Shown: piece by piece, positions 1 to 60,850 of the stretch
How the letters are laid out: every line of letters begins with the position of its first letter
Numbering within the stretch: position 1 is the first letter of the stretch
DNA from: Bacteroidia bacterium
Lineage (GTDB): Bacteria > Bacteroidota > Bacteroidia > UKL13-3
Assembly (NCBI GenBank): GCA_049318585.1
Contig: JBMOGB010000001.1
Span: 1-60,850 of the forward strand
Direction: 5' to 3'
Length of the DNA stretch: 60,850 nt
Notes under the pieces: model-generated
Seen by the model: the letters and a program-made list of their open reading frames with translations, nothing else
Told to the model about the DNA's origin: nothing
Database searches by the model: none
Translations under genes and position numbers: made by a program

Positions 1-929
1 TTCAACAAGCCAGAGCTGAAAAAGAAGCGGGAGAAAAGGAGAGAGAAGCGGCTAGCCCGGCAAGCCCAGCTAAAAAAACGGCTGAGGATCAACCCTCCGA
101 GGCTGAAGGTTTAGAACGTATGAAAGAAATATTTAAAAATGAAGTTGACGTCTTACTGACAGAAGTCTCTGCGGGTGGAGTCCCTGAAAGTATGCAGAAG
201 AATAACGCAACCTTACAAAAAAGATTGAATGAAATTTTAGGTCATATTCAATCATCTGCTGTAGACACAACATCTAAGGCTATGGGATTAATGGGCTTAG
301 TGAGGTCCTTAATATCCAAATATAAAGAAGATTTGTATGCTGTTGCTGAGGCTAGTAAAACTACGGCTACAGTTACTTCAATAAAATATCAAAATTTAAT
401 AAAGAATGCAGCAACGGTTGAAGTGGCTACATATTATTATATGTTATCACTTGCTGGATATGGAACGATAAAAACTCCAACAAAAGAAGTTCTTACATCG
501 GTTAAACAATTTATACCATTTATTAGAGAGCCATCAGATATTTATTCTTTAAGAACAAATGTTATAGCTGCATCAAAAGATTTATATTCTTCTGCAACAG
601 AATTTGCAAGGGCAATTCAATCTGCAATAAAAACCGAAGATAAATTATCAAAATGGATAATGATAATTGAGAAGCACGATGAGTTTGTTGATATTTACAA
701 CTCAAAAATTCCATTCTTTGTATCTCTTTATGATGCATTGGCATATAAGGCGAAGCATGATAAATTATTAAAATCAAGAAAGAAAATAAAAGATAAAAAA
801 GACAAAAAAGATATTGGCACAGATTATTCTCTTGGAGACTTTAGTAGTTATGACTGGTCTGATGTATATGGCTCTGGATCTAGTAGATTTAGAGAAGCTG
901 AAAAAATAAAAAACAAATGGCGTACATAA
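1..929 (+). CDS. Hypothetical protein, 5'-truncated
   Basis: The frame of ORF 120..929 is open back to position 3 (QQARAEKEAGEKEREAASPASPAKKTAED...), so the gene starts upstream of the window. Confidence 0.7.
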   Translation, partial: QQARAEKEAGEKEREAASPASPAKKTAEDQPSEAEGLERMKEIFKNEVDVLLTEVSAGGVPESMQKNNATLQKRLNEILGHIQSSAVDTTSKAMGLMGLVRSLISKYKEDLYAVAEASKTTATVTSIKYQNLIKNAATVEVATYYYMLSLAGYGTIKTPTKEVLTSVKQFIPFIREPSDIYSLRTNVIAASKDLYSSATEFARAIQSAIKTEDKLSKWIMIIEKHDEFVDIYNSKIPFFVSLYDALAYKAKHDKLLKSRKKIKDKKDKKDIGTDYSLGDFSSYDWSDVYGSGSSRFREAEKIKNKWRT

Positions 930-1297
930 AAATAGGAAACAAACAAATAGATAATGTTAGGTTTGCAATAACCGACAAAGAACAAGAAACTGGGCTTATG
1001 CATTCTAGCTGGCCACCAGATTTTATGGTTTTCCCTTATAAAACGGCAGAAAAACGCAAATTTTGGATGAAAAATACTCCAGTTCCTTTAGATATAATAT
1101 TTTGCAAAGCAAATAAAATAATTTATATTGGCGTTGGAAAGCCTTATGTAGAAAATAAATTAATTGGACCAAATGAGCCTTGTGACTTAGTTGTAGAGGC
1201 TTATGGTGGATTTTGTGCCTACAATGATATTAAAATTGGCGATTCAATATCTGTAAAATATGATAAAGAAAATATAGCCAAATTATTAAAGAAATAA
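917..1297 (+). CDS. DUF192 family protein
   Basis: EQETGLM...MVFPY...FWMKNTPVPLDIIF...VVEA..G...IKIGD matches the DUF192 pattern. Confidence 0.85.
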   Translation: MAYIKIGNKQIDNVRFAITDKEQETGLMHSSWPPDFMVFPYKTAEKRKFWMKNTPVPLDIIFCKANKIIYIGVGKPYVENKLIGPNEPCDLVVEAYGGFCAYNDIKIGDSISVKYDKENIAKLLKK

Positions 1298-1316
1298 TTA
1301 CATTATAACAATTTAA

Positions 1317-1344
1317 TTGACAAGTCCTGTAAATGTGATATCTT
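1317..1344 (+). promoter_or_regulatory. Sigma70-type promoter TTGACA-N16-TATCTT with extended -10 TG
   Basis: TTGACA at 1317-1322 and TG-a-TATCTT at 1336-1344 in the intergenic gap; inverted repeat atcttgt-ctgt-acaagat (1340-1357) overlaps the -10. Confidence 0.6.
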
Positions 1345-1389
1345 GTCTGTACAAGATTTCAATTCTTGTTATTGAAGAAGGGAACATGA

Positions 1390-2817
1390 ATGATAAATGT
1401 AAATGAATTGATTGCTAATCCTATTTTGTTTGAGGCAGTTGGAGAAAAAGATATTGATGATATTTCTGATCAATTAATTCCTATACTTGGTGATAAGGTA
1501 AATTCTACAGCAAATTTTTTAACGCATAAAGTAATGGCAACATCAAGTATTGATGCGAAAAAATCTTTTGAATATAAAATAAAAGAATTTATTAAGAGTT
1601 CTGTTTATTCATATGTAGCAAATGGAAAATGGAGAATAAATGTTCCATTGCCTTCATATGTTATGAAAGCTTTATCAACTTATGTTAAAGATACGCTAGA
1701 TGAAAATAACATGCAAGATAAAGTTAGGCGTAGAGTATATTCTTGTCCTGCATGTAAATATAGAGTTAATACTAATAGACAATTTTTAGTTAAAGATGGA
1801 GATTCTGTTTTATGTAATTTTTGTTACAAGGAATTAAATGATAATCCATTATTGACTAATGATCAGAAAATTTTATTAAATGCTTTTTCAAAGCATTCTT
1901 TGAAAGGCGTTAAATGCCCTGGTTGCAGCAACTTTGTCCCAAATTCGGCATTACTAAATGGTGTATTGACATGCCCATATCCAGGCTGTAATACTCTATG
2001 CAATAATTCCGAAAAGATGCAGCATCCTTTTTGCGCTTCTAATGTATTAACAGTTTCTATGAATGACAGTGTAAATTCTTCTATTTTTAAAAATAAAAAA
2101 GAAATTGGTGATAATTATTGTGGGGACAATTTAAATGCATGTGATTCATTAATAAACGAACAAGAACTAGCAAAGAAAATTTCTATTATAAAAGAAATTA
2201 TTAGTTTGCAAAAAAAGACTCATGCATATGTTAGAAGAATGCCTACTAAGGCTTGTATGTATGACGCATTTAATATAGTTTTGGAAAAATATCCAGAAGA
2301 CATGGTTGCTTATTTAACTGTATCAAAACAAAATTATGAAATTTCAATTCAAGCATTAATTTATCAAGAATTTGCAAAATTAATGAAGCGACAGCTTCCA
2401 ATAAAAATGTTTTATAATGGAGATCAAATACATATAGATGATCCATTAGATAAAAGTTTGCATCTTTTTTCTGGAATAAGAGAATTTTCTAATTTTATTG
2501 ATCATAATTCTACAGTAAAAAGAAAAATATTATATAAATACGAAAATGGGGGAAAGATATTAGATAATGAGGAATCTTTTATAGGAGAAATAATATCTGT
2601 AACAAGTGCCGAAGGAAAAGATTTATCTTCATATATAGATATTTATAATTTTACAGGCATACGCTTTAATTTTTCAGAAGAATCAAAACCAGGAACTGAT
2701 GTTATTGTAAAATATTATTCATTATTACCAAATTATACTTTAGGCTCAATGATACATATGCAAAGAATAAAGAAAAAAATTAGTGATAGTGCTAATAAAA
2801 AATTAGGAACATTATGA
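1390..2817 (+). CDS. Multi-zinc-ribbon protein, possible divergent sigma-like transcription factor
   Basis: 475 aa; CPAC, CNFC, CPGC, CPYPGC pairs; flanking segments loosely resemble sigma regions 2 and 3 (inference only). Confidence 0.45.
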   Translation: MINVNELIANPILFEAVGEKDIDDISDQLIPILGDKVNSTANFLTHKVMATSSIDAKKSFEYKIKEFIKSSVYSYVANGKWRINVPLPSYVMKALSTYVKDTLDENNMQDKVRRRVYSCPACKYRVNTNRQFLVKDGDSVLCNFCYKELNDNPLLTNDQKILLNAFSKHSLKGVKCPGCSNFVPNSALLNGVLTCPYPGCNTLCNNSEKMQHPFCASNVLTVSMNDSVNSSIFKNKKEIGDNYCGDNLNACDSLINEQELAKKISIIKEIISLQKKTHAYVRRMPTKACMYDAFNIVLEKYPEDMVAYLTVSKQNYEISIQALIYQEFAKLMKRQLPIKMFYNGDQIHIDDPLDKSLHLFSGIREFSNFIDHNSTVKRKILYKYENGGKILDNEESFIGEIISVTSAEGKDLSSYIDIYNFTGIRFNFSEESKPGTDVIVKYYSLLPNYTLGSMIHMQRIKKKISDSANKKLGTL

Positions 2818-2996
2818 AAAAAGATTTAAGATTATATTGCGCTGGCTGTGTTGTATTAAATATGTTTCCAAAGCAATGTTCTGGTTGCCCAAATTATAAT
2901 GGTGATTATAATAAATATAATTCTCTATTTAGGAATTATCATTATTTGAGTTTACTATTTGATAATGTAAATAGACCTTTAGGAAAAATAAAATGA
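2814..2996 (+). CDS. Small Cys-rich hypothetical protein
   Basis: CAGC and CSGC; ATGA overlaps with both neighbours. Confidence 0.55.
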   Translation: MKKDLRLYCAGCVVLNMFPKQCSGCPNYNGDYNKYNSLFRNYHYLSLLFDNVNRPLGKIK

Positions 2997-3355
2997 TATA
3001 TACAGATGAAGATATAAAGAATATGACTTCTATAAATTTAGCTTCTATGGTTGTAATTTATAGGCTACTTGGGTCATATAAAGACGAAGCTAAAATGTCA
3101 ATGATTGAGCTTATGCAAAGGCAAGCAACTGGAGACGCTTTTGATTTTGAAAAATTTATTGATGAAAAATCAATAGAACATGCTATAAATGTAAATATAC
3201 CATCATTTGCATCTGTAAAAGCTAAAATGTCTAATGCTGTATTCCAAGCTTTACTTGAAATAAAAAAAGAAGGACCTAATAAAAATAACAATGATTTATC
3301 TGATATTATTAGTGACGACGACGACGACGACGATGACGATGAAGGAGAAGAATGA
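2993..3355 (+). CDS. Hypothetical protein with acidic C-terminal tail
   Basis: SD AGGA, ATGA overlap, ends DDDDDDDDDEGEE. Confidence 0.7.
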   Translation: MIYTDEDIKNMTSINLASMVVIYRLLGSYKDEAKMSMIELMQRQATGDAFDFEKFIDEKSIEHAINVNIPSFASVKAKMSNAVFQALLEIKKEGPNKNNNDLSDIISDDDDDDDDDEGEE

Positions 3356-3546
3356 TTAAAGAAGGCATCTATATGATTGAGTTTGATAATAAAGAGGATT
3401 TGGAAACTTTTAAGAAATTAGAAGTTGAAGATGTTGTAAAAAGGTGCTATTTTAAAACTAGCAAAAGCGCAAGCGTATACATACACAAGCGCGGATACTT
3501 TAATTTATTACTTGAAGGACATTTGCCAGTATATGTAAAAGGTTAA
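3352..3546 (+). CDS. Hypothetical protein
   Basis: SD AGGAG, ATGA overlap. Confidence 0.6.
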   Translation: MIKEGIYMIEFDNKEDLETFKKLEVEDVVKRCYFKTSKSASVYIHKRGYFNLLLEGHLPVYVKG

Positions 3547-3564
3547 TCTGATATATATGTGTGA

Positions 3565-3963
3565 ATGATTAAAGAAATACCAAATCCAGAAGAAAATATT
3601 TATGATTATAGAGCTTATAAAAAAGCAAAAATAAATTTAAGATTAAAATATAAAGTATCTGAATCTGATGTGTCATTTGATGAAGAGAAATCATTACTTA
3701 ATGAAATTGCTGAGAAAACCGGATTATCTTATGATGAAGTAAATGAAATATCAACCCTGTTTTTTGAAGAAATAAAAACTTGTATGATAAATGGCGAATT
3801 TGCAATTATTAAAAATCTTGGTAAATTTTATATAAATGGACCACATTTTGACAAATTCCATAATGTAGTATGTCCTACTGAAAAAAGCTGTTGTGTGCCA
3901 AATTTTAAGGCAACAAGACTACTTAGAGATGCTATTGCGGCTAATATTAAGGCATCAAAATAA
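3565..3963 (+). CDS. hup: HU/IHF-family DNA-binding protein with N-terminal extension
   Basis: LLNEIAEKTGLS..EV......FFEEI......GE...IKNLGKF ... VPNFKATRLLRDAI follows the HU fold pattern. Confidence 0.75.
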   Translation: MIKEIPNPEENIYDYRAYKKAKINLRLKYKVSESDVSFDEEKSLLNEIAEKTGLSYDEVNEISTLFFEEIKTCMINGEFAIIKNLGKFYINGPHFDKFHNVVCPTEKSCCVPNFKATRLLRDAIAANIKASK

Positions 3964-4280
3964 TGAAACATTTAGAATTCGTAATAACGGCGCTGGCAGA
4001 TGTCGCAGATGAATGTGATAAAAGATCTTTAGTAAAAGAAGCTGATGAACTATCAGACATAATAGGTTTTCTTGCAAAATTTGCCGAAATAAATAAAGAA
4101 GCATACATACAAACGATTAAATCTAATGGAAAAACCAAATATGTTGTTAAGTCTGAAAAAAATCCAGATTGGAAAGGCGGAACATATTCATCAAAAAGTG
4201 CTGCTGAAAAAAGATTAGCAGAAGTTGAAATGTTTAAACATATTAAAAAACGCAGAGATACAAAAAAGAAATCCAAATAA
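3963..4280 (+). CDS. Hypothetical protein, putative virion-associated
   Basis: TAATG coupling; ADxxD...EAD.L helix and GTYSSKSAAEKRLAEVEMFKH. Confidence 0.7.
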   Translation: MKHLEFVITALADVADECDKRSLVKEADELSDIIGFLAKFAEINKEAYIQTIKSNGKTKYVVKSEKNPDWKGGTYSSKSAAEKRLAEVEMFKHIKKRRDTKKKSK

Positions 4281-4337
4281 TTTATGATGTTTTTTGATTC
4301 ATTATGGCAACTTGTTTCAAGTTGGTTCAATGATCAT

Positions 4338-4346
4338 TGATATAAT
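4338..4346 (+). promoter_or_regulatory. Extended -10 promoter TG-a-TATAAT upstream of topA
   Basis: Perfect TGnTATAAT in the intergenic gap; inverted repeat caacttg-ttt-caagttg at 4308-4324. Confidence 0.55.
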
Positions 4347-4368
4347 TGTATGAAAGAGAGAAAGATTT

Positions 4369-6546
4369 ATGGCAAAGCAAAAAATTTTAGTAATAGTTGA
4401 ATCTCCAAAAAAGGTTGACACAGTAAAGAAATATTTGCCTACTGACAATGATTATGTAGTTTTAGCCTCTAAAGGTCATGTTGCTGATCTAGGAAAAACT
4501 GGACCATATAGAATGGGGATAAATATAGAAAAAGATTTTGAATTAAGTTATCTTACAGACCCAGCAAAAAGAGAAAAACTGGACGCTATTATAAACACTT
4601 GCTGCTTTTGTGATAAGATAATAATTGCAACTGACGGAGATAGAGAAGGAGAGTGTATTGGCTCTTTAATTAAAGATAGAATAAAAACACATAGAAAGCC
4701 AATTACACGGGTAATTTTTGGTGAAATTACTAGTAAAGGAATTTTATTTGGATTGAAAAATGAAAGAGAATTAGACGAACAAATTGTTAATGCAGCCAAG
4801 GCGCGAAGGGCTCTTGATAGAATTGTTGGATATATGGGAAGCCCATTTATTATTAAAAGATTTGGCGATAATATGTCTGCTGGCAGAGTTCAATCTGTTG
4901 CATTAAAATTAGTTGTAGAAAGAGAAAAACAAATACAAGAATTTAAACCAGACGAATATTGGTCTATTAAAGCTAACTTATCTAAATTTCAAGAAGATCC
5001 TTTCGTTGCAACTTTAATTGCTAAAGATGAGATAAAAAATAATGTAGAAGCTTCTGCAATTAAAGCAGAATTAAATAAAGCTGCTTTTAAAATTGTTAAA
5101 GTAGTTTCTAAACCAAGAAAAAGAAACCCAAAAGCACCGTTAATAACTTCAAAATTACAAATAACAGTTTCTAATAGATATAAAATATCTCCAGCTAAGA
5201 CAATGGCGGCGGCTCAAGAATTATATGAAGATGGTAAAATAACTTATATGCGAACTGATAGTACTCGTGTATCTGATGATGCTGTAACAATGGCAAGGGG
5301 TTGGATTAAAAATAATCATCCAAGTTGTTTACCTAAACAAGCAAATGTATACAAAAATAAAGAGTCAGCCCAAAATGCGCATGAAGCTATTAGACCAACT
5401 AATGTAAATGATTTGCCAGAAAATAGTCCAATAACGCATCCTGGCAAAGTATATAAAGTAATTTGGGAAATATTTGTGGCTAGTCAAATGAGCCCTACTA
5501 TATATGATACAACAACTGTAACAATAAAAACAGATTCAAATAAAGAATTAAGGGCTAATGGCAGAATTCTTAAAGACCCAGGCTGGCTTATTATAACTAG
5601 CAATATGGAGGATGATGACGAAGATAAAGACGAAGATAAATTACCTATATTAAAAGTAGATGATGTATTAAATTTAATTAGCCCTAAAGTTATCACAGAA
5701 CAAAAATTTACACAGCCGCCTTCTAGATTTAAAAAATCAACATTAATTAATGAACTTGAAGTTAAAGGAATTGGAAGACCTTCAACTTATGCGGCTATTA
5801 TGGAAAAAATATGTGAAACTAGAAATTTTGTTGAAGAAAAAAATGATATTTTATACCCAACTGAAAATGGTATAAAAGTTGTAGAATTATTAGATAAGAA
5901 TTTTTCTTTTATGCAATATAATTTTACAGCAGAAATGGAAAAAAAATTAGATTTGATTGAAAAATCTGAGTATACATATTTACAAGTAATGACTGACTTT
6001 TATAATCCATTTAAATCAGAACTTGATAAAGCATATGCTTCAGGAGAATGCGAGACTGATTACTCCTGTAATAAATGCGGCTCTTATATGATTTTAAAGA
6101 AAGGCTATCTTGGTTACTTCTTAGGCTGTTCTAAATATCCAGAATGTAAAACTACAATATCTTGCGAAGTAAAAGATGACAAAATTTATCCAATAGATAA
6201 AGAGAAAGAATTTGCTCCTGAAGATATAAGGTGCCCAGAATGTAATGATAGAATGGTTTGCAGAAAAGGATTTTATGGAGATTATTATTCTTGTTGTAGT
6301 TATCCAGTTTGTATGGGAAAGGCTAAAATCCCTTATGGAAAGAAATGTCCGGCTTGTAATAGTGAATTATTTAGAACTTTATTTAGTAAACCACCAATAC
6401 AAGGGGCTGTATTATGTTGTACTGGATACCCCGTATGTAAGTATATAGAAATTTTGGATGATCCAAATTATGAAACAGAATATGAAAAAAGAAAACAAGA
6501 CATTAAAAATAATACGAAAAAATTCAAGACTTACAAAATAGCATAA
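4369..6546 (+). CDS. topA: DNA topoisomerase I (type IA) with C-terminal zinc ribbons
   Basis: TOPRIM IVESP, ATDGDREGE, SAGRVQS, catalytic ITYMRTDS, AHEAIRPT, GIGRPSTYA; three C4 zinc ribbons. Confidence 0.97.
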   Translation: MAKQKILVIVESPKKVDTVKKYLPTDNDYVVLASKGHVADLGKTGPYRMGINIEKDFELSYLTDPAKREKLDAIINTCCFCDKIIIATDGDREGECIGSLIKDRIKTHRKPITRVIFGEITSKGILFGLKNERELDEQIVNAAKARRALDRIVGYMGSPFIIKRFGDNMSAGRVQSVALKLVVEREKQIQEFKPDEYWSIKANLSKFQEDPFVATLIAKDEIKNNVEASAIKAELNKAAFKIVKVVSKPRKRNPKAPLITSKLQITVSNRYKISPAKTMAAAQELYEDGKITYMRTDSTRVSDDAVTMARGWIKNNHPSCLPKQANVYKNKESAQNAHEAIRPTNVNDLPENSPITHPGKVYKVIWEIFVASQMSPTIYDTTTVTIKTDSNKELRANGRILKDPGWLIITSNMEDDDEDKDEDKLPILKVDDVLNLISPKVITEQKFTQPPSRFKKSTLINELEVKGIGRPSTYAAIMEKICETRNFVEEKNDILYPTENGIKVVELLDKNFSFMQYNFTAEMEKKLDLIEKSEYTYLQVMTDFYNPFKSELDKAYASGECETDYSCNKCGSYMILKKGYLGYFLGCSKYPECKTTISCEVKDDKIYPIDKEKEFAPEDIRCPECNDRMVCRKGFYGDYYSCCSYPVCMGKAKIPYGKKCPACNSELFRTLFSKPPIQGAVLCCTGYPVCKYIEILDDPNYETEYEKRKQDIKNNTKKFKTYKIA

Positions 6547-6570
6547 TATATATAGCTATAGGAGAATAAT

Positions 6571-7857
6571 ATGAATAATAAACGAAAACTTGATGTAACT
6601 GAAGCTTTAGTTAATAATATTAGTATTGTGTCTAATGAAAATTTAGATCATGTAGACTTAAATAAAAGAGAACCAAGTAGTATGGTCCAAACCATACAAT
6701 CTGTAATTAAATATATAGTTAATGGAGAATTTAGCAAATTTGGATTTACTTGGCATAATGATATGATCCCAGTCATTGATCCATCAATGCAAATTGATGG
6801 GTCTTTCTTCGCTTTTTGTAAAGAATACAATTATAAAGTTGCTAATACTTATACGGAAGCAATTTCTGTGTTGGCGTATGCAGATAAAGATTTTGATCCA
6901 TTTATAATGCATGGTTGCTTTGTTGTTGAAAATGAAGATTTTAAATTTGTAAAATGCTCATTTACTTATAAAAATTCTGGGTCAGATAACATAGCTTCAT
7001 TTATAATTATAGATAAAAACAATTACCAAAAATATGTAAAGCTTAAAGAATCTTTTATAAGCTGGCTTAGAGAGCGGGAAGGCGTAGTTGTAAAGTCATT
7101 AGGCGGAGAAGATTACTTGCAAGATACAAATTACAAATGGAATGATTTATTTTTTGGAGATAAAGAAAGTGTAAAAAAAGATCTAAAAGAATCTATTGAC
7201 TTATTTCTTAATTCGAGAGAGTATTATGAGAAAAACAATATTCCTTGGAATATGTCAATTTTAATTGAGTGTGGTGAAAATAATGGAAAAACATCAATTA
7301 TAAATACAATCATATCAGAATATGATTTAGAACCAACTACTTTTAATCAATATAGCGTTGACGATTCTGTTTTACAATTATTATTTAAAATTACAGAGAA
7401 TAAATATAAAAGTTTAGTATTTATAGATGACTTTGATTTATTTGTTGATGGGTCATTAAATGTAGAATATTTTATAGATTTATTAAGCAAATATGAAAAT
7501 AATGATGGCAATATTATTTTAATAGCTTGCAGCAAGATACCAACAAAAATGAAAAATTATTTATATCTTTTTGATAAAGTTATAGCAATAGATGACCCAG
7601 ATTATGATGTCTGTATTAGTAATTTATTTGCCAAGCATTTAACTCAAAATTCAATCAAAGAATTGAAGAAAGTTTTTAAAGCAAATTCGTTTTCTTATGG
7701 CAATATATATAAACTATATAATTTATTTATTAAACAAATGATAAATAAAGATAAAAATGCCACAACTGAAATAAAACTTGCTCTAGAAAAGATTTCTATA
7801 ACAGAACAAGCCGTAAAAAATAAGCCAAAAGGACTTGGCTTATTAGTAAAAAAATAG
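6571..7857 (+). CDS. AAA+ ATPase-like protein, degenerate
   Basis: WNDLFF, Walker A-like ILIECGENNGKTS, Walker B LVFIDDFD; arginine-finger region absent. Confidence 0.65.
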   Translation: MNNKRKLDVTEALVNNISIVSNENLDHVDLNKREPSSMVQTIQSVIKYIVNGEFSKFGFTWHNDMIPVIDPSMQIDGSFFAFCKEYNYKVANTYTEAISVLAYADKDFDPFIMHGCFVVENEDFKFVKCSFTYKNSGSDNIASFIIIDKNNYQKYVKLKESFISWLREREGVVVKSLGGEDYLQDTNYKWNDLFFGDKESVKKDLKESIDLFLNSREYYEKNNIPWNMSILIECGENNGKTSIINTIISEYDLEPTTFNQYSVDDSVLQLLFKITENKYKSLVFIDDFDLFVDGSLNVEYFIDLLSKYENNDGNIILIACSKIPTKMKNYLYLFDKVIAIDDPDYDVCISNLFAKHLTQNSIKELKKVFKANSFSYGNIYKLYNLFIKQMINKDKNATTEIKLALEKISITEQAVKNKPKGLGLLVKK

Positions 7858-7871
7858 GAGAATAAGCAGTA

Positions 7872-8129
7872 ATGGAAAACAATTATAAAGATGATAGCTA
7901 TTTGAATGATTTCAAACCATTGGAAGTTGAAGTAACAGGAAGACTAGAAGACGCAATACATAGATTCCGATCTTTAGTTACTAAAGAAAAAGTAATGTCA
8001 TATTTGAAGCTACATTATTCTTACGAGAAGCCATCAGATAGAAAACGACGCAAAATCCGAGAATCAATTCAGAGACAAAAGAAAGCAACTTTAGACGCAA
8101 AGAAATATGGGCTTGAACAAAAAGTTTGA
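7872..8129 (+). CDS. rpsU: Ribosomal protein bS21
   Basis: LEDAIHRFRSLV.KE.V....K....YEKPSDRKRRK is the bS21 signature; SD AGGAG. Confidence 0.85.
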   Translation: MENNYKDDSYLNDFKPLEVEVTGRLEDAIHRFRSLVTKEKVMSYLKLHYSYEKPSDRKRRKIRESIQRQKKATLDAKKYGLEQKV

Positions 8130-8706
8130 AGTAGTTGACTTGGGACTTAAAGTGCCAGAAGAATTCCATCCAGAATGGTATAGACAAGGATATGTCCCTA
8201 TTAATGTTGAATTAAATAATAAAGAACCCATAAATGAGGCAAAAATGTTAAACAGACAAGGCTATAAAGCAATAAGTATTGAAGATGAAAGTGAAATACC
8301 GAAAATAAAAGAAGCTTTGCAAATGCAACCGAATAAAGAATCGCAATGGTATGACAATTTAGCAGAAGGTGGCGAGGTTGTTGATAATAATGATTCTATT
8401 GATATTGATAGTTTGCAAAAACATAAAATTTCTTTAAAAGAAATAAAGCCAAATGATAAGGAAATGGCACCCTCAGATTTAACAACAATACGAAGCAAAC
8501 TTCTTCAAAAAAGAAAAGTTGAAGATAAGGCTAGGGTGGCTTCTCCTGGTGAATTTGTCGTTTGGTTTTGTGAAAAAGTTGTTCATGTTGGAAACTTAAA
8601 TGCAACTAAAGAAATATGTGAAAAACTAATTGTTGAAAATGAAGATATTCAAGATGATGATTTGATGATCTTTTTAAGAATTCCTGTTGCTAAACTTTTC
8701 AAATGA
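8107..8706 (+). CDS. Hypothetical protein
   Basis: 199-aa ORF within the co-oriented operon. Confidence 0.7.
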   Translation: MGLNKKFEVVDLGLKVPEEFHPEWYRQGYVPINVELNNKEPINEAKMLNRQGYKAISIEDESEIPKIKEALQMQPNKESQWYDNLAEGGEVVDNNDSIDIDSLQKHKISLKEIKPNDKEMAPSDLTTIRSKLLQKRKVEDKARVASPGEFVVWFCEKVVHVGNLNATKEICEKLIVENEDIQDDDLMIFLRIPVAKLFK

Positions 8707-9359
8707 TTGAGGACGAAATGCCTGATAGAAAAGCTTCAGATATTTTACTTGAATTAGAAGAAAAAATTAATAATCTTGAAAAAAATATGAAGAATATTGA
8801 AAATATTTTGCAATTGCAATCATTTCAATTTAAATTAATTATAGATAACTTAAATAAATTATCTAAACAAAATCAACAAGCAAATGAACTGATAGCTCCA
8901 GTATCTTCAGCTTCTTCAACAATGTCTGCAGTATCTGGAGCTGAGTCATTAATTGAAAGAAAAAATAGGTTAATGAGCACACATGCTTCAAGTTTGTTAC
9001 CAAAAGAGCTTAGTTTAAAGCAGCCGCCATCTGAAAATGCTAATAATCAGGTATTTGTAGATGGAGGAAAGAGAGTACCAATAACACAAAAAATAGTTTT
9101 ATTTGATGGTAATCCTTTACCAGCAGCGCGTGTCATTATAAAAAATGAAAAAAATGAGCAAATAAAAACTATCGAAACAAATAATACTGGCAGATGGCAG
9201 ACCGCATTGCCTCCAGGTAAATATTCAATAAATGTTTTTGGTAAATATATGGGTGGTGCTATTTTAGAATTTGATCAATCATTTGAAGTACCAGATATAA
9301 GCTCAACATTAGAACTCCCTCAACCTCAAGTATATAAAAGAAAGCCAATAAAACAATAG
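8703..9359 (+). CDS. Coiled-coil plus carboxypeptidase-regulatory/CnaB-like beta-sandwich protein (start may be 8718)
   Basis: N-terminal heptads; GNPLPAARVII...TNNTGRW...LPPGKYSI. Confidence 0.65.
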   Translation: MIEDEMPDRKASDILLELEEKINNLEKNMKNIENILQLQSFQFKLIIDNLNKLSKQNQQANELIAPVSSASSTMSAVSGAESLIERKNRLMSTHASSLLPKELSLKQPPSENANNQVFVDGGKRVPITQKIVLFDGNPLPAARVIIKNEKNEQIKTIETNNTGRWQTALPPGKYSINVFGKYMGGAILEFDQSFEVPDISSTLELPQPQVYKRKPIKQ

Positions 9360-9365
9360 GATTAC

Positions 9366-9674
9366 ATGACAATTAGTGGGTGCTTATCAACTATAAAGAG
9401 TTTGGTTCATCATAATGACCAAAACAACGAGCAGAAAATGACTGATGAATGTTTAATGTTTAAAATGAATGACTTATTGAGAGATAAACTTATTGATTTG
9501 TTTTTTGGAAATGAAGAAGTATTCAACCACAAAATTAATTTATCAAAATTTTCTTTTGAATATGAAGATGGAAGTCATAAAGTAATTAACTTAAATCTGC
9601 CATTCGATGTAAAAGAATATATTAGGAAATGTACCAATAGAGATAATATAACAATAAATGTGAAATTATGTTAA
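9366..9674 (+). CDS. Hypothetical protein
   Basis: SD AGGA, 102 aa. Confidence 0.6.
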   Translation: MTISGCLSTIKSLVHHNDQNNEQKMTDECLMFKMNDLLRDKLIDLFFGNEEVFNHKINLSKFSFEYEDGSHKVINLNLPFDVKEYIRKCTNRDNITINVKLC

Positions 9675-9959
9675 TGTAACAACAGTTTTTCCTTCAACCG
9701 CTTCTACTTTAAATTTTTCTTTTACTTTATTAATTATAATATTTTTTAATTCATCAAAAGTTCCATCCCACCAGTTTGGAGCTTTTGTCATTAAATTTAT
9801 TCTTTGAATTGCTTTCTTTGCTTCTGATAGTTTATTTATTGGAAATCTATCTATATTTGAATTATTTTTTTCGTGCTCTGCTTGTATACAAGCAATCCCT
9901 CTTTTTTTTGAAGTCGTTGCTAATTTATAAAATATTTGGCAGGCAGATACGATTTTCAT
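9666..9959 (-). CDS. Hypothetical protein
   Basis: TAATG-coupled to 9959..10402 on the minus strand; DRFPIN...AKKAI.RI. Confidence 0.65.
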   Translation of the reverse strand: MKIVSACQIFYKLATTSKKRGIACIQAEHEKNNSNIDRFPINKLSEAKKAIQRINLMTKAPNWWDGTFDELKNIIINKVKEKFKVEAVEGKTVVTLT

Positions 9960-10402
9960 TATTCGTCCTCGTCAGCCTCGTCAGCCTCCTCGTCCTCTTC
10001 ATCGTCATCGTCCTCTTCGTCTTCATCGTCCTCGTCCTCGTCATCTTCGTCGTCATCGTCCTCTTCATCGTCCTCGTCATCTTCATCTTCAAAGTTTGTT
10101 TCATGTTCTAATGCTTCATCGATATTTCCTTCATCTTCTTCATCTTCGTCGTCAACATCTATACCTTTTTGTTTCATATACTCAATATCTTCTTTTGTGA
10201 ATAAAGAATTAAGCTCATTGAGACCGACTTCATTAAAACCATCTGGGTTTTGATCTATTCCGAAAGCAATATCGTCTTCATCATCTTCATTATATTCATC
10301 ATCTTCTAAATCTGCTTTTTTATCTATTAGCAATGCAGACTTTTTATATAATGAAAGTATATAATTATAATTTTGTTTTTTTGCTGTTTCCTTGGTACGC
10401 AT
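9959..10402 (-). CDS. Highly acidic protein with Asp/Glu tract
   Basis: SD AGGAG upstream on the minus strand; the C-terminal ~45 residues are nearly all D/E. Confidence 0.75.
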   Translation of the reverse strand: MRTKETAKKQNYNYILSLYKKSALLIDKKADLEDDEYNEDDEDDIAFGIDQNPDGFNEVGLNELNSLFTKEDIEYMKQKGIDVDDEDEEDEGNIDEALEHETNFEDEDDEDDEEDDDDEDDEDEDDEDEEDDDDEEDEEADEADEDE

Positions 10403-10540
10403 ACAACTCCTATGTTTATATGTACTATATTTGATAGTTTATTTTTATGATAAAAGAATATAATATTTGCAAATCATTTAAACTGTAAAGCATAAATCTT
10501 TGGGAAATAATATTGACACCATAACAAAGGATAAACAAAC

Positions 10541-10975
10541 ATGATTACAGCGGATATTAATGTAAAAAAAATGTCAGAAAATGCAGTTTTGCCAGAATAT
10601 AAAACTAGTGGGGCGAGTGGTATGGATGTCTGTTCTATAAATAATGAGACATTATATCCTGGAGAAGTAAAAGCTATAGATACTGGTTTAGCATTTAATA
10701 TTCCAGAAGGTTTTGAAATTCAAGTAAGACCTCGTTCTGGTTTGGCTTTTAAGAATAGAATAACAGTATTAAATACTCCAGGGACAATAGATTCTGATTA
10801 CACTGGCAATTTAAAAATTATTTTAATAAATCATGGCGAAACATTTTTTATAAATAAAGGAGATAGAATTGCTCAAATAGTAGTTGCTCCAGTTGCAAAA
10901 GCAACTTTGCATTTAGTAACTGAATTAGAAACAACGGTTAGAGGGTCTGGAGGATTTGGTTCAACAGGAGTTTAA
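10541..10975 (+). CDS. dut: dUTPase (trimeric)
   Basis: All five motifs: SGMD, RPRSGLA, PGTIDSDYTG, GDRIAQ, RGSGGFGSTG. Confidence 0.97.
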   Translation: MITADINVKKMSENAVLPEYKTSGASGMDVCSINNETLYPGEVKAIDTGLAFNIPEGFEIQVRPRSGLAFKNRITVLNTPGTIDSDYTGNLKIILINHGETFFINKGDRIAQIVVAPVAKATLHLVTELETTVRGSGGFGSTGV

Positions 10976-11994
10976 TGGACAATAAGTTTAAAATCACAAT
11001 TGCGGTAGTAATGATATGTCTTTTTGCTGTAATGGGTTATACTATAAAGCAACAAAATGATATAATTAAAGCATTAAGTGCTAATGCAGAGCAGCAGAGG
11101 TTTTTAAAAGATGATATTACAGCTGTAAAATCTACTTTATTAACTAGTGCAGACTTAGATAAAAAATTAGCATCTGTAAATATGGACCTTGAAACTTTAA
11201 AAAAAGATCTTAATAAAACTGGTTCAGATGTTTCAGCAATTTTGATTGTTACAAATAAAACTCCAGGGTCAGATAAAAAAGGACAACCAAGTACTGGTTA
11301 CTATCCAATACCAGCAGAGAACCCATCAAAAGATCCTGTAACCCCATCTGGTCCAATAGCTTCTACCTGTGGTCCTGATTGCGCCACAGACACATACGGC
11401 TATTATAATAAAGTTCCTTATTATAGATTATCAGAATCATTGGGAAGTTTATCAGTTCCACTTGGCGAAGTTTCGTTTAATATGAGAGAAGCTAACCCTT
11501 GGAACGAAAAAGTATATGGACGTACATATTCAAGTTCTGTTGTTATTGCAACTGATGCCGCTGGAGTAAAAACCGCATATGCAAAAATGACAATACAACC
11601 AAATGACGGATCAAATAAAACTTATAGCTTACCAGAGACGCAAGTCCAATTTTATGAAAGATTGCCAGAATCTAAATTTTATTTATTAAATCTTAGAGCC
11701 TCTTTTGGTCTAGATCTTGGCTATTCATCAAAACCAGGATTTGTATACGGACCTACTGCTCAAATATTTATATCATCTTATGGTAAGTATAAACATAAGC
11801 CTGATTGGTATATTGCCGGATTGGGAATAAATTATGATATAAATAATTCTGATTATAACTTTGCCTTATCACCATTTGCATATAAAATAACTGGAGATGA
11901 TTCAATGTTTCAAAACATAAATATTGGACCTACCATTGCCATTGACTTGCATGGAAATATTTCTGGGTTTATTGGATTTAAACTATCTCTATAA
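10975..11994 (+). CDS. Membrane-anchored protein: N-terminal TM, coiled coil, beta-rich C-terminus
   Basis: ITIAVVMICLFAVMGYTI hydrophobic helix; amphipathic beta strands ending GFIGFKLSL. Confidence 0.6.
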   Translation: MDNKFKITIAVVMICLFAVMGYTIKQQNDIIKALSANAEQQRFLKDDITAVKSTLLTSADLDKKLASVNMDLETLKKDLNKTGSDVSAILIVTNKTPGSDKKGQPSTGYYPIPAENPSKDPVTPSGPIASTCGPDCATDTYGYYNKVPYYRLSESLGSLSVPLGEVSFNMREANPWNEKVYGRTYSSSVVIATDAAGVKTAYAKMTIQPNDGSNKTYSLPETQVQFYERLPESKFYLLNLRASFGLDLGYSSKPGFVYGPTAQIFISSYGKYKHKPDWYIAGLGINYDINNSDYNFALSPFAYKITGDDSMFQNINIGPTIAIDLHGNISGFIGFKLSL

Positions 11995-12029
11995 TAACTC
12001 TGATATATATTAACTAAAATTAGGACAAA

Positions 12030-12281
12030 ATGCATTGCGAAAATTGTTCAAAGCTAGCTTTTTTTCAAAAACATCATGGGTGTATTAACTGCCCAAGATT
12101 TTGTGCTTATCAAGAAGAAAAATTTTGTAATTATTGCTCTTCTACAAAAAATATTTGCTCTGCTTGTGGGAAATCAATTAAACCAAAAGAAATAATCCAA
12201 CAAGATGCAAGCAACCAAATAGATATAGTTCATCCGTTCTATAAGCCTGGACCTTGTAGAAGCTGTGGAGGAAGATCTTGA
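12030..12281 (+). CDS. Small Cys-rich zinc-binding protein
   Basis: Five CxxC pairs in 83 aa; SD AGGA. Confidence 0.7.
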   Translation: MHCENCSKLAFFQKHHGCINCPRFCAYQEEKFCNYCSSTKNICSACGKSIKPKEIIQQDASNQIDIVHPFYKPGPCRSCGGRS

Positions 12282-12811
12282 TAATTACAGACATAGATAA
12301 ACTTAAAATAAAATCAGAGCTTGTAAAAGAAAATGAAGTAGTTGATATTGTCTCTGCTTTGGATCTTGAACTGGAAGAAATGAATAAGTTTGGGCTTAGT
12401 GGTGTTGGTTTAGCAGCTTCTCAAATTGGCATTTATAAACAAGCAGCTATAATAAGAATTAATAATTTTAAAATTAATTTAATTAATTGTTCTATATCTG
12501 AAGGCTTTGATTTACAACCTTCAAAAGAAGGGTGCTTGTCTATACCTGGACAGACGTGTATAGTTAATAGATGTAATGAAATAATAATTAGAGATAATAT
12601 TCTAGGAAATATAAATAATTTTGTTGCATATGGTTTAGTTGCAGTATGTATTCAACATGAGATAGACCATTTTTTTGGGGTCTTAATGACAGATAAAATA
12701 GTAAAAGCCGAATTTAACTCGGTTGGTGATAATATGCCATGCCCATGTAATAGTGGTCTAAAATATAAAAAGTGTTGTAAAAAAAACAAATTACAAGTGA
12801 GGAAAACATGA
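12278..12811 (+). CDS. def: Peptide deformylase with C-terminal SEC-C motif
   Basis: GVGLAASQIG, EGCLS, QHEIDH; C-terminal CPCNSGLKYKKCC; TTG start overlapping upstream TGA, SD GGAGG. Confidence 0.93.
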   Translation: MIITDIDKLKIKSELVKENEVVDIVSALDLELEEMNKFGLSGVGLAASQIGIYKQAAIIRINNFKINLINCSISEGFDLQPSKEGCLSIPGQTCIVNRCNEIIIRDNILGNINNFVAYGLVAVCIQHEIDHFFGVLMTDKIVKAEFNSVGDNMPCPCNSGLKYKKCCKKNKLQVRKT

Positions 12812-13059
12812 ATTTAAAAGATCAAATAAATTTTATTGCGATTCAAGAACAGGTTGTTAATATGATAATGAAAGTCAACGTTATTGAAAAACTTCTCATT
12901 GAGAAAAAGGTTGTTACTGCTGAAGAATATAATGGAGAATTAGTCTCGGCTGCTACAAAATTGGCTGAACAGCTTAAACCATTATATGAACAAGTAGAGA
13001 AACTACAAGAAACGGTTAAGCTTGCAAATCAAAAAATAAATAAGGAGGATGTGCAGTAA
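12808..13059 (+). CDS. Hypothetical helical protein
   Basis: SD GAGG, ATGA overlap. Confidence 0.65.
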   Translation: MNLKDQINFIAIQEQVVNMIMKVNVIEKLLIEKKVVTAEEYNGELVSAATKLAEQLKPLYEQVEKLQETVKLANQKINKEDVQ

Positions 13060-13074
13060 GCACATTTTTTTAGA

Positions 13075-13377
13075 ATGATAAATGTAACTAGTGAAAGTGA
13101 ATTAAAATTAAATGGTTTGTCGATTATAAAATTTTATATTGATAATTGCGTTCCATGTAAAAGGTTGGATACGATTTTAGATAAAATGGAAAATGAATTT
13201 AAAGTAAATATCTATTCCGCCAAAATAGATGATTTTATAGTTTTTGCAAGAAAACACCAAATAAAAAGTGCTCCAACGCTTTTATTTCTTAGCGAGACTA
13301 AAGAAGTAAACAGAATGGTTGGCTTGGTTAAAACAGAAACATATCGAGATGCTTTCAAGAAATTTTTAAACAAGTGA
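13075..13377 (+). CDS. trxA: Thioredoxin
   Basis: IIKFYIDNCVPCK active site and IKSAPTL cis-Pro loop. Confidence 0.85.
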   Translation: MINVTSESELKLNGLSIIKFYIDNCVPCKRLDTILDKMENEFKVNIYSAKIDDFIVFARKHQIKSAPTLLFLSETKEVNRMVGLVKTETYRDAFKKFLNK

Positions 13378-13410
13378 AAGCTTGATATATATGAAACAAA
13401 GGAGAAAGTT

Positions 13411-13713
13411 ATGAATAAGAAAACACCAGCAGCTTTAAATGAGACACAACAAGGCATATGGGATCACATTAAGAATATGAAAGCGGAGTATTATGCTCTT
13501 AAGGACATGACTGTAGAAAGTATTTGCCTGCCTCTTAATATTGATCCTGTAAGTCTATATTTGGAATTAAAAGGACCAGCAGCATTGCGTTCGGTTGAAG
13601 ATTGCTTGAACTTGGATACCATGAAGGCTTGGTCTGGCAAATCAGTTTCTAAATATGTGGTAGAGCTTAAGGACAGATTTGCTGTCGTATCAAAAAATCC
13701 AGAAGCAAAGTGA
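13411..13713 (+). CDS. Hypothetical protein
   Basis: SD AAGGAG; TGaTATATA upstream at 13383. Confidence 0.7.
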   Translation: MNKKTPAALNETQQGIWDHIKNMKAEYYALKDMTVESICLPLNIDPVSLYLELKGPAALRSVEDCLNLDTMKAWSGKSVSKYVVELKDRFAVVSKNPEAK

Positions 13714-13753
13714 CGGATTATATTCCTAAAATATATTGGGCATAAGATGATAG

Positions 13754-14080
13754 ATGGAACGCAAATTATTTTTGATCCTTGGATGCAATGGAAAAATTGA
13801 TGGAGAATTTGTATCTTGCTCCAAAGTTGAAAATTCAATTCTTGAAATAAAACCAAATCTAGAAAATATAGTGAATATGATTGCTTATTTTAAAGCCCTT
13901 GGGCTTTTTGAAAGGCAAGTAAAAGATTATAACTCTGCAAGAAGAATTATTTTTAATATTCAAGATAAATATTATCAATCCTATAAACCAATTTGGGATA
14001 AAAAATATTTTGATATTCTGGGAAAATTCACAATAAATCATAAAGAATGCGGTTTATATATTTGCATTATGAAAATATAA
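13754..14080 (+). CDS. Hypothetical protein
   Basis: 108-aa co-oriented ORF. Confidence 0.55.
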   Translation: MERKLFLILGCNGKIDGEFVSCSKVENSILEIKPNLENIVNMIAYFKALGLFERQVKDYNSARRIIFNIQDKYYQSYKPIWDKKYFDILGKFTINHKECGLYICIMKI

Positions 14081-14127
14081 ATGCTAATATCTTTGTATTG
14101 TTTTTAGATTATTAATTTGGGTGAAAT

Positions 14128-15648
14128 ATGGCGCAATATAAAATAAGAAAAAGAGCCGGCGCTGCAACCTCGATTGCAGAAGGTGTATCCGAGCGTACTG
14201 GAATTTCAGGCGCAGTAAAACATTTTGGTCTTGAAGCAACAGAAAGCTTTTCAGCAGCTGCATTTAAAGATGCGGCTGAGGAAATAGCAGCAAAAGAAAT
14301 ATTGCCAGTTATAAGACCTGGTGTTGAAAATAAGGTTTTTTTTGAAAACTTATTAGAAAAATCAACACAAACAGAAAGCAAAGAAATTAGCAACGCCCTT
14401 GCAACGTCTTTTAAAACTAAAATTACAGCTGATACCGAAAATAATATTTTAAAAATAGCTAAAGAGATTTGTACGGAATTTGCGAATAATGGAATTAAAT
14501 TAAGTGAGTCTAAAGTAGCTGAAATTGTTGCAGCCCAAAAAGCTAAAGAAATATTAGTAAAATTATCAGAAAATGCTACTGATGAGGCTATTGAAACTGC
14601 AATAAAAGGATTAAGTAACGAGGAAGCTACAATTTTGCAACAAGGAACAAAATATTTAACGGGAGAGGGCACCGACAACGCAACAAAAGAAGCGGCAAAA
14701 AAAATATTTTCGCACATATTGGCTAAAAGTCCTACCTATGAAAGAGCGTTGATTGCCGGATTTAGATCTGCTGTTGTTTGGCCTAAACTTGGAAATTGGC
14801 TTTCCTCGATTGCCCAATTTACAGTTGATCCTATGGGAGCTTTGGCTAAGAAATGCGGTTCAAACGGCATCGTTGGTAAATTTGTTACAAGGCATCCTAC
14901 ATTGCGATTTTTGACTGGAGTGTTTGCTACCACAACAACACTCTCTGTTTTAGTAAATTCATGGAACAGAACAACTAATTTTAATAATATAGAAGTTATT
15001 GTTAAATCAATAAAAGAAAACTTAAGCTCTTATTCTTTTGATGCTCAATGGCCAAAATTCGTAAATGTTATAAGCAGAAGATTAGATGAAGGAGTTTCAA
15101 GATACAATCAAGCACAACTGCAAAAGTTTACTTCTAATGACAACCCTGAAGCTGCAGCTGCTAAAGTTAAAAATAAAATAGAAGGCTCTGCTACTGGTGA
15201 AGAAATATTAAATTTCACTTTTAACCTTTTATTATCTAATGAATTTTCGAATCTTTTTACAAAATTATCACAAGCTGGCGGTACAACAGATAGAGTTATA
15301 GATATAGCGGCTGACGTTTTAGAAAATATGAGTCCAGCTACTCTTAGGAATATAGAAATTGTAAGAGATGCTGCTAGAGCTGGTCTACAGCTTGTAAATG
15401 TAGATAGCAAGCAAATGGAAACACTTATATATGAACTTAATTCTGCTATGACTGCAGATGAAAATAAAGCTGGATCACAGCCAAGTGAAGTAGATGCTTT
15501 GTTTGCAAATGACCCTAATAAGCCTGCAAAAAACCCAGCAGTAAAAAATCAATTTAGTTTACCCCATGATTTTAAGCTTCCAGATACGACCGGGGTTACT
15601 TATATACTTAATAATTTTATAAAAGTAGCAAAAATATTAGGACTATAA
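14128..15648 (+). CDS. Ala-rich helical protein, putative internal virion/ejection protein
   Basis: 506 aa; N-terminal IRKRA motif; C-terminal FIKVAKIL shared with the next gene. Confidence 0.6.
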   Translation: MAQYKIRKRAGAATSIAEGVSERTGISGAVKHFGLEATESFSAAAFKDAAEEIAAKEILPVIRPGVENKVFFENLLEKSTQTESKEISNALATSFKTKITADTENNILKIAKEICTEFANNGIKLSESKVAEIVAAQKAKEILVKLSENATDEAIETAIKGLSNEEATILQQGTKYLTGEGTDNATKEAAKKIFSHILAKSPTYERALIAGFRSAVVWPKLGNWLSSIAQFTVDPMGALAKKCGSNGIVGKFVTRHPTLRFLTGVFATTTTLSVLVNSWNRTTNFNNIEVIVKSIKENLSSYSFDAQWPKFVNVISRRLDEGVSRYNQAQLQKFTSNDNPEAAAAKVKNKIEGSATGEEILNFTFNLLLSNEFSNLFTKLSQAGGTTDRVIDIAADVLENMSPATLRNIEIVRDAARAGLQLVNVDSKQMETLIYELNSAMTADENKAGSQPSEVDALFANDPNKPAKNPAVKNQFSLPHDFKLPDTTGVTYILNNFIKVAKILGL

Positions 15649-15649
15649 T

Positions 15650-16975
15650 ATGAAGAAGCATGCCGAAACGCCATTTGCGTCTACTACGTCTACAGCTCCA
15701 GCTGTTCCTCCAGCTCCAGCTGTTCCTCCAGCTCCAGCTACACCTGTTGCTCAAACGCCAGGAGAAGACCCAAACGTAGCTGGAAAAGCAATTGTAAACC
15801 AAGATGAATTAGGAGCTTTAAATAAATTAAAACATGATTGGCACGTTTTACTTACTACAACTATAACTGCAGCAACTTATATTTTAGATATACCTGTAGT
15901 TAAGGCTCATACAACTGCCCCAATATGGGGGGGTGCAAGATTATTAGCATCTAAAGTTTGGGCTGCTGTTACAGGCAAAGCAACGGCAGAAGCGGCAAAA
16001 GAGACTGCTGTAGTAGTAGGAACAAAAACTGTTGGACTAACTCTTGGAACATTTTTTACTTGCGTCACATCATTTATAGACGGTTTTCAAATAGGTAGTG
16101 CCATAGCTCCATATGTGTTTGGCGATATGAAAAATTATGTAACAATGTCAACTGCTTTGCTTAAATTACTTGATAGTGAGACTGAATCATCTAGTTGGAA
16201 TAATCTTTCAATTTCAGCTCCAAAGCCTTATTTGGCAGATCAAGATAAAACTACGTATGAGACATTTAATGAGATATCTAATGCCGTAGTACCTGCCACC
16301 AGAGTTTTGGATGAGGGGGCGCGTCAAATGGGTATTAACCCAGACCCAGATAAAAGGAGTTCACTAAAAATTAAAAACTATAAAAAAGCAGATGATGATT
16401 TATCCACGATGAAAGAAAAAGCTTTAATTGAAGAGATGGGAAGATATAGGCTTGCAATATCAATGAGTTCGTATGGACTAGCTAAGTCACAAGAAAAACA
16501 TTTCGGTGGTGGTATGAAAGTATTATCAGCTCCTACGCCACCATTAAAAGACCCAGAAGCAACACAAAAACATGTTATTTTAATTCAGAGAGCGATGAAA
16601 GATATACAAGCCTGTGTAGATGCTTGCGATGCGCTTGCTTCAGAACCATTTAGACTAAGATATTTAGAAGTACATTATGCAAAAGACTTTAATGTTAGTT
16701 TCGGACCAGTTAAAAATCTGGAACTTAATCCATTGGCAAGAAGTTTGGGAGACATGCGAAAATTTGCAGAAAATATATCTGAAGAACTAAAAAAAGCAGC
16801 TGGTAATTCTGTTGATTATATTATTAAAGCGCAAGTTTGTTCTGAAGAATTATTAAAGGGTATTGATGAAATGCTAGAAGCTGGATTAGCTCCCGCTATA
16901 AAAAAAGAACAATCGTATATTATTAAACAATATATTAAAGTTGCAAAAATATTGTCGATATATAATAAAGCTTAG
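15650..16975 (+). CDS. Ala-rich protein, putative internal virion/ejection protein
   Basis: 441 aa; Pro/Ala repeat, hydrophobic segment near residues 125-155, C-terminal YIKVAKIL. Confidence 0.6.
   Translation: MKKHAETPFASTTSTAPAVPPAPAVPPAPATPVAQTPGEDPNVAGKAIVNQDELGALNKLKHDWHVLLTTTITAATYILDIPVVKAHTTAPIWGGARLLASKVWAAVTGKATAEAAKETAVVVGTKTVGLTLGTFFTCVTSFIDGFQIGSAIAPYVFGDMKNYVTMSTALLKLLDSETESSSWNNLSISAPKPYLADQDKTTYETFNEISNAVVPATRVLDEGARQMGINPDPDKRSSLKIKNYKKADDDLSTMKEKALIEEMGRYRLAISMSSYGLAKSQEKHFGGGMKVLSAPTPPLKDPEATQKHVILIQRAMKDIQACVDACDALASEPFRLRYLEVHYAKDFNVSFGPVKNLELNPLARSLGDMRKFAENISEELKKAAGNSVDYIIKAQVCSEELLKGIDEMLEAGLAPAIKKEQSYIIKQYIKVAKILSIYNKA
15695..15740 (+). repeat. 18-bp coding tandem repeat gctccagctgttcctcca (APAVPP) x2.5
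   Basis: Read directly. Confidence 0.85.
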
Positions 16976-16984
16976 AGGACAACA

Positions 16985-17566
16985 ATGAAAACAATTTCAA
17001 ATAAAATTTTATTAAGATTAGCTGCTCAGGCAAATGAAGCAGACATATATGGCGATATTAGAACTGCTGATAATCTTACTTCTCAGATAGAAAAATATTC
17101 ACAATCAAAAGTAAGATCAAATGATGAAGATTATGAATATGCAAAAGAAGAACTTGTTGAAGATTTGGAAAAAATATTATGGGAAGGAGCAACAAGAATT
17201 TTTGATTATTATGATGAAACGCCAGATGCAAAACAAATACAAGAAATTATAGATTCTGAAGTTGAAAGTTTCCTTGAGTCAATAGAAAATTTAATCCATA
17301 AAGATATTGGACCAAATGAACCAGAAGTGCCAGGAGAAGAGGACCCAGAGCTAGAAGATGACAATGTAGTGGAAGAAGATTCTGAAAAAATATTTAGCAT
17401 TCCAGAAGACGATGCCGATGCCGATGACGATGATGACGAGGAAGATGCTGGTGACGAAGATGATACTGACGAAGACGAAGATGATGATGATGATGATGAT
17501 GACGACGAAGATGATGATGATGACGAAGGTGATGAAGACGATGATGATGATGATGATGATGAATAA
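16985..17566 (+). CDS. Protein with long acidic C-terminal tract
   Basis: SD GAGG; last ~53 residues almost all D/E. Confidence 0.8.
   Translation: MKTISNKILLRLAAQANEADIYGDIRTADNLTSQIEKYSQSKVRSNDEDYEYAKEELVEDLEKILWEGATRIFDYYDETPDAKQIQEIIDSEVESFLESIENLIHKDIGPNEPEVPGEEDPELEDDNVVEEDSEKIFSIPEDDADADDDDDEEDAGDEDDTDEDEDDDDDDDDDEDDDDDEGDEDDDDDDDDE
17404..17563 (+). repeat. (GAY/GAR)n low-complexity tract with (GAT)n runs encoding poly-Asp/Glu
   Basis: Read directly. Confidence 0.85.
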
Positions 17567-17574
17567 GGTGATAT

Positions 17575-18081
17575 ATGGCAAGAATTAATCAATTTTTAAA
17601 CGAAAACGCTAATGAAAGTAATAAAGACGATGCTTTTGAATTTAACGATGAAGTTGAGATAAAGTCAAATAAAACTTTAAAAATAAATAATTCAAAGTCT
17701 TCAGTTCCGCAACAAAACATTCAAACACCAAATATTAATAATAATATTTCAAAAATTTTAGAAAGCGAAGAGGAACAGAAGAAAATTGCTTTTACATTAA
17801 CAACCAAATTGCTTTCAATGATGAGAGACAAGACTCTTGATGAAAACAAAGATAAAATATCAAGAGATGAAGAAAAGAAAGTTATTTCAGAATATGTAAA
17901 CTTTGCCAGGCTAATAAATTCAGATCCTTCTAAAGAAGAATCTCTAGGCACACTTAGTTTAGTAACCGCAATGACGAGATGTGTTCTAGTTCAAAGAGAT
18001 AGAATTAATGAACTAGAATATGAATCACAAAAATTAAGGAAAGCGGTTGAAAAGCTTCTAGTAAAAGAAGCAAGTAAATGA
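17575..18081 (+). CDS. Hypothetical protein
   Basis: SD AAGGTG; C-terminal coiled coil QRDRINELEY. Confidence 0.75.
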   Translation: MARINQFLNENANESNKDDAFEFNDEVEIKSNKTLKINNSKSSVPQQNIQTPNINNNISKILESEEEQKKIAFTLTTKLLSMMRDKTLDENKDKISRDEEKKVISEYVNFARLINSDPSKEESLGTLSLVTAMTRCVLVQRDRINELEYESQKLRKAVEKLLVKEASK

Positions 18082-18124
18082 CAAGTCTTTATAACCGCAC
18101 ACATACAATAATTGATTAGATATT

Positions 18125-18346
18125 ATGGACAAAGAAATAATCATACAGTTATCTTATTTGTTTGAATTAATCAACGAAGAAAAAGAAAAATATCAAAATT
18201 ATTGTAAATTATGCAAATATTATCAAATTCAGATAGACCCAATGGTGGAAAGAGTATATTCAACGCGATTGAATCTTCTCCAGACGTTGTACAATGGGGG
18301 TGGGACGACAAGAGTTCAACCCCAGAAGGACAGCAATCAATTATAG
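18125..18346 (+). CDS. Small hypothetical protein overlapping the primase ZBD gene
   Basis: 73 aa; overlaps the next ORF by 136 nt in another frame. Confidence 0.5.
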   Translation: MDKEIIIQLSYLFELINEEKEKYQNYCKLCKYYQIQIDPMVERVYSTRLNLLQTLYNGGGTTRVQPQKDSNQL

Positions 18347-18879
18347 CTGAAGCAAATAAATCAATAAGTTTAATTGATTATTTATATCCAAAATTACAAA
18401 TTGATGATGTAAGGTCTTCTTCTGGGTGGTCATATAGATCAACTTGTCCTTTCCATAAACATGGGCATGAAAGGACTCCATCATTTTTTATAAATGCCGA
18501 GCAGAATAGATATTATTGTCAAGCGTGTGGCGCTTCTGGAGGGATTGTTGAATATATTTCAATTACTTTTAAACGACCAACTATCTTAGTAGCAGAACAT
18601 ATACTAAGATGCATTAATAAAGACTTTCAATCTGAAAGTATAAGCACTAAAAAAATCAATGATAAAAAGAAATTTCAAGCTTCTTTTATAAAATTATCGG
18701 ATATTTATAGAGATTTTATAAAAAAATATATTGATGATGATGACGCAATTAATTATATTAATAAATGTTTTTCTGGAATTGATTCCGTTATAGAAGCAAA
18801 TCCAGAAGGCTTTGAAAAATCAATAAACGAGATAATTATCCATATTGAAAAATATCTAACAAGATATCAGGAAAGATAA
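18211..18879 (+). CDS. Stand-alone CHC2 zinc-binding domain of DNA primase (start uncertain)
   Basis: CPFHKHGHERTPSF...YYCQACGASGGIVEYI; no TOPRIM domain follows. Confidence 0.85.
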   Translation: MQILSNSDRPNGGKSIFNAIESSPDVVQWGWDDKSSTPEGQQSIIAEANKSISLIDYLYPKLQIDDVRSSSGWSYRSTCPFHKHGHERTPSFFINAEQNRYYCQACGASGGIVEYISITFKRPTILVAEHILRCINKDFQSESISTKKINDKKKFQASFIKLSDIYRDFIKKYIDDDDAINYINKCFSGIDSVIEANPEGFEKSINEIIIHIEKYLTRYQER

Positions 18880-18880
18880 T

Positions 18881-20041
18881 ATGAAAATAGCTATAGTGCC
18901 AGACATTCATCTTGGAAGCAGGTCTTTTGGCAAAGATTCTCCAGATAAATTAAATTCTAGGATACAAGACCAACTTGATTTAATGTATTATGTTTACGAT
19001 AAATGTTTAAACAATAAAGTAGGTAGAATGATTTTGCTTGGGGATATTTTTGACAAAGAACATCCAGAGCCAGCTCTTATTTCCGAATTTTTTAAATGGT
19101 TAACTAAATGTACAGATAGTTTTAATGTAGATATCATATTAGGAAATCATGATTTTAAAAGAGTTGGCAATAAAGCAATTTCAATATTAGACACAATTCC
19201 AGCGGCTAGAATTAAAAATTGCAATGTAATATTAGAAATTTGTACAAAAAAATATGATGATTTATCCATTACATACATTCCTTATTTCGATAGAAAAGAA
19301 CTATCTTTTCAAAAAAACTCAGAGGCTGTAGACTTTATAGTAAAAAGTATAAATGAAAGTTTATCAATTAACAAATGCAATAAAAATATTGCACTTGGGC
19401 ATATGGCAATTGAAAAAAGTATTTATGTTGGAGAGGAAATAGAAGATGAGTATAATGAAATATTTTTACCAACTTCTGCATTTAAATTATTTGATTATAC
19501 TTGGATGGGGCATATTCATGATGCTCAAATTTTAAATAGAAAACCTTTTGTGGCTCATCTTGGTTCCTTAGACCGTTATAGCTTTAAAGACAAAGATAAA
19601 TTTATATGCATATATGATTCTGAAACAAATTTATTTAAAGATTATAAATTGCCATGCAGAAATCTAGTTGATGTTTCAATTGTTGTGCCTAGTGACGTTA
19701 CAAATACAAATGATTATGTAAAAAATGAAATAAATAAAATAGAACAAGAAACATTACAAGGGGCAATCTTAAGAATAAAGATAGATATAGAATCTTCAGA
19801 GGCTGATTCTTTATCTAAAAAAGATATATTATCATTATTTAGTTCAATGAATATTCAGCATGTAACAGAATTAACTGAGAGAAAGAAAGTAGCTATAGTA
19901 GAAACAAAAGTTGATATAGATGAAACAACAAATCCATACAAGGCAGTTGACAAGTTTATGGAAGTTGTTGATATTAATAATGATTTTAAACAACAAATAA
20001 GTAATGCGTGCAAGGACATAATCAAGGAGCTTTATCAATAA
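18881..20041 (+). CDS. sbcD: SbcD/Mre11-like nuclease
   Basis: DIHLG, GDIFD, GNHD, GH, MGHIH metallophosphoesterase motifs. Confidence 0.9.
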   Translation: MKIAIVPDIHLGSRSFGKDSPDKLNSRIQDQLDLMYYVYDKCLNNKVGRMILLGDIFDKEHPEPALISEFFKWLTKCTDSFNVDIILGNHDFKRVGNKAISILDTIPAARIKNCNVILEICTKKYDDLSITYIPYFDRKELSFQKNSEAVDFIVKSINESLSINKCNKNIALGHMAIEKSIYVGEEIEDEYNEIFLPTSAFKLFDYTWMGHIHDAQILNRKPFVAHLGSLDRYSFKDKDKFICIYDSETNLFKDYKLPCRNLVDVSIVVPSDVTNTNDYVKNEINKIEQETLQGAILRIKIDIESSEADSLSKKDILSLFSSMNIQHVTELTERKKVAIVETKVDIDETTNPYKAVDKFMEVVDINNDFKQQISNACKDIIKELYQ

Positions 20042-22209
20042 TGCGACCAATACGTTTATCTTTAAAAGATTTTACAAATCATGCAGAATCAGATATTGAT
20101 TTTTCAATATTGTCTCCAGCAACATTAATTATTGGAATTGAAAATGGATCAGAAAAAGCAAGCAATGCTGTTGGTAAGACTAATATTTTTAATGCAATAA
20201 AATATGTCTTGTTTAATTCACGAATTTCTAATGAAAAAAACAAAGTAATAAGAGATGGTACTAAAAAATGTACAGTAGAATTTACATTTGAAATTAAAAA
20301 TGAAACATATAAAATAGAAAGATTTAGAACAAGATCTTCGCAAGGAGTTCAATTATTTAAATTTATTGAAGATAAATTTGTCGATGTTTCTGGAAAAACC
20401 TCATCAACTACAGACCAAATGATTCAAGATATATTGGGGATAAATGAGCAAACATTTGAAAATAGCTCATATTTAAGGCAAAATGACTATTCTAGAAAGA
20501 AAATTGATACATTAGCAGCGGCAACACCAGAGGATAGAAAATCAATTATTATTGATTTGTTGCAACTTAATATGTGGAATAAATTTGAAAAAAAAGCGAA
20601 AGATATTAGAGACGAAGCGAATATTGAATTTTCAAAATCAAATAGTTTAATCCAATCGCTGGGAGATCCAGAAACAGAAATTGCAATAAACCAACAAAAA
20701 ATTGAAGAAATAAGTTCAATAATGCCGGTTATTGAAAATAATATTTTAAAATTATCATCATACATAAATGATAAAAAAGAAATAAAATCCAAATTATCAA
20801 ACTCAATATCAAATGAATATCCATTATTGCAAACAAAATTAAAGAATGAACTATCTTCAAAAAATAATATAATTAAAGATATTGCAAATTTAAATTCTCA
20901 AAAAATAAGATTGGAAAGCGAATGCTTATCATTAAATAACAAACTAAATGATAATAACCAAAAATTATCATTATATGAAAAGCAAAATCAATCCACGGAA
21001 AAAACTGATGAGCCAACAGATAATTTGCAAGAAATATTGGATATTATATCGAAATTAAAAGCAAATATAAGAGATAATAGATCTCAACTTATGATTGTTA
21101 ATAAGCCAATACCAGATGGAGAATTTTGCCAGGAATGCGGAACCGAATTATCAAATGATTTTAAGCATAATTCTCAAGATAAAAAGGACCAAAAAGCAAA
21201 AGAATTAATCGAATTAATTCAAAAAGATGAATCGGAATTAAAAATTTATTCAAATAATAAAACCATAATTGAAAATAAACAATTAAAATATAATCAATAT
21301 ATTGAAATTATAAATAGATTATCATCTTTAATTTCTTTAATCAAAAACCAAAATGAAGAGCACCAAAAGTCTTTAGAAAGCAAAAATAGTTTAATTAGTT
21401 CATGCCTTTCTGATATTTCTATAAAAAATTCTTCGTTGGAAGAATGCAATAAAAATATTTTGAATATAAATGAAAAAATGGAAAAGATAAATAATAATAA
21501 AATAGAAGAAGAAATAAAAATAATAGACCAAAATATTAAAGAAAAACAAAAAGAATTATCGCAACAACAATCCAATTTATCTTCCAATGTTTATCAACTA
21601 GGACAACTAAAAGCTACCTTACAGCGATGGCAAGAAGACCTAGATAAAATTGATAAATATAAATCAGAAAGAAAGACTCATCAAAATAAATTCAATTTAT
21701 ATAAAGCCGTAGTATCATGTTTTAATTCATCTGGCATTCCAGCAATGATTATTCATAATGTGCTTGGGACTTTGCAAACAGAGACAAACAAGATATTGGA
21801 TCAATTAAAGCCAGGGATACAGCTTAAATTTATTGTAAATAAAGAAAAAGATGATGGAACGAATACAGATACTTTAAATATAGTTTATTATATTAATGGG
21901 GTTGAAAAAGATTTTAGTGATTTATCTGGAGGGCAACAAGCTTCTGTTGTATTATCAATGAAGTTTGCTACTGCCGAAATAGTTAGAAACAGATGTGGTG
22001 CAGATATTCAAATTTTATTGCTTGATGAAGTTGACCAAGCTTTAGACGAACAAAGTGTTGAATCTTTTTATGAAATTTTACATCGCCTTAGTAAAGATAT
22101 AACAATACTCGTCATTACTCATGATAAAGAATTGAAAAATAGATTCAAGTCTTTTATCGTTGTAAATAAAAATGGAGAAGCATCTTATGCGGAGGCAGTA
22201 AATGAATAA
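20041..22209 (+). CDS. sbcC: SbcC/Rad50-like SMC ATPase
   Basis: Walker A SNAVGKT, coiled coils with zinc hook CQEC, signature LSGGQ, Walker B LLLDEVD, ITH; ATG at 20041 is TAATG-coupled. Confidence 0.92.
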   Translation: MRPIRLSLKDFTNHAESDIDFSILSPATLIIGIENGSEKASNAVGKTNIFNAIKYVLFNSRISNEKNKVIRDGTKKCTVEFTFEIKNETYKIERFRTRSSQGVQLFKFIEDKFVDVSGKTSSTTDQMIQDILGINEQTFENSSYLRQNDYSRKKIDTLAAATPEDRKSIIIDLLQLNMWNKFEKKAKDIRDEANIEFSKSNSLIQSLGDPETEIAINQQKIEEISSIMPVIENNILKLSSYINDKKEIKSKLSNSISNEYPLLQTKLKNELSSKNNIIKDIANLNSQKIRLESECLSLNNKLNDNNQKLSLYEKQNQSTEKTDEPTDNLQEILDIISKLKANIRDNRSQLMIVNKPIPDGEFCQECGTELSNDFKHNSQDKKDQKAKELIELIQKDESELKIYSNNKTIIENKQLKYNQYIEIINRLSSLISLIKNQNEEHQKSLESKNSLISSCLSDISIKNSSLEECNKNILNINEKMEKINNNKIEEEIKIIDQNIKEKQKELSQQQSNLSSNVYQLGQLKATLQRWQEDLDKIDKYKSERKTHQNKFNLYKAVVSCFNSSGIPAMIIHNVLGTLQTETNKILDQLKPGIQLKFIVNKEKDDGTNTDTLNIVYYINGVEKDFSDLSGGQQASVVLSMKFATAEIVRNRCGADIQILLLDEVDQALDEQSVESFYEILHRLSKDITILVITHDKELKNRFKSFIVVNKNGEASYAEAVNE

Positions 22210-22780
22210 ATCTAATCTTATTGCAATAAGTGGCAAACTTAGACATGGAAAAGATACTTTTGCAAATATTATTGTGGAAGAATTAAATAATTTAAATTTT
22301 AATAAAGAAATTTATAAAACCGCCTTTGCTGATCAAGTAAAAGAAACTTTGCTATCAATGTGCCCAACTCTTGATAGAAAACATGTTTTTGGTCCAAGCG
22401 AATTTAGAGATATTATTTTACCAAACTGCATTGATAAAATTACTGGGAAGCCATTAACAATAAGAAATGCTTTGATTCAAATAGGAGCCATGGGAAGAGA
22501 ATGGAATAAAGATTTTTGGGCTATGGCTGTTCTTAATAAACTTCAAAATAATAAACTTATGATAATTACAGATTGTAGATATTTAAATGAAAAAGAAAGC
22601 ATAGAAATGTGTGGAGGAAAAGTAATTAGAATAATTAGGCAATTAGATAACAACTGTGCTTTAAATCATCTATCTGAAACAGATTTGGATAACGCAAATT
22701 TTGACGATTATGTTATAAATGATACAATCGATAATTTACATAAACAAGCAATTAAGATGATAAACAAATATATCTTGTAA
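22202..22780 (+). CDS. Deoxynucleoside monophosphate kinase
   Basis: ISGKLRHGKDT, FAD, IRNALIQIG, ITDCRYLNE, HLSE. Confidence 0.85.
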   Translation: MNKSNLIAISGKLRHGKDTFANIIVEELNNLNFNKEIYKTAFADQVKETLLSMCPTLDRKHVFGPSEFRDIILPNCIDKITGKPLTIRNALIQIGAMGREWNKDFWAMAVLNKLQNNKLMIITDCRYLNEKESIEMCGGKVIRIIRQLDNNCALNHLSETDLDNANFDDYVINDTIDNLHKQAIKMINKYIL

Positions 22781-23700
22781 TGAAAACCTGTTCAAAATGC
22801 AAACATAAAAAAAATATAGATCAATTTATTGGAAATATTCCAAACAAAATTACAAGTCAATGTAAAAAATGTAGAGATATTAAAAGATTTAATAATATTA
22901 AAAATAAAACAACTATAGTAAATTATAGAATTAAAAACAAAGAACATAATTTGCAAAAATGCAAAGAATATTATGGAAAGAACAAAGAAAAGATTTTAAT
23001 AAGAACAAAAGATTATCAAGAAAACAATAAAGAACAAATAATTATTAAAAACAAAGCCCACAAAATTCAAAATAAAGAATTATATTTGTGGAGATTTGCA
23101 AAAAGAAGAGCAAAAGAAAAGAATATATTATTTAACCTTAATGTTGAAGACATTTTAATTCCAGAAATTGATCCATATTTAGAATACCCTTTATATAGAG
23201 ATGGAAAAGTTTCAGAAAATATTCCATCTATAGATAGAATAAATAATAATTTAGGATACATCAAAACAAATATTATAGTGGTTAGTCAAAAAGCAAATCG
23301 CATAAAAAATAATTTGTCATTGGCTGAAATAAAATTAATTGCAAAAAATTATGATAATATTGGAATTGAATCTGAAAAATCATATTATAAAAATAATATA
23401 TTAATTGAAGCAAGAAAAAGATCTAAAAAATTAAATTTAGATTTCAATTTAGAATTAGATGATATTATAGTTCCAGATGAATGCCCCCTACTTAACATTA
23501 AATTATTTACAGGAAGCAATAAGCCAATAGCTAATTCTCCAACATTAGATCGCATAGATAATAATTTGGGATATATTAAAGGAAATGTTAGAGTAATTTC
23601 TTTAAAATCAAATATATCTAAATCAAATTCTACCAAAGAAGAATATCTTTTATTTGCAAAAAATTTAGAAAATATAGTGAATAATAGATATTATATGTAA
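22780..23700 (+). CDS. HNH-like (His-Me finger) homing endonuclease with two tandem domains
   Basis: CSKC/CKKC N-terminus; PSIDRINNNLGYIKTN..ANRIK and PTLDRIDNNLGYIKGN..SNISK. Confidence 0.75.
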   Translation: MKTCSKCKHKKNIDQFIGNIPNKITSQCKKCRDIKRFNNIKNKTTIVNYRIKNKEHNLQKCKEYYGKNKEKILIRTKDYQENNKEQIIIKNKAHKIQNKELYLWRFAKRRAKEKNILFNLNVEDILIPEIDPYLEYPLYRDGKVSENIPSIDRINNNLGYIKTNIIVVSQKANRIKNNLSLAEIKLIAKNYDNIGIESEKSYYKNNILIEARKRSKKLNLDFNLELDDIIVPDECPLLNIKLFTGSNKPIANSPTLDRIDNNLGYIKGNVRVISLKSNISKSNSTKEEYLLFAKNLENIVNNRYYM

Positions 23701-24677
23701 TGGCTATACAAGTAACAATAACTCCATCAACGGAACAATTTATAAGTGGAATACCAAAAACTGTAGTTATAACTACAGACGTTCCATCAATGATTTTTTA
23801 TACTGTAGATGGCTCTGAACCAACTACTTCATCTGAAGTATATATTTCTACATTATCTTTGCCTACACATAATGCAAGTGCTGTATTAAAAGTATTTGCA
23901 ACTAATGGCGTTGATTCAAGCGATATAATAGTAAAATTATATTCTCCAAAATTAACGAATGCTAGAGTGTCACATGCAAAAGCAGAAGTTCTTGATTTTA
24001 ATGTGTTCGCTAATTTTGGTTCATCTGGTGGTCCTCCTCTAGTCCTATATAGCCAACCAAGCGACACTCCTATGGAGGCAGCAGCCGTTCCAAATGTAGA
24101 TGAAGATGGATATGGATCAGATCCTACTAAATATCCTATGCGGGGATATGACCAACCAATACCTGTTTATGATCTTTTACGTTCCGATTCAAATTATCTT
24201 GGCGAAATGGGAAAAGATATTGGAACAATGCCTCCTCAAGCCAAAGTAATATACGTCCCACCACCGCCAGAAGAATCTTCATTAAATAAAGCAACCTATG
24301 ACCCAAGGGCACTTGTTACTTTTCATGATGGTACAAAGCCTAATGATAATGAAGACACAATATTTAGAGCATATTATAATGGTGAAGATTTAACAAAATC
24401 TATGTATGGTAGTGCTCTTGGAACAACAGCAGCAAAAGATGGAGACTTTGCACCAAATGGATCATTATTAAATTATCATTTTAATTGCAAAGATAATACG
24501 GTTACTTTTTATTATAGAGATTCCAGACAAAATAGATGGCTTATTTCAAAAGAAAAAATAAAATCCACACCAATTCCATTGGATCAAAGAAATGCTTTGT
24601 ATAACTTTATATCCCCTCCAATTGGTCACAATCACGTTTATAAATGGATTTTGTATAAGAGCACTAGAGTTATTTAA
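23700..24677 (+). CDS. Protein with N-terminal chitobiase/Fn3-associated domain, putative structural protein
   Basis: IFYTVDGSEPTTSSEVY.....L......LKVFA pattern. Confidence 0.7.
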   Translation: MAIQVTITPSTEQFISGIPKTVVITTDVPSMIFYTVDGSEPTTSSEVYISTLSLPTHNASAVLKVFATNGVDSSDIIVKLYSPKLTNARVSHAKAEVLDFNVFANFGSSGGPPLVLYSQPSDTPMEAAAVPNVDEDGYGSDPTKYPMRGYDQPIPVYDLLRSDSNYLGEMGKDIGTMPPQAKVIYVPPPPEESSLNKATYDPRALVTFHDGTKPNDNEDTIFRAYYNGEDLTKSMYGSALGTTAAKDGDFAPNGSLLNYHFNCKDNTVTFYYRDSRQNRWLISKEKIKSTPIPLDQRNALYNFISPPIGHNHVYKWILYKSTRVI

Positions 24678-24696
24678 TTTCAACTAATGAAATACC

Positions 24697-24724
24697 TAGA
24701 CAAGACAACATTTTGTGATATAGT
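24697..24724 (+). promoter_or_regulatory. Sigma70-type promoter TAGACA-N16-TATAGT with extended TG, probably leaderless
   Basis: -10 ends 8 nt before ATG 24733, which has no SD. Confidence 0.5.
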
Positions 24725-24732
24725 ATCTCATT

Positions 24733-25542
24733 ATGAATGAAATAAATACAGAAAAAACAAAAATAGAAAAAGTAGAATTGCCAGTTATCAGTTATAGCAA
24801 GCTGACAACATATAAAACGTGTAATAAATCTTATAAATTTGCTTATATAGATAAACTTCCAAGATTGGATAAGCCATATACTATATTTGGTCAATTTTGT
24901 CATAAAGCTTTAGAAGCATTCCATATAGAATATCTAAATGGGTCGAAAGAACCAATTGATATTATTATGCAAAAAAGTTTCCAGTCAGCAAAAGATGAAT
25001 GGAAAGAAAAAATGACAAGCGATCAAATAAAAGAAGCATTTCAAATAATGCAAGATTATCTTAATATAATCTCAAATGGGGAGATGCCTAAAGTATCTAG
25101 TATTGAGAAAAAAATCTATGCTACAATTGACGATACGCTTATTCTTTATGGCTTTATAGACAGAATTCAAGTAGATGATGATGGGGTTGTTCATATAGTA
25201 GATTATAAAACAACAAAAGATGAAAGATTCTTAACTGATAGGACTCAATTACTGTTATATGCTTATACAGTTTATTTGGAGAATAAGGATATTAAAAAAA
25301 TTAGAACATCTTATATTATGTTAAAACATAAGATGAAATTTTTAACAGCGGAGCACTCAGTTGATGAATTAATTGAAACTAAGGATAAGCTTTTACATAC
25401 ATGGGAAACGATAAAATCAGACAAGTTATATAGAGCAGCTCCAGTAGCATGGAAGTGTAAGAATTGCGATTATGTCTCTTCTTGTAAAGAAGGACAAAGA
25501 TTAGTGTTAAAAGGTAAAAATTTCGGAGAAATAGATTGGTAA
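24733..25542 (+). CDS. PD-(D/E)XK nuclease, RecB/AddB/Cas4-like
   Basis: SYSKL..YKTC, GFIDRI, IVDYKT, QLLLYA, C-terminal CKNC....C Fe-S ligands. Confidence 0.88.
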   Translation: MNEINTEKTKIEKVELPVISYSKLTTYKTCNKSYKFAYIDKLPRLDKPYTIFGQFCHKALEAFHIEYLNGSKEPIDIIMQKSFQSAKDEWKEKMTSDQIKEAFQIMQDYLNIISNGEMPKVSSIEKKIYATIDDTLILYGFIDRIQVDDDGVVHIVDYKTTKDERFLTDRTQLLLYAYTVYLENKDIKKIRTSYIMLKHKMKFLTAEHSVDELIETKDKLLHTWETIKSDKLYRAAPVAWKCKNCDYVSSCKEGQRLVLKGKNFGEIDW

Positions 25543-25555
25543 AAGGAGAAAAAAT

Positions 25556-26821
25556 ATGCCGATTTTAGAAACTGTAAGAATAGACGACTGCAAAAATGAA
25601 GTATTGTTTTCTTATAACAAGGAGAAAGTTGCAAGTATTATAGATAGTGTAGCAAGGGATATTGGCAAACATCATAAAATAAAAGGCAGCAGACAAGGCA
25701 AGGCTTCTATTGAGGCTGTAAAAATTGCAGCTAAAAAGGCTGTGCTAGAGAATGCTGGGCAACAATTATTGAATGATGCCTTTCAAGATATTCTATTTGA
25801 AACTAAATGGAAGCCATTTTCTCAGCCAGAAGTAAAAGATATGAATGTTACATTTGGATCATTTAGCGCAAAATTAACTATTGGATATTCCCCTGAGTTT
25901 GAGTTAACAAAATATAAGGATTTTGAATTTGCTCAACCAGAAAATTCTCCTAATAATGAAGCCTTATTTGATAAATTGTCGCAGAATATATGCAAGAATT
26001 TTGCCGAAACAAAATTATTTACAGAAAATGATTTTGTTCTTGCTGGTGATAAGGTAATAGTAGATTTTCATGCAACAATTAATGGTGAAGATTTTGAACA
26101 TAATAAAGCTAGCGCAATAACCGTAGAAGTTGGGAAAGGAAAAACAGTAGATGGCTTTGAAGACAATTTAATTGGAATGCGCGTTGGCGAGGAAAGAGAA
26201 TTTGATTTATCATTCAATGAAAATTTTCCAAACAAAACTTTTGCCGGAAAGATTATTCATTTCAAAGTTAATGTTGTTAATGCCGCCAGGGATGAGCCAG
26301 CAACATTTGATGAAGAATTAGCGAAGAAAATGAATTTTGATTCATTAGATTTATTAAAAGAAGATGTGATGAATCAAGCGGCTCAATATAAAAAAGAAAT
26401 GGAATTTGGAAGCTTAAAGGTTACAGCGATTAATAACTTGATTGAATCAAATAATGTGCCAGTTCCAGAATGGATGATTTTGCAAACAAGTGAAAATACC
26501 GCAAAGATGCAACATAAAAACTTTGCATCATTATCCAACGATGAAAAGAAAGTTTTGTTTGATGAAACAAAAAGAAATATTTCCTTGGCATTTATTATTG
26601 AAGAAGTAAAAGGGCTGGAAGCAGAGACGGTTTTAACGCAAGATGAACTTTCAAGAATTTTGCATGAAAATATTTCAAAGATGCCAGAAAATATGCAAGC
26701 GGAATTGGTTAATGGAAAAAATTATGCTTTATATTCGAAGATTTTGAATGATATTCAAATAGAATATGTCATCAAGTGGGTTGTGGATCATTCTACAGTT
26801 GTAGCAAAAGGAGTTGAATAA
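25556..26821 (+). CDS. tig: Trigger factor
   Basis: Three-domain length (421 aa); KGSRQGK loop; FKBP domain GDKVIVDF...GFEDNLIGMRVGEEREF...AGK..HFKV; VPEWMI. Confidence 0.88.
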   Translation: MPILETVRIDDCKNEVLFSYNKEKVASIIDSVARDIGKHHKIKGSRQGKASIEAVKIAAKKAVLENAGQQLLNDAFQDILFETKWKPFSQPEVKDMNVTFGSFSAKLTIGYSPEFELTKYKDFEFAQPENSPNNEALFDKLSQNICKNFAETKLFTENDFVLAGDKVIVDFHATINGEDFEHNKASAITVEVGKGKTVDGFEDNLIGMRVGEEREFDLSFNENFPNKTFAGKIIHFKVNVVNAARDEPATFDEELAKKMNFDSLDLLKEDVMNQAAQYKKEMEFGSLKVTAINNLIESNNVPVPEWMILQTSENTAKMQHKNFASLSNDEKKVLFDETKRNISLAFIIEEVKGLEAETVLTQDELSRILHENISKMPENMQAELVNGKNYALYSKILNDIQIEYVIKWVVDHSTVVAKGVE

Positions 26822-26822
26822 A

Positions 26823-27128
26823 ATGGCAAGAATAAAGAAAAATAAAGCTGACACGGGTGGTTTTCCAGAGAAATATTATAAAGTCCTTATGGGGTCTGGT
26901 ATTATGGAAGATATGGATGCTTCAGATGAAGAAGCTTTGAGGAAAAGCGTTATTGAATCTGAAACCTCAATTGAGGAACAAGATCAGTTGAAAGAAGCAG
27001 ATGAAAAATTGAAAGTGGCAAGAGAAGATGCAAAAACACTAGGCGGGGCATATAAAGATGCTACTAAGTTTCAAAATGCAAAAATTAAATATGCGCTACT
27101 TTGTCTTGACCGCATGGGAAAGTTGTGA
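26823..27128 (+). CDS. Hypothetical coiled-coil protein
   Basis: ATG at 26823 after AGGAG. Confidence 0.7.
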   Translation: MARIKKNKADTGGFPEKYYKVLMGSGIMEDMDASDEEALRKSVIESETSIEEQDQLKEADEKLKVAREDAKTLGGAYKDATKFQNAKIKYALLCLDRMGKL

Positions 27129-27406
27129 TACAATCAGCCATACGTACATGTAGTGGTAAGTTAGTTGTTAGTGTAATACTTCCAAAAGCAATTAATAATG
27201 ATATTATATCAAAATTAAAACAAAATGGATTTATTTGTAAAGAAAGATTTCTGAAAAGTGGATTGCTCGTATTGGATAATGGCGACATAACTATAAACGG
27301 TACATTATCCAATCGAGCAGTTTCTATATATTGCAATTCTAAACATAGCGAAGAACATTGTAAAGAATTAGCCAATAAAACCATAGAATTAATCAAATCA
27401 TTATAA
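27125..27406 (+). CDS. Hypothetical protein
   Basis: GTGA overlap, 93 aa. Confidence 0.55.
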   Translation: MIQSAIRTCSGKLVVSVILPKAINNDIISKLKQNGFICKERFLKSGLLVLDNGDITINGTLSNRAVSIYCNSKHSEEHCKELANKTIELIKSL

Positions 27407-27450
27407 TCAAAAGTTCAAACTTCCTTGTGAATTTGAATGGAGAAAAACAA

Positions 27451-30400
27451 ATGTCTAGATACATATCGTTACATAATCATACTATATTTTCTATTATGAA
27501 TTCTATTATAAAGCCATCTGATTTGTTTAAAAGAGCGGCTGAATTAGAAATGCCAGCAGTTGGCATAACTGATAATTTTACAATGGCTGGCATTTATGAT
27601 TCATATAAAGCTTATAAATCAACTAAGGTAAAATTAATTGCCGGTTGCCAATTCAACTTTGTTGATACAACAAAGCCTTATCTTGATTACAACCAAGATA
27701 ATAAATTAAGCAAACCAAAAGAAAAACTAAAGAATATAGTTCTTATAGCTAAAAATGATATAGGCTATAAAAACATTCTACTTCTTAATAGAAAAAGCTT
27801 TGATTGTAAATTTGGCAAAATGCCACTTATTGATTGGAATAATTTACAAGAATATAGTGAAGGCGTTATTTGTTTAACTGGAGATGCTTGTGGTATATTA
27901 GGTACAAATATAAGCTCTGGAAACATTGATAAAGCAAGGCAAGACGCTTCTAAATTAAAAGAAATTTTTTCAGATAATTTAGGCTTAGAATTTGTTCCTA
28001 ATAATTTGAAGTATAATGAATGCGATCAATTTGCAACAAATAGAAATTTATTAAAGATATCACAAGACCTTAGTATAAAGCCAGTAGCTGCTAGCAATGC
28101 AATGTATTTATATAAAGAGCAACATAAAGTACATGATTTACTATTAGCAATTAAAAATGGCAGGAGTTTGTCTGATAGCTCAAGACCAAGATTTGAATTT
28201 GAGCAATTATATCTACATACTGATCAAGAAATAATAAAATTCTTTTCAAGAAATTTTGGGGAAGAATTTGCAAATATATTATGCGATAATTCTTTATATT
28301 TTGCTGGCATGTGCGAAAAACCAAACTGGGTAAAACCAGAAGTTGTTACTGGAGATAAAGCTCAATTACCCACATTTCCAATAAAAGACTCAGATGATTA
28401 TGACCAATTTAATAATTGGCTACCAAATATTGATGATAATATTAAAAATCTTGATACCGACCAATTATATATGCGCTTTAAATGTGAAAAAAATTGGGCT
28501 AAATATGTGCCACAAGATAAAAATGATATTTATAAGAAAAGACTAAGCGATGAATTATCAGTTTTTGAAAGTTTAGGATTTTCTTCTTATATGTTAATTA
28601 CTGCAGACTTTATAGAATGGGCTAGAAATAACAATATTCCAGTTGGACCAGGACGAGGTTGTTTAACAAAAGACACTCTTGTTTTAACAGAAAATGGATT
28701 TAAAAATTTAGATGAAATTAATATTGGAGACAAAGTTTATTCCCATTCTGGGAAAATTCAAAATGTAATTAATAAATTTGAATTTAATATTGAAGATGAA
28801 AAACTACTAAAATTAAAAATTGAAAATTCATTTGGAGATATTGTTTTAACAAAAGACCATAAAATTTATGGATGTAAAAAAATAATTGAGAAAGTAGAAA
28901 AAGATTATAATTATGGCAACAAAATAATACATGAAAAACATGATAAAATAAAGTTTACAGACCCAACTTGGATTAAAGCTAAAGATTTAAATATTGGAGA
29001 TTATATTTATTCAGCGTTTCCAGAAAGAAATGCATATAAATATGACTATATATTTGATTTGGCTAATTTCTGTAATGAAAAAGATGTAGTTGGAGATAAA
29101 ATAATAATACGGAATAAAATTGTAAATGAATTTTCAATAAGAGATGTTTCTAGGAAAACAAATATATCATTTGAAATAGTTCGTAAAATTAAAAATAATA
29201 TTATAGTTAATAAAAAATATGTTGAGGAAGTAACAGCGTATTTATTAAGTAATAACTTAAGTCTAGATAATTGGATTAATATTCCAAAATATAATATTAC
29301 CTATATTAATAGATTTATTCCTTTAGATAATGATTTTTTGTATTTGCTTGGTTTATGGATAGGGGATGGTTGTATAAGATATAAACAAAAAAATGGCATA
29401 AATTATTCTTTCAATATAAATGAAGAAGATTCTATAAATGCAGTATATTCATTTTATAATAAATTAGGTTTTAATTTAACAAAAAGAACAAATGGAGTGA
29501 ACGGATGCTGTTTTGATATTGGGACAACAATACTTTCAAATTTGTTCAAACATATATTCCCGTTCTATAAGAACGAATCTAAAACTAAACATTTGCCATC
29601 TTTTTTTAGAAAATTAAATGATGATCAGCTTTTATGCTTGGTAAAAGGAATAATAGATAGTGATGGGCATGTAGATGGAAATAATGAATCAATTAAAACA
29701 ATAAGTTATCAGTTGGCAAAAGAATTAAAAGAAGTATTTAATAAATTGCATATTGTATGCGGAATATTAGTTTCAAAAGCTGAGACTTTACATGGAAGAA
29801 ACAATTCTAAATGTTATCAAGTTAGGTTCTCCGGCATAAATACACCACTTAAAATAAAATCTATTTTTGGTAATGGCTATTATAGTAAAATAATAGATAT
29901 TAAAGAATGTAATGACAATAAAGTATATGATATAACAGTAGAGAATGATAATTCTTATCTTACATCGTCTGGCGTTGTTCATAATAGTGTTGGTGGTAGT
30001 TTAATTGGATATCTGCTTGGAATCCACAGAGCGGATCCAATTAAATATGGACTAATCTTTGAACGCTTTCTTAATATGGAGAAAAAAGCTTATCCAGACA
30101 TTGATAACGATTTTGATTCAGAAGGAAGAGAAAAAGTTCTTGATTATGTAACAAATAAGTATGGCAAAGATTATGTTGCTCATGTAAGTAACTTTATTAC
30201 ATTTACTCCCAAAGTAGCCATTACGGACATAATTACAAGTTTAGAAATTGGTGGGTCCAGGAAAGATGCGTTTAGAATTGCTAAGAATATAACTGAAACA
30301 ATAGACGCTGGATCAAAGAATTTAAAAGATGCAATTAATAGTTCCAAATTACTTGCTGAGTTTGTAAAAGAGCATCCAGAAATTATAGAATATGGAGAGC

Positions 30401-32244
30401 CTTTACTTGGAACAATTAGAAGTTGGGCAACGCATGCCGCTGGAGTTGTAATTGGTAAATATGAATTACCAGGTTTAGTACCGTTAAGATTAGATGATAG
30501 TGGGGTTGTTGTTCTTGAATGGGAGAAAGAAAGAACAGAAGAAAATGGATTGGTAAAGATCGACTTTCTTGGTCTTGAAACTTTGAATATAATCAAAACT
30601 ACAAACCAAATAATCTATGATATTAATAGCATAGAAGCTCCAAAAGAAATAGATTTTGATCTTGAATATAAAGAAGTATATGATTTAATTACAAATGGAA
30701 AAACTCTAGGGGTATTCCAGCTTGGGGCTTCTGGCGGAACAATTGGGCTTTGCAATATGACAGAACCAAAAAATATAGAAGATATTGCTGTTATTAACGC
30801 TTTAACAAGACCTGGAGTTCCAAATGATATTAAAATGTCATACATAGATAGAAAATTTGGAAGAGAGAAAGTAGTAATACCGCATTCAAATCTTGAAAGA
30901 GCGGTAAAAGCAACATTGGGTTATTGCATTTTTGAAGAATCATTCATGTTTTTAGCGCATGATTTTTGCGGATGGGACTTGCAAAAATCTGATAAAATGA
31001 GGAAAATATCTAAATTAAAAGCAAAAGGAAAACAAATTTTAAAGGAGCTTGAGGAAGAATTTGGAACTAGTGCTGTTAATCATTCTCATGTTAAGCCGGA
31101 ATTTGCTAAAAAAATATGGGACGAATGGGTTATTCCACTTTCTGGATATGCTTTTAATAAATCACATTCTTTATTATATTCAATGACTTCATTGCATACT
31201 GCTTATTTAAAAGCTTATTATAATAATGAATTTTTAACGGCTAATTTAATTTCAGAATCTAAAAGCAATTCTCCAACTGCTAAAGATAATATATTAAAAA
31301 TTCGTCATGAACTTAGGAAATGTGGAGTTAAAATATATTCTCCAGATATTAATAAATCATATGATACATATAGGCTTATAAACAAAAATTCTTTAATTAC
31401 TGGAATTTCTTCTTTGCATGGAATAAAGTCTCCTCCAGCAGAGAATATAATGCTTAATAGACCGTTTAGTAGCTTTGAAGATTTTCTTATTAGAACAGAT
31501 AGTTCAAAAGTAAGATCTCCAGTAATTCAAGCACTTGCCGCTTGTGGCGCTTTGGATAGTTTTAATTTACCAAGAAAGACAATGTATTTGTATTGTAGCG
31601 ATTTAAGATCAAAATATAAAGCATGGAATATAAAAAATCCAGGGAAGAAATTTGAATATACATTACCAAAAGATGAATGGAATATTGGAGAAATGAGAGC
31701 AATGGAAGTTCATTATCTTGGCGAAGCATTTTCTGGAACAAAACAAGATTCATTTCCGAAGTTATTTTCTGGACATAATGCTGTATCAAGCATAAAAGAT
31801 TTAACAAGCAAACCAGAAAAAACGCAAGTAGTAATTGAAGGTGAAGTAATAGATATGTTTACTTTCAAGGTAAAAAAACAAGATAGCAAAATATTTGGGC
31901 AAGAATGTTGCAAAATATTAATTGAAGACCTTAGTGGTCATCAAATTAGTATGGTATTTTTCCCTGATAGCTTTAGAAAGTTTCAACATTTATTTGATGA
32001 TACTTTGGGCAACAGTAAATTTGAAAAAGGATTTGGAATAAGAGTGTCTGGACAAACAAGTAAATTTGGGAATGAAACATCCATTATAGGATCTGATATA
32101 TACGGGCTATTTGCGCCTATAGATAAGCCATCAGATTTAGACCCTAAAAAAATCGAGCTTTCAATTACAAGGAATAAAAAAGTAAAAGAAATTACAAATG
32201 AAGACATTATTGATGAATTATCATTAATAATATCTTCTAATTAG
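27451..32244 (+). CDS. dnaE: DNA polymerase III alpha subunit, intein-containing
   Basis: PHP LHNHT.FS, GPGRG/SVGGS, FERFLN, PDIDNDF, HAAG, KIDFLGL, GVFQL, YAFNKSHS, C-terminal OB fold; ATG 27451 after GGAG. Confidence 0.97.
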   Translation: MSRYISLHNHTIFSIMNSIIKPSDLFKRAAELEMPAVGITDNFTMAGIYDSYKAYKSTKVKLIAGCQFNFVDTTKPYLDYNQDNKLSKPKEKLKNIVLIAKNDIGYKNILLLNRKSFDCKFGKMPLIDWNNLQEYSEGVICLTGDACGILGTNISSGNIDKARQDASKLKEIFSDNLGLEFVPNNLKYNECDQFATNRNLLKISQDLSIKPVAASNAMYLYKEQHKVHDLLLAIKNGRSLSDSSRPRFEFEQLYLHTDQEIIKFFSRNFGEEFANILCDNSLYFAGMCEKPNWVKPEVVTGDKAQLPTFPIKDSDDYDQFNNWLPNIDDNIKNLDTDQLYMRFKCEKNWAKYVPQDKNDIYKKRLSDELSVFESLGFSSYMLITADFIEWARNNNIPVGPGRGCLTKDTLVLTENGFKNLDEINIGDKVYSHSGKIQNVINKFEFNIEDEKLLKLKIENSFGDIVLTKDHKIYGCKKIIEKVEKDYNYGNKIIHEKHDKIKFTDPTWIKAKDLNIGDYIYSAFPERNAYKYDYIFDLANFCNEKDVVGDKIIIRNKIVNEFSIRDVSRKTNISFEIVRKIKNNIIVNKKYVEEVTAYLLSNNLSLDNWINIPKYNITYINRFIPLDNDFLYLLGLWIGDGCIRYKQKNGINYSFNINEEDSINAVYSFYNKLGFNLTKRTNGVNGCCFDIGTTILSNLFKHIFPFYKNESKTKHLPSFFRKLNDDQLLCLVKGIIDSDGHVDGNNESIKTISYQLAKELKEVFNKLHIVCGILVSKAETLHGRNNSKCYQVRFSGINTPLKIKSIFGNGYYSKIIDIKECNDNKVYDITVENDNSYLTSSGVVHNSVGGSLIGYLLGIHRADPIKYGLIFERFLNMEKKAYPDIDNDFDSEGREKVLDYVTNKYGKDYVAHVSNFITFTPKVAITDIITSLEIGGSRKDAFRIAKNITETIDAGSKNLKDAINSSKLLAEFVKEHPEIIEYGEPLLGTIRSWATHAAGVVIGKYELPGLVPLRLDDSGVVVLEWEKERTEENGLVKIDFLGLETLNIIKTTNQIIYDINSIEAPKEIDFDLEYKEVYDLITNGKTLGVFQLGASGGTIGLCNMTEPKNIEDIAVINALTRPGVPNDIKMSYIDRKFGREKVVIPHSNLERAVKATLGYCIFEESFMFLAHDFCGWDLQKSDKMRKISKLKAKGKQILKELEEEFGTSAVNHSHVKPEFAKKIWDEWVIPLSGYAFNKSHSLLYSMTSLHTAYLKAYYNNEFLTANLISESKSNSPTAKDNILKIRHELRKCGVKIYSPDINKSYDTYRLINKNSLITGISSLHGIKSPPAENIMLNRPFSSFEDFLIRTDSSKVRSPVIQALAACGALDSFNLPRKTMYLYCSDLRSKYKAWNIKNPGKKFEYTLPKDEWNIGEMRAMEVHYLGEAFSGTKQDSFPKLFSGHNAVSSIKDLTSKPEKTQVVIEGEVIDMFTFKVKKQDSKIFGQECCKILIEDLSGHQISMVFFPDSFRKFQHLFDDTLGNSKFEKGFGIRVSGQTSKFGNETSIIGSDIYGLFAPIDKPSDLDPKKIELSITRNKKVKEITNEDIIDELSLIISSN
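28660..29985 (+). mobile_element. Intein (442 aa) with LAGLIDADG homing endonuclease
   Basis: Starts CLTKDTLV after PGRG; block B LTKDHKI; LLGLWIGDG and VKGIIDSDG; ends VYDITVE...VVHN followed by Ser. Confidence 0.95.
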
Positions 32245-32281
32245 AGTTATATATATAATATATTATTTCAAAGGAGGAAAT

Positions 32282-32962
32282 ATGAATTGTCAAGAATGTG
32301 GAGCACATATACCGCCAGAATTTAAATCATGTTTAGTTACAAATACTTGTCCAGCATGTAATGGCAAGATAATGAGTGGAGATTTAAAAGAGCTTATTAA
32401 TTCATTAGCGGAAGTCATGGAACAGATGCCAAATAACCCGCAAGGAATCGCTTGCTGGCTAGTTTCTAGTTATAAAATGGATAAAATAAATAATTATGAT
32501 CCACCAAAGCAACATGTTTCAAAAAAAGTAGCCAATATAAATACCAATGGGACTAATTCTGACAAGCAAAAAGCAGCAGAAGCCTTCTTAGCAAGAGCTG
32601 GCGTTAATATAGAAGACATCCCAGAATATGCGTCAAAGAAAAAACGTGTAGCCCCAGCAGTAGTCAAAAATGATGACTATATGGATGATGAAGATTATAT
32701 GGACAAAGTTCCTTTTGATGAAGGATTTGAAGACATAGACGAAGTTGATAAGATGATGTTATCAGGAAATGGTGATTATATTTCTGAAGATGAAAAAGAT
32801 CAAATTGCCGAAATGGTTCAAAATTCTAAATTTGGCTCAGAAAAAAATCCAACAATCTTAGCCCTAATGGATGCTCAAAAGCAAAGGCGTGAAGATATAA
32901 ACAATGGAGTTAGCGCAACCGACGCAAGGGGCAAATCAGCTGGCTTTAGAAGATCAGGTTAA
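32282..32962 (+). CDS. Zinc-ribbon protein
   Basis: N-terminal CQEC...CPAC; SD AGGAGG. Confidence 0.75.
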   Translation: MNCQECGAHIPPEFKSCLVTNTCPACNGKIMSGDLKELINSLAEVMEQMPNNPQGIACWLVSSYKMDKINNYDPPKQHVSKKVANINTNGTNSDKQKAAEAFLARAGVNIEDIPEYASKKKRVAPAVVKNDDYMDDEDYMDKVPFDEGFEDIDEVDKMMLSGNGDYISEDEKDQIAEMVQNSKFGSEKNPTILALMDAQKQRREDINNGVSATDARGKSAGFRRSG

Positions 32963-32964
32963 AA

Positions 32965-33306
32965 ATGTTTAGAGTAATAGATAATAAAAAAGTAGATATG
33001 ACAAATGAGGAATATAATGATTATATAAGAATTTGTAAATCATATGATAGACCTCACTTCAAAGGCGAAGAATTATTTAAAGATTTATTTGAAACGAATG
33101 AAACTGGTAAAATTATATATATAAAAAGTTTAAATAATAGGCAATTTACTTTTGAAGTAATATTTTTCATCATGAATTTAATGCAAAATCAATGGCTTAG
33201 AGTAATGACAGAAACAGTAGCTGATTTTATGAAAGTTTCATCAAAAAGAATTGATGAAAAAATATTAGAACTTGATAAAATAATTGAAATGAATAAGAAA
33301 CAATAA
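32965..33306 (+). CDS. Hypothetical protein
   Basis: 113-aa co-oriented ORF. Confidence 0.7.
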   Translation: MFRVIDNKKVDMTNEEYNDYIRICKSYDRPHFKGEELFKDLFETNETGKIIYIKSLNNRQFTFEVIFFIMNLMQNQWLRVMTETVADFMKVSSKRIDEKILELDKIIEMNKKQ

Positions 33307-33308
33307 TT

Positions 33309-33345
33309 AAGTCAATCATAACCACACACATACACATACACACAC
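33309..33345 (+). repeat. CA-rich leader (aagtc..ataaccacacacatacacatacacacac), second copy at 18083-18108
   Basis: Read directly; C-rich in an AT-rich background. Confidence 0.7.
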
Positions 33346-33855
33346 ATGGATAAAGAAAATACAGAAAAATTTATGAAAACAATAGACGATTTTGGATTAT
33401 CATCAGTAGACAATGAAAAATTTTCAAATGATTTAAAAGAATTAAATGATATATCAAATTCATTGCCTAAAGATAATGTTTATTCAAGCGAAGATTGTTT
33501 AAGATTAGAACGATTATGCCTACGAGGGATGAATATATGCGATTATTGGACTCCTATTATACATATTGTTCTTTCTGAAAAAGAAGCTGAAAGAGATGCC
33601 ACTAGAGGCAACGCATATATACACGCTGGAAAAGAAGGCTCAAAAATAACTGTTGAAATGAGAAAGGCATTAGCGGACACTAATATTACCTATAATAATA
33701 TAAGAGTTATAACTGAAAAGATAAAAGGAATTAAGTTATTTTTTGATAAAAAAAGAGACACGTTAAAATCTGCAATATTTGTTTTTAGAGATCAAATAGT
33801 TGCATATAAACTATCTGATAAAGGCATTGAAGGCGAAAACATGGAGAATTGGTAA
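33346..33855 (+). CDS. Helical protein, possibly UvsY-like recombination mediator
   Basis: All-helical pattern KITVEMRKALAD; located near the SSB and RecA genes. Confidence 0.4.
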   Translation: MDKENTEKFMKTIDDFGLSSVDNEKFSNDLKELNDISNSLPKDNVYSSEDCLRLERLCLRGMNICDYWTPIIHIVLSEKEAERDATRGNAYIHAGKEGSKITVEMRKALADTNITYNNIRVITEKIKGIKLFFDKKRDTLKSAIFVFRDQIVAYKLSDKGIEGENMENW

Positions 33856-34130
33856 TAATTATGGACAATATAGATAGAGTTAAACCATTTTATAAAGTAA
33901 CAGTAAAAGTAAAGAATAAACATAAAGCCTTTTGGGTAAATGTTTTAGAATTAGCTTCTTCCTTTATTCATCTTAAAGGAGCTGAAATTGAAGAAACCAG
34001 CAATGCTGGGACACTAGAAGAAGCTAAAGCCTTGTTAGAGACAAATAACCAAGTGGAAAAATACTATCCTTGGGACTCGGTAGTTGAAATAGATTTGAAA
34101 AGATTTCTAAAGTCAACACAAACGCAGTAG
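33849..34130 (+). CDS. Hypothetical protein (start may be 33861)
   Basis: Co-oriented ORF. Confidence 0.6.
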   Translation: MVIIMDNIDRVKPFYKVTVKVKNKHKAFWVNVLELASSFIHLKGAEIEETSNAGTLEEAKALLETNNQVEKYYPWDSVVEIDLKRFLKSTQTQ

Positions 34131-34188
34131 AATAGACTACTGATTGTAACTCGATAAGCCAATAACAATCATAATAAAGGAGATTAAA

Positions 34189-34893
34189 ATGGCAAAATAT
34201 GGAGAAGTAGATTGGGATGATAACTTGGCGTCAGATAAAAGAAACAATAAATTTGATAGAGATAAGATGTTGCTTCTACAAGACGGAATGACAGCAGTAA
34301 GAGTTCTTATGGAGAAACCGTTTAGATATTTCTTTCACAAAGTAAAGTTTGAGAATGATGCTAATTCATTCGGAAGAAATGTTAGGTGTTCAACAGATAG
34401 TTGCCCTCTATGTGCGAAAGGAGACCAACAGAAGGTTAAGTATTTAGTTGGAGTAGTTGTCCGTAAAACAAAAGAACTAAAATACTTTGAATTTGGTACT
34501 GGTATTTATAATGGTATCAATACTATTAGAAGTAATATGGAAGGTTTCAGAAATGTTATTGAATACGATTTGAATATTGTGCGTAATTCTAAAGGAACGC
34601 CAGCTAACTTTTATAGTGTTCTTCCTGGAAGAATGAGTCCACTATCAGCAGATGAAGTTGCTATGGCAGAGTCAATTGATAAAGATTGGATGGTAGATTA
34701 TTGTAAACCAATTTCGCCAGAAGAAGTAACGAATACTATGGAACGTATTTCTAGGTGGATTGATAAGAACAATAAGCCAACAGAAGACCAAGATGCCGCT
34801 GCTAGAGCTAAACAAAAGAAGTCACAGAGCGATGACGATGATACAGTATCAATTAATGATACAGCTCTAACATTCAAAGTATTAAAGAAATAG
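34189..34893 (+). CDS. Single-stranded DNA-binding protein, gp32-like
   Basis: VRVL...F..H, C....CPLC zinc site, YDL.I.R...YSV, acidic tail; SD AAGGAG. Confidence 0.65.
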   Translation: MAKYGEVDWDDNLASDKRNNKFDRDKMLLLQDGMTAVRVLMEKPFRYFFHKVKFENDANSFGRNVRCSTDSCPLCAKGDQQKVKYLVGVVVRKTKELKYFEFGTGIYNGINTIRSNMEGFRNVIEYDLNIVRNSKGTPANFYSVLPGRMSPLSADEVAMAESIDKDWMVDYCKPISPEEVTNTMERISRWIDKNNKPTEDQDAAARAKQKKSQSDDDDTVSINDTALTFKVLKK

Positions 34894-34915
34894 TTATATA
34901 ATCCTTAAGAATCAT

Positions 34916-34946
34916 AACAAGGGAGGTTTGCCTCCCTTGTTTACTT
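34916..34946 (+). terminator. Rho-independent terminator-like hairpin
   Basis: aacaagggagg-tttg-cctcccttgtt, perfect 11-bp stem followed by tacttt. Confidence 0.75.
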
Positions 34947-34956
34947 TAAGGAACAC

Positions 34957-35574
34957 ATGCGATTAATTGTTGGGCTTGATATAAGCACATCTACTATTGG
35001 TTGGGCTGGTTTATTTGTTGAGAACAAGCAAATAAAAAATGTAGTATATGGATATTACAAACCATTAAAAAATAAAGATGATAAAATAAATTTTCTGTTA
35101 CAAACAAAAAAAGATATTCTTAACTTAATAAAAAATCTTATTATTAAAGATCAAATTATTGATGATATAAAAATTTGTGTTGAAGATATTTTATTATTTA
35201 CAAAAAATACCACAGCAACAACAGTTACTTCTTTAGCCGCTATAAATAGAGTGTTGTGCGTTTCTTTATATGAAGATTATAACAACGTATCTCTTTTACC
35301 AGTTCAAACAATAAGAGCCAAATTAAGAAGAGTAGTTAATAGTGAAATTACTATATCAAAAGAATTAGTACCAGAAACTGTTGAAAAAATTATAAAAAAA
35401 TATGATAGCAATTGGGCGTTTGAATACCAATTGAATAAAAAAGGCAAGATGATAATAGAAAATTATGATAAAGCTGATGGTATTGCTGTAGCTTTATCAT
35501 TTGCTTATATAAATAATTATTTGGAGGACTCTAATGACAAGAAACGAAGCGGAAAAACTACTAGGACTAAGTAG
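34957..35574 (+). CDS. ruvC: RuvC-like Holliday junction resolvase
   Basis: IVGLDISTSTIGW, CVED, DKADGIAVA RNase H-fold acidic motifs. Confidence 0.75.
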   Translation: MRLIVGLDISTSTIGWAGLFVENKQIKNVVYGYYKPLKNKDDKINFLLQTKKDILNLIKNLIIKDQIIDDIKICVEDILLFTKNTTATTVTSLAAINRVLCVSLYEDYNNVSLLPVQTIRAKLRRVVNSEITISKELVPETVEKIIKKYDSNWAFEYQLNKKGKMIIENYDKADGIAVALSFAYINNYLEDSNDKKRSGKTTRTK

Positions 35575-36565
35575 TGATTATAATGATGAGGCTTTAAAAA
35601 AAGCATTTAAAAAATTGGCATTAGAATATCATCCAGATAGAAATAAAGATCCTGGCGCTGAAAGTAAATTTAAAGAAATAAATCAAGCATTTCAAATTTT
35701 AACTGGTAAAGATAAGCCTGAAGATGAAATGTTGAATAATTATTCAAGCAATGGAGTTATTGAAGATTTATTTTCAGGGTTTGCTGCTAACTTTTTTGGT
35801 GGACACAATGTAAATTTTAGACAAAATAAGCAACATCAAATTATGTTAGAAGATATAGAACTACCAGTAAAAGTATCATTTGAAGAATCTGTTCTTGGAT
35901 GTGTAAAAAAACTACCATATAATTTAAAGCATATATGTGATAAATGTGAGGGGCACAAAATTGATCTTTTAAAAAGAAATACTTGTCCAGATTGCCATGG
36001 TAAAGGAATAACTCATAAAACAATTGGAGGAAATAATTTTTTCAGAGTTGAACAGGCTACTTGTATAAAATGTTTAGGCACTGGTATGTTAGGTGAAAAA
36101 TGTTTACATTGTAATGGAATGGGTTTTTTATCAGAAAATGCAAGTATAAATGTAAAAATACCACCTACTGGAGACAAACGAGTAAGAATCCTTGCAAAAG
36201 AAAAAGGCAATAAATTTAAAAATTTTGCAAGTTCATTGATTATAAATGTAGAACCAACAATTGAAGGGACTGGAAAATATGAAGGCTATTATATAGATGG
36301 TAAACATGTAAAATCTTCAATAAGCGTTGAGCTTGACGTTTTATTGTTTGGCGGAAAATATATTATAGCTACAGTTGATGGAAAAGAATCAGAAATAGTA
36401 ATACCACCAATGACAAAAATTTTAGATGAAATATTTATACAAGATAAAGGAGTTGTTGACAATAAACCTGGTAAACATATAGTTATGATAGATGTAGTAT
36501 ATCCAAATAAAGAAAAAATTGGAGAAGAATTAAAAATTGCATTACAAAATGCTTATAAAGAATAA
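35534..36565 (+). CDS. dnaJ: DnaJ chaperone
   Basis: J domain with HPD, G/F region, four CxxCxG repeats, C-terminal domain. Confidence 0.92.
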   Translation: MTRNEAEKLLGLSSDYNDEALKKAFKKLALEYHPDRNKDPGAESKFKEINQAFQILTGKDKPEDEMLNNYSSNGVIEDLFSGFAANFFGGHNVNFRQNKQHQIMLEDIELPVKVSFEESVLGCVKKLPYNLKHICDKCEGHKIDLLKRNTCPDCHGKGITHKTIGGNNFFRVEQATCIKCLGTGMLGEKCLHCNGMGFLSENASINVKIPPTGDKRVRILAKEKGNKFKNFASSLIINVEPTIEGTGKYEGYYIDGKHVKSSISVELDVLLFGGKYIIATVDGKESEIVIPPMTKILDEIFIQDKGVVDNKPGKHIVMIDVVYPNKEKIGEELKIALQNAYKE

Positions 36566-36566
36566 G

Positions 36567-37493
36567 ATGGATAGCGAAGAATATTATATAAAAAATAAAG
36601 AAAAGAAAAAACAAGATTCAAGAGATTATAATATAAAAAATAAAGAAATTATAAGCGAAAAGAAAAAAAATTATAATATAAAAAATAAAGAAAAAATTTC
36701 TACATATATGAAAGAATATAGAGAAAATAATAAAGAAAAATTAAAAAAAAGCAAAAGCGAATATGGGCAAATAAATAAAAATATAATTTCTTTACATAAT
36801 TTAGAGGCAAGGCATAATAATGTAATAAAATATTTATGTAAAAAAGCTAAGGAAAGAGCTAAATTAAAAAATATTGAATATGATAATAAAATAGAATCTT
36901 TTTTAAAAGATGCTTATCAAGAAAATAATTATTGTAGATGTTTCAATGTATTAATGTTAATTAATCGAGAAAAACATCAAATAAATTCAATAACTATTGA
37001 TAGGGTTGATCCTTCTATTGGATATAGTATAGGTAATGTTCAGCTTATATGCTATAGAGCTAACTCTATAAAAAATTGCGCAAATATAAATGATATTGAA
37101 AAAATAATTAATTTTATGGGAAATTTAAAATATAAAAAAATAGAAAAATATAAAATAACTTCTGAGATTGTAAAATGGGCTAAACTAAAAGTTTCAGATT
37201 TAAAGCGAAGAGCTAAAAATAAAAATCTAAAGTTTGATTTAGATTATGATGATATTATAAATATAATTCCATATAATTTTAAATGTCCAATTTTGGGGTT
37301 TGATTTAAAATTTAGTTCAATAGATAGGATGTTAAGACCCAGCATAGATAGAATTATTCCAGAAGAAGGCTATGTAAAAAATAATATACAATTGATAAGC
37401 TTAAAAGCAAATTCTATAAAAAATAATGCCTCAATTGATGAATTAAAACAAGTTCGTGATTATATGTTGAAATATACAAAAGGAAGAAAATAA
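36567..37493 (+). CDS. HNH-like homing endonuclease with two tandem domains
   Basis: Y..KNKE repeats; ITIDRVDPSIGYSIGN..ANSIK and PSIDRIIPEEGYVKNN..ANSIK; ATG at 36567. Confidence 0.75.
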   Translation: MDSEEYYIKNKEKKKQDSRDYNIKNKEIISEKKKNYNIKNKEKISTYMKEYRENNKEKLKKSKSEYGQINKNIISLHNLEARHNNVIKYLCKKAKERAKLKNIEYDNKIESFLKDAYQENNYCRCFNVLMLINREKHQINSITIDRVDPSIGYSIGNVQLICYRANSIKNCANINDIEKIINFMGNLKYKKIEKYKITSEIVKWAKLKVSDLKRRAKNKNLKFDLDYDDIINIIPYNFKCPILGFDLKFSSIDRMLRPSIDRIIPEEGYVKNNIQLISLKANSIKNNASIDELKQVRDYMLKYTKGRK

Positions 37494-37494
37494 A

Positions 37495-38661
37495 ATGGCT
37501 AGAACTAAAGCGGTAGATGTTACAGCAACAGACATATCAGATTCTCTTCAAATTTTTGATGAGATGGAGAAAAGTTATTCTGCATTTAAATCAAAAAATA
37601 CAGTTATAGATTGTATTGATACTGGGTCACCAGCATTGAATAATGCGATTGGCATTAGCGGATTTCCTAGAGGAAGAATTGTCCAAGTATATGGAACGCA
37701 TGGCTCTGGCAAGTCATTCTTGACCATAAATTGTGTAAAGCAGATGGTAAAAAATGATCCAACTGCAACTTGTATTTGGTTTGATACAGAAAGAAGTTTT
37801 AATTATGTTTGGGCAAAGAAAATGGGTGTTTGGGATGAAGACCCAAAGAAAACAAATATTAGAGTGTTAAAAGGGGCTAGGGGAGTTGAAATCTTTGAAA
37901 AAATTGTTGGGAAAATTAAAAAAGACAAATTTGGTTCAAAGAAAGTTCAAAATGGGATTCTTGATTTTGTAAAAGAAGGTAAAATAAATTGTCCCTTGAT
38001 AGTAATAGATTCATTGGGAGCTATTATATCTCCTAGAGAAGAAGACGCGCCTGTTGGTGGATTTACTGTAGGCGCACTTGCTGGGTTTTTAACTGCAGAA
38101 TTAAAAAGAATGTCAGGAGCTATTGAAGAAGCTAATACATGTCTAGTATGTATTAATCAAGTTAGACAAAGTTTAGATGCAGGAGCATATGATGATCAAT
38201 TCCATTTTCCTGGTGGCGAAAGCTTAAAACATCAAATGAGTTTAAATTTATATGTTGAAAGAAGAACTAGTGCCGATGATGTAATTTGCACTGAAGAAAA
38301 AAATAAAAATACTCTTATCGGACAAAAAGTAAAAATTGTTGTAAAAAAGAATAGATTTGCTCCAACTCCTAGAACTTGTGAAACAACGTTACTATTTACT
38401 GAGGGCGCTGGATATGATTCTATTGGAATTGTTGATGTAGAATTAGAAGTAATTGATATAGCTTCATCTAAAGGTTTAATAACTGGAGGAGGCGCTTGGT
38501 ATAATTTTAATAATGAGAAGTTTCAAGGAAAAAAGAAACTACAAGAGTATCTAAAAGCTAACCCAAAAATTATGGACGACTTAATTTCGTCTGTTAATAC
38601 AGCTTCTAAAACAATAGTTGTTGATGAAGTTGAAGAAATTTTTTCTGACTCGGAGGAATAA
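37495..38661 (+). CDS. recA: RecA recombinase
   Basis: GFPRGRIVQVYGTHGSGKS, VIDSLGA, INQVR, PGGESLKH, VKKNRFAP, GAWY. Confidence 0.95.
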   Translation: MARTKAVDVTATDISDSLQIFDEMEKSYSAFKSKNTVIDCIDTGSPALNNAIGISGFPRGRIVQVYGTHGSGKSFLTINCVKQMVKNDPTATCIWFDTERSFNYVWAKKMGVWDEDPKKTNIRVLKGARGVEIFEKIVGKIKKDKFGSKKVQNGILDFVKEGKINCPLIVIDSLGAIISPREEDAPVGGFTVGALAGFLTAELKRMSGAIEEANTCLVCINQVRQSLDAGAYDDQFHFPGGESLKHQMSLNLYVERRTSADDVICTEEKNKNTLIGQKVKIVVKKNRFAPTPRTCETTLLFTEGAGYDSIGIVDVELEVIDIASSKGLITGGGAWYNFNNEKFQGKKKLQEYLKANPKIMDDLISSVNTASKTIVVDEVEEIFSDSEE

Positions 38662-38997
38662 ATGGCAACATTAACATGTACTAATAGAGGCTGTATGAAA
38701 ACAACAAGCGATTCATTATTTGACCAAACAATAAATGAAATCATTTGTTCTGAATGTGGCAAAACAATTACTGGCATTTCTGATTTTACAAAAAGATCAA
38801 TGATTGGTCTTGGAAAAGTTCAAAAGAAGTTTTCTAAAGTAGCTTTTGTTGTAAATTGTCAGAAATGTCAAAAAACAGCTCAGCCAAAAATAAAAGATGA
38901 TTCTTTTATTTGTTTCTTTTGTTCTGAACCACTTAATTTAACCAAACCATTTGCTAATGCTTTTAAAGAGTATTTGAAAACTAAAGTTAATGAATAA
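38662..38997 (+). CDS. Double zinc-ribbon protein
   Basis: CTNRGC, CSEC, CQKC, CFFC; SD GGAGG. Confidence 0.75.
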   Translation: MATLTCTNRGCMKTTSDSLFDQTINEIICSECGKTITGISDFTKRSMIGLGKVQKKFSKVAFVVNCQKCQKTAQPKIKDDSFICFFCSEPLNLTKPFANAFKEYLKTKVNE

Positions 38998-39769
38998 AAA
39001 AGAAAAAACTGCTAATTTAGAAAAATTTATTGAGCTTTCTGCTTCTTGGCTATTAAAACCAGAAGCGGAAATACAATATAATTATTTGTTATCTAGAGTC
39101 CCAGAAAATAAATTTAAACAATTTAAGTTTGGGTATATGCCAAGCTCAACTGAAGCATTAACAATGTTTTCAGACGAATATGGCTGTATGACTAAATCAG
39201 ATCCAGTAAAAACATTAATTGATTGTAATTTAATTTATTTGACTGATAAATATAATAAGATAACTTCAGCTTTAAAATATCACCAATTATTAGTTCCATT
39301 TTATGATATGTATGGATGCCCAATTGCTATTGCTGGAAGAACTTTGTTATCAGAAGATGATAGGAATGAAAAGAATATCAGCAAATATAAAAATACTCCA
39401 TTTGAAAAAAGAAGGCATTTGTATGGGCTAAATTGCTCTTATAAAAATATTATTAAGAAAAACTATGCTGTGGTTGTAGAAGGACAATTTGACTTTATAT
39501 CAGGCTTTATAAATGGAATAGACAACATAGTAGCTTTAGGTGGCAGTAAATTATCTTTTGAACACATAGCTTTATTAAAAAGATTTACAAATAATTTTTA
39601 TATGCTATTAGATAACGATGAGGCTGGGCAACATGGATTTGAAAAAATAAATAAATCTGCATCAAAATATGATATAAAAATTAATAAAATAATTTTACCA
39701 GATGAGTTTAAAGATCTTGATGAATTTTTAAAAGTTAATAAAATTCATGATATTAGAGACTTGAAATGA
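38990..39769 (+). CDS. dnaG: DNA primase catalytic (TOPRIM) core lacking the zinc-binding domain
   Basis: FGYMP, AGR, KYKNT, LYGL, VVEGQFD, ALGG, LDNDEAG, KDLDE. Confidence 0.9.
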   Translation: MNKKEKTANLEKFIELSASWLLKPEAEIQYNYLLSRVPENKFKQFKFGYMPSSTEALTMFSDEYGCMTKSDPVKTLIDCNLIYLTDKYNKITSALKYHQLLVPFYDMYGCPIAIAGRTLLSEDDRNEKNISKYKNTPFEKRRHLYGLNCSYKNIIKKNYAVVVEGQFDFISGFINGIDNIVALGGSKLSFEHIALLKRFTNNFYMLLDNDEAGQHGFEKINKSASKYDIKINKIILPDEFKDLDEFLKVNKIHDIRDLK

Positions 39770-40881
39770 ATATAACCCTTGAAATCAATATAATTATTAT
39801 ATTTCCTATTACATCTAGTTTCTTCAATTGACCCTTCGTAAATATAGTCACAAGCTTTTATAGCTGCTTTATTACTATATCTTAGAGTATATAATGGTTT
39901 TTTAGAAATTCCAATTGGTAATCTTTTATATATTTTTGTTTTATAATCCACTATATCTCTTATAGAGTTTACAAAAGAAAGTGATGTAGAAGCAAATGTC
40001 AAATGAAATTCTAAATATTTATATCTATATATTTGAGAGCTTCCATCTGCCGCTAAAAAGCCAGATATGAAAAATGGGATCATATTCTTTGGTAATCTTG
40101 GAAAAATTATCTTATCACTTTTATTGCTAACCAACCCAAATTCATCTCTTAATTCATTACATAATCTTTTACTACATATGTTAATAGATATAGCATTTTC
40201 TGATCGTTCATCTCTTCTTATCTTCAATTCTCCCCCAAATAACTTATTAACTTTTTCTAAATTATCTATGTCTTGTAAGCTTGAGTATATAGTTATATGA
40301 GTTTTATCTACATGCCCATCTCCAAAAATAAGTCCTAAAACAAAACATTTTTCTGGCGTAAAATCTAGGAAGGTAAAATTACTTGGCACTTTCGTATTGG
40401 ATATTAATTTCTTTGGTTTTATCCCATTCTTATTTAGTGTATATACTACTGCATATTGGCTAACTCTTAATTGATTAGCTATATCGTTAGTTGGAATATT
40501 ATTTTCATGCAGTTTTATTATTTTACATGCATCTTCTTTTGATATAATTTTATTTTTATGCGCTATTTCTCTTAAGTGTTTTTTATTTTTTAATAAAATT
40601 CTTACTACCCCATATGTTGCACTAAGTTCTTTAGCTATAGTTCTTATAGATTTCTTTTCATTTAAATATAAGTTAATTGCTTTATCTTCATCATATTTTA
40701 ATTTTTGATTATTGTGGCATTCTTTTGGCTTTCTTAGCTCTATATTATTTTTGTTTAATATTTTTGTTGTGGTTTTTCTATTTATTAAAAATTTTTTGGA
40801 TATATCAATAATAGATTCTTTTTTAGTTATATAAAGATTTATAATTTCTGATATTTCTTGAGGAGTTAGTTTTATACCCAT
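39745..40881 (-). CDS. Free-standing LAGLIDADG homing endonuclease with N-terminal HTH repeats
   Basis: FVLGLIFGDG and FISGFLAADG; three HTH-like repeats; antisense to the operon. Confidence 0.85.
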   Translation of the reverse strand: MGIKLTPQEISEIINLYITKKESIIDISKKFLINRKTTTKILNKNNIELRKPKECHNNQKLKYDEDKAINLYLNEKKSIRTIAKELSATYGVVRILLKNKKHLREIAHKNKIISKEDACKIIKLHENNIPTNDIANQLRVSQYAVVYTLNKNGIKPKKLISNTKVPSNFTFLDFTPEKCFVLGLIFGDGHVDKTHITIYSSLQDIDNLEKVNKLFGGELKIRRDERSENAISINICSKRLCNELRDEFGLVSNKSDKIIFPRLPKNMIPFFISGFLAADGSSQIYRYKYLEFHLTFASTSLSFVNSIRDIVDYKTKIYKRLPIGISKKPLYTLRYSNKAAIKACDYIYEGSIEETRCNRKYNNYIDFKGYIHFKSLIS

Positions 40882-40923
40882 ACTATGATATCAGAATATT
40901 AATATAAACTATTGGAGAAAATT

Positions 40924-41370
40924 ATGCGTGACAGAAATTCAAATAGGTCTGACTTCTATCAACATTTAATAATGGAGGTAAGTGTTTGTCCTTTCGTTTT
41001 AAATGATTTATCTTCTGCTCAAGGGATGACATATAGAATAAAGCCAGCGACATATGATGAACAATATTTGGATTTAAAAGATAAATTAAAGAAAAGAATG
41101 TGGGAATTAATAAACTTAGGATTAACTGACAGACAGAAGCAAGTAATTGAATTATCTATGGCGGGATTTACACAAAACGAGATAGCAAAAAAGTTAGGAA
41201 TAAATCAGACTAGTGTTCATAAAGTATTAAAAGGTAACATAGATTATAAAAATGAAAAAAAGAGATATGGCGGAGCATTTAAAAAAATTACTAAATTATG
41301 TCAAATAGACCCTGAAATACAAGAGATATTAGTGCAAATTCAAGAAGTTTGTGAATATTTAGAATTGTAA
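40924..41370 (+). CDS. Sigma-70 region 4/LuxR-type HTH protein
   Basis: LTDRQKQVIEL...GFTQNEIAKKLGINQTSVHK; ATG 40924 after GGAG. Confidence 0.8.
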   Translation: MRDRNSNRSDFYQHLIMEVSVCPFVLNDLSSAQGMTYRIKPATYDEQYLDLKDKLKKRMWELINLGLTDRQKQVIELSMAGFTQNEIAKKLGINQTSVHKVLKGNIDYKNEKKRYGGAFKKITKLCQIDPEIQEILVQIQEVCEYLEL

Positions 41371-41454
41371 CTTATATTAATCATATAATTTTAATATATA
41401 TATATTAGCTAAATATGGCAATCAAATCATATAAATTTGCATAATGGAGGATTG

Positions 41455-41904
41455 ATGGAAAAATATACCATTGACTTTGAAAGACTAGACAAAAACCTTA
41501 ATAAAGCTAATAGAATAAAGCTTGCTGACGTACATAATCGCATTGAAAAAGTTGGATTTGGAGTTGTTCGATTTATGGACGACAGAAATAAAACTAATTT
41601 ATGGCAGGTTGTAGATAACGAGTATATTGTAGCCATGTATGATGAGCCACAATTAGAAGCTACTAGTTCTTGGTCTATTGAGTCTGATAAATTAAATAAA
41701 AACGCAACAATTTTTTATAAGAACACTCCAATAAAAAGCTTGGCTTTTTCAGAGTTGGGAATTAAAGAAGCAGAAATAAATACGTTTAAAACTATTCTTC
41801 CTGAAAGATTAGCTAATAATAGAGAATTAGTTAGGTCTATGGTTAATAGTTTAGATGGCGATTATAAAGACGAATTACTAACCAAATATCCTGAGCTAAA
41901 ATAA
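41455..41904 (+). CDS. Hypothetical protein, first gene of the putative head region
   Basis: ATG 41455 after GGAGG. Confidence 0.75.
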   Translation: MEKYTIDFERLDKNLNKANRIKLADVHNRIEKVGFGVVRFMDDRNKTNLWQVVDNEYIVAMYDEPQLEATSSWSIESDKLNKNATIFYKNTPIKSLAFSELGIKEAEINTFKTILPERLANNRELVRSMVNSLDGDYKDELLTKYPELK

Positions 41905-41913
41905 CGGTGAATT

Positions 41914-43611
41914 ATGATAACAAACCCAAGAGATGTATTAAAAGCTGCGAGCCAATTAAATGATAGTTTTGTTTTAAATGAAAAATTTCCGTTACCATTA
42001 TTAGCAGCAAAAGCAAGGAAAGCTGCATTAAATGATTTAGGAGATCAATCAATTAGGGTCTTATCTACTGTTTTGACAAAGATGTCAGAAAACGGCAAAA
42101 TATTTATAACTCGTGGAGAGTTTAAAAATATTTGTTCAAAATTCGCTTCTACAAATAGTTCTATAAATGATTATTTTTCTGAGGAACTTGGACCACAAGC
42201 AGAAGCTAAACCAGATAGACCTCTCGCTGGACAAGCGACGCAAGAGCATCGTGGATTATATAGTCAAGCAGATTCTTTTATGTCAAATGCACTTTCTGAT
42301 CTTTGGGATTCAGAAGGAAAAATCAACAAGGAAGCTAAAAGTAATTTATTTGATCCATTAGTAGCAAAGCAGGCTCAAAAATTAACTAATCTCGAATTAA
42401 CTAGACTTGGTGTCTCTCCAAAAAATGTTAATGTTTTTGCTGGCACTGATTCTTTTATAATTTGTGATGCATCATATGAAACTCCAAAGGGTGAATCTCA
42501 TTTATTAATTCCAGTTGAAATTTCAAAATCTGGGGCATTAATTCCTAATTTATTTGTAAGCAAACATGGATTAGCAGATTTATCAAGAGAAACAGTAAAA
42601 CAACATGTATTAGCTTCTGCTGGAAGAAGCTTTAATGTAAATTCAAAATTGCTTATTGACACATTAAATTTTGCTAAACAAGCTTCTACAATGAGCGAAT
42701 TTGAAATTAAAGCACTTGCTCTTCAAGATCATGTAAATAATAATAAAATAAGAAAAACAGCATCTAATAGAATGGAAATGCCATTCTCTGATAATGGAAT
42801 TTTTATAAAAGAAATCGATTCAAATAAATCGCAAAATGTTATGATGCAAATGCCAAAAGCTCCAGAATTTGAAAAATTTGCAAGCTCATTAAGTTCAGAA
42901 CGAGGCAAAGCAGAATTTATCTTTGGACAAGACATTATAAATAATACTAAAAGAGCAATAATTTCTAAAGTTGCTTCTTTTGGATATTCCCCACAGGTAT
43001 CAGTGGCATCTTGCGACAAAGAGGATGATATAGTAGTTTATGCTGTAAGAGTAGATACCCCAAATGGTCCAGCTGGATTTGAAGTTATGGCTGAAATGCA
43101 TAAAGATAAAGCTGTACTTCCATCAATAATAAGCGTAGCTGATAAGGCATATGATTTTACAAGCGAAGGAATTGCTTCTATTACTAGGTCTAATTATACT
43201 GATTATAAAACAGTAGCTACTGTATCTCCATTATATGAATTGAAGTCTACAGATATTTTAGAAAATATTAGAACAGCTGCAAACAATGGTGATTTCAAAT
43301 CAGCAGAAGAAGCTTTGTTGGTCCTAGCAGAAAAGGGCAATCAAGAGGTTTATTCACAAGGATTAGCTGAATATATGAGAAGCGTACACGCAAGCTCAAA
43401 TTTATCTCTAAAGAAACAAGCTGCTCAAAAGAGTGGATGTACTAGAATGATTAAAGTTTCTACCCATTCAAATCCAGTATGCGGACATTTGAATGTGCCT
43501 TTAGATCAAGTTTATCAAAATGAGCATGGAGAATGTGTACCTAAATATAGAAAGAATATGACTAATACATATGAAGGAGCATTTTTTAATACATCAAAGA
43601 TTTTTGGATAG
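41914..43611 (+). CDS. Hypothetical protein, putative virion protein
   Basis: 565 aa; internal duplication (YETPKG..L.IPVEI....ALIP vs VDTPNG....VMAEM....AVLP); several KxA motifs; C/H cluster at C-terminus. Confidence 0.7.
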   Translation: MITNPRDVLKAASQLNDSFVLNEKFPLPLLAAKARKAALNDLGDQSIRVLSTVLTKMSENGKIFITRGEFKNICSKFASTNSSINDYFSEELGPQAEAKPDRPLAGQATQEHRGLYSQADSFMSNALSDLWDSEGKINKEAKSNLFDPLVAKQAQKLTNLELTRLGVSPKNVNVFAGTDSFIICDASYETPKGESHLLIPVEISKSGALIPNLFVSKHGLADLSRETVKQHVLASAGRSFNVNSKLLIDTLNFAKQASTMSEFEIKALALQDHVNNNKIRKTASNRMEMPFSDNGIFIKEIDSNKSQNVMMQMPKAPEFEKFASSLSSERGKAEFIFGQDIINNTKRAIISKVASFGYSPQVSVASCDKEDDIVVYAVRVDTPNGPAGFEVMAEMHKDKAVLPSIISVADKAYDFTSEGIASITRSNYTDYKTVATVSPLYELKSTDILENIRTAANNGDFKSAEEALLVLAEKGNQEVYSQGLAEYMRSVHASSNLSLKKQAAQKSGCTRMIKVSTHSNPVCGHLNVPLDQVYQNEHGECVPKYRKNMTNTYEGAFFNTSKIFG

Positions 43612-43617
43612 GTAATT

Positions 43618-44337
43618 ATGACAAATAATAATAAAAATGAAGAATTACAAATTAAGTCTCATCAAATTGCATATGATATAATAAAATCTACTGCAAGCTG
43701 GCTTGAAAATCCAGACAATGAAGTCTTTGGCTTATTTGAATTTGATGAAGATTCGCTTAATATTGCAGCTAAAGCATCAATTATAGCTTCTGAAGTATTA
43801 AAAAAAGCAGCCCTAGATATACAAATAGCGTCTGGAATAGAAGATACAAATAAATATGATAGAAATGTATTGGATGCAATGTATGATTTGCGAGCCATCG
43901 CAGATGACCTAGATGCGTCTGGACATGATTCATTAATGAAAAAAGCAAGCGCTTTAGATGAAATTCTTATTACAATGGCATCTGGAGTTGAAGCTCAAGA
44001 GCAAATGAAAATAAAATTTGAGAAAAAAATTGCAGAAATTCAAAATAGGGCAAAAAAAAAGAAAGTAGCTACTGAAAAAAATATAAAAGAAGCTAATAAA
44101 GAATTAAGACCATTAGAAGCCGCTTTATCAACAAGAACTTGTCCTAATCATCCAGGTGCCCAAATGGCAAGACTAAGAGACGATATTTGGTATTGTATGA
44201 GCTATTCTGAACAAATTGATTATAAAAATGGATATACTACTGCTAAAGGGAATAAAGTTCCTGGCACAGATGTTAATAACCAAACTGATTACGCTAATAA
44301 TTTACAGATTAATACAATGTTTCAAGACAATAAATAA
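43618..44337 (+). CDS. Hypothetical protein, putative virion protein
   Basis: IADDLDASG...KKASALDEIL helix; LSTRTCPNHPG. Confidence 0.7.
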   Translation: MTNNNKNEELQIKSHQIAYDIIKSTASWLENPDNEVFGLFEFDEDSLNIAAKASIIASEVLKKAALDIQIASGIEDTNKYDRNVLDAMYDLRAIADDLDASGHDSLMKKASALDEILITMASGVEAQEQMKIKFEKKIAEIQNRAKKKKVATEKNIKEANKELRPLEAALSTRTCPNHPGAQMARLRDDIWYCMSYSEQIDYKNGYTTAKGNKVPGTDVNNQTDYANNLQINTMFQDNK

Positions 44338-44348
44338 AGAAATGCAAT

Positions 44349-45119
44349 ATGTCAGATTATCACAAGCTATTAAATCATCCAGATCGAGATCAAATAATCT
44401 CTCGTTTAACTGCTGGCGAGCCCGTTAGAGAAGTATCTATATGGCTTAAACAAAAGTATCCAAACAATAAATATAATCAAGCGTCTTTTGCCTTCTTGGA
44501 TAGATTTAGAAGGAATTATTTAAATATTCATGGTACTATCTTAGAAGACTTGAAAACAAAAATTCAAGAACAACAACATGAAGAAATGAATGAGCATATT
44601 AAACAAGTTGTTAAAAAAAATAAAACATATAGTGAAAAGCTCGAAGAGATTGTTGATACACAAATAGATTGGAAAAAAAGACTAAATCAATATTTAAATA
44701 TTGTTGAGACTCGATTTGCTGCTTTATTTGATATGGCTCAAGAAAATCCAAAAAGTTTAAAACCAGACAGAGCTATGATTGATTGGATGCGAAATATGTT
44801 AGAAATGGTAAGAGAAATCAGGAAAGTTGAAGGAGCCCCAGACCAAATAATACAACATAACGTCGCGATAACAGCAGTTGATGAAAAAGTTTCAATATTA
44901 CAACAAGCAGTTATAATGACTCTTTCTGAATTGCCAATTCAAACTTCATCATATCTTATAGATAAATTGCATGAAAATTTAAAACAAGTAGAAGAAGATA
45001 TGAAAAATGGTGGTTCTATTTTTGGAGTTGATAATATTAAAAAAATAGAAACAATCGCTGCTAAAATATTGCCAATGAGTGATATAACTGAAGATAGTGA
45101 GGATTATAAAAATGAATGA
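44349..45119 (+). CDS. Helical protein with N-terminal HTH, candidate small terminase
   Basis: HPDRDQIISRL..GEPVREVSIWL HTH-like start, coiled-coil body, upstream of terL (inference). Confidence 0.4.
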   Translation: MSDYHKLLNHPDRDQIISRLTAGEPVREVSIWLKQKYPNNKYNQASFAFLDRFRRNYLNIHGTILEDLKTKIQEQQHEEMNEHIKQVVKKNKTYSEKLEEIVDTQIDWKKRLNQYLNIVETRFAALFDMAQENPKSLKPDRAMIDWMRNMLEMVREIRKVEGAPDQIIQHNVAITAVDEKVSILQQAVIMTLSELPIQTSSYLIDKLHENLKQVEEDMKNGGSIFGVDNIKKIETIAAKILPMSDITEDSEDYKNE

Positions 45120-47217
45120 TTTTCTTCAAAAAAGAATGAAAGAAGCCTTAACTAAAGCTTCTACTAAAAAATTTAAAAATATAATCGCTTCACAATTTTA
45201 TATTTTTAATAGCTTTGGAATTTCAAATGAAGATGAATTAGAAAAATTTCATTATTTATCACAAACTGTTCCTTTTTATGTGAAAAAAATAACTGGGTCT
45301 TCTGACCAGGATATGTCCAATAAAATAATAAAAAACTCATTAAAAATAAATGATAATGATTTTATTAGATATGATATAAAAGAAGTTGTAGCAAAAGCTT
45401 TTTCAAAATTAAAGCTTATAAAAGTTGCTTATCCAAATGTAAACGATGATATTACACCAATAAAATCATATGACCTAAGTAAGTGGGTTGAAGCATTAAA
45501 TAATATATATGTAAGAACTAAATTATATAATAATAGAAAACTAGCTATAGACCAAATAACTAATAAATGGGAAGACATACAAGAAAAAGCCGATTTTGAA
45601 CGATGGGTAAAATTTTATCAAGATGGTGGTGCTACAATGTATAAATTAGCTGAAGGAATTCCAATGTTACCAATTCAAGCAATACCTGGACTATCTCCTA
45701 GAAATGATAGGTTTGTAGTTCCAGAGAATGAAAACAATGAGCTAGATGGAATAGGCAATGAAAAGCCAGATAAACCTGAAATGTCTATAGAAGATATTCG
45801 AGAAAAAATAGTAAGTAGAATTACTTCTATTGAAAAAATACTTCTAGGAGCATCTAAAAAACTAAAAGATTCAGATTATACTAAATTATTAACTAATTTA
45901 TTAAATTTAAAAAATGATATTTTTCAAGTGAAAACCGCTTCTATGATAGTAGATGTTATAAATAGAACTCAATATTCATTAGAAAAAAGTGGTGTTAGTA
46001 ATGATACTTTAGGCTTATTTTCAAAAATAGCACAGTTAGCTCCTATGCCAGATCTTGGCGGTATGCCAAGTATGCCACCACCTCCAGGCGGCGCTCCTGG
46101 TGCTCCTGGCGGTGCTCCTGGTGCTGAGCAAGCAAATCCAGACGAAGCTTTAAAAGGCTTTGTAAGAAACTTAAAAGAAGCAGCCCCACAGACGCCACCT
46201 TTATCAAAAGATAAGATACCCCCTGCAGTTCCTCCAGCGCCTGGAACGCCTCCAGCGCCTGGAACGCCTCCAGCGCCTGGAACGCCGCCAGCCCCTGGAA
46301 CGCCGCCAGCATCTGGAACTACTGGAACTACTGGAAGTACTGGAGCTACCGCAGCTCCACCAGCAGCAGGAGCACCGCCCGCAGCTCCTGCCGCTCCCGC
46401 CGAGCCAGCTAAGCCAGCTGAACCAGCTGGGGCAAAAAAACCAGAACCTGCTGGACAACCAAAGAAAGCAAGTTGGGTTTATGTGGAAACACCAGAACTT
46501 AAAAAATTAAAGTCAATAGCAAATGGGCTAAGTAATTTAATATTATATGCAAATAAGCAGTTAATAGTTACGGCTCAAATGGCGCCTACAAATATAAATA
46601 ATCCAGAACCAATGGCAATAGATACTGAAACTGCAATACCAGCTCCTCCAGAAGCAGAAGAAGCTGCAAAACAAGAATCAATTCCAAAAACTGTAAAGAA
46701 AAGAATTGAAAGTGAGCCTCTAGTTACAGTTAAACATCCTTCAGATTCATTGCTGCTTGGTATAGACAATGATGTTTTAGAAGGAGCTTTAGACAGTATC
46801 ACTATTAATGATGTAATTACAAGATTACAAGCTTTATCCAAAGTATTTAAAAATAGAGAAATAGCAAGACAATTAGCTATTATAGATATCATGTTAGATA
46901 AACTTGGTATTGCTGGCTTTTTCCCATCACTAGCAGAAGCAACAAGATCTGCTTTGGAATCAAATCAATATTCTCAAACACGTATTGAAGAAATTCTATC
47001 TAAATTAATATCGGCAACAAATGATGAAGGCAAATCAAGAATAAATTCAAATAATGTTCCTGGTGATAGCGTTATAGATAAAGAAATGAAAGAATATATG
47101 GGCGAAAATGAAGTAAAAAATAGCGGACAGCCAGCAAACCAGCAACCTATGCCTCAATCAGCAGCCCCATCTACAGGTATACAACCACCACCTATTGAAA
47201 CTCCATTAGGCATATAA
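45112..47217 (+). CDS. Large protein with Pro/Ala-rich linker, putative virion protein
   Basis: ATG 45112 after GAGG; multiple KxA motifs; PPAPGT repeats. Confidence 0.75.
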   Translation: MNDFLQKRMKEALTKASTKKFKNIIASQFYIFNSFGISNEDELEKFHYLSQTVPFYVKKITGSSDQDMSNKIIKNSLKINDNDFIRYDIKEVVAKAFSKLKLIKVAYPNVNDDITPIKSYDLSKWVEALNNIYVRTKLYNNRKLAIDQITNKWEDIQEKADFERWVKFYQDGGATMYKLAEGIPMLPIQAIPGLSPRNDRFVVPENENNELDGIGNEKPDKPEMSIEDIREKIVSRITSIEKILLGASKKLKDSDYTKLLTNLLNLKNDIFQVKTASMIVDVINRTQYSLEKSGVSNDTLGLFSKIAQLAPMPDLGGMPSMPPPPGGAPGAPGGAPGAEQANPDEALKGFVRNLKEAAPQTPPLSKDKIPPAVPPAPGTPPAPGTPPAPGTPPAPGTPPASGTTGTTGSTGATAAPPAAGAPPAAPAAPAEPAKPAEPAGAKKPEPAGQPKKASWVYVETPELKKLKSIANGLSNLILYANKQLIVTAQMAPTNINNPEPMAIDTETAIPAPPEAEEAAKQESIPKTVKKRIESEPLVTVKHPSDSLLLGIDNDVLEGALDSITINDVITRLQALSKVFKNREIARQLAIIDIMLDKLGIAGFFPSLAEATRSALESNQYSQTRIEEILSKLISATNDEGKSRINSNNVPGDSVIDKEMKEYMGENEVKNSGQPANQQPMPQSAAPSTGIQPPPIETPLGI
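46231..46347 (+). repeat. 18-bp coding tandem repeat cctccagcgcctggaacg (PPAPGT) x5 then 9-bp actggaact-like x3
   Basis: Read directly; GC-rich island. Confidence 0.9.
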
Positions 47218-47218
47218 A

Positions 47219-47953
47219 ATGAAACTTTCAGATTTGTTAAGCATTATAGAACATACTGCAAAAAGAAATAAAATATCAAAGCCATATATAGTTGGAGGCT
47301 TTGTTAGAGATATTTTATTAAAAAGAGTTGATGAGATTAAAGATGTCGATATTACATGCGGAGATAAATCTTCCTTATTATTAGGTCCAGCTGTTGTAAA
47401 AAATATAAAAGGGGCTACATTAATGTCATTTAATGATGGTCATAGCAGATTATCTTATGGTAGCATATACGTTGACTTTAGTAATAATTTTATTGTCCCA
47501 AATATAAAAAAATTGTTGCATGAAAAAAATATAAAATATACAAAGATTATGTATGAAGAATTATATAGTAGAGATTTTACAATGAATTCATTACTGATGC
47601 CTTTAGATATGTCTTCTATAAGCGATTTAACAAATGAAGGGATTGCAGATATTAATAAAAAAATAATAAAAACTTGTTTAAATCCAGAAATAACTTTTAC
47701 GTCTGATCCAAAAAGAATAATTAGACTAATATATTTGTGTTCTAAATTAAATTTTAATCCAGACCATACAGCTATAAACTGGGTTAAGAAAAATGGTAAT
47801 TTATTGTCTAAAGTAAACAATATATATATAAGAAATAAAATAATAAAAGCAATGAAATATGATAAGGAAAAAACAATATCTTTATTAAACACATTAAATT
47901 TAATCAAATATATACCAAATGTTGATACTATTGCTTACAAAATAGAGGCATAA
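47219..47953 (+). CDS. cca: Class II nucleotidyltransferase (CCA-adding/poly(A) polymerase family), short form
   Basis: YIVGGFVRD, DVDI, SRDFTMNSL, SDPKRIIR; only 244 aa. Confidence 0.85.
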   Translation: MKLSDLLSIIEHTAKRNKISKPYIVGGFVRDILLKRVDEIKDVDITCGDKSSLLLGPAVVKNIKGATLMSFNDGHSRLSYGSIYVDFSNNFIVPNIKKLLHEKNIKYTKIMYEELYSRDFTMNSLLMPLDMSSISDLTNEGIADINKKIIKTCLNPEITFTSDPKRIIRLIYLCSKLNFNPDHTAINWVKKNGNLLSKVNNIYIRNKIIKAMKYDKEKTISLLNTLNLIKYIPNVDTIAYKIEA

Positions 47954-48451
47954 ATGAAAAATAAAATAGTAAAATTAGCTATGATAAGAGAGAATGATGA
48001 AAGCCCATGCCCTTATGGATTAACTATTCCAGATGCTTGTATATCTGCTGGTAGGCTTGTTAATAATATGACATCATTAGAATCTGATGATCCAAAAAAA
48101 ATAGAAAAAGAAGATGTGGATAAAATAAAGCAATCTAATAATAGAGTTTTAATGTTATCCAAAGATAAGCCTGCAAGATGCAGATATCTTAACTCTATGT
48201 TTGATAAAAATGAATTTGAAGAAGATACGGAAGCAAAAGTAGAGTGTAGCTTTGGCGATACAGCAGCGGCTGGTGTTGGTAATGCAAATCTTAGTGCAAC
48301 CACTCCTTTAGCTCAATATCTTGGAGTAGGTTACTTCAGTTCACCGCTTGGTTTTTATAATCAAGATCTTACTTATAGCAATGGATTCCAAGCTTATGTT
48401 AATAGATATTTCGCATCATTAAAAGATGATGATAAAATTAAGAAACAATAG
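47954..48451 (+). CDS. Cys-containing hypothetical protein
   Basis: SD GAGG; CPYGL..PDAC...CRY...VECSFGD. Confidence 0.7.
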   Translation: MKNKIVKLAMIRENDESPCPYGLTIPDACISAGRLVNNMTSLESDDPKKIEKEDVDKIKQSNNRVLMLSKDKPARCRYLNSMFDKNEFEEDTEAKVECSFGDTAAAGVGNANLSATTPLAQYLGVGYFSSPLGFYNQDLTYSNGFQAYVNRYFASLKDDDKIKKQ

Positions 48452-49457
48452 TTTCATATTCTATATATTTTAATTGTTCTTCTACTGTAGTATTTTTCTT
48501 CATAATATTACATCTTCTACAAATTATAGCAACATTATCTTCACTGTAATCTTTATTATTATCAATTGCATCTAAAGAAGCATAGCTTCCTAATAAACAA
48601 TTATCTAGCTGCATTATTGCTTTACAGCAAGGGCATTCATTACAACTATTAAATAATTTATGAAAATAATCTATTGATATTATAAACTTTCTATTTTTTA
48701 ATAAAACCGCTTTATTTTTATCAAAATATTTTTTTATTATATTATATCTATTGACATTTCTAATCTCAATTAAATTGTTTTGTTTATAGTTAGTCATATA
48801 ATTAATAATTAATCTTCTTTCATCTGTTGTTGCATTACCTCTTTTTGTATTGCAGTCTTTGCAAATGAAAGAAATATTACCAAAAATATAGCCTTTATTA
48901 TTATTTATTCTATCTATTGATAATGAATCTTTTGTATTATTTTTTTCAGCAGCAATAATCATTTGTTTGTTACATAATGGACATTTTAGGTTATTTTCAT
49001 AAGCTTTCTTTAGTTTTTTGTCTATATATTCTTCTGTTATGTTTATATTTAAATTTCTTTTTTGCCTTTTTATTGATAAGAATAAAATATGAGCGGTATT
49101 TGTTTTTTTTATATTCCTAATATTTTCTTTTGCTTTATTTGTGCATTTATTGCAATATTTTTTGTTATTTTCCACTGGGTTTACGCATGATAAACATATA
49201 TTACTTGCTAATCTTCTATTCTTTTTTTTGTTATATATTTTTTTTAAACAACTTTTGCATGTTATTTGCTCACTTTTTTCTCCACATTTAATACATAATT
49301 TATTTTCCTTGCTTTTATTATATTTTTCTTTATATTTTTGTTGCTTTTTAATTGAACATTCTTTGCAAGTTGTTCCTTTTATATTAAAAGGTTTATAACA
49401 GTAAATGCATTTATGTCCACTTTTTAATTTTTCATATTGTAATTTTGAGGTTGTCAT
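48438..49457 (-). CDS. HNH-like homing endonuclease with CxxC repeats and two tandem domains
   Basis: Six N-terminal CxxC; LSIDRINNNKGY..GN...CKDCN and ASLDAIDNNKDYSEDN...CRRCN; antisense. Confidence 0.75.
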   Translation of the reverse strand: MTTSKLQYEKLKSGHKCIYCYKPFNIKGTTCKECSIKKQQKYKEKYNKSKENKLCIKCGEKSEQITCKSCLKKIYNKKKNRRLASNICLSCVNPVENNKKYCNKCTNKAKENIRNIKKTNTAHILFLSIKRQKRNLNINITEEYIDKKLKKAYENNLKCPLCNKQMIIAAEKNNTKDSLSIDRINNNKGYIFGNISFICKDCNTKRGNATTDERRLIINYMTNYKQNNLIEIRNVNRYNIIKKYFDKNKAVLLKNRKFIISIDYFHKLFNSCNECPCCKAIMQLDNCLLGSYASLDAIDNNKDYSEDNVAIICRRCNIMKKNTTVEEQLKYIEYETIVS

Positions 49458-49560
49458 TTTTTTTACAAATAAATTAAATATTTTTTCTTGTTAAAATTAA
49501 TATATGGATTTTTTCATATGAATATTGCAATATAACATATAGAAGTCTTATGGAGATAAT

Positions 49561-50460
49561 ATGAGAAAAATAGCACAGCATTCAAGACCAACACATAATG
49601 ATGACGATTTTGATTTTCCATTCTCTGCCGAAGTGGATGAATGTGAAACCGACAATGATAACGATGATGCTGATGATGATACTGCCGATGAGGATTATAT
49701 AGAAGAAGAGTCTCAAATTGAAGTATCAGAGCACGGAGACAAAGGTGAACCTAAAACATATATATTTAAATTAGATATTGTTCCAGGCGCTGGGTCAGAT
49801 ACTGTTGAAGAAATGCAGGAAGAAGTTGAAATTGATGAAAAAACAAATACCCCAGTAGATGATTGGGATTGGGAATCTGGCGGATTATCTAAATTTTTAG
49901 AATGGCTAGAGGTTAGGTTCAAAGGTATTCCACAGCACAAAGGGCAAGACACTACTGGAGTAGAAAGAGCTTTAGCTTATTTCCAGCGTCTAGATACGGA
50001 AATTTCTCGCGCGATGAAGAAAGATTATAAGAGAGAAATTGATGCCTCTTCAGCAGAAGAAGCAAGAACAGAAATTATGAATGGTATGGATAGACTAATT
50101 GAACGTCTAGAAAAACTACGCAATAAAAAATTCAAAAAGAACAAAAAAGCTGGATATAATGCATTTGTAAAAACTGCAGAAACCTCAACAACTGGCAGAA
50201 TGATAGTTAATGTACCATATTTTATTTCAAATGTAGCTAGAACATGTATTGACGCTACAGTCCAAGGTGGTAAAGATATGGAAGAAGTCTTTGTAAAAGT
50301 TGCAAAAGAATATGACCTTGATAAACGAGAAAAATCGCAAGTTGTTCAATTAATTAAAGATATGGGTTATCCAATGATGTTGGATAGAGTAAATCCGTTC
50401 AAACCAATTAATCCATCAAGCAGTGAAGTTAGTGAATATATGACACAATATTACGCATAG
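49561..50460 (+). CDS. Hypothetical protein with acidic N-terminus, putative virion protein
   Basis: SD GGAG; MRKIAQ, NKKAG, VKTAE motifs. Confidence 0.75.
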   Translation: MRKIAQHSRPTHNDDDFDFPFSAEVDECETDNDNDDADDDTADEDYIEEESQIEVSEHGDKGEPKTYIFKLDIVPGAGSDTVEEMQEEVEIDEKTNTPVDDWDWESGGLSKFLEWLEVRFKGIPQHKGQDTTGVERALAYFQRLDTEISRAMKKDYKREIDASSAEEARTEIMNGMDRLIERLEKLRNKKFKKNKKAGYNAFVKTAETSTTGRMIVNVPYFISNVARTCIDATVQGGKDMEEVFVKVAKEYDLDKREKSQVVQLIKDMGYPMMLDRVNPFKPINPSSSEVSEYMTQYYA

Positions 50461-50467
50461 AGGATTT

Positions 50468-51022
50468 ATGGCAATAAGTAGAACAGATGAATATGAAAGA
50501 GTTATAGACAATTCAACAATTGCAGATACATATGCTATAAGATTGAATGCTTATAATTCAGGCAATAATTCAATCAATAACTCTTATAGTAGTATTAATA
50601 AAAAAATGAGCGTTGAGGAATATGTAAGCACTCTTATTAATCGGGCTGGTATGTCGGAATATATAAAAATGGTAAATTCTCAAGTTGATACTTCAAGAAC
50701 AAAAAAAGCTGGGAAAGCATCCTCTCTTTTAGAACTCCCCAAAATAAAAGAATCTGTTGATATTGCTATAAATAGTGGAAATGTTAAAACTACATTTGCT
50801 TTATTGGCAAATATTGAAGGACAAATAAGATTTGATGACCAAATTCCTGCTGAATTAAAAAATGTTATGGGAGATACTAAATTAAAAAATTATATTTCTG
50901 AAAGAATAAACAAAAATGATAAAGATTTTAGGCATTATGATTTTAGCGGTAATAAACCTATAGATAATCCAACAGATAGAAATAATAGTGAAATATTGCA
51001 AAATACAATAAAAAGCGTATAA
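50468..51022 (+). CDS. Hypothetical protein
   Basis: SD GAGG; directly upstream of terL. Confidence 0.7.
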   Translation: MAISRTDEYERVIDNSTIADTYAIRLNAYNSGNNSINNSYSSINKKMSVEEYVSTLINRAGMSEYIKMVNSQVDTSRTKKAGKASSLLELPKIKESVDIAINSGNVKTTFALLANIEGQIRFDDQIPAELKNVMGDTKLKNYISERINKNDKDFRHYDFSGNKPIDNPTDRNNSEILQNTIKSV

Positions 51023-51023
51023 T

Positions 51024-52958
51024 ATGGCTCAAAATGAAACCGATCTTAAAACATCTGAAGAAATTTTTGCAAGAGCTAAGTTTTCATTAGAGAATATAGA
51101 CCCGGTATTTTTCTGCGAAAATAATCTAACACTTGATGGAAGACCATTTAGAATAAGAAAAAATGGTTATAAACCTTTCGTAGAAATGTATAGATATATT
51201 GGAATCAAAGCATTAACAAAACAATCAAAACCAATCGTTTTAGTAAAAGGACGCCAAGTTGGAGCAACAACAATGGGCGTTAATTTAGAAATGTTTTTTA
51301 TGGGAAGCGGATTGTTTGGTGTTAATGGTAGACCACCAATGCGTATAATGCATTTATATCCTATGCTTGAATCAGCAAAAGCATATTCAAAAACAAAATT
51401 AAATCAAACTATTGTGCAATCAAAGCCAATAAGCGTAAAAAATAAAACTAAAGGTATTATGGAATCGTTATTGTCAGATAATACTGGAGGTGATTCTGTA
51501 CATTTTAAAGAATTTATAAATGGAAACCATATTTGGGTAGAATCTGTTGGCGTTAATGCGGACAGATTGCGCGGTAGAACTGCAGACCTTATGTTTTTCG
51601 ATGAAGTTCAAGATATGTTTAAAAGAGCTATTCTTAATGCTGAACAACTTTTAAAGAAATCACAATATGGTCCTCCAGGCTCCGGTATAAAAATATATAT
51701 GGGAACTCCTAAAGATAAAGATTCAATGTATTATGATATTTGGATCAATTCTACTCAAAATTATTTTTATTTAGGCTGTGAATATTGTGGAGAATTATTT
51801 CCGTTATATACGCCAGAATCTGATGACTGGGAAAAAATTTGGCTGGAAGGATATTACCCCAAATGCGATCATTGTGATAAAAGCTTTAGTGAAAAAAAAC
51901 ATAATGGTTTCCAAGTGAGATGCACTAAATGTAAACATGTTCAAGACAAAAGAGATGCTGCAGAAAAAGGGCAATGGATTGGAAAGCCAGAAGATGATTG
52001 TAAATATGTTGGCTTCCATATAAATGTTTTATATATGCCTGAATATACTAGAGAGTCTATTGTCGCCCAAAAGCCAGGAGTAAGCGTTACAGTTGACGAA
52101 ACTGCATGGAAAAATGAAGTGCTTGGAGAGTTTTATGCTGGTGGAGGAATAGTTGTAACATCAGAAGAAATTAGAAGAAATTGCGCAGACTTTGACAGAA
52201 AAATGCGCAAAATCATTCTTCCAGAAGAATGCACAAATGATAGAAATGTTTATCTTGGATGTGACTGGGGAAAAAAAGTTGATGTTGTTAATACTAAAGA
52301 TGGTGATTCTAGACAAAAAAAAGGCTCTTATAGCTGTGTAGTTATATTGAAAGTGGAAGGTCCAGAATTATTTACAATCCAATTTGCAACTAAACTTATA
52401 AATAATGATGAACATTATAAACTTGAGTTTTTAGAACAAGCTATGATGAATTATAATGTAAAAGCAGCAGTTGGTGACGTTGGCTTTGCTTATGACTTTA
52501 TGAAAAAAGTTAATAATACATTTGGCAATAATTTCGTTGCAAGCGAAGCTTCTGGGCATCAAATTAATGGAAAGGCAAAATTTGCTGGCGATGATGAACC
52601 ACCAACAATTAGATTTGAACATGATTATTATATAGAGAAGATGTTTAAATTGTTTAGAACTGGAGCAATAAGATTCCCATTTAGAGACTGGGAAAATATT
52701 GGGTGGCTAGTACAACACTGCACTAACATGGTCGCTAAACCGCAAGCTGATAAACATGGAAATGTTATCATGAGATACTCAAAAGGGTCTATCCCCAATG
52801 ACGGTTTCATGGCATTAATAAATGCCTACCTGGCTTATGAATATGATATTACTAATGGGTATAAAGTAATGAAAAATACAATACCAGCTGAGCAAATGAA
52901 TAAATATAGAATATCAGCAATTGGTGCTCATGTCCCTGGTATGAGAATAACTCTATAA
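51024..52958 (+). CDS. terL: Terminase large subunit (lambda GpA-like)
   Basis: LVKGRQVGATT Walker A, LRGRTAD, LMFFDEVQD Walker B, MGTP, zinc ribbon, NEVLGEFY, nuclease GCDWG, NDGFMA. Confidence 0.88.
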   Translation: MAQNETDLKTSEEIFARAKFSLENIDPVFFCENNLTLDGRPFRIRKNGYKPFVEMYRYIGIKALTKQSKPIVLVKGRQVGATTMGVNLEMFFMGSGLFGVNGRPPMRIMHLYPMLESAKAYSKTKLNQTIVQSKPISVKNKTKGIMESLLSDNTGGDSVHFKEFINGNHIWVESVGVNADRLRGRTADLMFFDEVQDMFKRAILNAEQLLKKSQYGPPGSGIKIYMGTPKDKDSMYYDIWINSTQNYFYLGCEYCGELFPLYTPESDDWEKIWLEGYYPKCDHCDKSFSEKKHNGFQVRCTKCKHVQDKRDAAEKGQWIGKPEDDCKYVGFHINVLYMPEYTRESIVAQKPGVSVTVDETAWKNEVLGEFYAGGGIVVTSEEIRRNCADFDRKMRKIILPEECTNDRNVYLGCDWGKKVDVVNTKDGDSRQKKGSYSCVVILKVEGPELFTIQFATKLINNDEHYKLEFLEQAMMNYNVKAAVGDVGFAYDFMKKVNNTFGNNFVASEASGHQINGKAKFAGDDEPPTIRFEHDYYIEKMFKLFRTGAIRFPFRDWENIGWLVQHCTNMVAKPQADKHGNVIMRYSKGSIPNDGFMALINAYLAYEYDITNGYKVMKNTIPAEQMNKYRISAIGAHVPGMRITL

Positions 52959-54323
52959 TCAAACCTGATTAAAATACAAAACAACATCATCATAATTATT
53001 TGGAACCTCAATATTTAGTTCTAAGCATTTTGATTTTATAAAATCTTTTAATTTTTCCTTTGTAAAAACTTTATCAAAATATGGAATAATAATTAACTTA
53101 ACATTATTTTGCTTGCATAAACATATCTTTAACTTATCTCTTTGCTTTTGCTTATTTAATTTTTCTTCAGTTCCTTTAAACTTTTGGATTATATTATAAT
53201 GTTGTTGCCCTTGATATTCAAATGCAATGTTTAATTCTTTACAATATCCATCCAGTTCAAGCCTTGTTCTCATATCATTTATATTTGTTGCCATCCAATT
53301 TGGTTTATATTTAATAAATGGAAAATTAAATAACTTTTCAAAAACATATTTGCAACATTTTTCATTAAATCCGCTTGAGCAAATTGGGCACCATCGTTTT
53401 TTATTACAAATCATTGACCAGTTTGATTTCCAAACATGTCCGTGCTTGCATTTCCATTCCATTTTGGTATGGTTATTTTTATAAGATTCCGTTAAGCAAA
53501 AAGAGCCTGGATGATTCTTTGTTAAGAAATCATATATATTTTGCATTGTTGGCTTTGATAATTTTGAACAATATGGGCACCAGTTATTATGATAATGAAC
53601 ATCTCTCCATCTTGCAAACCAAGAATTATTGCATTTTTCGCATTGCCATTCTAATGGGGTTCTGTTGTTAACATAATTTTGTGATAAACATTTTCCATCA
53701 ATATGATTTTCATTAATCCATTTTTTAATAAATTCCAAATTATATTTTGCCTTTTTTGCGCAATATGGACACCAATGTTTTTTATTATATAAATTTGCCC
53801 ATGATGCGTTCCATTTATGATTATTCCCACAATCCCATTCCATTTTTGTTTGATTATTTTTATAAATTTTTGTTAAGCATTTCCCATTTGGGAAATTTCC
53901 AAGAATCCAATTGTTAATAAATTCCATTGTTGGTTTTGCATTATTTGCGCATTTTGGGCACCAGTTATTATCCTTATGAACCGCAAGCCAAGTTGCCTGC
54001 CATATATAATTGCATTTACCACATTGCCATTTCATCGCTGTTCTATTATTAACATATTCTATGGATAGGCATTTGCCATTTGGTTTACAAACGAGCCATT
54101 CATTAATAATATTTAAAGAATGCTTGTTGTTACCAGAGCAATATGGGCACCAAGAGTTTAAACCATAAACATTATGGAAAGTTGCTTGCCATTGATGATT
54201 CTCTTTGCATTCCCAATTCATTTTTGTTCTGCTATTAATGTAAAAAGAATCTAAGCACTTTCCTTCAGACTGATTTTGATTGATCCAATTGTTGATAAAT
54301 TCCATTGTAATTTTGGTTTTCAT
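52959..54323 (-). CDS. Zinc-ribbon repeat protein with C-terminal PD-(D/E)XK/Vsr-like nuclease, putative homing endonuclease
   Basis: Five ~63-aa repeats W.C...H/C.W.A......WCP.C; LELDGYCKELNIAFEYQGQQHY; probable ATG at 54323. Confidence 0.8.
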   Translation of the reverse strand: MKTKITMEFINNWINQNQSEGKCLDSFYINSRTKMNWECKENHQWQATFHNVYGLNSWCPYCSGNNKHSLNIINEWLVCKPNGKCLSIEYVNNRTAMKWQCGKCNYIWQATWLAVHKDNNWCPKCANNAKPTMEFINNWILGNFPNGKCLTKIYKNNQTKMEWDCGNNHKWNASWANLYNKKHWCPYCAKKAKYNLEFIKKWINENHIDGKCLSQNYVNNRTPLEWQCEKCNNSWFARWRDVHYHNNWCPYCSKLSKPTMQNIYDFLTKNHPGSFCLTESYKNNHTKMEWKCKHGHVWKSNWSMICNKKRWCPICSSGFNEKCCKYVFEKLFNFPFIKYKPNWMATNINDMRTRLELDGYCKELNIAFEYQGQQHYNIIQKFKGTEEKLNKQKQRDKLKICLCKQNNVKLIIIPYFDKVFTKEKLKDFIKSKCLELNIEVPNNYDDVVLYFNQV

Positions 54324-54379
54324 ATTATTATATATAACAATTTGGGCTATATCGTTCAATTATGTTATATATAGCTATA

Positions 54380-56191
54380 ATGGATAATCAAGATAAACAA
54401 AAGTATGCTGTAAGTAATAGCGAAAAATATGTTTTAGCTAGGAAAGGGATACCGCAAGCGCCTTCTTATAAAACAACAAAGAATATGAGCCAGCAAAGAT
54501 TTGCAGAAGTTCAAAATCAAATTGAAAGAGGAGAATTTACGCAGTCTTTTGCTGGAGGAGACAGCTCAATTGAAAGTAAAATAAAAACAAGTGAAATGTC
54601 ATATGCTTGTATTGCAAGAGGCGCAAATACAGAGTTAAAAAAAGATGCAGATTTAAAAAAACTTGGGGCTACAGCAACAAGTAATCAGAGCGGAAATGCT
54701 TGGAGTGGATCTGGAGGGACTGTAAGACAAGGACCTGAAGTATATTCTCCATTATGGTTAACATCAAATACGCATATCCCAAGAGACAGAGGAACTACTA
54801 ATGCTTGGTGTAGAGCTTATTTTGCTTTAAATCCAATAGTAAATAATGCATTATCTTTACATTCAACTTATCCAATTGCAAAATTAAATATAAAATGCCC
54901 AAATAAAGAAGTTGAAACTTTCTTTAGCGAAATGGCTGATGAAATGGATTTATTAAATGTTTGCGTTCAAATGGCTCAAGAGTTCTTTGTAATTGGAGAG
55001 GTATTTCCATTATTAGAGCTTGATGAAAAAACTGGAAAATGGGCAAGATGTGTAATACAAAATCCTGATTATATGTATGTAAAAAGAACGGCAATAGCAT
55101 CTGAGCCTGAAATAAGCTTAAGACCAGATCCAGAATTAAGGAAAATTGTTCTTGATAATGATTCTGAGTCAGTAAAATTAAGAAAACAATTGCCTCCAGA
55201 TATAGTTAAATATGTAAAGGCTGGTAAAAATATTCCATTAGATAATTTTTATATTTCACATCTGGCTAGAAGAATTAGCGCATATGAAACAAGAGGCACA
55301 AGTATGATTGTATCTTGTTTTAAAGCATTAATGCTTTGGGACAAAGTAAGGGAATGTAAATATGCACAAGCGGATAATTTAATTAATCCTATAACATTGG
55401 TTAAACTTGGAGGAGCTGCAGATGCCGAATTCAAAGTAACTCCAGCAGATCTTGAAACGTGGCGGCAATTGCTTGAGGAGGCTCAGTTTGATAAAGATTT
55501 TAAAATAATAACTCATGGTTCTGTAACAATTGAAAGAATTAGCGGGGCTCAAGTTATAGATGTCTCTGCCGACATAACTCAATTGATAAAAGAAATATAT
55601 ATTGGGTTAATGGTACCACAGGTAATTATGGAATCTGGAGATATAACATATGCAAACGGTACATTAAGCCTTGATGTATTAAGGCAGAGATATTTGCAAT
55701 TTCAGAACATGTTGGCTAAATGGATTAAGCGGAGAGTATTTGCTCCAATATCTCAAATTCATGATTTTTGGGAAAGAAAAGATGGAGAAAAGAAATTAAT
55801 TATTCCAGATATTGAATGGAATCATATGAGTTTATTCGATTTGAATGATTATATTCAACAATTAAGTCTGCTCACTGGCGAAAGAAAATTGGTATCTGTT
55901 CATACATTATATAGATCATTAGGTCTTGATTATGAAGATGAACAAAGATTAATTAGGAAAGAAAGCGTTGACCAAGCAATTCATAAACGGGAAGAAGAAA
56001 CCTTGAATAAACTTAGCCTTACAGAACTTAAGGCATTGGATGATGATGATGAGATTCCAGACATTCCAGATCAACCAGTGCCTGGAGAATCTCCAGATGA
56101 GAATCCAGCGGCTGGTGGAGAAGCTGGCGGCGGCGGAATGGGCGGAATGGGCGGAATGCCGCCACCGCCAGCTGGTGCTCCCCCAACATAA
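54380..56191 (+). CDS. Portal protein
   Basis: Follows terL; NPIVNNAL, FFVIGEVF, HLARRISAYETRGTSMI, EIYIGLMVP, SVHTLYRSLGLDYEDE, acidic and Gly/Pro tail; probable ATG at 54380. Confidence 0.8.
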   Translation: MDNQDKQKYAVSNSEKYVLARKGIPQAPSYKTTKNMSQQRFAEVQNQIERGEFTQSFAGGDSSIESKIKTSEMSYACIARGANTELKKDADLKKLGATATSNQSGNAWSGSGGTVRQGPEVYSPLWLTSNTHIPRDRGTTNAWCRAYFALNPIVNNALSLHSTYPIAKLNIKCPNKEVETFFSEMADEMDLLNVCVQMAQEFFVIGEVFPLLELDEKTGKWARCVIQNPDYMYVKRTAIASEPEISLRPDPELRKIVLDNDSESVKLRKQLPPDIVKYVKAGKNIPLDNFYISHLARRISAYETRGTSMIVSCFKALMLWDKVRECKYAQADNLINPITLVKLGGAADAEFKVTPADLETWRQLLEEAQFDKDFKIITHGSVTIERISGAQVIDVSADITQLIKEIYIGLMVPQVIMESGDITYANGTLSLDVLRQRYLQFQNMLAKWIKRRVFAPISQIHDFWERKDGEKKLIIPDIEWNHMSLFDLNDYIQQLSLLTGERKLVSVHTLYRSLGLDYEDEQRLIRKESVDQAIHKREEETLNKLSLTELKALDDDDEIPDIPDQPVPGESPDENPAAGGEAGGGGMGGMGGMPPPPAGAPPT

Positions 56192-56255
56192 AAAATAATA
56201 ATTCCTGCTAATCAAAACATATAATATTGTAATATATTGTTTAGGAGTTTTTCTT

Positions 56256-58442
56256 ATGCAAAAAATAAAAAAAGAAGCGCAAGCGTTAACTAAATTGAAG
56301 GAGTTTGTCCTTCCAACTGGAAGAAGGAAGACGCTTAGAGTCTCTCCTGTTAGATTTGTTGGAAAAGAATTATTAAGGATGCGATCTCCTGACATATATG
56401 CGGAAGCTTTAGATAAAATAGAAGAAATTGATCAATTACTTAGAGAAGTAGTTAGTAATCAAAATATTACTTTAGCGGAAATGGATTCGTGGTTTGGTTC
56501 AAAGCGAGGTTTGTCTTCTCCAAATTTTGCAAAATCTGGTCTTAAATTTATAAGGCAGCAAGCCATTATAATTGGGGCAAGAAATAAATTAGATTCTTTA
56601 TTTAAAGGAAAAGGGGTACAACAAGAAATTGAAAGAGATATTGGAAAAACTCCAGAAAAAGAGCATGATTATAGCAAAACTGAGGATATGGAAGGGAAAT
56701 TAAATGCAATAAGCAGTATGTATAATAAGCTTTGCAAGCAAGCATATATGGCTGAAATGCTTGGTGGGGCATATTGGAGAAGCAGAACAAAAAGTGGAAG
56801 AGAATTCGTAAAAAGATTTAATACAGTCTTTAGTAAATTTAGACAAGTGCATAATAGCAACTTGCAAATTTTAAAAAACTTGGATGAACTTTTGGATATT
56901 GGAGACCCTGGAGAATATGCAAATGCAATGAAAAGATTTGTTGATTTTAACACATTGCAAGATAACGCCTTTAATACAGCTTGGGGCTTTTTCCACCAAT
57001 ATATAGAAACTGAAAATAAAGAATTTGAAACCAAAAATTTCATGGAACGAATTACTTTGTTGAAAACACAACATGAAAATGCTGAAGGCGGTCATAAAGA
57101 TAATATTAAAGGTAAAGCGCTCGCTTTATTAAAAAAAGATTTTGCTGGAATTATTTCAAAATTAAATAAAGAACAAGCAATAACATTATTAGATATATCA
57201 ACTTATTTTGATGATAAAACTTATATTACCGGCACTAAAACAGCAATAGCGACAATAACGAAAAAAGAAGCAGAAGCAGCTGCAGCAGCAGCAGCAGCAG
57301 CAGAAGCAGCAGCAGCACCAGCAGCACCACCAGCAGCAGAAGTAGCAGCAGCAGCACCAGCAGCGCCAGCAGCAGCACCAGCAGCATCAACACCAATAGA
57401 AACAGCAGCAGCACCAGCAGCAGAAGTAGAAGAAGAAGAAGCAGCAGAAGTAGAAGAAGAAGAAGCAGCAACAGAAGTAGCAGTAACAAAAGTAGCAGTA
57501 ACAACAGGATCTTATCAAGCAGCGGTATCATTTATAAAAACGGCAAAGCGCGACAAACAATATTGGAATAGTTTATATAGTATAAATAAAAAGACAGCAG
57601 CCAGTGATGATTGGAAAGTAAAAAAATCAGTTCCAGCAGCGGCACCTTCTGGACCAACGCCATCATTTGGCGATGATTCATGGAAGGAAAAAAGACCCTT
57701 TCCAGCGGCACCTCCCTTTCCAGCGGCACCTTCTGGACCAACGCGAGAAGCTCCACCAAGTCCATCATGGCGCAGCAAAGAAAAGGCAATAGTGCCTTCA
57801 GAGATAAAACAAGAACCTGTATTTAATCCTTCCATACCTACATGGGGAGATAGACCGCATAATGTTCCTTTAACATTAACGCGAGAAGCTCCAGCAATTA
57901 GCAGATATGCACCAGTTGAACAAGCAGACCCATTTACAGAAATCCAAAATAAAGAAAGAGTTAAGCCTGCTGAAATATCTAGACCAGAAGTTGAAAGAAG
58001 AATAGCGCCACCAGCATCTATAGCTAGAGAAGTTGAAGAAGAGGATGTTGATACTAGTTCAAATATTACGCCTGAAAATGATGATGTAAAGCAAGCGGCA
58101 AAAATTGCATATGACGTAAAAAAAATATTTAATAGAGTTTTAAAAAATAGCAAAAATATATTTATTTTTAGACCAGCATTAAGAGCAGAATTGGCAAAAA
58201 TAGGTTTGCAAAATTTTGAATCAATAGTTGGTACCAATCTTAATAGATTGTCGATACATCGTAGCACATATTTTTTGGTTATACCAGGAAGCCCAACAAT
58301 AGACCAAAAAAATGATTCTGAATATTTTGAATTTAAAGGAAATGGAAATAAAATAAAAAAATTAGATAAAGTAGCTTGCTTCATTTCTGCTGGCGGGCTT
58401 GAAGGTAAGATAAAAGGCGAAATAACAATAGATGAAGACTAA
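56256..58442 (+). CDS. Large protein with Ala/Glu/Pro low-complexity centre, putative virion protein
   Basis: SD AGGAG; several KxA motifs. Confidence 0.75.
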   Translation: MQKIKKEAQALTKLKEFVLPTGRRKTLRVSPVRFVGKELLRMRSPDIYAEALDKIEEIDQLLREVVSNQNITLAEMDSWFGSKRGLSSPNFAKSGLKFIRQQAIIIGARNKLDSLFKGKGVQQEIERDIGKTPEKEHDYSKTEDMEGKLNAISSMYNKLCKQAYMAEMLGGAYWRSRTKSGREFVKRFNTVFSKFRQVHNSNLQILKNLDELLDIGDPGEYANAMKRFVDFNTLQDNAFNTAWGFFHQYIETENKEFETKNFMERITLLKTQHENAEGGHKDNIKGKALALLKKDFAGIISKLNKEQAITLLDISTYFDDKTYITGTKTAIATITKKEAEAAAAAAAAAEAAAAPAAPPAAEVAAAAPAAPAAAPAASTPIETAAAPAAEVEEEEAAEVEEEEAATEVAVTKVAVTTGSYQAAVSFIKTAKRDKQYWNSLYSINKKTAASDDWKVKKSVPAAAPSGPTPSFGDDSWKEKRPFPAAPPFPAAPSGPTREAPPSPSWRSKEKAIVPSEIKQEPVFNPSIPTWGDRPHNVPLTLTREAPAISRYAPVEQADPFTEIQNKERVKPAEISRPEVERRIAPPASIAREVEEEDVDTSSNITPENDDVKQAAKIAYDVKKIFNRVLKNSKNIFIFRPALRAELAKIGLQNFESIVGTNLNRLSIHRSTYFLVIPGSPTIDQKNDSEYFEFKGNGNKIKKLDKVACFISAGGLEGKIKGEITIDED
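57263..57506 (+). repeat. (GCA)n-based tract including 24-bp gcagcagaagtagaagaagaagaa x2
   Basis: Read directly; almost every codon ends in A. Confidence 0.9.
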
Positions 58443-58454
58443 GCGAACATTAAA

Positions 58455-59396
58455 ATGCAAAACAACATAATAAAATTGGCATCAATTGAATTAAATAAGT
58501 CTAATGATATTATTAAGACTGCTGGAATACTTAGATTATTAAAGAACAAATTATTTAATTTATTTGATTCGGATAAATCTCAAAAAGTTTCAAGGATGAT
58601 AAGTTATACTGGATCCATTAAGCCATTATTAAATCAAACATATAAGCTTATAAAGGACATAGAATCTTCAATAGATGATTTAGATGTAGACACTTATAAT
58701 ACAAATATTGAGTTACTAAAGCAAAAAGTTAATGAGTTGAATAATGAATTAAATAAATTAAATAAATCATTGGATGAAGATGTAAAGGTAAGCGAATCTG
58801 AAAAGCAGAGATCGGCAATTGAATCAGGCGAAGCAGGCAGATTAACGGGTAGCTCAATAAGAGAAAGAGAAAGAGGAAGACAAAGACCAAGAGAACCAAG
58901 CTTACCTGAAGGAGCCGCAATGTATGATGGAATAAATAACTTAGCAGAGCTTGGCGTTAAAAAAGATGATATAATTGAAGGTAAAAATTTACAAAAATTT
59001 ATTGATTCTTGGAACCAACATTTAAAAGTAACAAGAATTAGTGGTGAAAAGAAAGGAGATATTCATAAAAAACAAAAAGCTTTAAATATTTTTGATATTA
59101 AATCTTTATTTTATGATAAGATACCATATATGAAAATTATAGACGTTCTACCAAGAGAATTAGATTCTACAGATAACTCAGTGTTTGGACGTCCAGGGGA
59201 AAGAAAACCAGGTTATTGTGAAATCAATGTAGAAAGTGATTTAACAGAATTACCTAAGCCATTAAATAACTGGCAATTAAAGGTTTTATTTAGATTAGTT
59301 GATCAAAGAAATAATACAAATGATACATTAAAATATACAATATATCTACAAAAAGTTATTAGAGCGATTGAAACAGAAGCCACAGAAGCCACATAA
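58455..59396 (+). CDS. Hypothetical protein, putative virion protein
   Basis: IIKLAS and IIKTAG motifs; coiled coil. Confidence 0.75.
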   Translation: MQNNIIKLASIELNKSNDIIKTAGILRLLKNKLFNLFDSDKSQKVSRMISYTGSIKPLLNQTYKLIKDIESSIDDLDVDTYNTNIELLKQKVNELNNELNKLNKSLDEDVKVSESEKQRSAIESGEAGRLTGSSIRERERGRQRPREPSLPEGAAMYDGINNLAELGVKKDDIIEGKNLQKFIDSWNQHLKVTRISGEKKGDIHKKQKALNIFDIKSLFYDKIPYMKIIDVLPRELDSTDNSVFGRPGERKPGYCEINVESDLTELPKPLNNWQLKVLFRLVDQRNNTNDTLKYTIYLQKVIRAIETEATEAT

Positions 59397-59423
59397 ACAT
59401 ATATAAAATAATAAAGAGAAATT

Positions 59424-59984
59424 ATGAGCAAAATATACAATATAGTAAAAGAAGCAATTAATAAAAACATGCAAATAAAATTGCAAGCGGCTCATTATTA
59501 TTTAAACTCCAGCAATATAAATAAATTTTCATCTTTATTATTAAAAAAAGCAGTTGCTGCAAAGCAAGGAAATGTAAAAATAATAAAAAAAATAGATTCA
59601 TTTGAAGATTATATAGATATGGTTAAAGCAAATACAACATCCATATATGAGCCAGTTTTACCAGAAACAAAAAACTTTAGAATTATAGCGGAAGATAATT
59701 CATTAAGCGAAATTGATGTTGTAAGCAGCTTATTAAAAATAAAAGAAAGATTTATAGAAGCTGGATTTAAATGTGAATTAATAAAGACAAATAAAAAATA
59801 TGGAATAAGATGTCATTCAAATGAGGATTACAATACAGACAAATTATATTCATTCGCATCAGAAATTACAAGAGGCATAAATATTAATTTGAATGATTTA
59901 AAAGTCGGCAAATTAAAAAGATTTAAATATAGTTTAGATGATAATGGACATCAAGATGTTATAATCAATGTGGGTGGACTATGA
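59424..59984 (+). CDS. Hypothetical protein
   Basis: 186 aa, ATGA-coupled to the next gene. Confidence 0.7.
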   Translation: MSKIYNIVKEAINKNMQIKLQAAHYYLNSSNINKFSSLLLKKAVAAKQGNVKIIKKIDSFEDYIDMVKANTTSIYEPVLPETKNFRIIAEDNSLSEIDVVSSLLKIKERFIEAGFKCELIKTNKKYGIRCHSNEDYNTDKLYSFASEITRGININLNDLKVGKLKRFKYSLDDNGHQDVIINVGGL

Positions 59985-60559
59985 TAAATCATTATTATGT
60001 AGATGATTCTAATTTTATATTTGAATATTTATCAAATGGAATTAAATCTTTTGATTCAAATAAATATGCTTCCGATATTAATATTAATAATGTTTTTAAT
60101 AATGAAAACAGAAATTATATCCCAGCAATATATAAAATTAAAGATAAGCAAACAAAATTAGAAATTAAAGAAGCCTTCGCAACCCCAGATTTAATTGAAA
60201 TAATCGATCCAAAAGAAATTGGAATAATAAGCAATAGTTCATCAATAGTTGCAAATATATATAAAACAAGCATTGATTCCATTATTTCTAGAATCCAAAA
60301 AGTTGCACAAAACTTGGCAATTGATAATGAAGACCTTGCAAAATATTTATCTTTAACTGTAAAAATGGCAACTGATAATAATATAAAAAATGCATTTGTA
60401 AGTTATGATTATTTAATGTCCAAATTGGATGGCAATAATAAAAAGATATTTAAGCAAGCTTATGAATCAGAAAAAGTTAGAGCCAAAGAATATTCTGTAT
60501 TAAACGATAGAGCCATATTAATGTCAGCAATGATTAAAGCGGGAGTTAAACTTGAATAG
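59981..60559 (+). CDS. Hypothetical protein
   Basis: SD GGTGG, ATGA overlap. Confidence 0.7.
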   Translation: MINHYYVDDSNFIFEYLSNGIKSFDSNKYASDININNVFNNENRNYIPAIYKIKDKQTKLEIKEAFATPDLIEIIDPKEIGIISNSSSIVANIYKTSIDSIISRIQKVAQNLAIDNEDLAKYLSLTVKMATDNNIKNAFVSYDYLMSKLDGNNKKIFKQAYESEKVRAKEYSVLNDRAILMSAMIKAGVKLE

Positions 60560-60850
60560 GACACAACGAATATTAGCCCTTGGGTCTGCTTTAGATTATG
60601 CAAACCCAAATGAAACTGGTAAAATTCTTGCAGATATTATTTTATTCCTTCTTAGGAATATACCCCCACAGCAGCGCACAAATGCCATTAGAAAAATGAT
60701 TATAAAGATTAGGGTAATGAGTTCTGATGATATTAGCAAAAAGAAAATGAGACCATATTCTTCAATGGGGACAAGTGTTTCTTTATTGAAGAACACACTA
60801 GCTGGAAGAGATGCCAAAAGCGTTAGAGATATATTAGATGCAGTTATTAG
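60552..60850 (+). CDS. Hypothetical protein, 3'-truncated, not in the ORF track
   Basis: TTG at 60552 six nt after GGGAG; frame open to the window end (MNRTQRILALGSALDYANPNETGKILADII...). Confidence 0.7.
   Translation, partial: MNRTQRILALGSALDYANPNETGKILADIILFLLRNIPPQQRTNAIRKMIIKIRVMSSDDISKKKMRPYSSMGTSVSLLKNTLAGRDAKSVRDILDAVI

Follow-up and report, generated by a model that had tools for sequence, protein, structure and literature searches.

The first 60,850 bases (the window) of the 171,750-bp contig C1, part of a 4.9-Mb Bacteroidota metagenome bin, carry genes for bS21, peptide deformylase (PDF), thioredoxin, trigger factor and DnaJ, which raises the question of whether a phage supplies its own initiation-to-folding path for its proteins. 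A preliminary description had made this proposal, pointing to terminase and portal genes as marks of a phage genome. Both genes were found (Table 1), and beyond the window the remainder of the contig was phage-like along its length. The closest cultured relative of the portal was that of phage G (31.8% identity, E 1e-70). The window is a portion of the genome of a huge, lytic-type freshwater phage, whose clade is distantly related to Bacillus phage G; C1 represents 172 kb of it, and relatives that are near-complete measure 349-481 kb. Phage G itself (NC_023719) had no match to Trigger_N, PDF, the J domain or S21. The co-binned Bacteroidota genome is a candidate host, putative and unproven.

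Table 1. Features of the window and, with C1 coordinates, of the contig outside it
Feature	Position	Strand	Evidence and remarks
bS21 homologue, 85 aa	7872..8129	+	PF01165, 39.7 bits vs cut-off 27; TIGR00030, 30.8 vs 28.95
PDF with C-terminal SEC-C (SecA-type) zinc-knuckle tail, 177 aa, TTG start	12278..12811	+	PF01327, 88.5 bits vs 22.8; PF02810, 26.3 vs 20.4
Thioredoxin, 100 aa, CVPC active site	13075..13377	+	PF00085, 44.5 bits; phrog_22 'thioredoxin domain'
Full-length trigger factor, 421 aa: N-terminal ribosome-binding domain, FKBP domain, C-terminal arms	25556..26821	+	Pfam; TIGR00115
Pol III alpha (DnaE-type) with intein and LAGLIDADG endonuclease	27427..32244	+	Pfam; two small ORFs after trigger factor gene
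Class-A-type DnaJ, 343 aa	35534..36565	+	Pfam: J domain 63.7, CXXCXGXG 33.7, DnaJ_C 48.8 bits; phrog_14336, E 3.9e-45
Terminase large subunit	51024..52958	+	PF05876; phrog_675, E 6.8e-56
Portal protein	54362..56191	+	phrog_16240, E 3.2e-47
J-only protein (second J-domain protein)	C1:70527-70865		Structural region; starts with KAIRKIA-type leader
Type I methionine aminopeptidase (MetAP)	C1:137857-138639	-	TIGR00500, 219.3 vs 171.35
Ribonucleotide reductase (RNR)	C1:143560-145950		

All five genes were intact at the positions originally given, with a Pfam match to each and functional motifs readable in the translations, and the trigger factor was indeed full length. Its Trigger_N (65.2) and FKBP_C (47.9) matches passed, Trigger_C (22.4) fell slightly below the cut-off of 22.7, and the NCBIfam equivalog cut-off of TIGR00115 was passed (205.6 versus 180.2). 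An AlphaFold2 model (pLDDT 90.0) matched 1w26 (E 2.3e-22), 2vrh (1.7e-20) and 3gty (4.5e-20) in Foldseek over 429-433 columns, with TM-scores of about 0.5, as expected with a flexible multi-domain protein. The canonical ribosome-binding loop of trigger factor is GFRxGxxP. The loop of the window protein, GSRQGKAS, is without the canonical Phe and Pro; within G44-x-R46-x-G48-K-A50 the residues G44, R46, G48 and A50 did not vary among 10 clade members, and GFRxGKA was seen in some members and in the relative G123. In the trigger factor tree, 53 rows, among them those of the window, G123 and G120, stood apart from 34 cellular rows with SH-aLRT 100. A search of 118 further genomes from the bin's family gave no phage-type trigger factor at E 1e-20. 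Identity between the trigger factors of the window and of G120 or G123 was only 23-25%, compared with 34-43% for flanking genes; the order trigger factor, small ORF, Pol III alpha was kept in both relatives.

The PDF catalytic motifs GVGLAASQ, EGCLS and HEIDH (GxGxAAxQ, EGCLS, HExxH) and the CxC...CC of the tail were readable in the translation, and the catalytic residues together with C155, C157 and C166 were invariant across 29 aligned relatives. Among the 120 best PDF relatives, EGC[LI]S and HExxH were kept in 106 and a C-terminal CxC...C[CH] tail in 64. The equivalog cut-off of TIGR00079 was missed (87.9 versus 103.95, NCBIfam). The AlphaFold2 model (pLDDT 90.6) had 1ws0 as its top Foldseek match (target-normalised TM-score 0.82, rmsd 2.2 A, 149 columns). 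It shared the PDF core fold with the phage enzymes of cyanophage S-SSM7 (3uwa) and Vibrio phage VP16T (5mtc), at target-normalised TM-scores of 0.83 and 0.77, whereas those chains of 137-154 residues have no SEC-C tail. The PDF of E. coli ends in a C-terminal helix that docks on the ribosome; in the window PDF a zinc knuckle takes its place. Outside the window, the contig adds a sixth member to the set, MetAP, which is a third ribosome-exit factor beside PDF and trigger factor. Type I MetAPs have the metal-ligand pattern D, D, H, E, E, and all five ligands were readable in the contig enzyme and in its orthologue in the relative G119.

The window bS21, which cleared the NCBIfam equivalog cut-off of TIGR00030 narrowly, consists of an acidic and aromatic N-terminal extension of about 22 aa followed by a basic C-terminal part. 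Its relatives were 17 metagenomic sequences with 56-82% identity, its best PDB matches were Firmicutes-type bS21, and G123 has a syntenic copy. Identity to the bin bS21 was only 23% (E 1.3). The Bacteroidetes-type, anti-Shine-Dalgarno (ASD)-occluding bS21 is defined by a Tyr54 signature and a weakly basic C-terminal part in the available text of Jha et al. 2021 (PMC7797042). In an alignment of short, diverged sequences, the Tyr54 column held Tyr in the bin bS21 and Gln or Ser in 15/15 phage-type bS21 proteins, the C-terminal parts of which were Arg/Lys-rich. The window copy does not appear to be of the ASD-occluding type, as in this alignment it lacks Tyr54 and is not weakly basic at its C-terminal end.

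The DnaJ translation contained a J domain with HPD, a short G/F stretch, four CxxCxGxG motifs and the C-terminal domains. With a TIGR02349 score of 181.9 versus a cut-off of 377.2, it is classed under the NCBI rule as a diverged relative and no equivalog of bacterial DnaJ. Syntenic orthologues were found in G119 (32%) and G123 (31.6%), and DnaJ was absent from the syntenic site in G120. The 172-kb contig yielded no match to Hsp70 (DnaK), GrpE or GroEL, and therefore DnaJ must rely on host Hsp70. Thioredoxin, which had been counted in the original set, is a doubtful member. It missed the TIGR01068 cut-off (53.3 versus 96.8, NCBIfam), and its adjacency to PDF is kept in G123. It probably serves the phage RNR, since PHROGs files phrog_22 under nucleotide metabolism and an RNR is encoded on the contig.

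If the set were a series of patchy acquisitions, it should not recur in relatives. G123 (IMG/VR, 115.6 kb), whose portal is 47% identical, was collinear with C1:917-65762; the gene order bS21, PDF-SEC-C, thioredoxin, trigger factor, DnaJ was unchanged there, and the motifs were kept; G119 kept a syntenic DnaJ and MetAP. We also took a census of 21 large IMG/VR records (100 kb or more), selected for the similarity of their PDF, a biased sample as PDF is itself a member of the set. The 13 best PDF matches all had Trigger_N, S21 and DnaJ_C (13/13 each), and M24 (MetAP) was found in 6/13, exactly the six that were at least 81% complete. The other eight records had no trigger factor, DnaJ_C or M24, and one had S21. 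Co-occurrence in large phages, a check suggested in the preliminary description, was thus observed for all five genes in G123 and for trigger factor, bS21 and DnaJ in 13 of 21 census records. In comparison with the bin, DnaJ was 24% and MetAP 30% identical to the bin copies, and trigger factor, PDF, bS21 and thioredoxin had no match at 1e-3. The maturation genes of the contig do not appear to be recent host copies, and on gene content and order the set is no patchwork, being common to a clade of giant phages with its order conserved. Identity, intactness, conservation, synteny and co-occurrence of the genes are all direct observations.

Several of these genes have been recorded in phages before. 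Al-Shayeb et al. 2020 (PMC7162821) reported bS21, PDF and many translation genes in huge uncultured phages and, in the available text, read them as redirecting host translation. The claim that trigger factor is much less familiar in phages was overstated: supplementary file 4 of that paper, in which a 'Judaphage' clade (375-438 kb genomes) is named as well, annotates 'trigger factor' at least 23 times, 'methionine aminopeptidase' at least 19 times and 'DnaJ' at least 102 times. Phage trigger factor, aminopeptidase and DnaJ are thus already known from that supplement. In the available main text, trigger factor, DnaJ, chaperones and methionine aminopeptidase each had 0 occurrences, and 'SEC-C' was not among the matches listed from the supplements. 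Chen et al. 2022 (PMC9723584) described huge freshwater phages of Bacteroidetes (293-331 kb, 31-34% G+C) with bS21, chaperones and many sugar/LPS genes, and proposed that host ribosomes receive phage bS21 as a substitute. The supplement as available names DnaJ 62 times and 'trigger factor' 0 times, its FKBP entries being fkpB-type. In those phages the bS21 gene is a reverse-strand member of the structural block, whereas the window bS21 is on the forward strand about 43 kb upstream of the terminase; their bS21 is Bacteroidetes-like with an aromatic residue at Tyr54 in 61/61, in contrast to the Gln or Ser of the phage-type proteins described above, and the window copy is unlike that of the bin.

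We consider it probable, although well short of assured, that this clade has long carried diverged, intact bS21, PDF (SEC-C-fused here), type I MetAP, trigger factor and class-A DnaJ, and that during infection these would supplement or replace the host copies on host ribosomes. In bacteria PDF, MetAP and trigger factor are co-translational maturation factors at the ribosomal exit (PMC8185961, available text). The phage proteins share families, catalytic motifs, part of the ribosome-loop motif and folds with these cellular factors but are virus-encoded and very diverged, the identity of the trigger factor to the cellular ones found being 21-30%. We infer ribosome binding, a preference for phage proteins and cooperation among the factors. 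bS21 would join the 30S platform and bias initiation to phage mRNAs led by Shine-Dalgarno (SD) sites, an SD-like 4-mer being present at -20 to -4 in 86/158 contig genes, compared with 15/158 in a control stretch; PDF would remove the formyl group and MetAP the methionine from nascent phage chains. The SEC-C tail probably tethers PDF close to the exit tunnel; the available text of bioRxiv 10.1101/613315 names SecB and ribosomes as binding partners of the SecA metal-binding domain. Trigger factor would shield nascent chains via its conserved, putative ribosome-binding loop, and DnaJ would hand clients to host DnaK.

The notion of a processing module was borne out in that its genes are real, intact, phage-borne and co-conserved, but not as to arrangement. 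Each stands by itself in a 29-kb stretch shared with genes for topoisomerase, dUTPase, SbcCD, Pol III alpha, SSB and RecA, with no operon and no obvious co-transcription. Such scatter would suit a set of independent auxiliary genes, each topping up one labile or limiting host factor after host shut-off, with neither specialisation for phage proteins nor cooperation. Relatives also vary in further translation and proteostasis genes: IF3 and two ClpP genes of G123 are absent from the window at the matching place, and G120 is without DnaJ. A maintenance role was proposed for phage PDF and elongation factors in the available text of Al-Shayeb et al. 2020 (PMC7162821). A simple dosage copy, however, would not need to have diverged to 24-30% identity with the bin copies or beyond detection; order and co-occurrence were stable although portals were only about 47-54% identical, and the lineage-specific SEC-C tail and bS21 N-terminal extension were conserved. 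We regard independent topping-up as unlikely, if still a credible account.

A bolder version of phage control begins at initiation. A new observation here is that the phage and its relatives use SD sites and that the co-binned Bacteroidota genome does not; new as well, judging from the alignment, is a phage bS21 that appears to be without the Bacteroidota-type tyrosine that locks away the ASD sequence. In a phage of a Bacteroidota host, the ribosomes of which hide the ASD under bS21, bS18 and bS6, an SD-permissive phage bS21 (basic, no Tyr54) might replace the host protein and free the ASD, so that SD-led phage mRNAs would be favoured over SD-less host mRNAs; the influx of phage nascent chains that follows would fall to PDF-SEC-C, MetAP, trigger factor and DnaJ. 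We hold this scheme to be speculative and rather unlikely as a whole.

The gene neighbourhoods suggest a different use for the chaperones. In phage lambda, DnaJ with host DnaK remodels replication complexes. The window DnaJ gene lies between an SSB-like gene and RecA/primase genes, and trigger factor adjoins Pol III alpha; DnaJ and host DnaK might likewise remodel replication complexes here, trigger factor and the J-only protein, with its KAIRKIA-type leader and location in the structural region, might aid capsid or tail assembly, and thioredoxin might feed RNR, consistent with its PHROGs class. Position in a phage early/middle block is nevertheless weak functional evidence, the ribosome-loop positions G, R, G and A of trigger factor are invariant, and PDF, MetAP and bS21 have no known role off the ribosome. 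Assembly or replication, in place of general nascent-chain folding, seems an improbable purpose for the chaperones.

That the contig is cellular or chimeric and the five genes ordinary bacterial housekeeping genes, as binning with a bacterial genome of similar G+C (29.4% for the contig, 31.1% for the bin) might suggest, has practically no likelihood and is refuted by the presence of terminase, portal, many homing endonucleases and a TubZ-like tubulin on one contig with a coding density of 96%, by collinearity with IMG/VR viral contigs, by the fact that the bin encodes, on other contigs, a trigger factor, DnaJ, MetAP and bS21 of its own that are quite unlike these, and by SD and promoter signals that are unlike those of the bin.

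If the bS21, PDF, MetAP, trigger factor and DnaJ of this clade do act on host ribosomes, the virus would control a protein's whole first minute, from the choice of mRNA through N-terminal trimming to first folding. Control up to first folding, if true, would exceed what is commonly considered for huge phages, namely initiation and tRNA functions. With its zinc tail, the deformylase offers a natural experiment on the docking of exit-tunnel factors. The pairing of an SD-rich phage with a putative host poor in SD sites, along with a bS21 that appears to lack the occluding tyrosine, provides a directly testable idea, one that could account for bS21 being the ribosomal protein most often carried by phages.

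We determined whether the contig that contains the window (C1; 171,750 bp, 29.4% G+C) is of phage or cellular origin from its gene content. C1, whose first 60,850 bases are the window, is the longest of the 649 contigs in a 4.9-Mb metagenome bin that is 84.7% complete and 6.8% contaminated. Its ends have no terminal overlap, and a simple ORF call identified 179 ORFs of at least 50 amino acids with a coding density of about 96%. Searches with PHROGs and Pfam identified a terminase large subunit and a portal, a series of replication and nucleotide genes (an intein-containing DnaE-type Pol III alpha, SbcCD, RecA, primase, topoisomerase, RNR, ThyX and DnaB), many homing endonucleases, a TubZ-like tubulin, and clustered sugar-nucleotide and glycosyltransferase genes. 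Among cultured phages, Bacillus phage G has the most closely related portal (31.8% identity, E 1e-70). From this content, C1 is not cellular and represents part of a large phage genome, as the preliminary description had assumed. Hsp70, GrpE, GroEL, ClpP and initiation factor genes were not found on C1, which is only part of the genome. ARAGORN detected no tRNA genes, although two CCA-adding/poly(A)-polymerase-type genes are present within these 172 kb.

The intein that splits the Pol III alpha gene contains a LAGLIDADG homing endonuclease (Pfam Intein_splicing match at residues 445-853). Among the free-standing homing-endonuclease-type genes, one lies between terminase and portal on the opposite strand and another lies directly 3′ of DnaJ. 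The Pfam model for GDP-mannose 4,6-dehydratase matches the 663-aa product in two separate stretches, as would be expected if a large insertion, perhaps a second intein, lay between them.

Features of the phage contig C1 (window positions, or positions on the whole contig where prefixed C1)
Feature	Position	Strand	Remarks
bS21	7872-8129
83-aa cysteine-rich ORF	12030-12281
PDF-SEC-C	12278-12811
Thioredoxin	13075-13377
Trigger factor	25556-26821
Pol III alpha	27427-32244	+
DnaJ	35534-36565
CCA-adding/poly(A)-polymerase-type nucleotidyltransferase	47219-47953
Terminase	51024-52958	+
Portal	54362-56191	+
Homing-endonuclease-type gene	22780-23700		At least five such genes; types are HNH/EndoVII-like, LAGLIDADG, and DUF4379/CapR zinc-ribbon arrays
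Homing-endonuclease-type gene	36537-37493
Homing-endonuclease-type gene	39745-40881	-
Homing-endonuclease-type gene	48438-49457	-
Homing-endonuclease-type gene	52959-54359	-
J-domain-only protein	C1:70527-70865		112 aa; HPD present; N-terminus ...KAIRKIA...
CCA-adding/poly(A)-polymerase-type nucleotidyltransferase	C1:93569-94804
Type I MetAP	C1:137857-138639	-	Intact; TIGR00500, 219.3 vs 171.35
TubZ/PhuZ-like tubulin	C1:155617-156915	-	Kept in viral record G119 at 42.5% identity
GDP-mannose 4,6-dehydratase	C1:158832-160823	-
Cold-shock protein	C1, outside window

The genes for bS21, peptide deformylase (PDF), thioredoxin, trigger factor and DnaJ, which had been recognized from the sequence alone, were all recovered where they had been placed, with scores above the Pfam cut-offs. 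Trigger factor also exceeded its NCBI equivalog cut-off (205.6 versus 180.2) and bS21 did so narrowly (30.8 versus 28.95). PDF, DnaJ and thioredoxin scored below theirs and are therefore diverged members. The PDF translation contains GVGLAASQ, EGCLS and HEIDH followed by a C-terminal SEC-C knuckle, the zinc-knuckle tail of the SecA type (CPC...CC), and that of DnaJ contains HPD, a short G/F stretch and four CxxCxGxG motifs. The thioredoxin active site is CVPC and the ribosome loop of trigger factor is GSRQGKAS. AlphaFold2 models of trigger factor and PDF were confident (pLDDT of 90.0 and 90.6). The first Foldseek matches of the former were full-length trigger factors (1w26, 2vrh and 3gty), and those of the latter were PDFs led by 1ws0, the phage PDFs 3uwa and 5mtc among them. 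Trigger factor and DnaJ also matched the unannotated PHROGs families phrog_26774 (E 5.5e-32) and phrog_14336 (E 3.9e-45), respectively. Outside the window, C1 encodes a methionine aminopeptidase (MetAP), which together with PDF and trigger factor completes the trio of bacterial ribosome-exit factors.

The PDF tail is shared by many of its relatives. A regular expression found a C-terminal CxC...C[CH] knuckle in 64 of the 120 best PDF relatives, and several more contain one with a longer spacer. Alignment of 29 sequences showed no variation at the catalytic residues or at C155, C157 and C166. The first named cellular PDFs among the matches, from Sporohalobacter, Margulisiibacteriota and Bacillota (E about 1e-14), were all without SEC-C. 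In E. coli, a C-terminal helix of PDF attaches the enzyme to the ribosome. The SEC-C tail may substitute for this helix as the tether of PDF to the ribosome; the SecA metal-binding domain is described as binding SecB and ribosomes (bioRxiv 10.1101/613315).

We carried out a gene-by-gene comparison of C1 with four IMG/VR viral contigs, three of which were found via the portal (8 loci; G119, G120 and G121) and one via PDF (G123). The latter (115.6 kb, 27.9% G+C) is collinear with C1:917-65762 and contains bS21, PDF-SEC-C, thioredoxin, trigger factor and DnaJ in the order of the window with their motifs kept. G123 also encodes two ClpP proteins and a full IF3 gene (63847-64389) directly upstream of and overlapping PDF. 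The 83-aa cysteine-rich ORF occupies the place of IF3 in the window; that it is an IF3 remnant was rejected, as it has no similarity to the G123 protein (E 0.75). G119 (336 kb) starts inside Pol III alpha, so that the part expected to carry bS21, PDF and trigger factor is unassembled; its syntenic DnaJ and MetAP are 32% and 38.6% identical to those of C1. G120 (42 kb) starts inside trigger factor and preserves the arrangement of trigger factor, a small ORF and Pol III alpha, and DnaJ is absent from its syntenic site. G121 (52.5 kb) starts downstream of the DnaJ region and is thus uninformative on the gene set.

Co-occurrence in relatives, the check on which the preliminary description had made its proposal depend, was then scored by scanning IMG/VR with the 29-sequence PDF-SEC-C alignment. 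The scan returned 429 relatives, and the sample consisted of 21 of the 22 loci, among the best 80 of the 429, whose contigs measure 100 kb or more. Trigger_N was found in 13/21 records, S21 in 14/21, DnaJ_C in 13/21 and Peptidase_M24 in 6/21. Trigger factor, bS21 and DnaJ occurred together in the same 13 records, which were also the 13 best PDF matches among the 21, and hence the set is not a patchy one. MetAP was present in six of these 13 (349-481 kb, one with terminal repeats), all of which are at least 81% complete; the seven records that lack it are fragmentary, with a completeness of 24-62%. The gene order was that of the window, namely bS21, PDF, trigger factor and DnaJ, followed by MetAP far downstream. 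Among the other eight records, in which PDF is more distant, none contained trigger factor, DnaJ_C or M24, and bS21 was found in one. As the sample was picked through one member of the set, these counts show stable linkage within one clade and give no frequency among phages generally. Genes for trigger factor, PDF, DnaJ and bS21 are all absent from Bacillus phage G. In one IMG/VR relative, G439 (176 kb), the trigger factor and DnaJ_C matches each contain one in-frame TAA (G439 C1:78161-78499, C1:60696-61062); gene decay, an assembly error or a stop codon that is read differently are possible.

The metagenomic relatives of trigger factor form a tight set, in which one is 99% identical, seven are 46-58% identical and one is 34% identical; the next matches fall to 29% or less. 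A full HMMER scan gave 92 cluster representatives at E ≤1e-30. We built a quick unrooted maximum-likelihood tree of 87 rows. Besides the trigger factor of the window, it included those of 17 clade members, of G123 and, in part, of G120, as well as 33 full-length representatives that carry no source assignment (every second one from P0058-P0129). The cellular rows were the bin's own trigger factor and 33 of 400-520 aa, taken as every second one from a pattern-based contig search. The tree separated 53 rows, including those of the window, G123 and G120, from the 34 cellular rows with an SH-aLRT of 100, the cellular sample being whatever the search patterns returned. This split, together with the finding that the window trigger factor is just 23-25% identical to the G120 and G123 copies, is consistent with a single ancient acquisition after which the sequences diverged rapidly.

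Comparison with the bin shows that the phage genes are not host copies. In local tblastn searches of the bin, phage DnaJ and MetAP found matches of 24% and 30% identity, and trigger factor, PDF, bS21 and thioredoxin found none at 1e-3. The bin's own trigger factor and bS21 are encoded on other contigs (C34 and C253). Within the family of the bin, the phage-type trigger factor was found in 0/118 further genomes (E 1e-20), and the patterns used recovered it from no other GTDB species representative; a contig profile search of these representatives with the trigger factor alignment returned solely cellular trigger factors (21-30% identity). No close relative was found in IMG/VR with either the single protein or the trigger factor alignment. 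The 27 matches in INPHARED, all below 30% identity, were set aside because most were on short or unannotated records resembling bacterial carry-over.

The phage and the bin also differ in their Shine-Dalgarno (SD) use. For ORFs that start with ATG and encode 100 aa or more, we counted SD-like sequences at -20 to -4 and in a control stretch at -60 to -43. SD-like 4-mers preceded 86/158 genes on C1 versus 15/158 in the control (34 versus 2 for 5-mers), and the enrichment in G119, G120 and G121 was like that of C1. On bin contigs C2-C39 the count was 55/878 versus 98/878 (9 versus 13 for 5-mers), and the enrichment is therefore absent in the bin. TATAAT was enriched upstream of C1 genes (5.9 per kb versus 1.8 in coding sequence) and the Bacteroidota-type TAnnTTTG was not, whereas the bin, in which SusD homologues are present, showed the reverse. 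An extended SD, GAAGGGAGGTG, lies a few bases before the likely ATG of the bin rpsU gene (C253, 1474-1700 of the extracted locus, minus strand), whose product has the signature Tyr54. Both features match bS21 autoregulation in Flavobacteriia, where ribosomes hide the anti-SD and the bS21 gene is described as carrying an extended SD (Jha et al. 2021, PMC7797042; McNutt et al. 2023). In contrast, phage-type bS21 has Gln or Ser in the Tyr54 column in 15/15 sequences, and its C-terminal part is strongly basic. The phage protein is 23% identical to bin bS21 (E 1.3), and its best solved-structure matches were Lactococcus, Bacillus and Staphylococcus proteins. This contrast in SD use and bS21 type is new in this analysis.

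Two readings of the host are possible. The phage may infect an SD-using host and have been binned by composition alone, or it may infect a Bacteroidota host and bring an SD-permissive bS21. Several observations bear on this choice. GDP-fucose synthase was equally close to both phyla (best 62% with matches in 13/151 Bacillota-side genomes at 1e-40; best 60% with matches in 82/151 Bacteroidota at 1e-20) and hence does not discriminate. No CRISPR-like spacer supported a host, the single 24-nt exact match (C333) falling in ordinary sequence; G119 contains no host flank resembling the bin, and the 16S gene in the bin assembly is without its 3′ end. At least two studies contributed freshwater and lake metagenomes in which a large share of the sampled words of this DNA was present; no RNA run was listed among the data sets that contain it. 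A Bacteroidota host is plausible in this habitat, although the habitat itself is no evidence for one. Among phages with predicted Bacteroidetes hosts, one DnaJ entry has its best match in Brevibacillus, a Firmicutes genus (Chen et al. 2022, PMC9723584), so that Firmicutes-like chaperones argue only weakly against a Bacteroidota host.

Parts of the set have been catalogued previously. In their main text, Al-Shayeb et al. 2020 (PMC7162821) treat bS21 and PDF, whereas trigger factor, DnaJ, chaperones and methionine aminopeptidase are nowhere mentioned in it. Supplementary file 4 of that study, which names a Judaphage clade with genomes of 375-438 kb, contains 'trigger factor' at least 23 times, 'methionine aminopeptidase' at least 19 times and 'DnaJ' at least 102 times, and 'SEC-C' does not occur among the matches listed. 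Chen et al. 2022 described chaperones and Clp protease in bS21 phages, 'trigger factor' occurring nowhere in their supplement; the bS21 context described there differs from that of C1 bS21. Our literature searches found no paper discussing trigger factor in a phage, or the pairing of PDF with MetAP in jumbo phages.

The preliminary description had proposed a phage-encoded module leading from translation initiation to folding. The genes form no contiguous module and thioredoxin is probably not a member of the set. The proposal is thus supported in part. Within one clade of huge phages, these ribosome-proximal factors make up a conserved and intact set that is inherited together, and any joint function of them is putative. 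Three features stand out: a PDF with a zinc tail, an exit-tunnel trio that is complete, and the bS21/Shine-Dalgarno contrast.

Follow-up and report, generated by a model that had tools for sequence, protein, structure and literature searches.

Introduction

Core proteins of phage T4 carry N-terminal capsid-targeting sequences (CTS) of about 10 amino acids, which are removed by gp21, as outlined in PMC9958956. The N-terminus of gp21 blocks its own active site and is then self-cleaved (described in PMC9958956 and PMC5694885). According to the account in PMC5694885, the proteases of T4, phiKZ and SPN3US all cut after Glu, and the assemblin fold is also that of T4-type phage proteases. For phiKZ and SPN3US, extra motif copies within propeptides and processed paralogues with identical N-termini are described (PMC5694885, PMC10052503).

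Here, we analyzed a window comprising the first 60,850 bases of a 171,750-base contig of a phage-G-like megaphage. The original prediction held that a recurring K-x-A motif in its unknown proteins serves propeptide removal or head loading. The motif proved to be nonrandom, N-terminal and concentrated in the head region, but the internal copies included in that claim lay at background.

Results

Gene starts were assigned by a simple rule (first ATG), without a gene finder. The genome is Lys-rich with 29% G+C, and Lys is the commonest residue (10.5%). Besides K-x-A, we used a strict form, [ILFVMYC]-x-K-[ILFVMY]-A, with 3,319 host ORFs from this assembly as the control. The finding block spans 41.4–60.6 kb of the window and entered the host comparison with 17 ORFs.

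K-x-A occurred within the first 15 residues of 13/69 window ORFs, against 6.4 expected when each N-terminus was shuffled (P = 0.003, 5000 shuffles) and 5.0 and 6.3 expected from whole-protein and column shuffles, respectively; the N-terminal excess thus survived all three kinds of composition-matched shuffle. K-x-A ranked first among the X-x-Y patterns with at least four occurrences in these residues. The corresponding frequency was 5.8% in host ORFs (n = 3,319) versus 13/66 in the window, with 7/17 in the finding block (p = 3e-5) and 6/49 in the left part of the window (p = 0.06), and 13/64 window families were positive after paralogues were collapsed (p = 6e-5). The strict form was present in the first 25 residues of 22/164 contig ORFs versus 62/3319 host ORFs (p = 1e-11) and in 1/139 when an internal window of these phage proteins was scored instead; collapsing families gave 15/138 over the contig (p = 6e-8) and 5/64 in the window only (p = 0.007). 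Outside the window, 28 of the 106 ORFs had K-x-A in the first 25 residues versus 11 expected, a count reached in 0/400 shuffles. The first 45 residues held the strict form at 4.0 sites per 1000 residues, compared with 0.3–1.2 elsewhere. Codons for Lys, Ala and the hydrophobic residues vary synonymously between sites, indicating a signal at the protein level and not in DNA. The K-x-A excess is real, protein-level and N-terminus-specific. With a 15-residue model trained outside the window, which cannot score sites with Ala at residue 9 or earlier, 0/100 N-termini in portal loci and 1/66 in the window scored at least 8; the sole window case was IFYKLA of ORF 9666–9959(−) (K-L-A at 9918..9926, − strand; score 14.6).

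All N-terminal K-x-A strings quoted in the original prediction are present where it placed them. On the + strand, as are all features described below in this paragraph and the next, ORF 14128–15648 (MAQYKIRKRA) has K-R-A at residues 8–10 (14149..14157). ORF 15650–16975 (MKKHA) has K-H-A at residues 3–5 (15656..15664), directly followed by a Pro/Ala-rich tract; its layout resembles that of relatives' family 12, in which a Pro/Gly-rich linker comes after an I-K-K-x-A-Q helix. ORF 41455–41904 has K-L-A at residues 22–24 (41518..41526), which is K-L-S in its L092 orthologue, and the N-terminal string of ORF 41914–43611, MITNPRDVLKAA, contains VLKAAS with K-A-A at residues 10–12 (41941..41949). ORF 47954–48451 (165 aa; MKNKIVKLA) has K-L-A at residues 7–9 (47972..47980), and this site lies at the extreme N-terminus in 4/4 orthologues from portal loci. 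In ORF 49561–50460 (299 aa; MRKIA), K-I-A occupies residues 3–5 (49567..49575), and the motif is kept in 2/6 orthologues (MTKTAQH, AVKIAQS). The N-terminal region of this protein is acidic.

The large terminase gene (51024..52958; phrog_675, 7e-56) has no N-terminal motif, and the portal protein gene (54362..56191; phrog_16240, 3e-47) starts the portal-to-capsid module, where the motif reaches its highest density. The post-portal ORF 56256–58442 (728 aa; MQKIKKEA) has K-E-A at residues 6–8 (56271..56279); the post-portal gene begins with M..K-x-A-Q in 3 of the 5 portal loci showing that gene (L090, L092, L095) and without it in L091 and L096, and no sequence homology was detectable among the post-portal genes of the loci compared. 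ORF 58455–59396 (313 aa) has two sites, K-L-A at residues 7–9 (58473..58481; MQNNIIKLA), invariant in 3/3 homologues found down to 37% identity, and an equally invariant K-T-A 14 residues later at residues 21–23 (58515..58523; IIKTA). Its first ~100 residues are the best-conserved stretch of the protein, which is unlike a disposable propeptide. ORF 59424–59984 (MSKIYNIVKEA) has K-E-A at residues 9–11 (59448..59456) and had no homologue in the loci fetched. Most window carriers matched no PHROG or Pfam family, ORF 41914–43611 among them, leaving the assumption that the unknown window ORFs are virion proteins unsupported.

Whole-protein K-x-A was observed 151 times versus 125 expected (O/E 1.2; rank 59 of 400 patterns), which puts the internal copies listed in the original prediction at background, except in ORF 41914–43611. 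This ORF (565 aa, + strand; first gene of the block) contains 12 K-x-A sites versus 4.2 expected, including six K-x-A-S (K at 10, 76, 255, 281, 321 and 352) versus 0.44 expected, and was the only clearly enriched ORF of the 176 examined (Poisson 7e-6 from its own composition). Its single orthologue (L092) has 14 sites versus 4.8 expected, mostly at non-aligned positions, and K10 is not conserved in it. FSKIA (K305; 46024..46032, +) and PKKA-S (K451; 46462..46470, +) do bracket the Pro/Gly/Ala-rich tract of ORF 45112–47217, as had been noticed (coordinates calculated by hand from the ORF start), and IDKKA precedes the acidic tract of 9959(−). What follows Ala is loosely specified, with A, S, F, Q, T and G each only 1.4–1.9x above expectation (K-x-A-S 1.6x, K-x-A-A 1.7x).

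Among the 26 ORFs of the portal-to-capsid module, 21 had K-x-A and 10 the strict form in the first 45 residues, compared with 12/55 and 0/55 annotated non-structural ORFs and 1/5 and 0/5 tail ORFs. Across the module, the first 47 residues contained 29 sites, compared with 10.0 ± 2.9 after shuffling. The view that replication enzymes lack the motif mostly held: within the first 25 residues, K-x-A occurs in 7/55 annotated non-structural ORFs and the strict form in none. The motif is restricted to head-module and cargo-like proteins. The major capsid protein carries it (..IMKFA-S, residues 24–26), and 76/77 relatives have K-[YFL]-A; the decoration protein had it in 0/73 relatives. The original prediction was correct that no prohead protease is visible in the window; the gene lies at contig 62511–65762, 1.7 kb past the window end, named by PHROG match only (3e-15), with no Pfam or PDB sequence match. 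The N-terminus of the protease reads F-x-K-hydrophobic-A (K35 and A37 in at least 90% of 25 sequences), a second site, K-x-I-A-P, with Pro after Ala, lies directly before the conserved core, and a coiled-coil-like C-terminal part of ~800 residues is fused to it. Occurrence on the capsid protein and the protease themselves, together with the motif distribution and the nearby protease gene, forms the pattern of T4 and phiKZ-type processed head proteins (PMC9958956 for T4).

The motif also stands in front of enzymes (GNAT, HD, nucleotidyltransferase and DnaJ) and of PcfJ/LRV domains. Compared with its untagged paralogue at window position 47219, the tagged nucleotidyltransferase (contig 93569) is longer by a 26-residue N-terminal extension, and the first ~38 nt of its gene recur in near-identical form at the 5' ends of the two adjacent, unrelated GNAT genes. 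One of the two encoded J-domain proteins (contig 70527) is tagged and lies in the head module. The proteins at 78278 and 82773 have a common tag and otherwise no detectable similarity (E = 0.54). From these sequences, we read the tag as a portable add-on.

In relatives, K-x-A in the first 45 residues was kept in 6/22 families versus 1–2 of 18–19 in internal windows; conservation in homologues, which the original prediction named as a check, holds for these 6 families. Orthologues of 82773 in MCP loci have the strict motif in 55/56 cases; among 107 deep representatives, 65 have the strict motif and 83 K-x-A, and 24 lack K-x-A in the first 60 residues, so Lys and Ala are not invariant. In 78278 orthologues, the first site is followed by a variable linker and a conserved L-x-K-T-A-[SA], and in family 6, 'l-K-x-A' alone is conserved within a variable stretch. 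The motif often precedes variable or low-complexity linkers, as noticed originally, and is kept as protein in relatives of 25–48% G+C. Judged from sequence comparison, it is conserved across the phage-G-like clade. The closest cultured relative is phage G (52% capsid and 35% protease identity), whose gp19 also has the protease motif doublet and whose capsid protein has no counterpart of the tagged N-terminal 41 residues. There, K-x-A fell within the first 25 residues of 13/59 head-region ORFs, compared with 7/74 over the 50 kb that follow (p = 0.053), and K-x-A-[ASG] gave 6/59 versus 0/74 (p = 0.007), suggesting that the motif is modestly present.

The conserved unit is wider than K-x-A, namely hydrophobic-x-x-hydrophobic-x-K-hydrophobic-A over ~10–18 residues, and is often extended in close relatives by x-E-K-G-L-I after the core; conservation reaches ~8 residues upstream of Ala and, in relatives, 6 downstream. 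The mean helical hydrophobic moment was 0.44 versus 0.30 for internal or shuffled 11-mers, a partly circular measure, since hydrophobic residues at i, i+3 and i+4 are built into the motif definition. This amphipathic unit resembles a docking helix more than it does a bare scissile site.

Discussion

The best reading, by analogy with the T4 CTS, is a head-incorporation helix, which the prohead protease probably trims. We hold with intermediate confidence that the helix marks proteins built into the prohead interior, docks and is then trimmed by the protease (tether-and-trim). The marked set would comprise the major capsid protein, scaffold/core-like proteins whose genes lie between those for portal and capsid, the protease-scaffold fusion and cargo enzymes; the helix would dock each to one shared partner within the core or shell as it assembles, and the protease would cut at or shortly after K-x-A, often one in a variable linker, freeing or clearing the protein. 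We infer the docking into the prohead, the cleavage and the position of the scissile bond.

A pure cleavage code, with K-x-A as the protease recognition site and N-terminal and internal copies cut without docking, seems rather unlikely. It would explain the motif on the capsid protein, the protease and nearly all portal-to-capsid genes, like the T4 cleavage motif, the K-x-A-[SA] conserved within otherwise variable linkers (78278 family, family 6), the sites flanking the Pro-rich linker of ORF 45112, and the threefold enrichment at drifting positions in ORF 41914 and its orthologue, as for a multi-cut scaffold-like substrate. However, internal copies taken as a whole stay at background (O/E 1.2; 0.3–1.2 versus 4.0 per 1000 residues), the conserved stretch exceeds the 3-residue motifs of known phage proteases, and the residue after Ala is poorly defined. 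A general chaperone or degron signal would not be expected to keep to portal-to-capsid genes, the capsid protein and the protease, and we consider it improbable that the helix is recognised outside head assembly, by chaperones (Hsp70/J-protein), as a degron for an ATP-dependent protease or as a membrane helix. Its amphipathicity (with the partly circular measure) and the two J-domain proteins, one tagged in the head module, are compatible with such recognition, as is the ClpXP that phage G encodes and that was detected in its particles (reported in PMC12484599), but no ClpP or ClpX was found on the present contig.

An artefact of composition, paralogy or start calling is very improbable. Lys is the commonest residue, several carriers are tandem paralogues, the motif was chosen post hoc in the original prediction, the strict form is sparse in the window alone and gene starts follow the first-ATG rule; the excess nevertheless survives three shuffles, the same-assembly host control, internal windows and family collapsing, and it was replicated on 106 ORFs that played no part in the original prediction and in other genomes. 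The controls largely refute this reading. We give almost no credence to a DNA-level signal, such as a late-promoter-like TATAAAT within TTT-TAT-AAA-TTR-GC that happens to be translated in frame. For the F-Y-K-L-A subset, the coding sequence is TTTTATAAATT, which may resemble a T4 late promoter, and three consecutive genes have ~38 near-identical nt at their 5' ends; yet across all sites the amino acids persist while their codons change freely (AAA/AAG for K, GCA/GCT/GCG/GCC for A, and likewise for L and I), and the protein motif is conserved in relatives across the 25–48% G+C range.

Comparison with known systems

The proposed head-incorporation helix is most like the T4 CTS/gp21 system, in which short N-terminal peptides occur on prohead core proteins and the set includes an injected enzyme, as presented in PMC9958956. 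The capsid protein and the protease, N-terminally processed in T4 (PMC9958956, PMC5694885), are tagged here and would be cleaved likewise, and the genes lie between the portal and capsid genes. Unlike the Glu sites of T4, phiKZ and SPN3US, the motif ends in Ala with a conserved Lys two residues before. Whereas the T4 CTS, in the account of PMC9958956, shows conservation only between IPII and IPIII, the present motif is on ~20 protein families of one contig, and the protease, unlike that of T4, is fused to its coiled-coil-like C-terminal part. As in phiKZ and SPN3US, also giant phages, many head proteins are involved, several of them having N-terminal propeptides in those phages (PMC5694885, PMC10052503). 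The motif differs from their (S/A/G)-X-E cleavage site, and the capsid and protease lineage here is nearest phage G.

Herpesvirus assemblin maturation and release sites have the consensus (V/L/I)-X-A followed by S, and the herpesvirus tether is C-terminal. If the cut falls after Ala, the systems would share P1 = Ala, often with a small residue next (here the K-x-A-S and K-x-A-A excesses), and release of a scaffold tail tethering to the shell; the conserved Lys two residues before Ala and the N-terminal tether differ. The capsid and scaffold proteins of staphylococcal phage 80alpha mimic the site of host Prp, the ribosomal protein L27 protease, and likewise have short N-terminal leaders ending in Ala common to capsid and scaffold. 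Prp-site mimicry was rejected here: L27 of the assembly starts MAHKKGAG with no leader, and nothing in the genome (85% complete) matched Peptidase_Prp (PF04327). Encapsulin cargo-loading peptides are mostly C-terminal and send enzymes inside an HK97-fold shell; the tag here is N-terminal with no sequence resemblance to them, but by analogy only, both would be short portable peptides directing diverse enzymes into a shell.

Results

The phage contig

The contig, whose first 60,850 b make up the window (171,750 b, 29% G+C, no terminal overlap; from an assembly of 649 contigs and 4.9 Mb), is a phage contig. The window holds the genes for the large terminase (51024-52958) and the portal protein (54362-56191). 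Genes for a DnaE-type polymerase, SbcCD, a primase and a UvsX-like protein lie on the left, and ribonucleotide reductase, DnaB/DnaC and sugar-metabolism genes on the far right. The nearest cultured relative is Bacillus phage G, with 52% identity in the capsid protein (residue 45 onward) and 35% in the protease, gp19. Of 360 confirmed IMG/VR contigs, 80 were kept; these encode capsid proteins about 80% identical, and some are 340–480 kb long. Therefore, the window comes from a megaphage lineage that is widespread and, for the most part, uncultured.

Several other genes were observed. An 85-aa ORF at 7872-8126 (+) matches a phage ribosomal protein S21 family (phrog_21469, 2e-6); huge phages with bS21, predicted to infect Bacteroidetes, have already been described (excerpt of PMC9723584). 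A phage-encoded peptide deformylase lies at 12278-12811 (+; phrog_2890, 7e-23), and the C-terminal two thirds of a 147-aa protein at 9959-10402 (−) are nearly all Asp/Glu. The DnaE-type polymerase (27427-32244, +; 1605 aa) matches polymerase families at residues ~7-490 and ~830-1525, and the unmatched stretch between them is possibly an insertion such as an intein. A 13-member HNH/homing-endonuclease-like family (phrog_559/681) is spread over the contig, with one member at 52959-54359 (−), between the terminase and portal genes and on the opposite strand.

Enrichment of K-x-A at N-termini

The original prediction held that K-x-A near the N-termini of the unannotated proteins is a candidate head-maturation cleavage or targeting code. 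All the N-terminal strings it quoted were found in place, its two examples of sites bordering low-complexity tracts were correct, and the N-terminal enrichment exceeded chance: 13 of the 69 window ORFs had K-x-A by residue 15, against 6.4 expected when each N-terminus was shuffled (P = 0.003), 5.0 with whole-protein and 6.3 with column shuffling. Among X-x-Y patterns seen at least four times in the window N-termini, K-x-A ranked top. Compared with a rate of 5.8% in 3,319 ORFs of the same composition from the other contigs of the assembly, the motif was found in 13/66 ORFs of the window, 7/17 of the block at 41.4-60.6 kb (p = 3e-5) and 6/49 of the left, replication part (p = 0.06).

Internal copies, which had been counted as further instances, did not behave as a signal (151 in whole proteins vs 125 expected). 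In its strict form, [ILFVMYC]-x-K-[ILFVMY]-A, the motif had a density of 4.0 per 1000 residues up to residue 45 vs 0.3–1.2 deeper in the proteins, and the internal copies are mostly noise. The exception is ORF 41914-43611, with 12 K-x-A sites (4.2 expected), six of them K-x-A-S (Poisson 7e-6 against 0.44 expected); the orthologue carries 14 sites (4.8 expected), mostly at differing positions. A multiply cut, scaffold-like substrate would look like this, or else a repetitive helical protein. Separately, two adjacent ORFs with no known function, 14128-15648 and 15650-16975 (both +), end in the same C-terminal string, (F/Y)-I-K-V-A-K-I-L, and the latter has a long Pro/Ala-rich tract directly after its N-terminus.

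On the rest of the contig, 106 ORFs not covered by the original prediction served as an independent test set. Within their first 25 residues, 28 had K-x-A (11 expected) and 19 had K-[ILFVMY]-A (4.1 expected), and none of 400 shuffles reached either count; thus, the strongest part of the phenomenon lies just past the window end. Over the whole contig, 22/164 ORFs had the strict form in the first 25 residues, compared with 62/3319 host ORFs (p = 1e-11); an internal window gave 1/139. A ZOOPS-style EM search for motifs wandered off to the initiator Met. When a 15-residue weight matrix was trained on sites beyond the window, it hit 155 of 928 N-termini in the relatives' capsid loci, mostly capsid proteins and orthologues of ORF 82773, and only 1 of 66 in the window and 0 of 100 in the portal loci.

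Carriers and mobility of the tag

The motif is concentrated between the portal and capsid genes. Here, with only ORFs of at least 80 aa counted and nucleases and a dehydrogenase left out (27 ORFs, or 26 without a third homing nuclease at 87674), K-x-A was found in the first 45 residues of 21/26 ORFs and the strict form in 10/26. The corresponding values were 12/55 and 0/55 for ORFs annotated as non-structural, and 1/5 and 0/5 for the tail region. The 27 ORFs contained 29 sites in their first 47 residues vs 10.0 ± 2.9 after shuffling the same residues. The motif Ala falls at residues 5-37. PHROGs and Pfam searches gave no match for the window ORFs 41914, 43618, 44349, 45112, 47954, 49561, 50468, 56256, 59424 and 59981, and a weak one (E = 3.4e-4) for 58455, to a PHROG family of unknown function; a protein atlas had no usable match for 56256 or 82773, and the PHROG search gave no family for 78278, 98871 and 119358. 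Most window carriers have no family, so they are putative virion proteins by gene position.

The motif also precedes recognizable domains: a J-domain (contig 70527), an HD domain (91361), two GNAT domains (92268 and 92923), a CCA/poly(A)-polymerase-type nucleotidyltransferase (93569) and PcfJ/LRV proteins (132763 and 135728). The tagged nucleotidyltransferase aligns from residue 32 onward with residue 6 of an untagged paralogue (window 47219), and over its first ~38 nt it hardly differs from the 5' ends of both adjoining, unrelated GNAT genes, after which the similarity ends. ORFs 78278 and 82773 likewise have the tag in common and nothing else. The tag, an N-terminal helix-like segment carrying the motif, is an add-on before unrelated enzymes and has moved between genes, an indirect hint that it may suffice to bring a foreign protein into the capsid. 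In this cluster (L003:12268-13673, contig 92268-93673), each of the three genes starts right after the preceding stop with the same ~38 nt, and the true start of the third is likely its sixth codon (contig 93584). The contig encodes two J-domain proteins, at window 35534-36565 (+) and L002:10527-10862 (contig 70527-70865), of which the smaller, latter one lies in the head module and has the N-terminal tag.

Conservation in relatives

Across the relatives' capsid loci, the motif was present in an all-or-none manner by family. It occurred in 76 of 77 capsid proteins, 55 of 56 orthologues of 82773 and 22-29 of 30 orthologues of 78278, and was absent from the decoration protein (0/73), two other structural families (0/65 and 0/30) and an untagged CCA enzyme (0/39). 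In 6 of 22 families, at least 70% of members had K-x-A in the first 45 residues; internal windows gave 1-2 of 18-19. The alignments contain units longer than the motif itself: M-x-x-S-E-I-F-x-x-F-V-K-I-A-Q-E-K-G-L-I-S followed by a variable linker in the 82773 family, and, in the 78278 family, M-R-S-L-E-K-V-A-x-E-K-G-L-V-K separated by a variable stretch from L-x-K-T-A-[SA]. In family 6, 'l-K-x-A' was the sole conserved element within a variable segment, and in family 12 a Pro/Gly-rich tract came after the helix. The 82773 family was sampled by 107 full-length representatives with at most 50% mutual identity; up to residue 60, K-x-A was present in 83 of them and the strict form in 65. Three of four internal windows had the strict form in only 6-8, and the fourth contained a second conserved site.

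The expectation that motif positions would be conserved was borne out unevenly in the window. Both sites of 58455 were invariant in its three homologues and the 47954 site was kept in 4/4 orthologues; the 49561 site was kept in 2/6, and the first site of 41914 was absent from its one orthologue. The gene after the portal starts M..K-x-A-Q in three of five portal loci.

Capsid protein, protease and phage G

The capsid protein (contig 86540-87553; phrog_2522, 1e-76) reads ..QTIMKFA-SILEDN, with the motif at residues 24-26. A candidate prohead protease gene, which had not been seen in the window and was to be sought elsewhere in the genome, begins 1.7 kb past the window end (contig 62511-65762, 1083 aa; phrog_18299 'head maturation protease', 3e-15). 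Its sequence ..RFVKIAANWKKIAP.. lies directly upstream of the conserved core (about residues 46-262); in 25 sequences, K35 and A37 of the first site were kept in at least 90%, and H59, D134-H135 and S186 were invariant. A Pfam search with the protease gave no match, and sequence and profile searches of the PDB found none for the core and only coiled-coil noise for the C-terminal part. The C-terminal ~800 residues are coiled-coil-like, so the protein is probably a protease–scaffold fusion. In some metagenomic homologues (P0027, P0043), Pfam detected Hint/LAGLIDADG intein domains within the protease gene.

Phage G gp19 has the same K-x-A doublet as the protease. In the first 25 residues of the 57 annotated CDS of the phage G head region, K-x-A occurred 14 times vs 7 expected (P = 0.002) and K-x-A-[ASG] 7 times vs 1.4. 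Relative to the next 50 kb, the counts were 13/59 vs 7/74 (p = 0.053) and 6/59 vs 0/74 (p = 0.007), respectively, suggesting modest support for the motif in this phage. In that region, gp9, gp13, gp20, gp38, gp56 and gp65 carry K-x-A-[AS]. Its capsid protein, gp27 (L008:18290-19138), starts at a position matching residue ~42 of our capsid protein and is separated from the gene before it by just 25 nt, which means that the tagged N-terminal extension is lacking in phage G. Mycobacteriophage QBert, a distant relative in protease and capsid protein, gave only a weak hint (R-F-A-K-A-S in the capsid N-terminus).

Discussion

From its distribution and conservation, N-terminal K-x-A is a genuine signal of the head-module proteins and is conserved in this megaphage lineage. 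The proposed cleavage or targeting role is plausible and partly supported for the N-terminal sites, which are non-random and carried by the capsid protein, the protease and the portal-to-capsid genes, and falls away for most internal copies. Judged from gene position only, the carriers would be prohead-interior proteins. In our preferred reading, the motif would form the core of a head-incorporation helix common to such proteins, and the prohead protease would trim at or after the site.

These two steps can be weighed separately. A pure cleavage code, which seems less likely, would need no more than the cut site. The K-x-A-[SA] sites kept within variable linkers point to cutting, and the conserved unit is long, which favours docking. 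Less likely still, the helix might be recognised for another purpose, for instance as a degron or by a chaperone; the sites do lie in amphipathic helix-like segments (helical hydrophobic moment 0.44 vs 0.30 in controls), a measure that is partly circular because the motif pattern is itself helical, and the strict form marks 10 of 26 portal-to-capsid ORFs and none of the 55 annotated non-structural ones. Among sites paired on one protein, 7 of 19 pairs were spaced 7 or 14 residues apart, three of them in paralogues, too few for a conclusion on heptad spacing.

That composition, paralogy or the calling of gene starts produced the motif as an artefact is unlikely: with paralogues collapsed, the strict form still marked 15 of 138 families on the contig (p = 6e-8) and 5 of 64 in the window alone (p = 0.007). 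A signal at the DNA level, which the shared ~38 nt might bring to mind, was rejected, since the Lys, Ala, Leu and Ile codons at the sites vary synonymously and the residues are kept.

Beyond the head-module signal itself, a broader reading is possible, and we regard it as rather doubtful: a portable N-terminal helix ending K-hydrophobic-A would be a universal prohead ticket in phage-G-like megaphages, a clade that is widespread, has few cultured members and includes contigs as long as 480 kb, and the protease–scaffold fusion would cut after the Ala. If so, the Ala specificity would be herpesvirus-like, unlike the Glu specificity of T4 and phiKZ, and the packaged proteins injected with the DNA could be read from sequence alone; on this contig, they would include two GNAT acetyltransferases, an HD hydrolase, a CCA-type nucleotidyltransferase, a J-domain protein and PcfJ/LRV proteins.

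Megaphage heads contain a wealth of proteins with no known function, and we know of no account of how heads of the phage-G-like clade are loaded and matured. In the literature covered, we found no description of the motif; the phage G head-structure paper and supplementary proteome tables, which may bear on the point, lay outside that coverage. A tag readable from sequence and common to the capsid protein, the protease, scaffold-like proteins and enzymes would allow head-interior and perhaps injected proteins to be listed for testing across hundreds of uncultured genomes. It would also give a likely substrate code for an uncharacterised prohead protease family and, like the T4 CTS, a handle for loading very large capsids with foreign proteins. 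Phage G, with its modest version of the signal, is cultivable.

Comparison with known systems

The consensus site of herpesvirus assemblin has a hydrophobic residue at P3, Ala at P1 and Ser at P1'. An assemblin-like Ala-Ser site was rejected here: Lys stands two before Ala in ~92% of the 22 training sites, and Ser follows K-x-A in only 34 of the contig's sites (21 expected). A mimic of the host Prp/L27 leader was rejected as well, with 0 matches to PF04327 and an L27 that starts MAHKKGAG, with no leader, in an assembly 84.7% complete.

Known prohead proteases cut after Glu, at L/I-x-E in T4 and A/S/G-x-E in phiKZ and SPN3US (PMC5694885, in part), whereas the conserved residues here are K and A, not E. 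Apart from this defining motif, the proposed mechanism would resemble the T4 CTS/gp21 and phiKZ/SPN3US systems. In T4, core proteins have an N-terminal targeting sequence of ~10 residues (excerpted text of PMC9958956), and the N-terminus of gp21 itself blocks the active site until self-cleavage (excerpts of PMC9958956; PMC5694885). A short N-terminal peptide on prohead-interior proteins, as in a T4-type CTS or a prohead-protease propeptide, is found here too, with the interior location suggested by gene position, and the carrier set (capsid protein, protease, nearly all portal-to-capsid genes and some enzymes) matches the set processed by T4 gp21.
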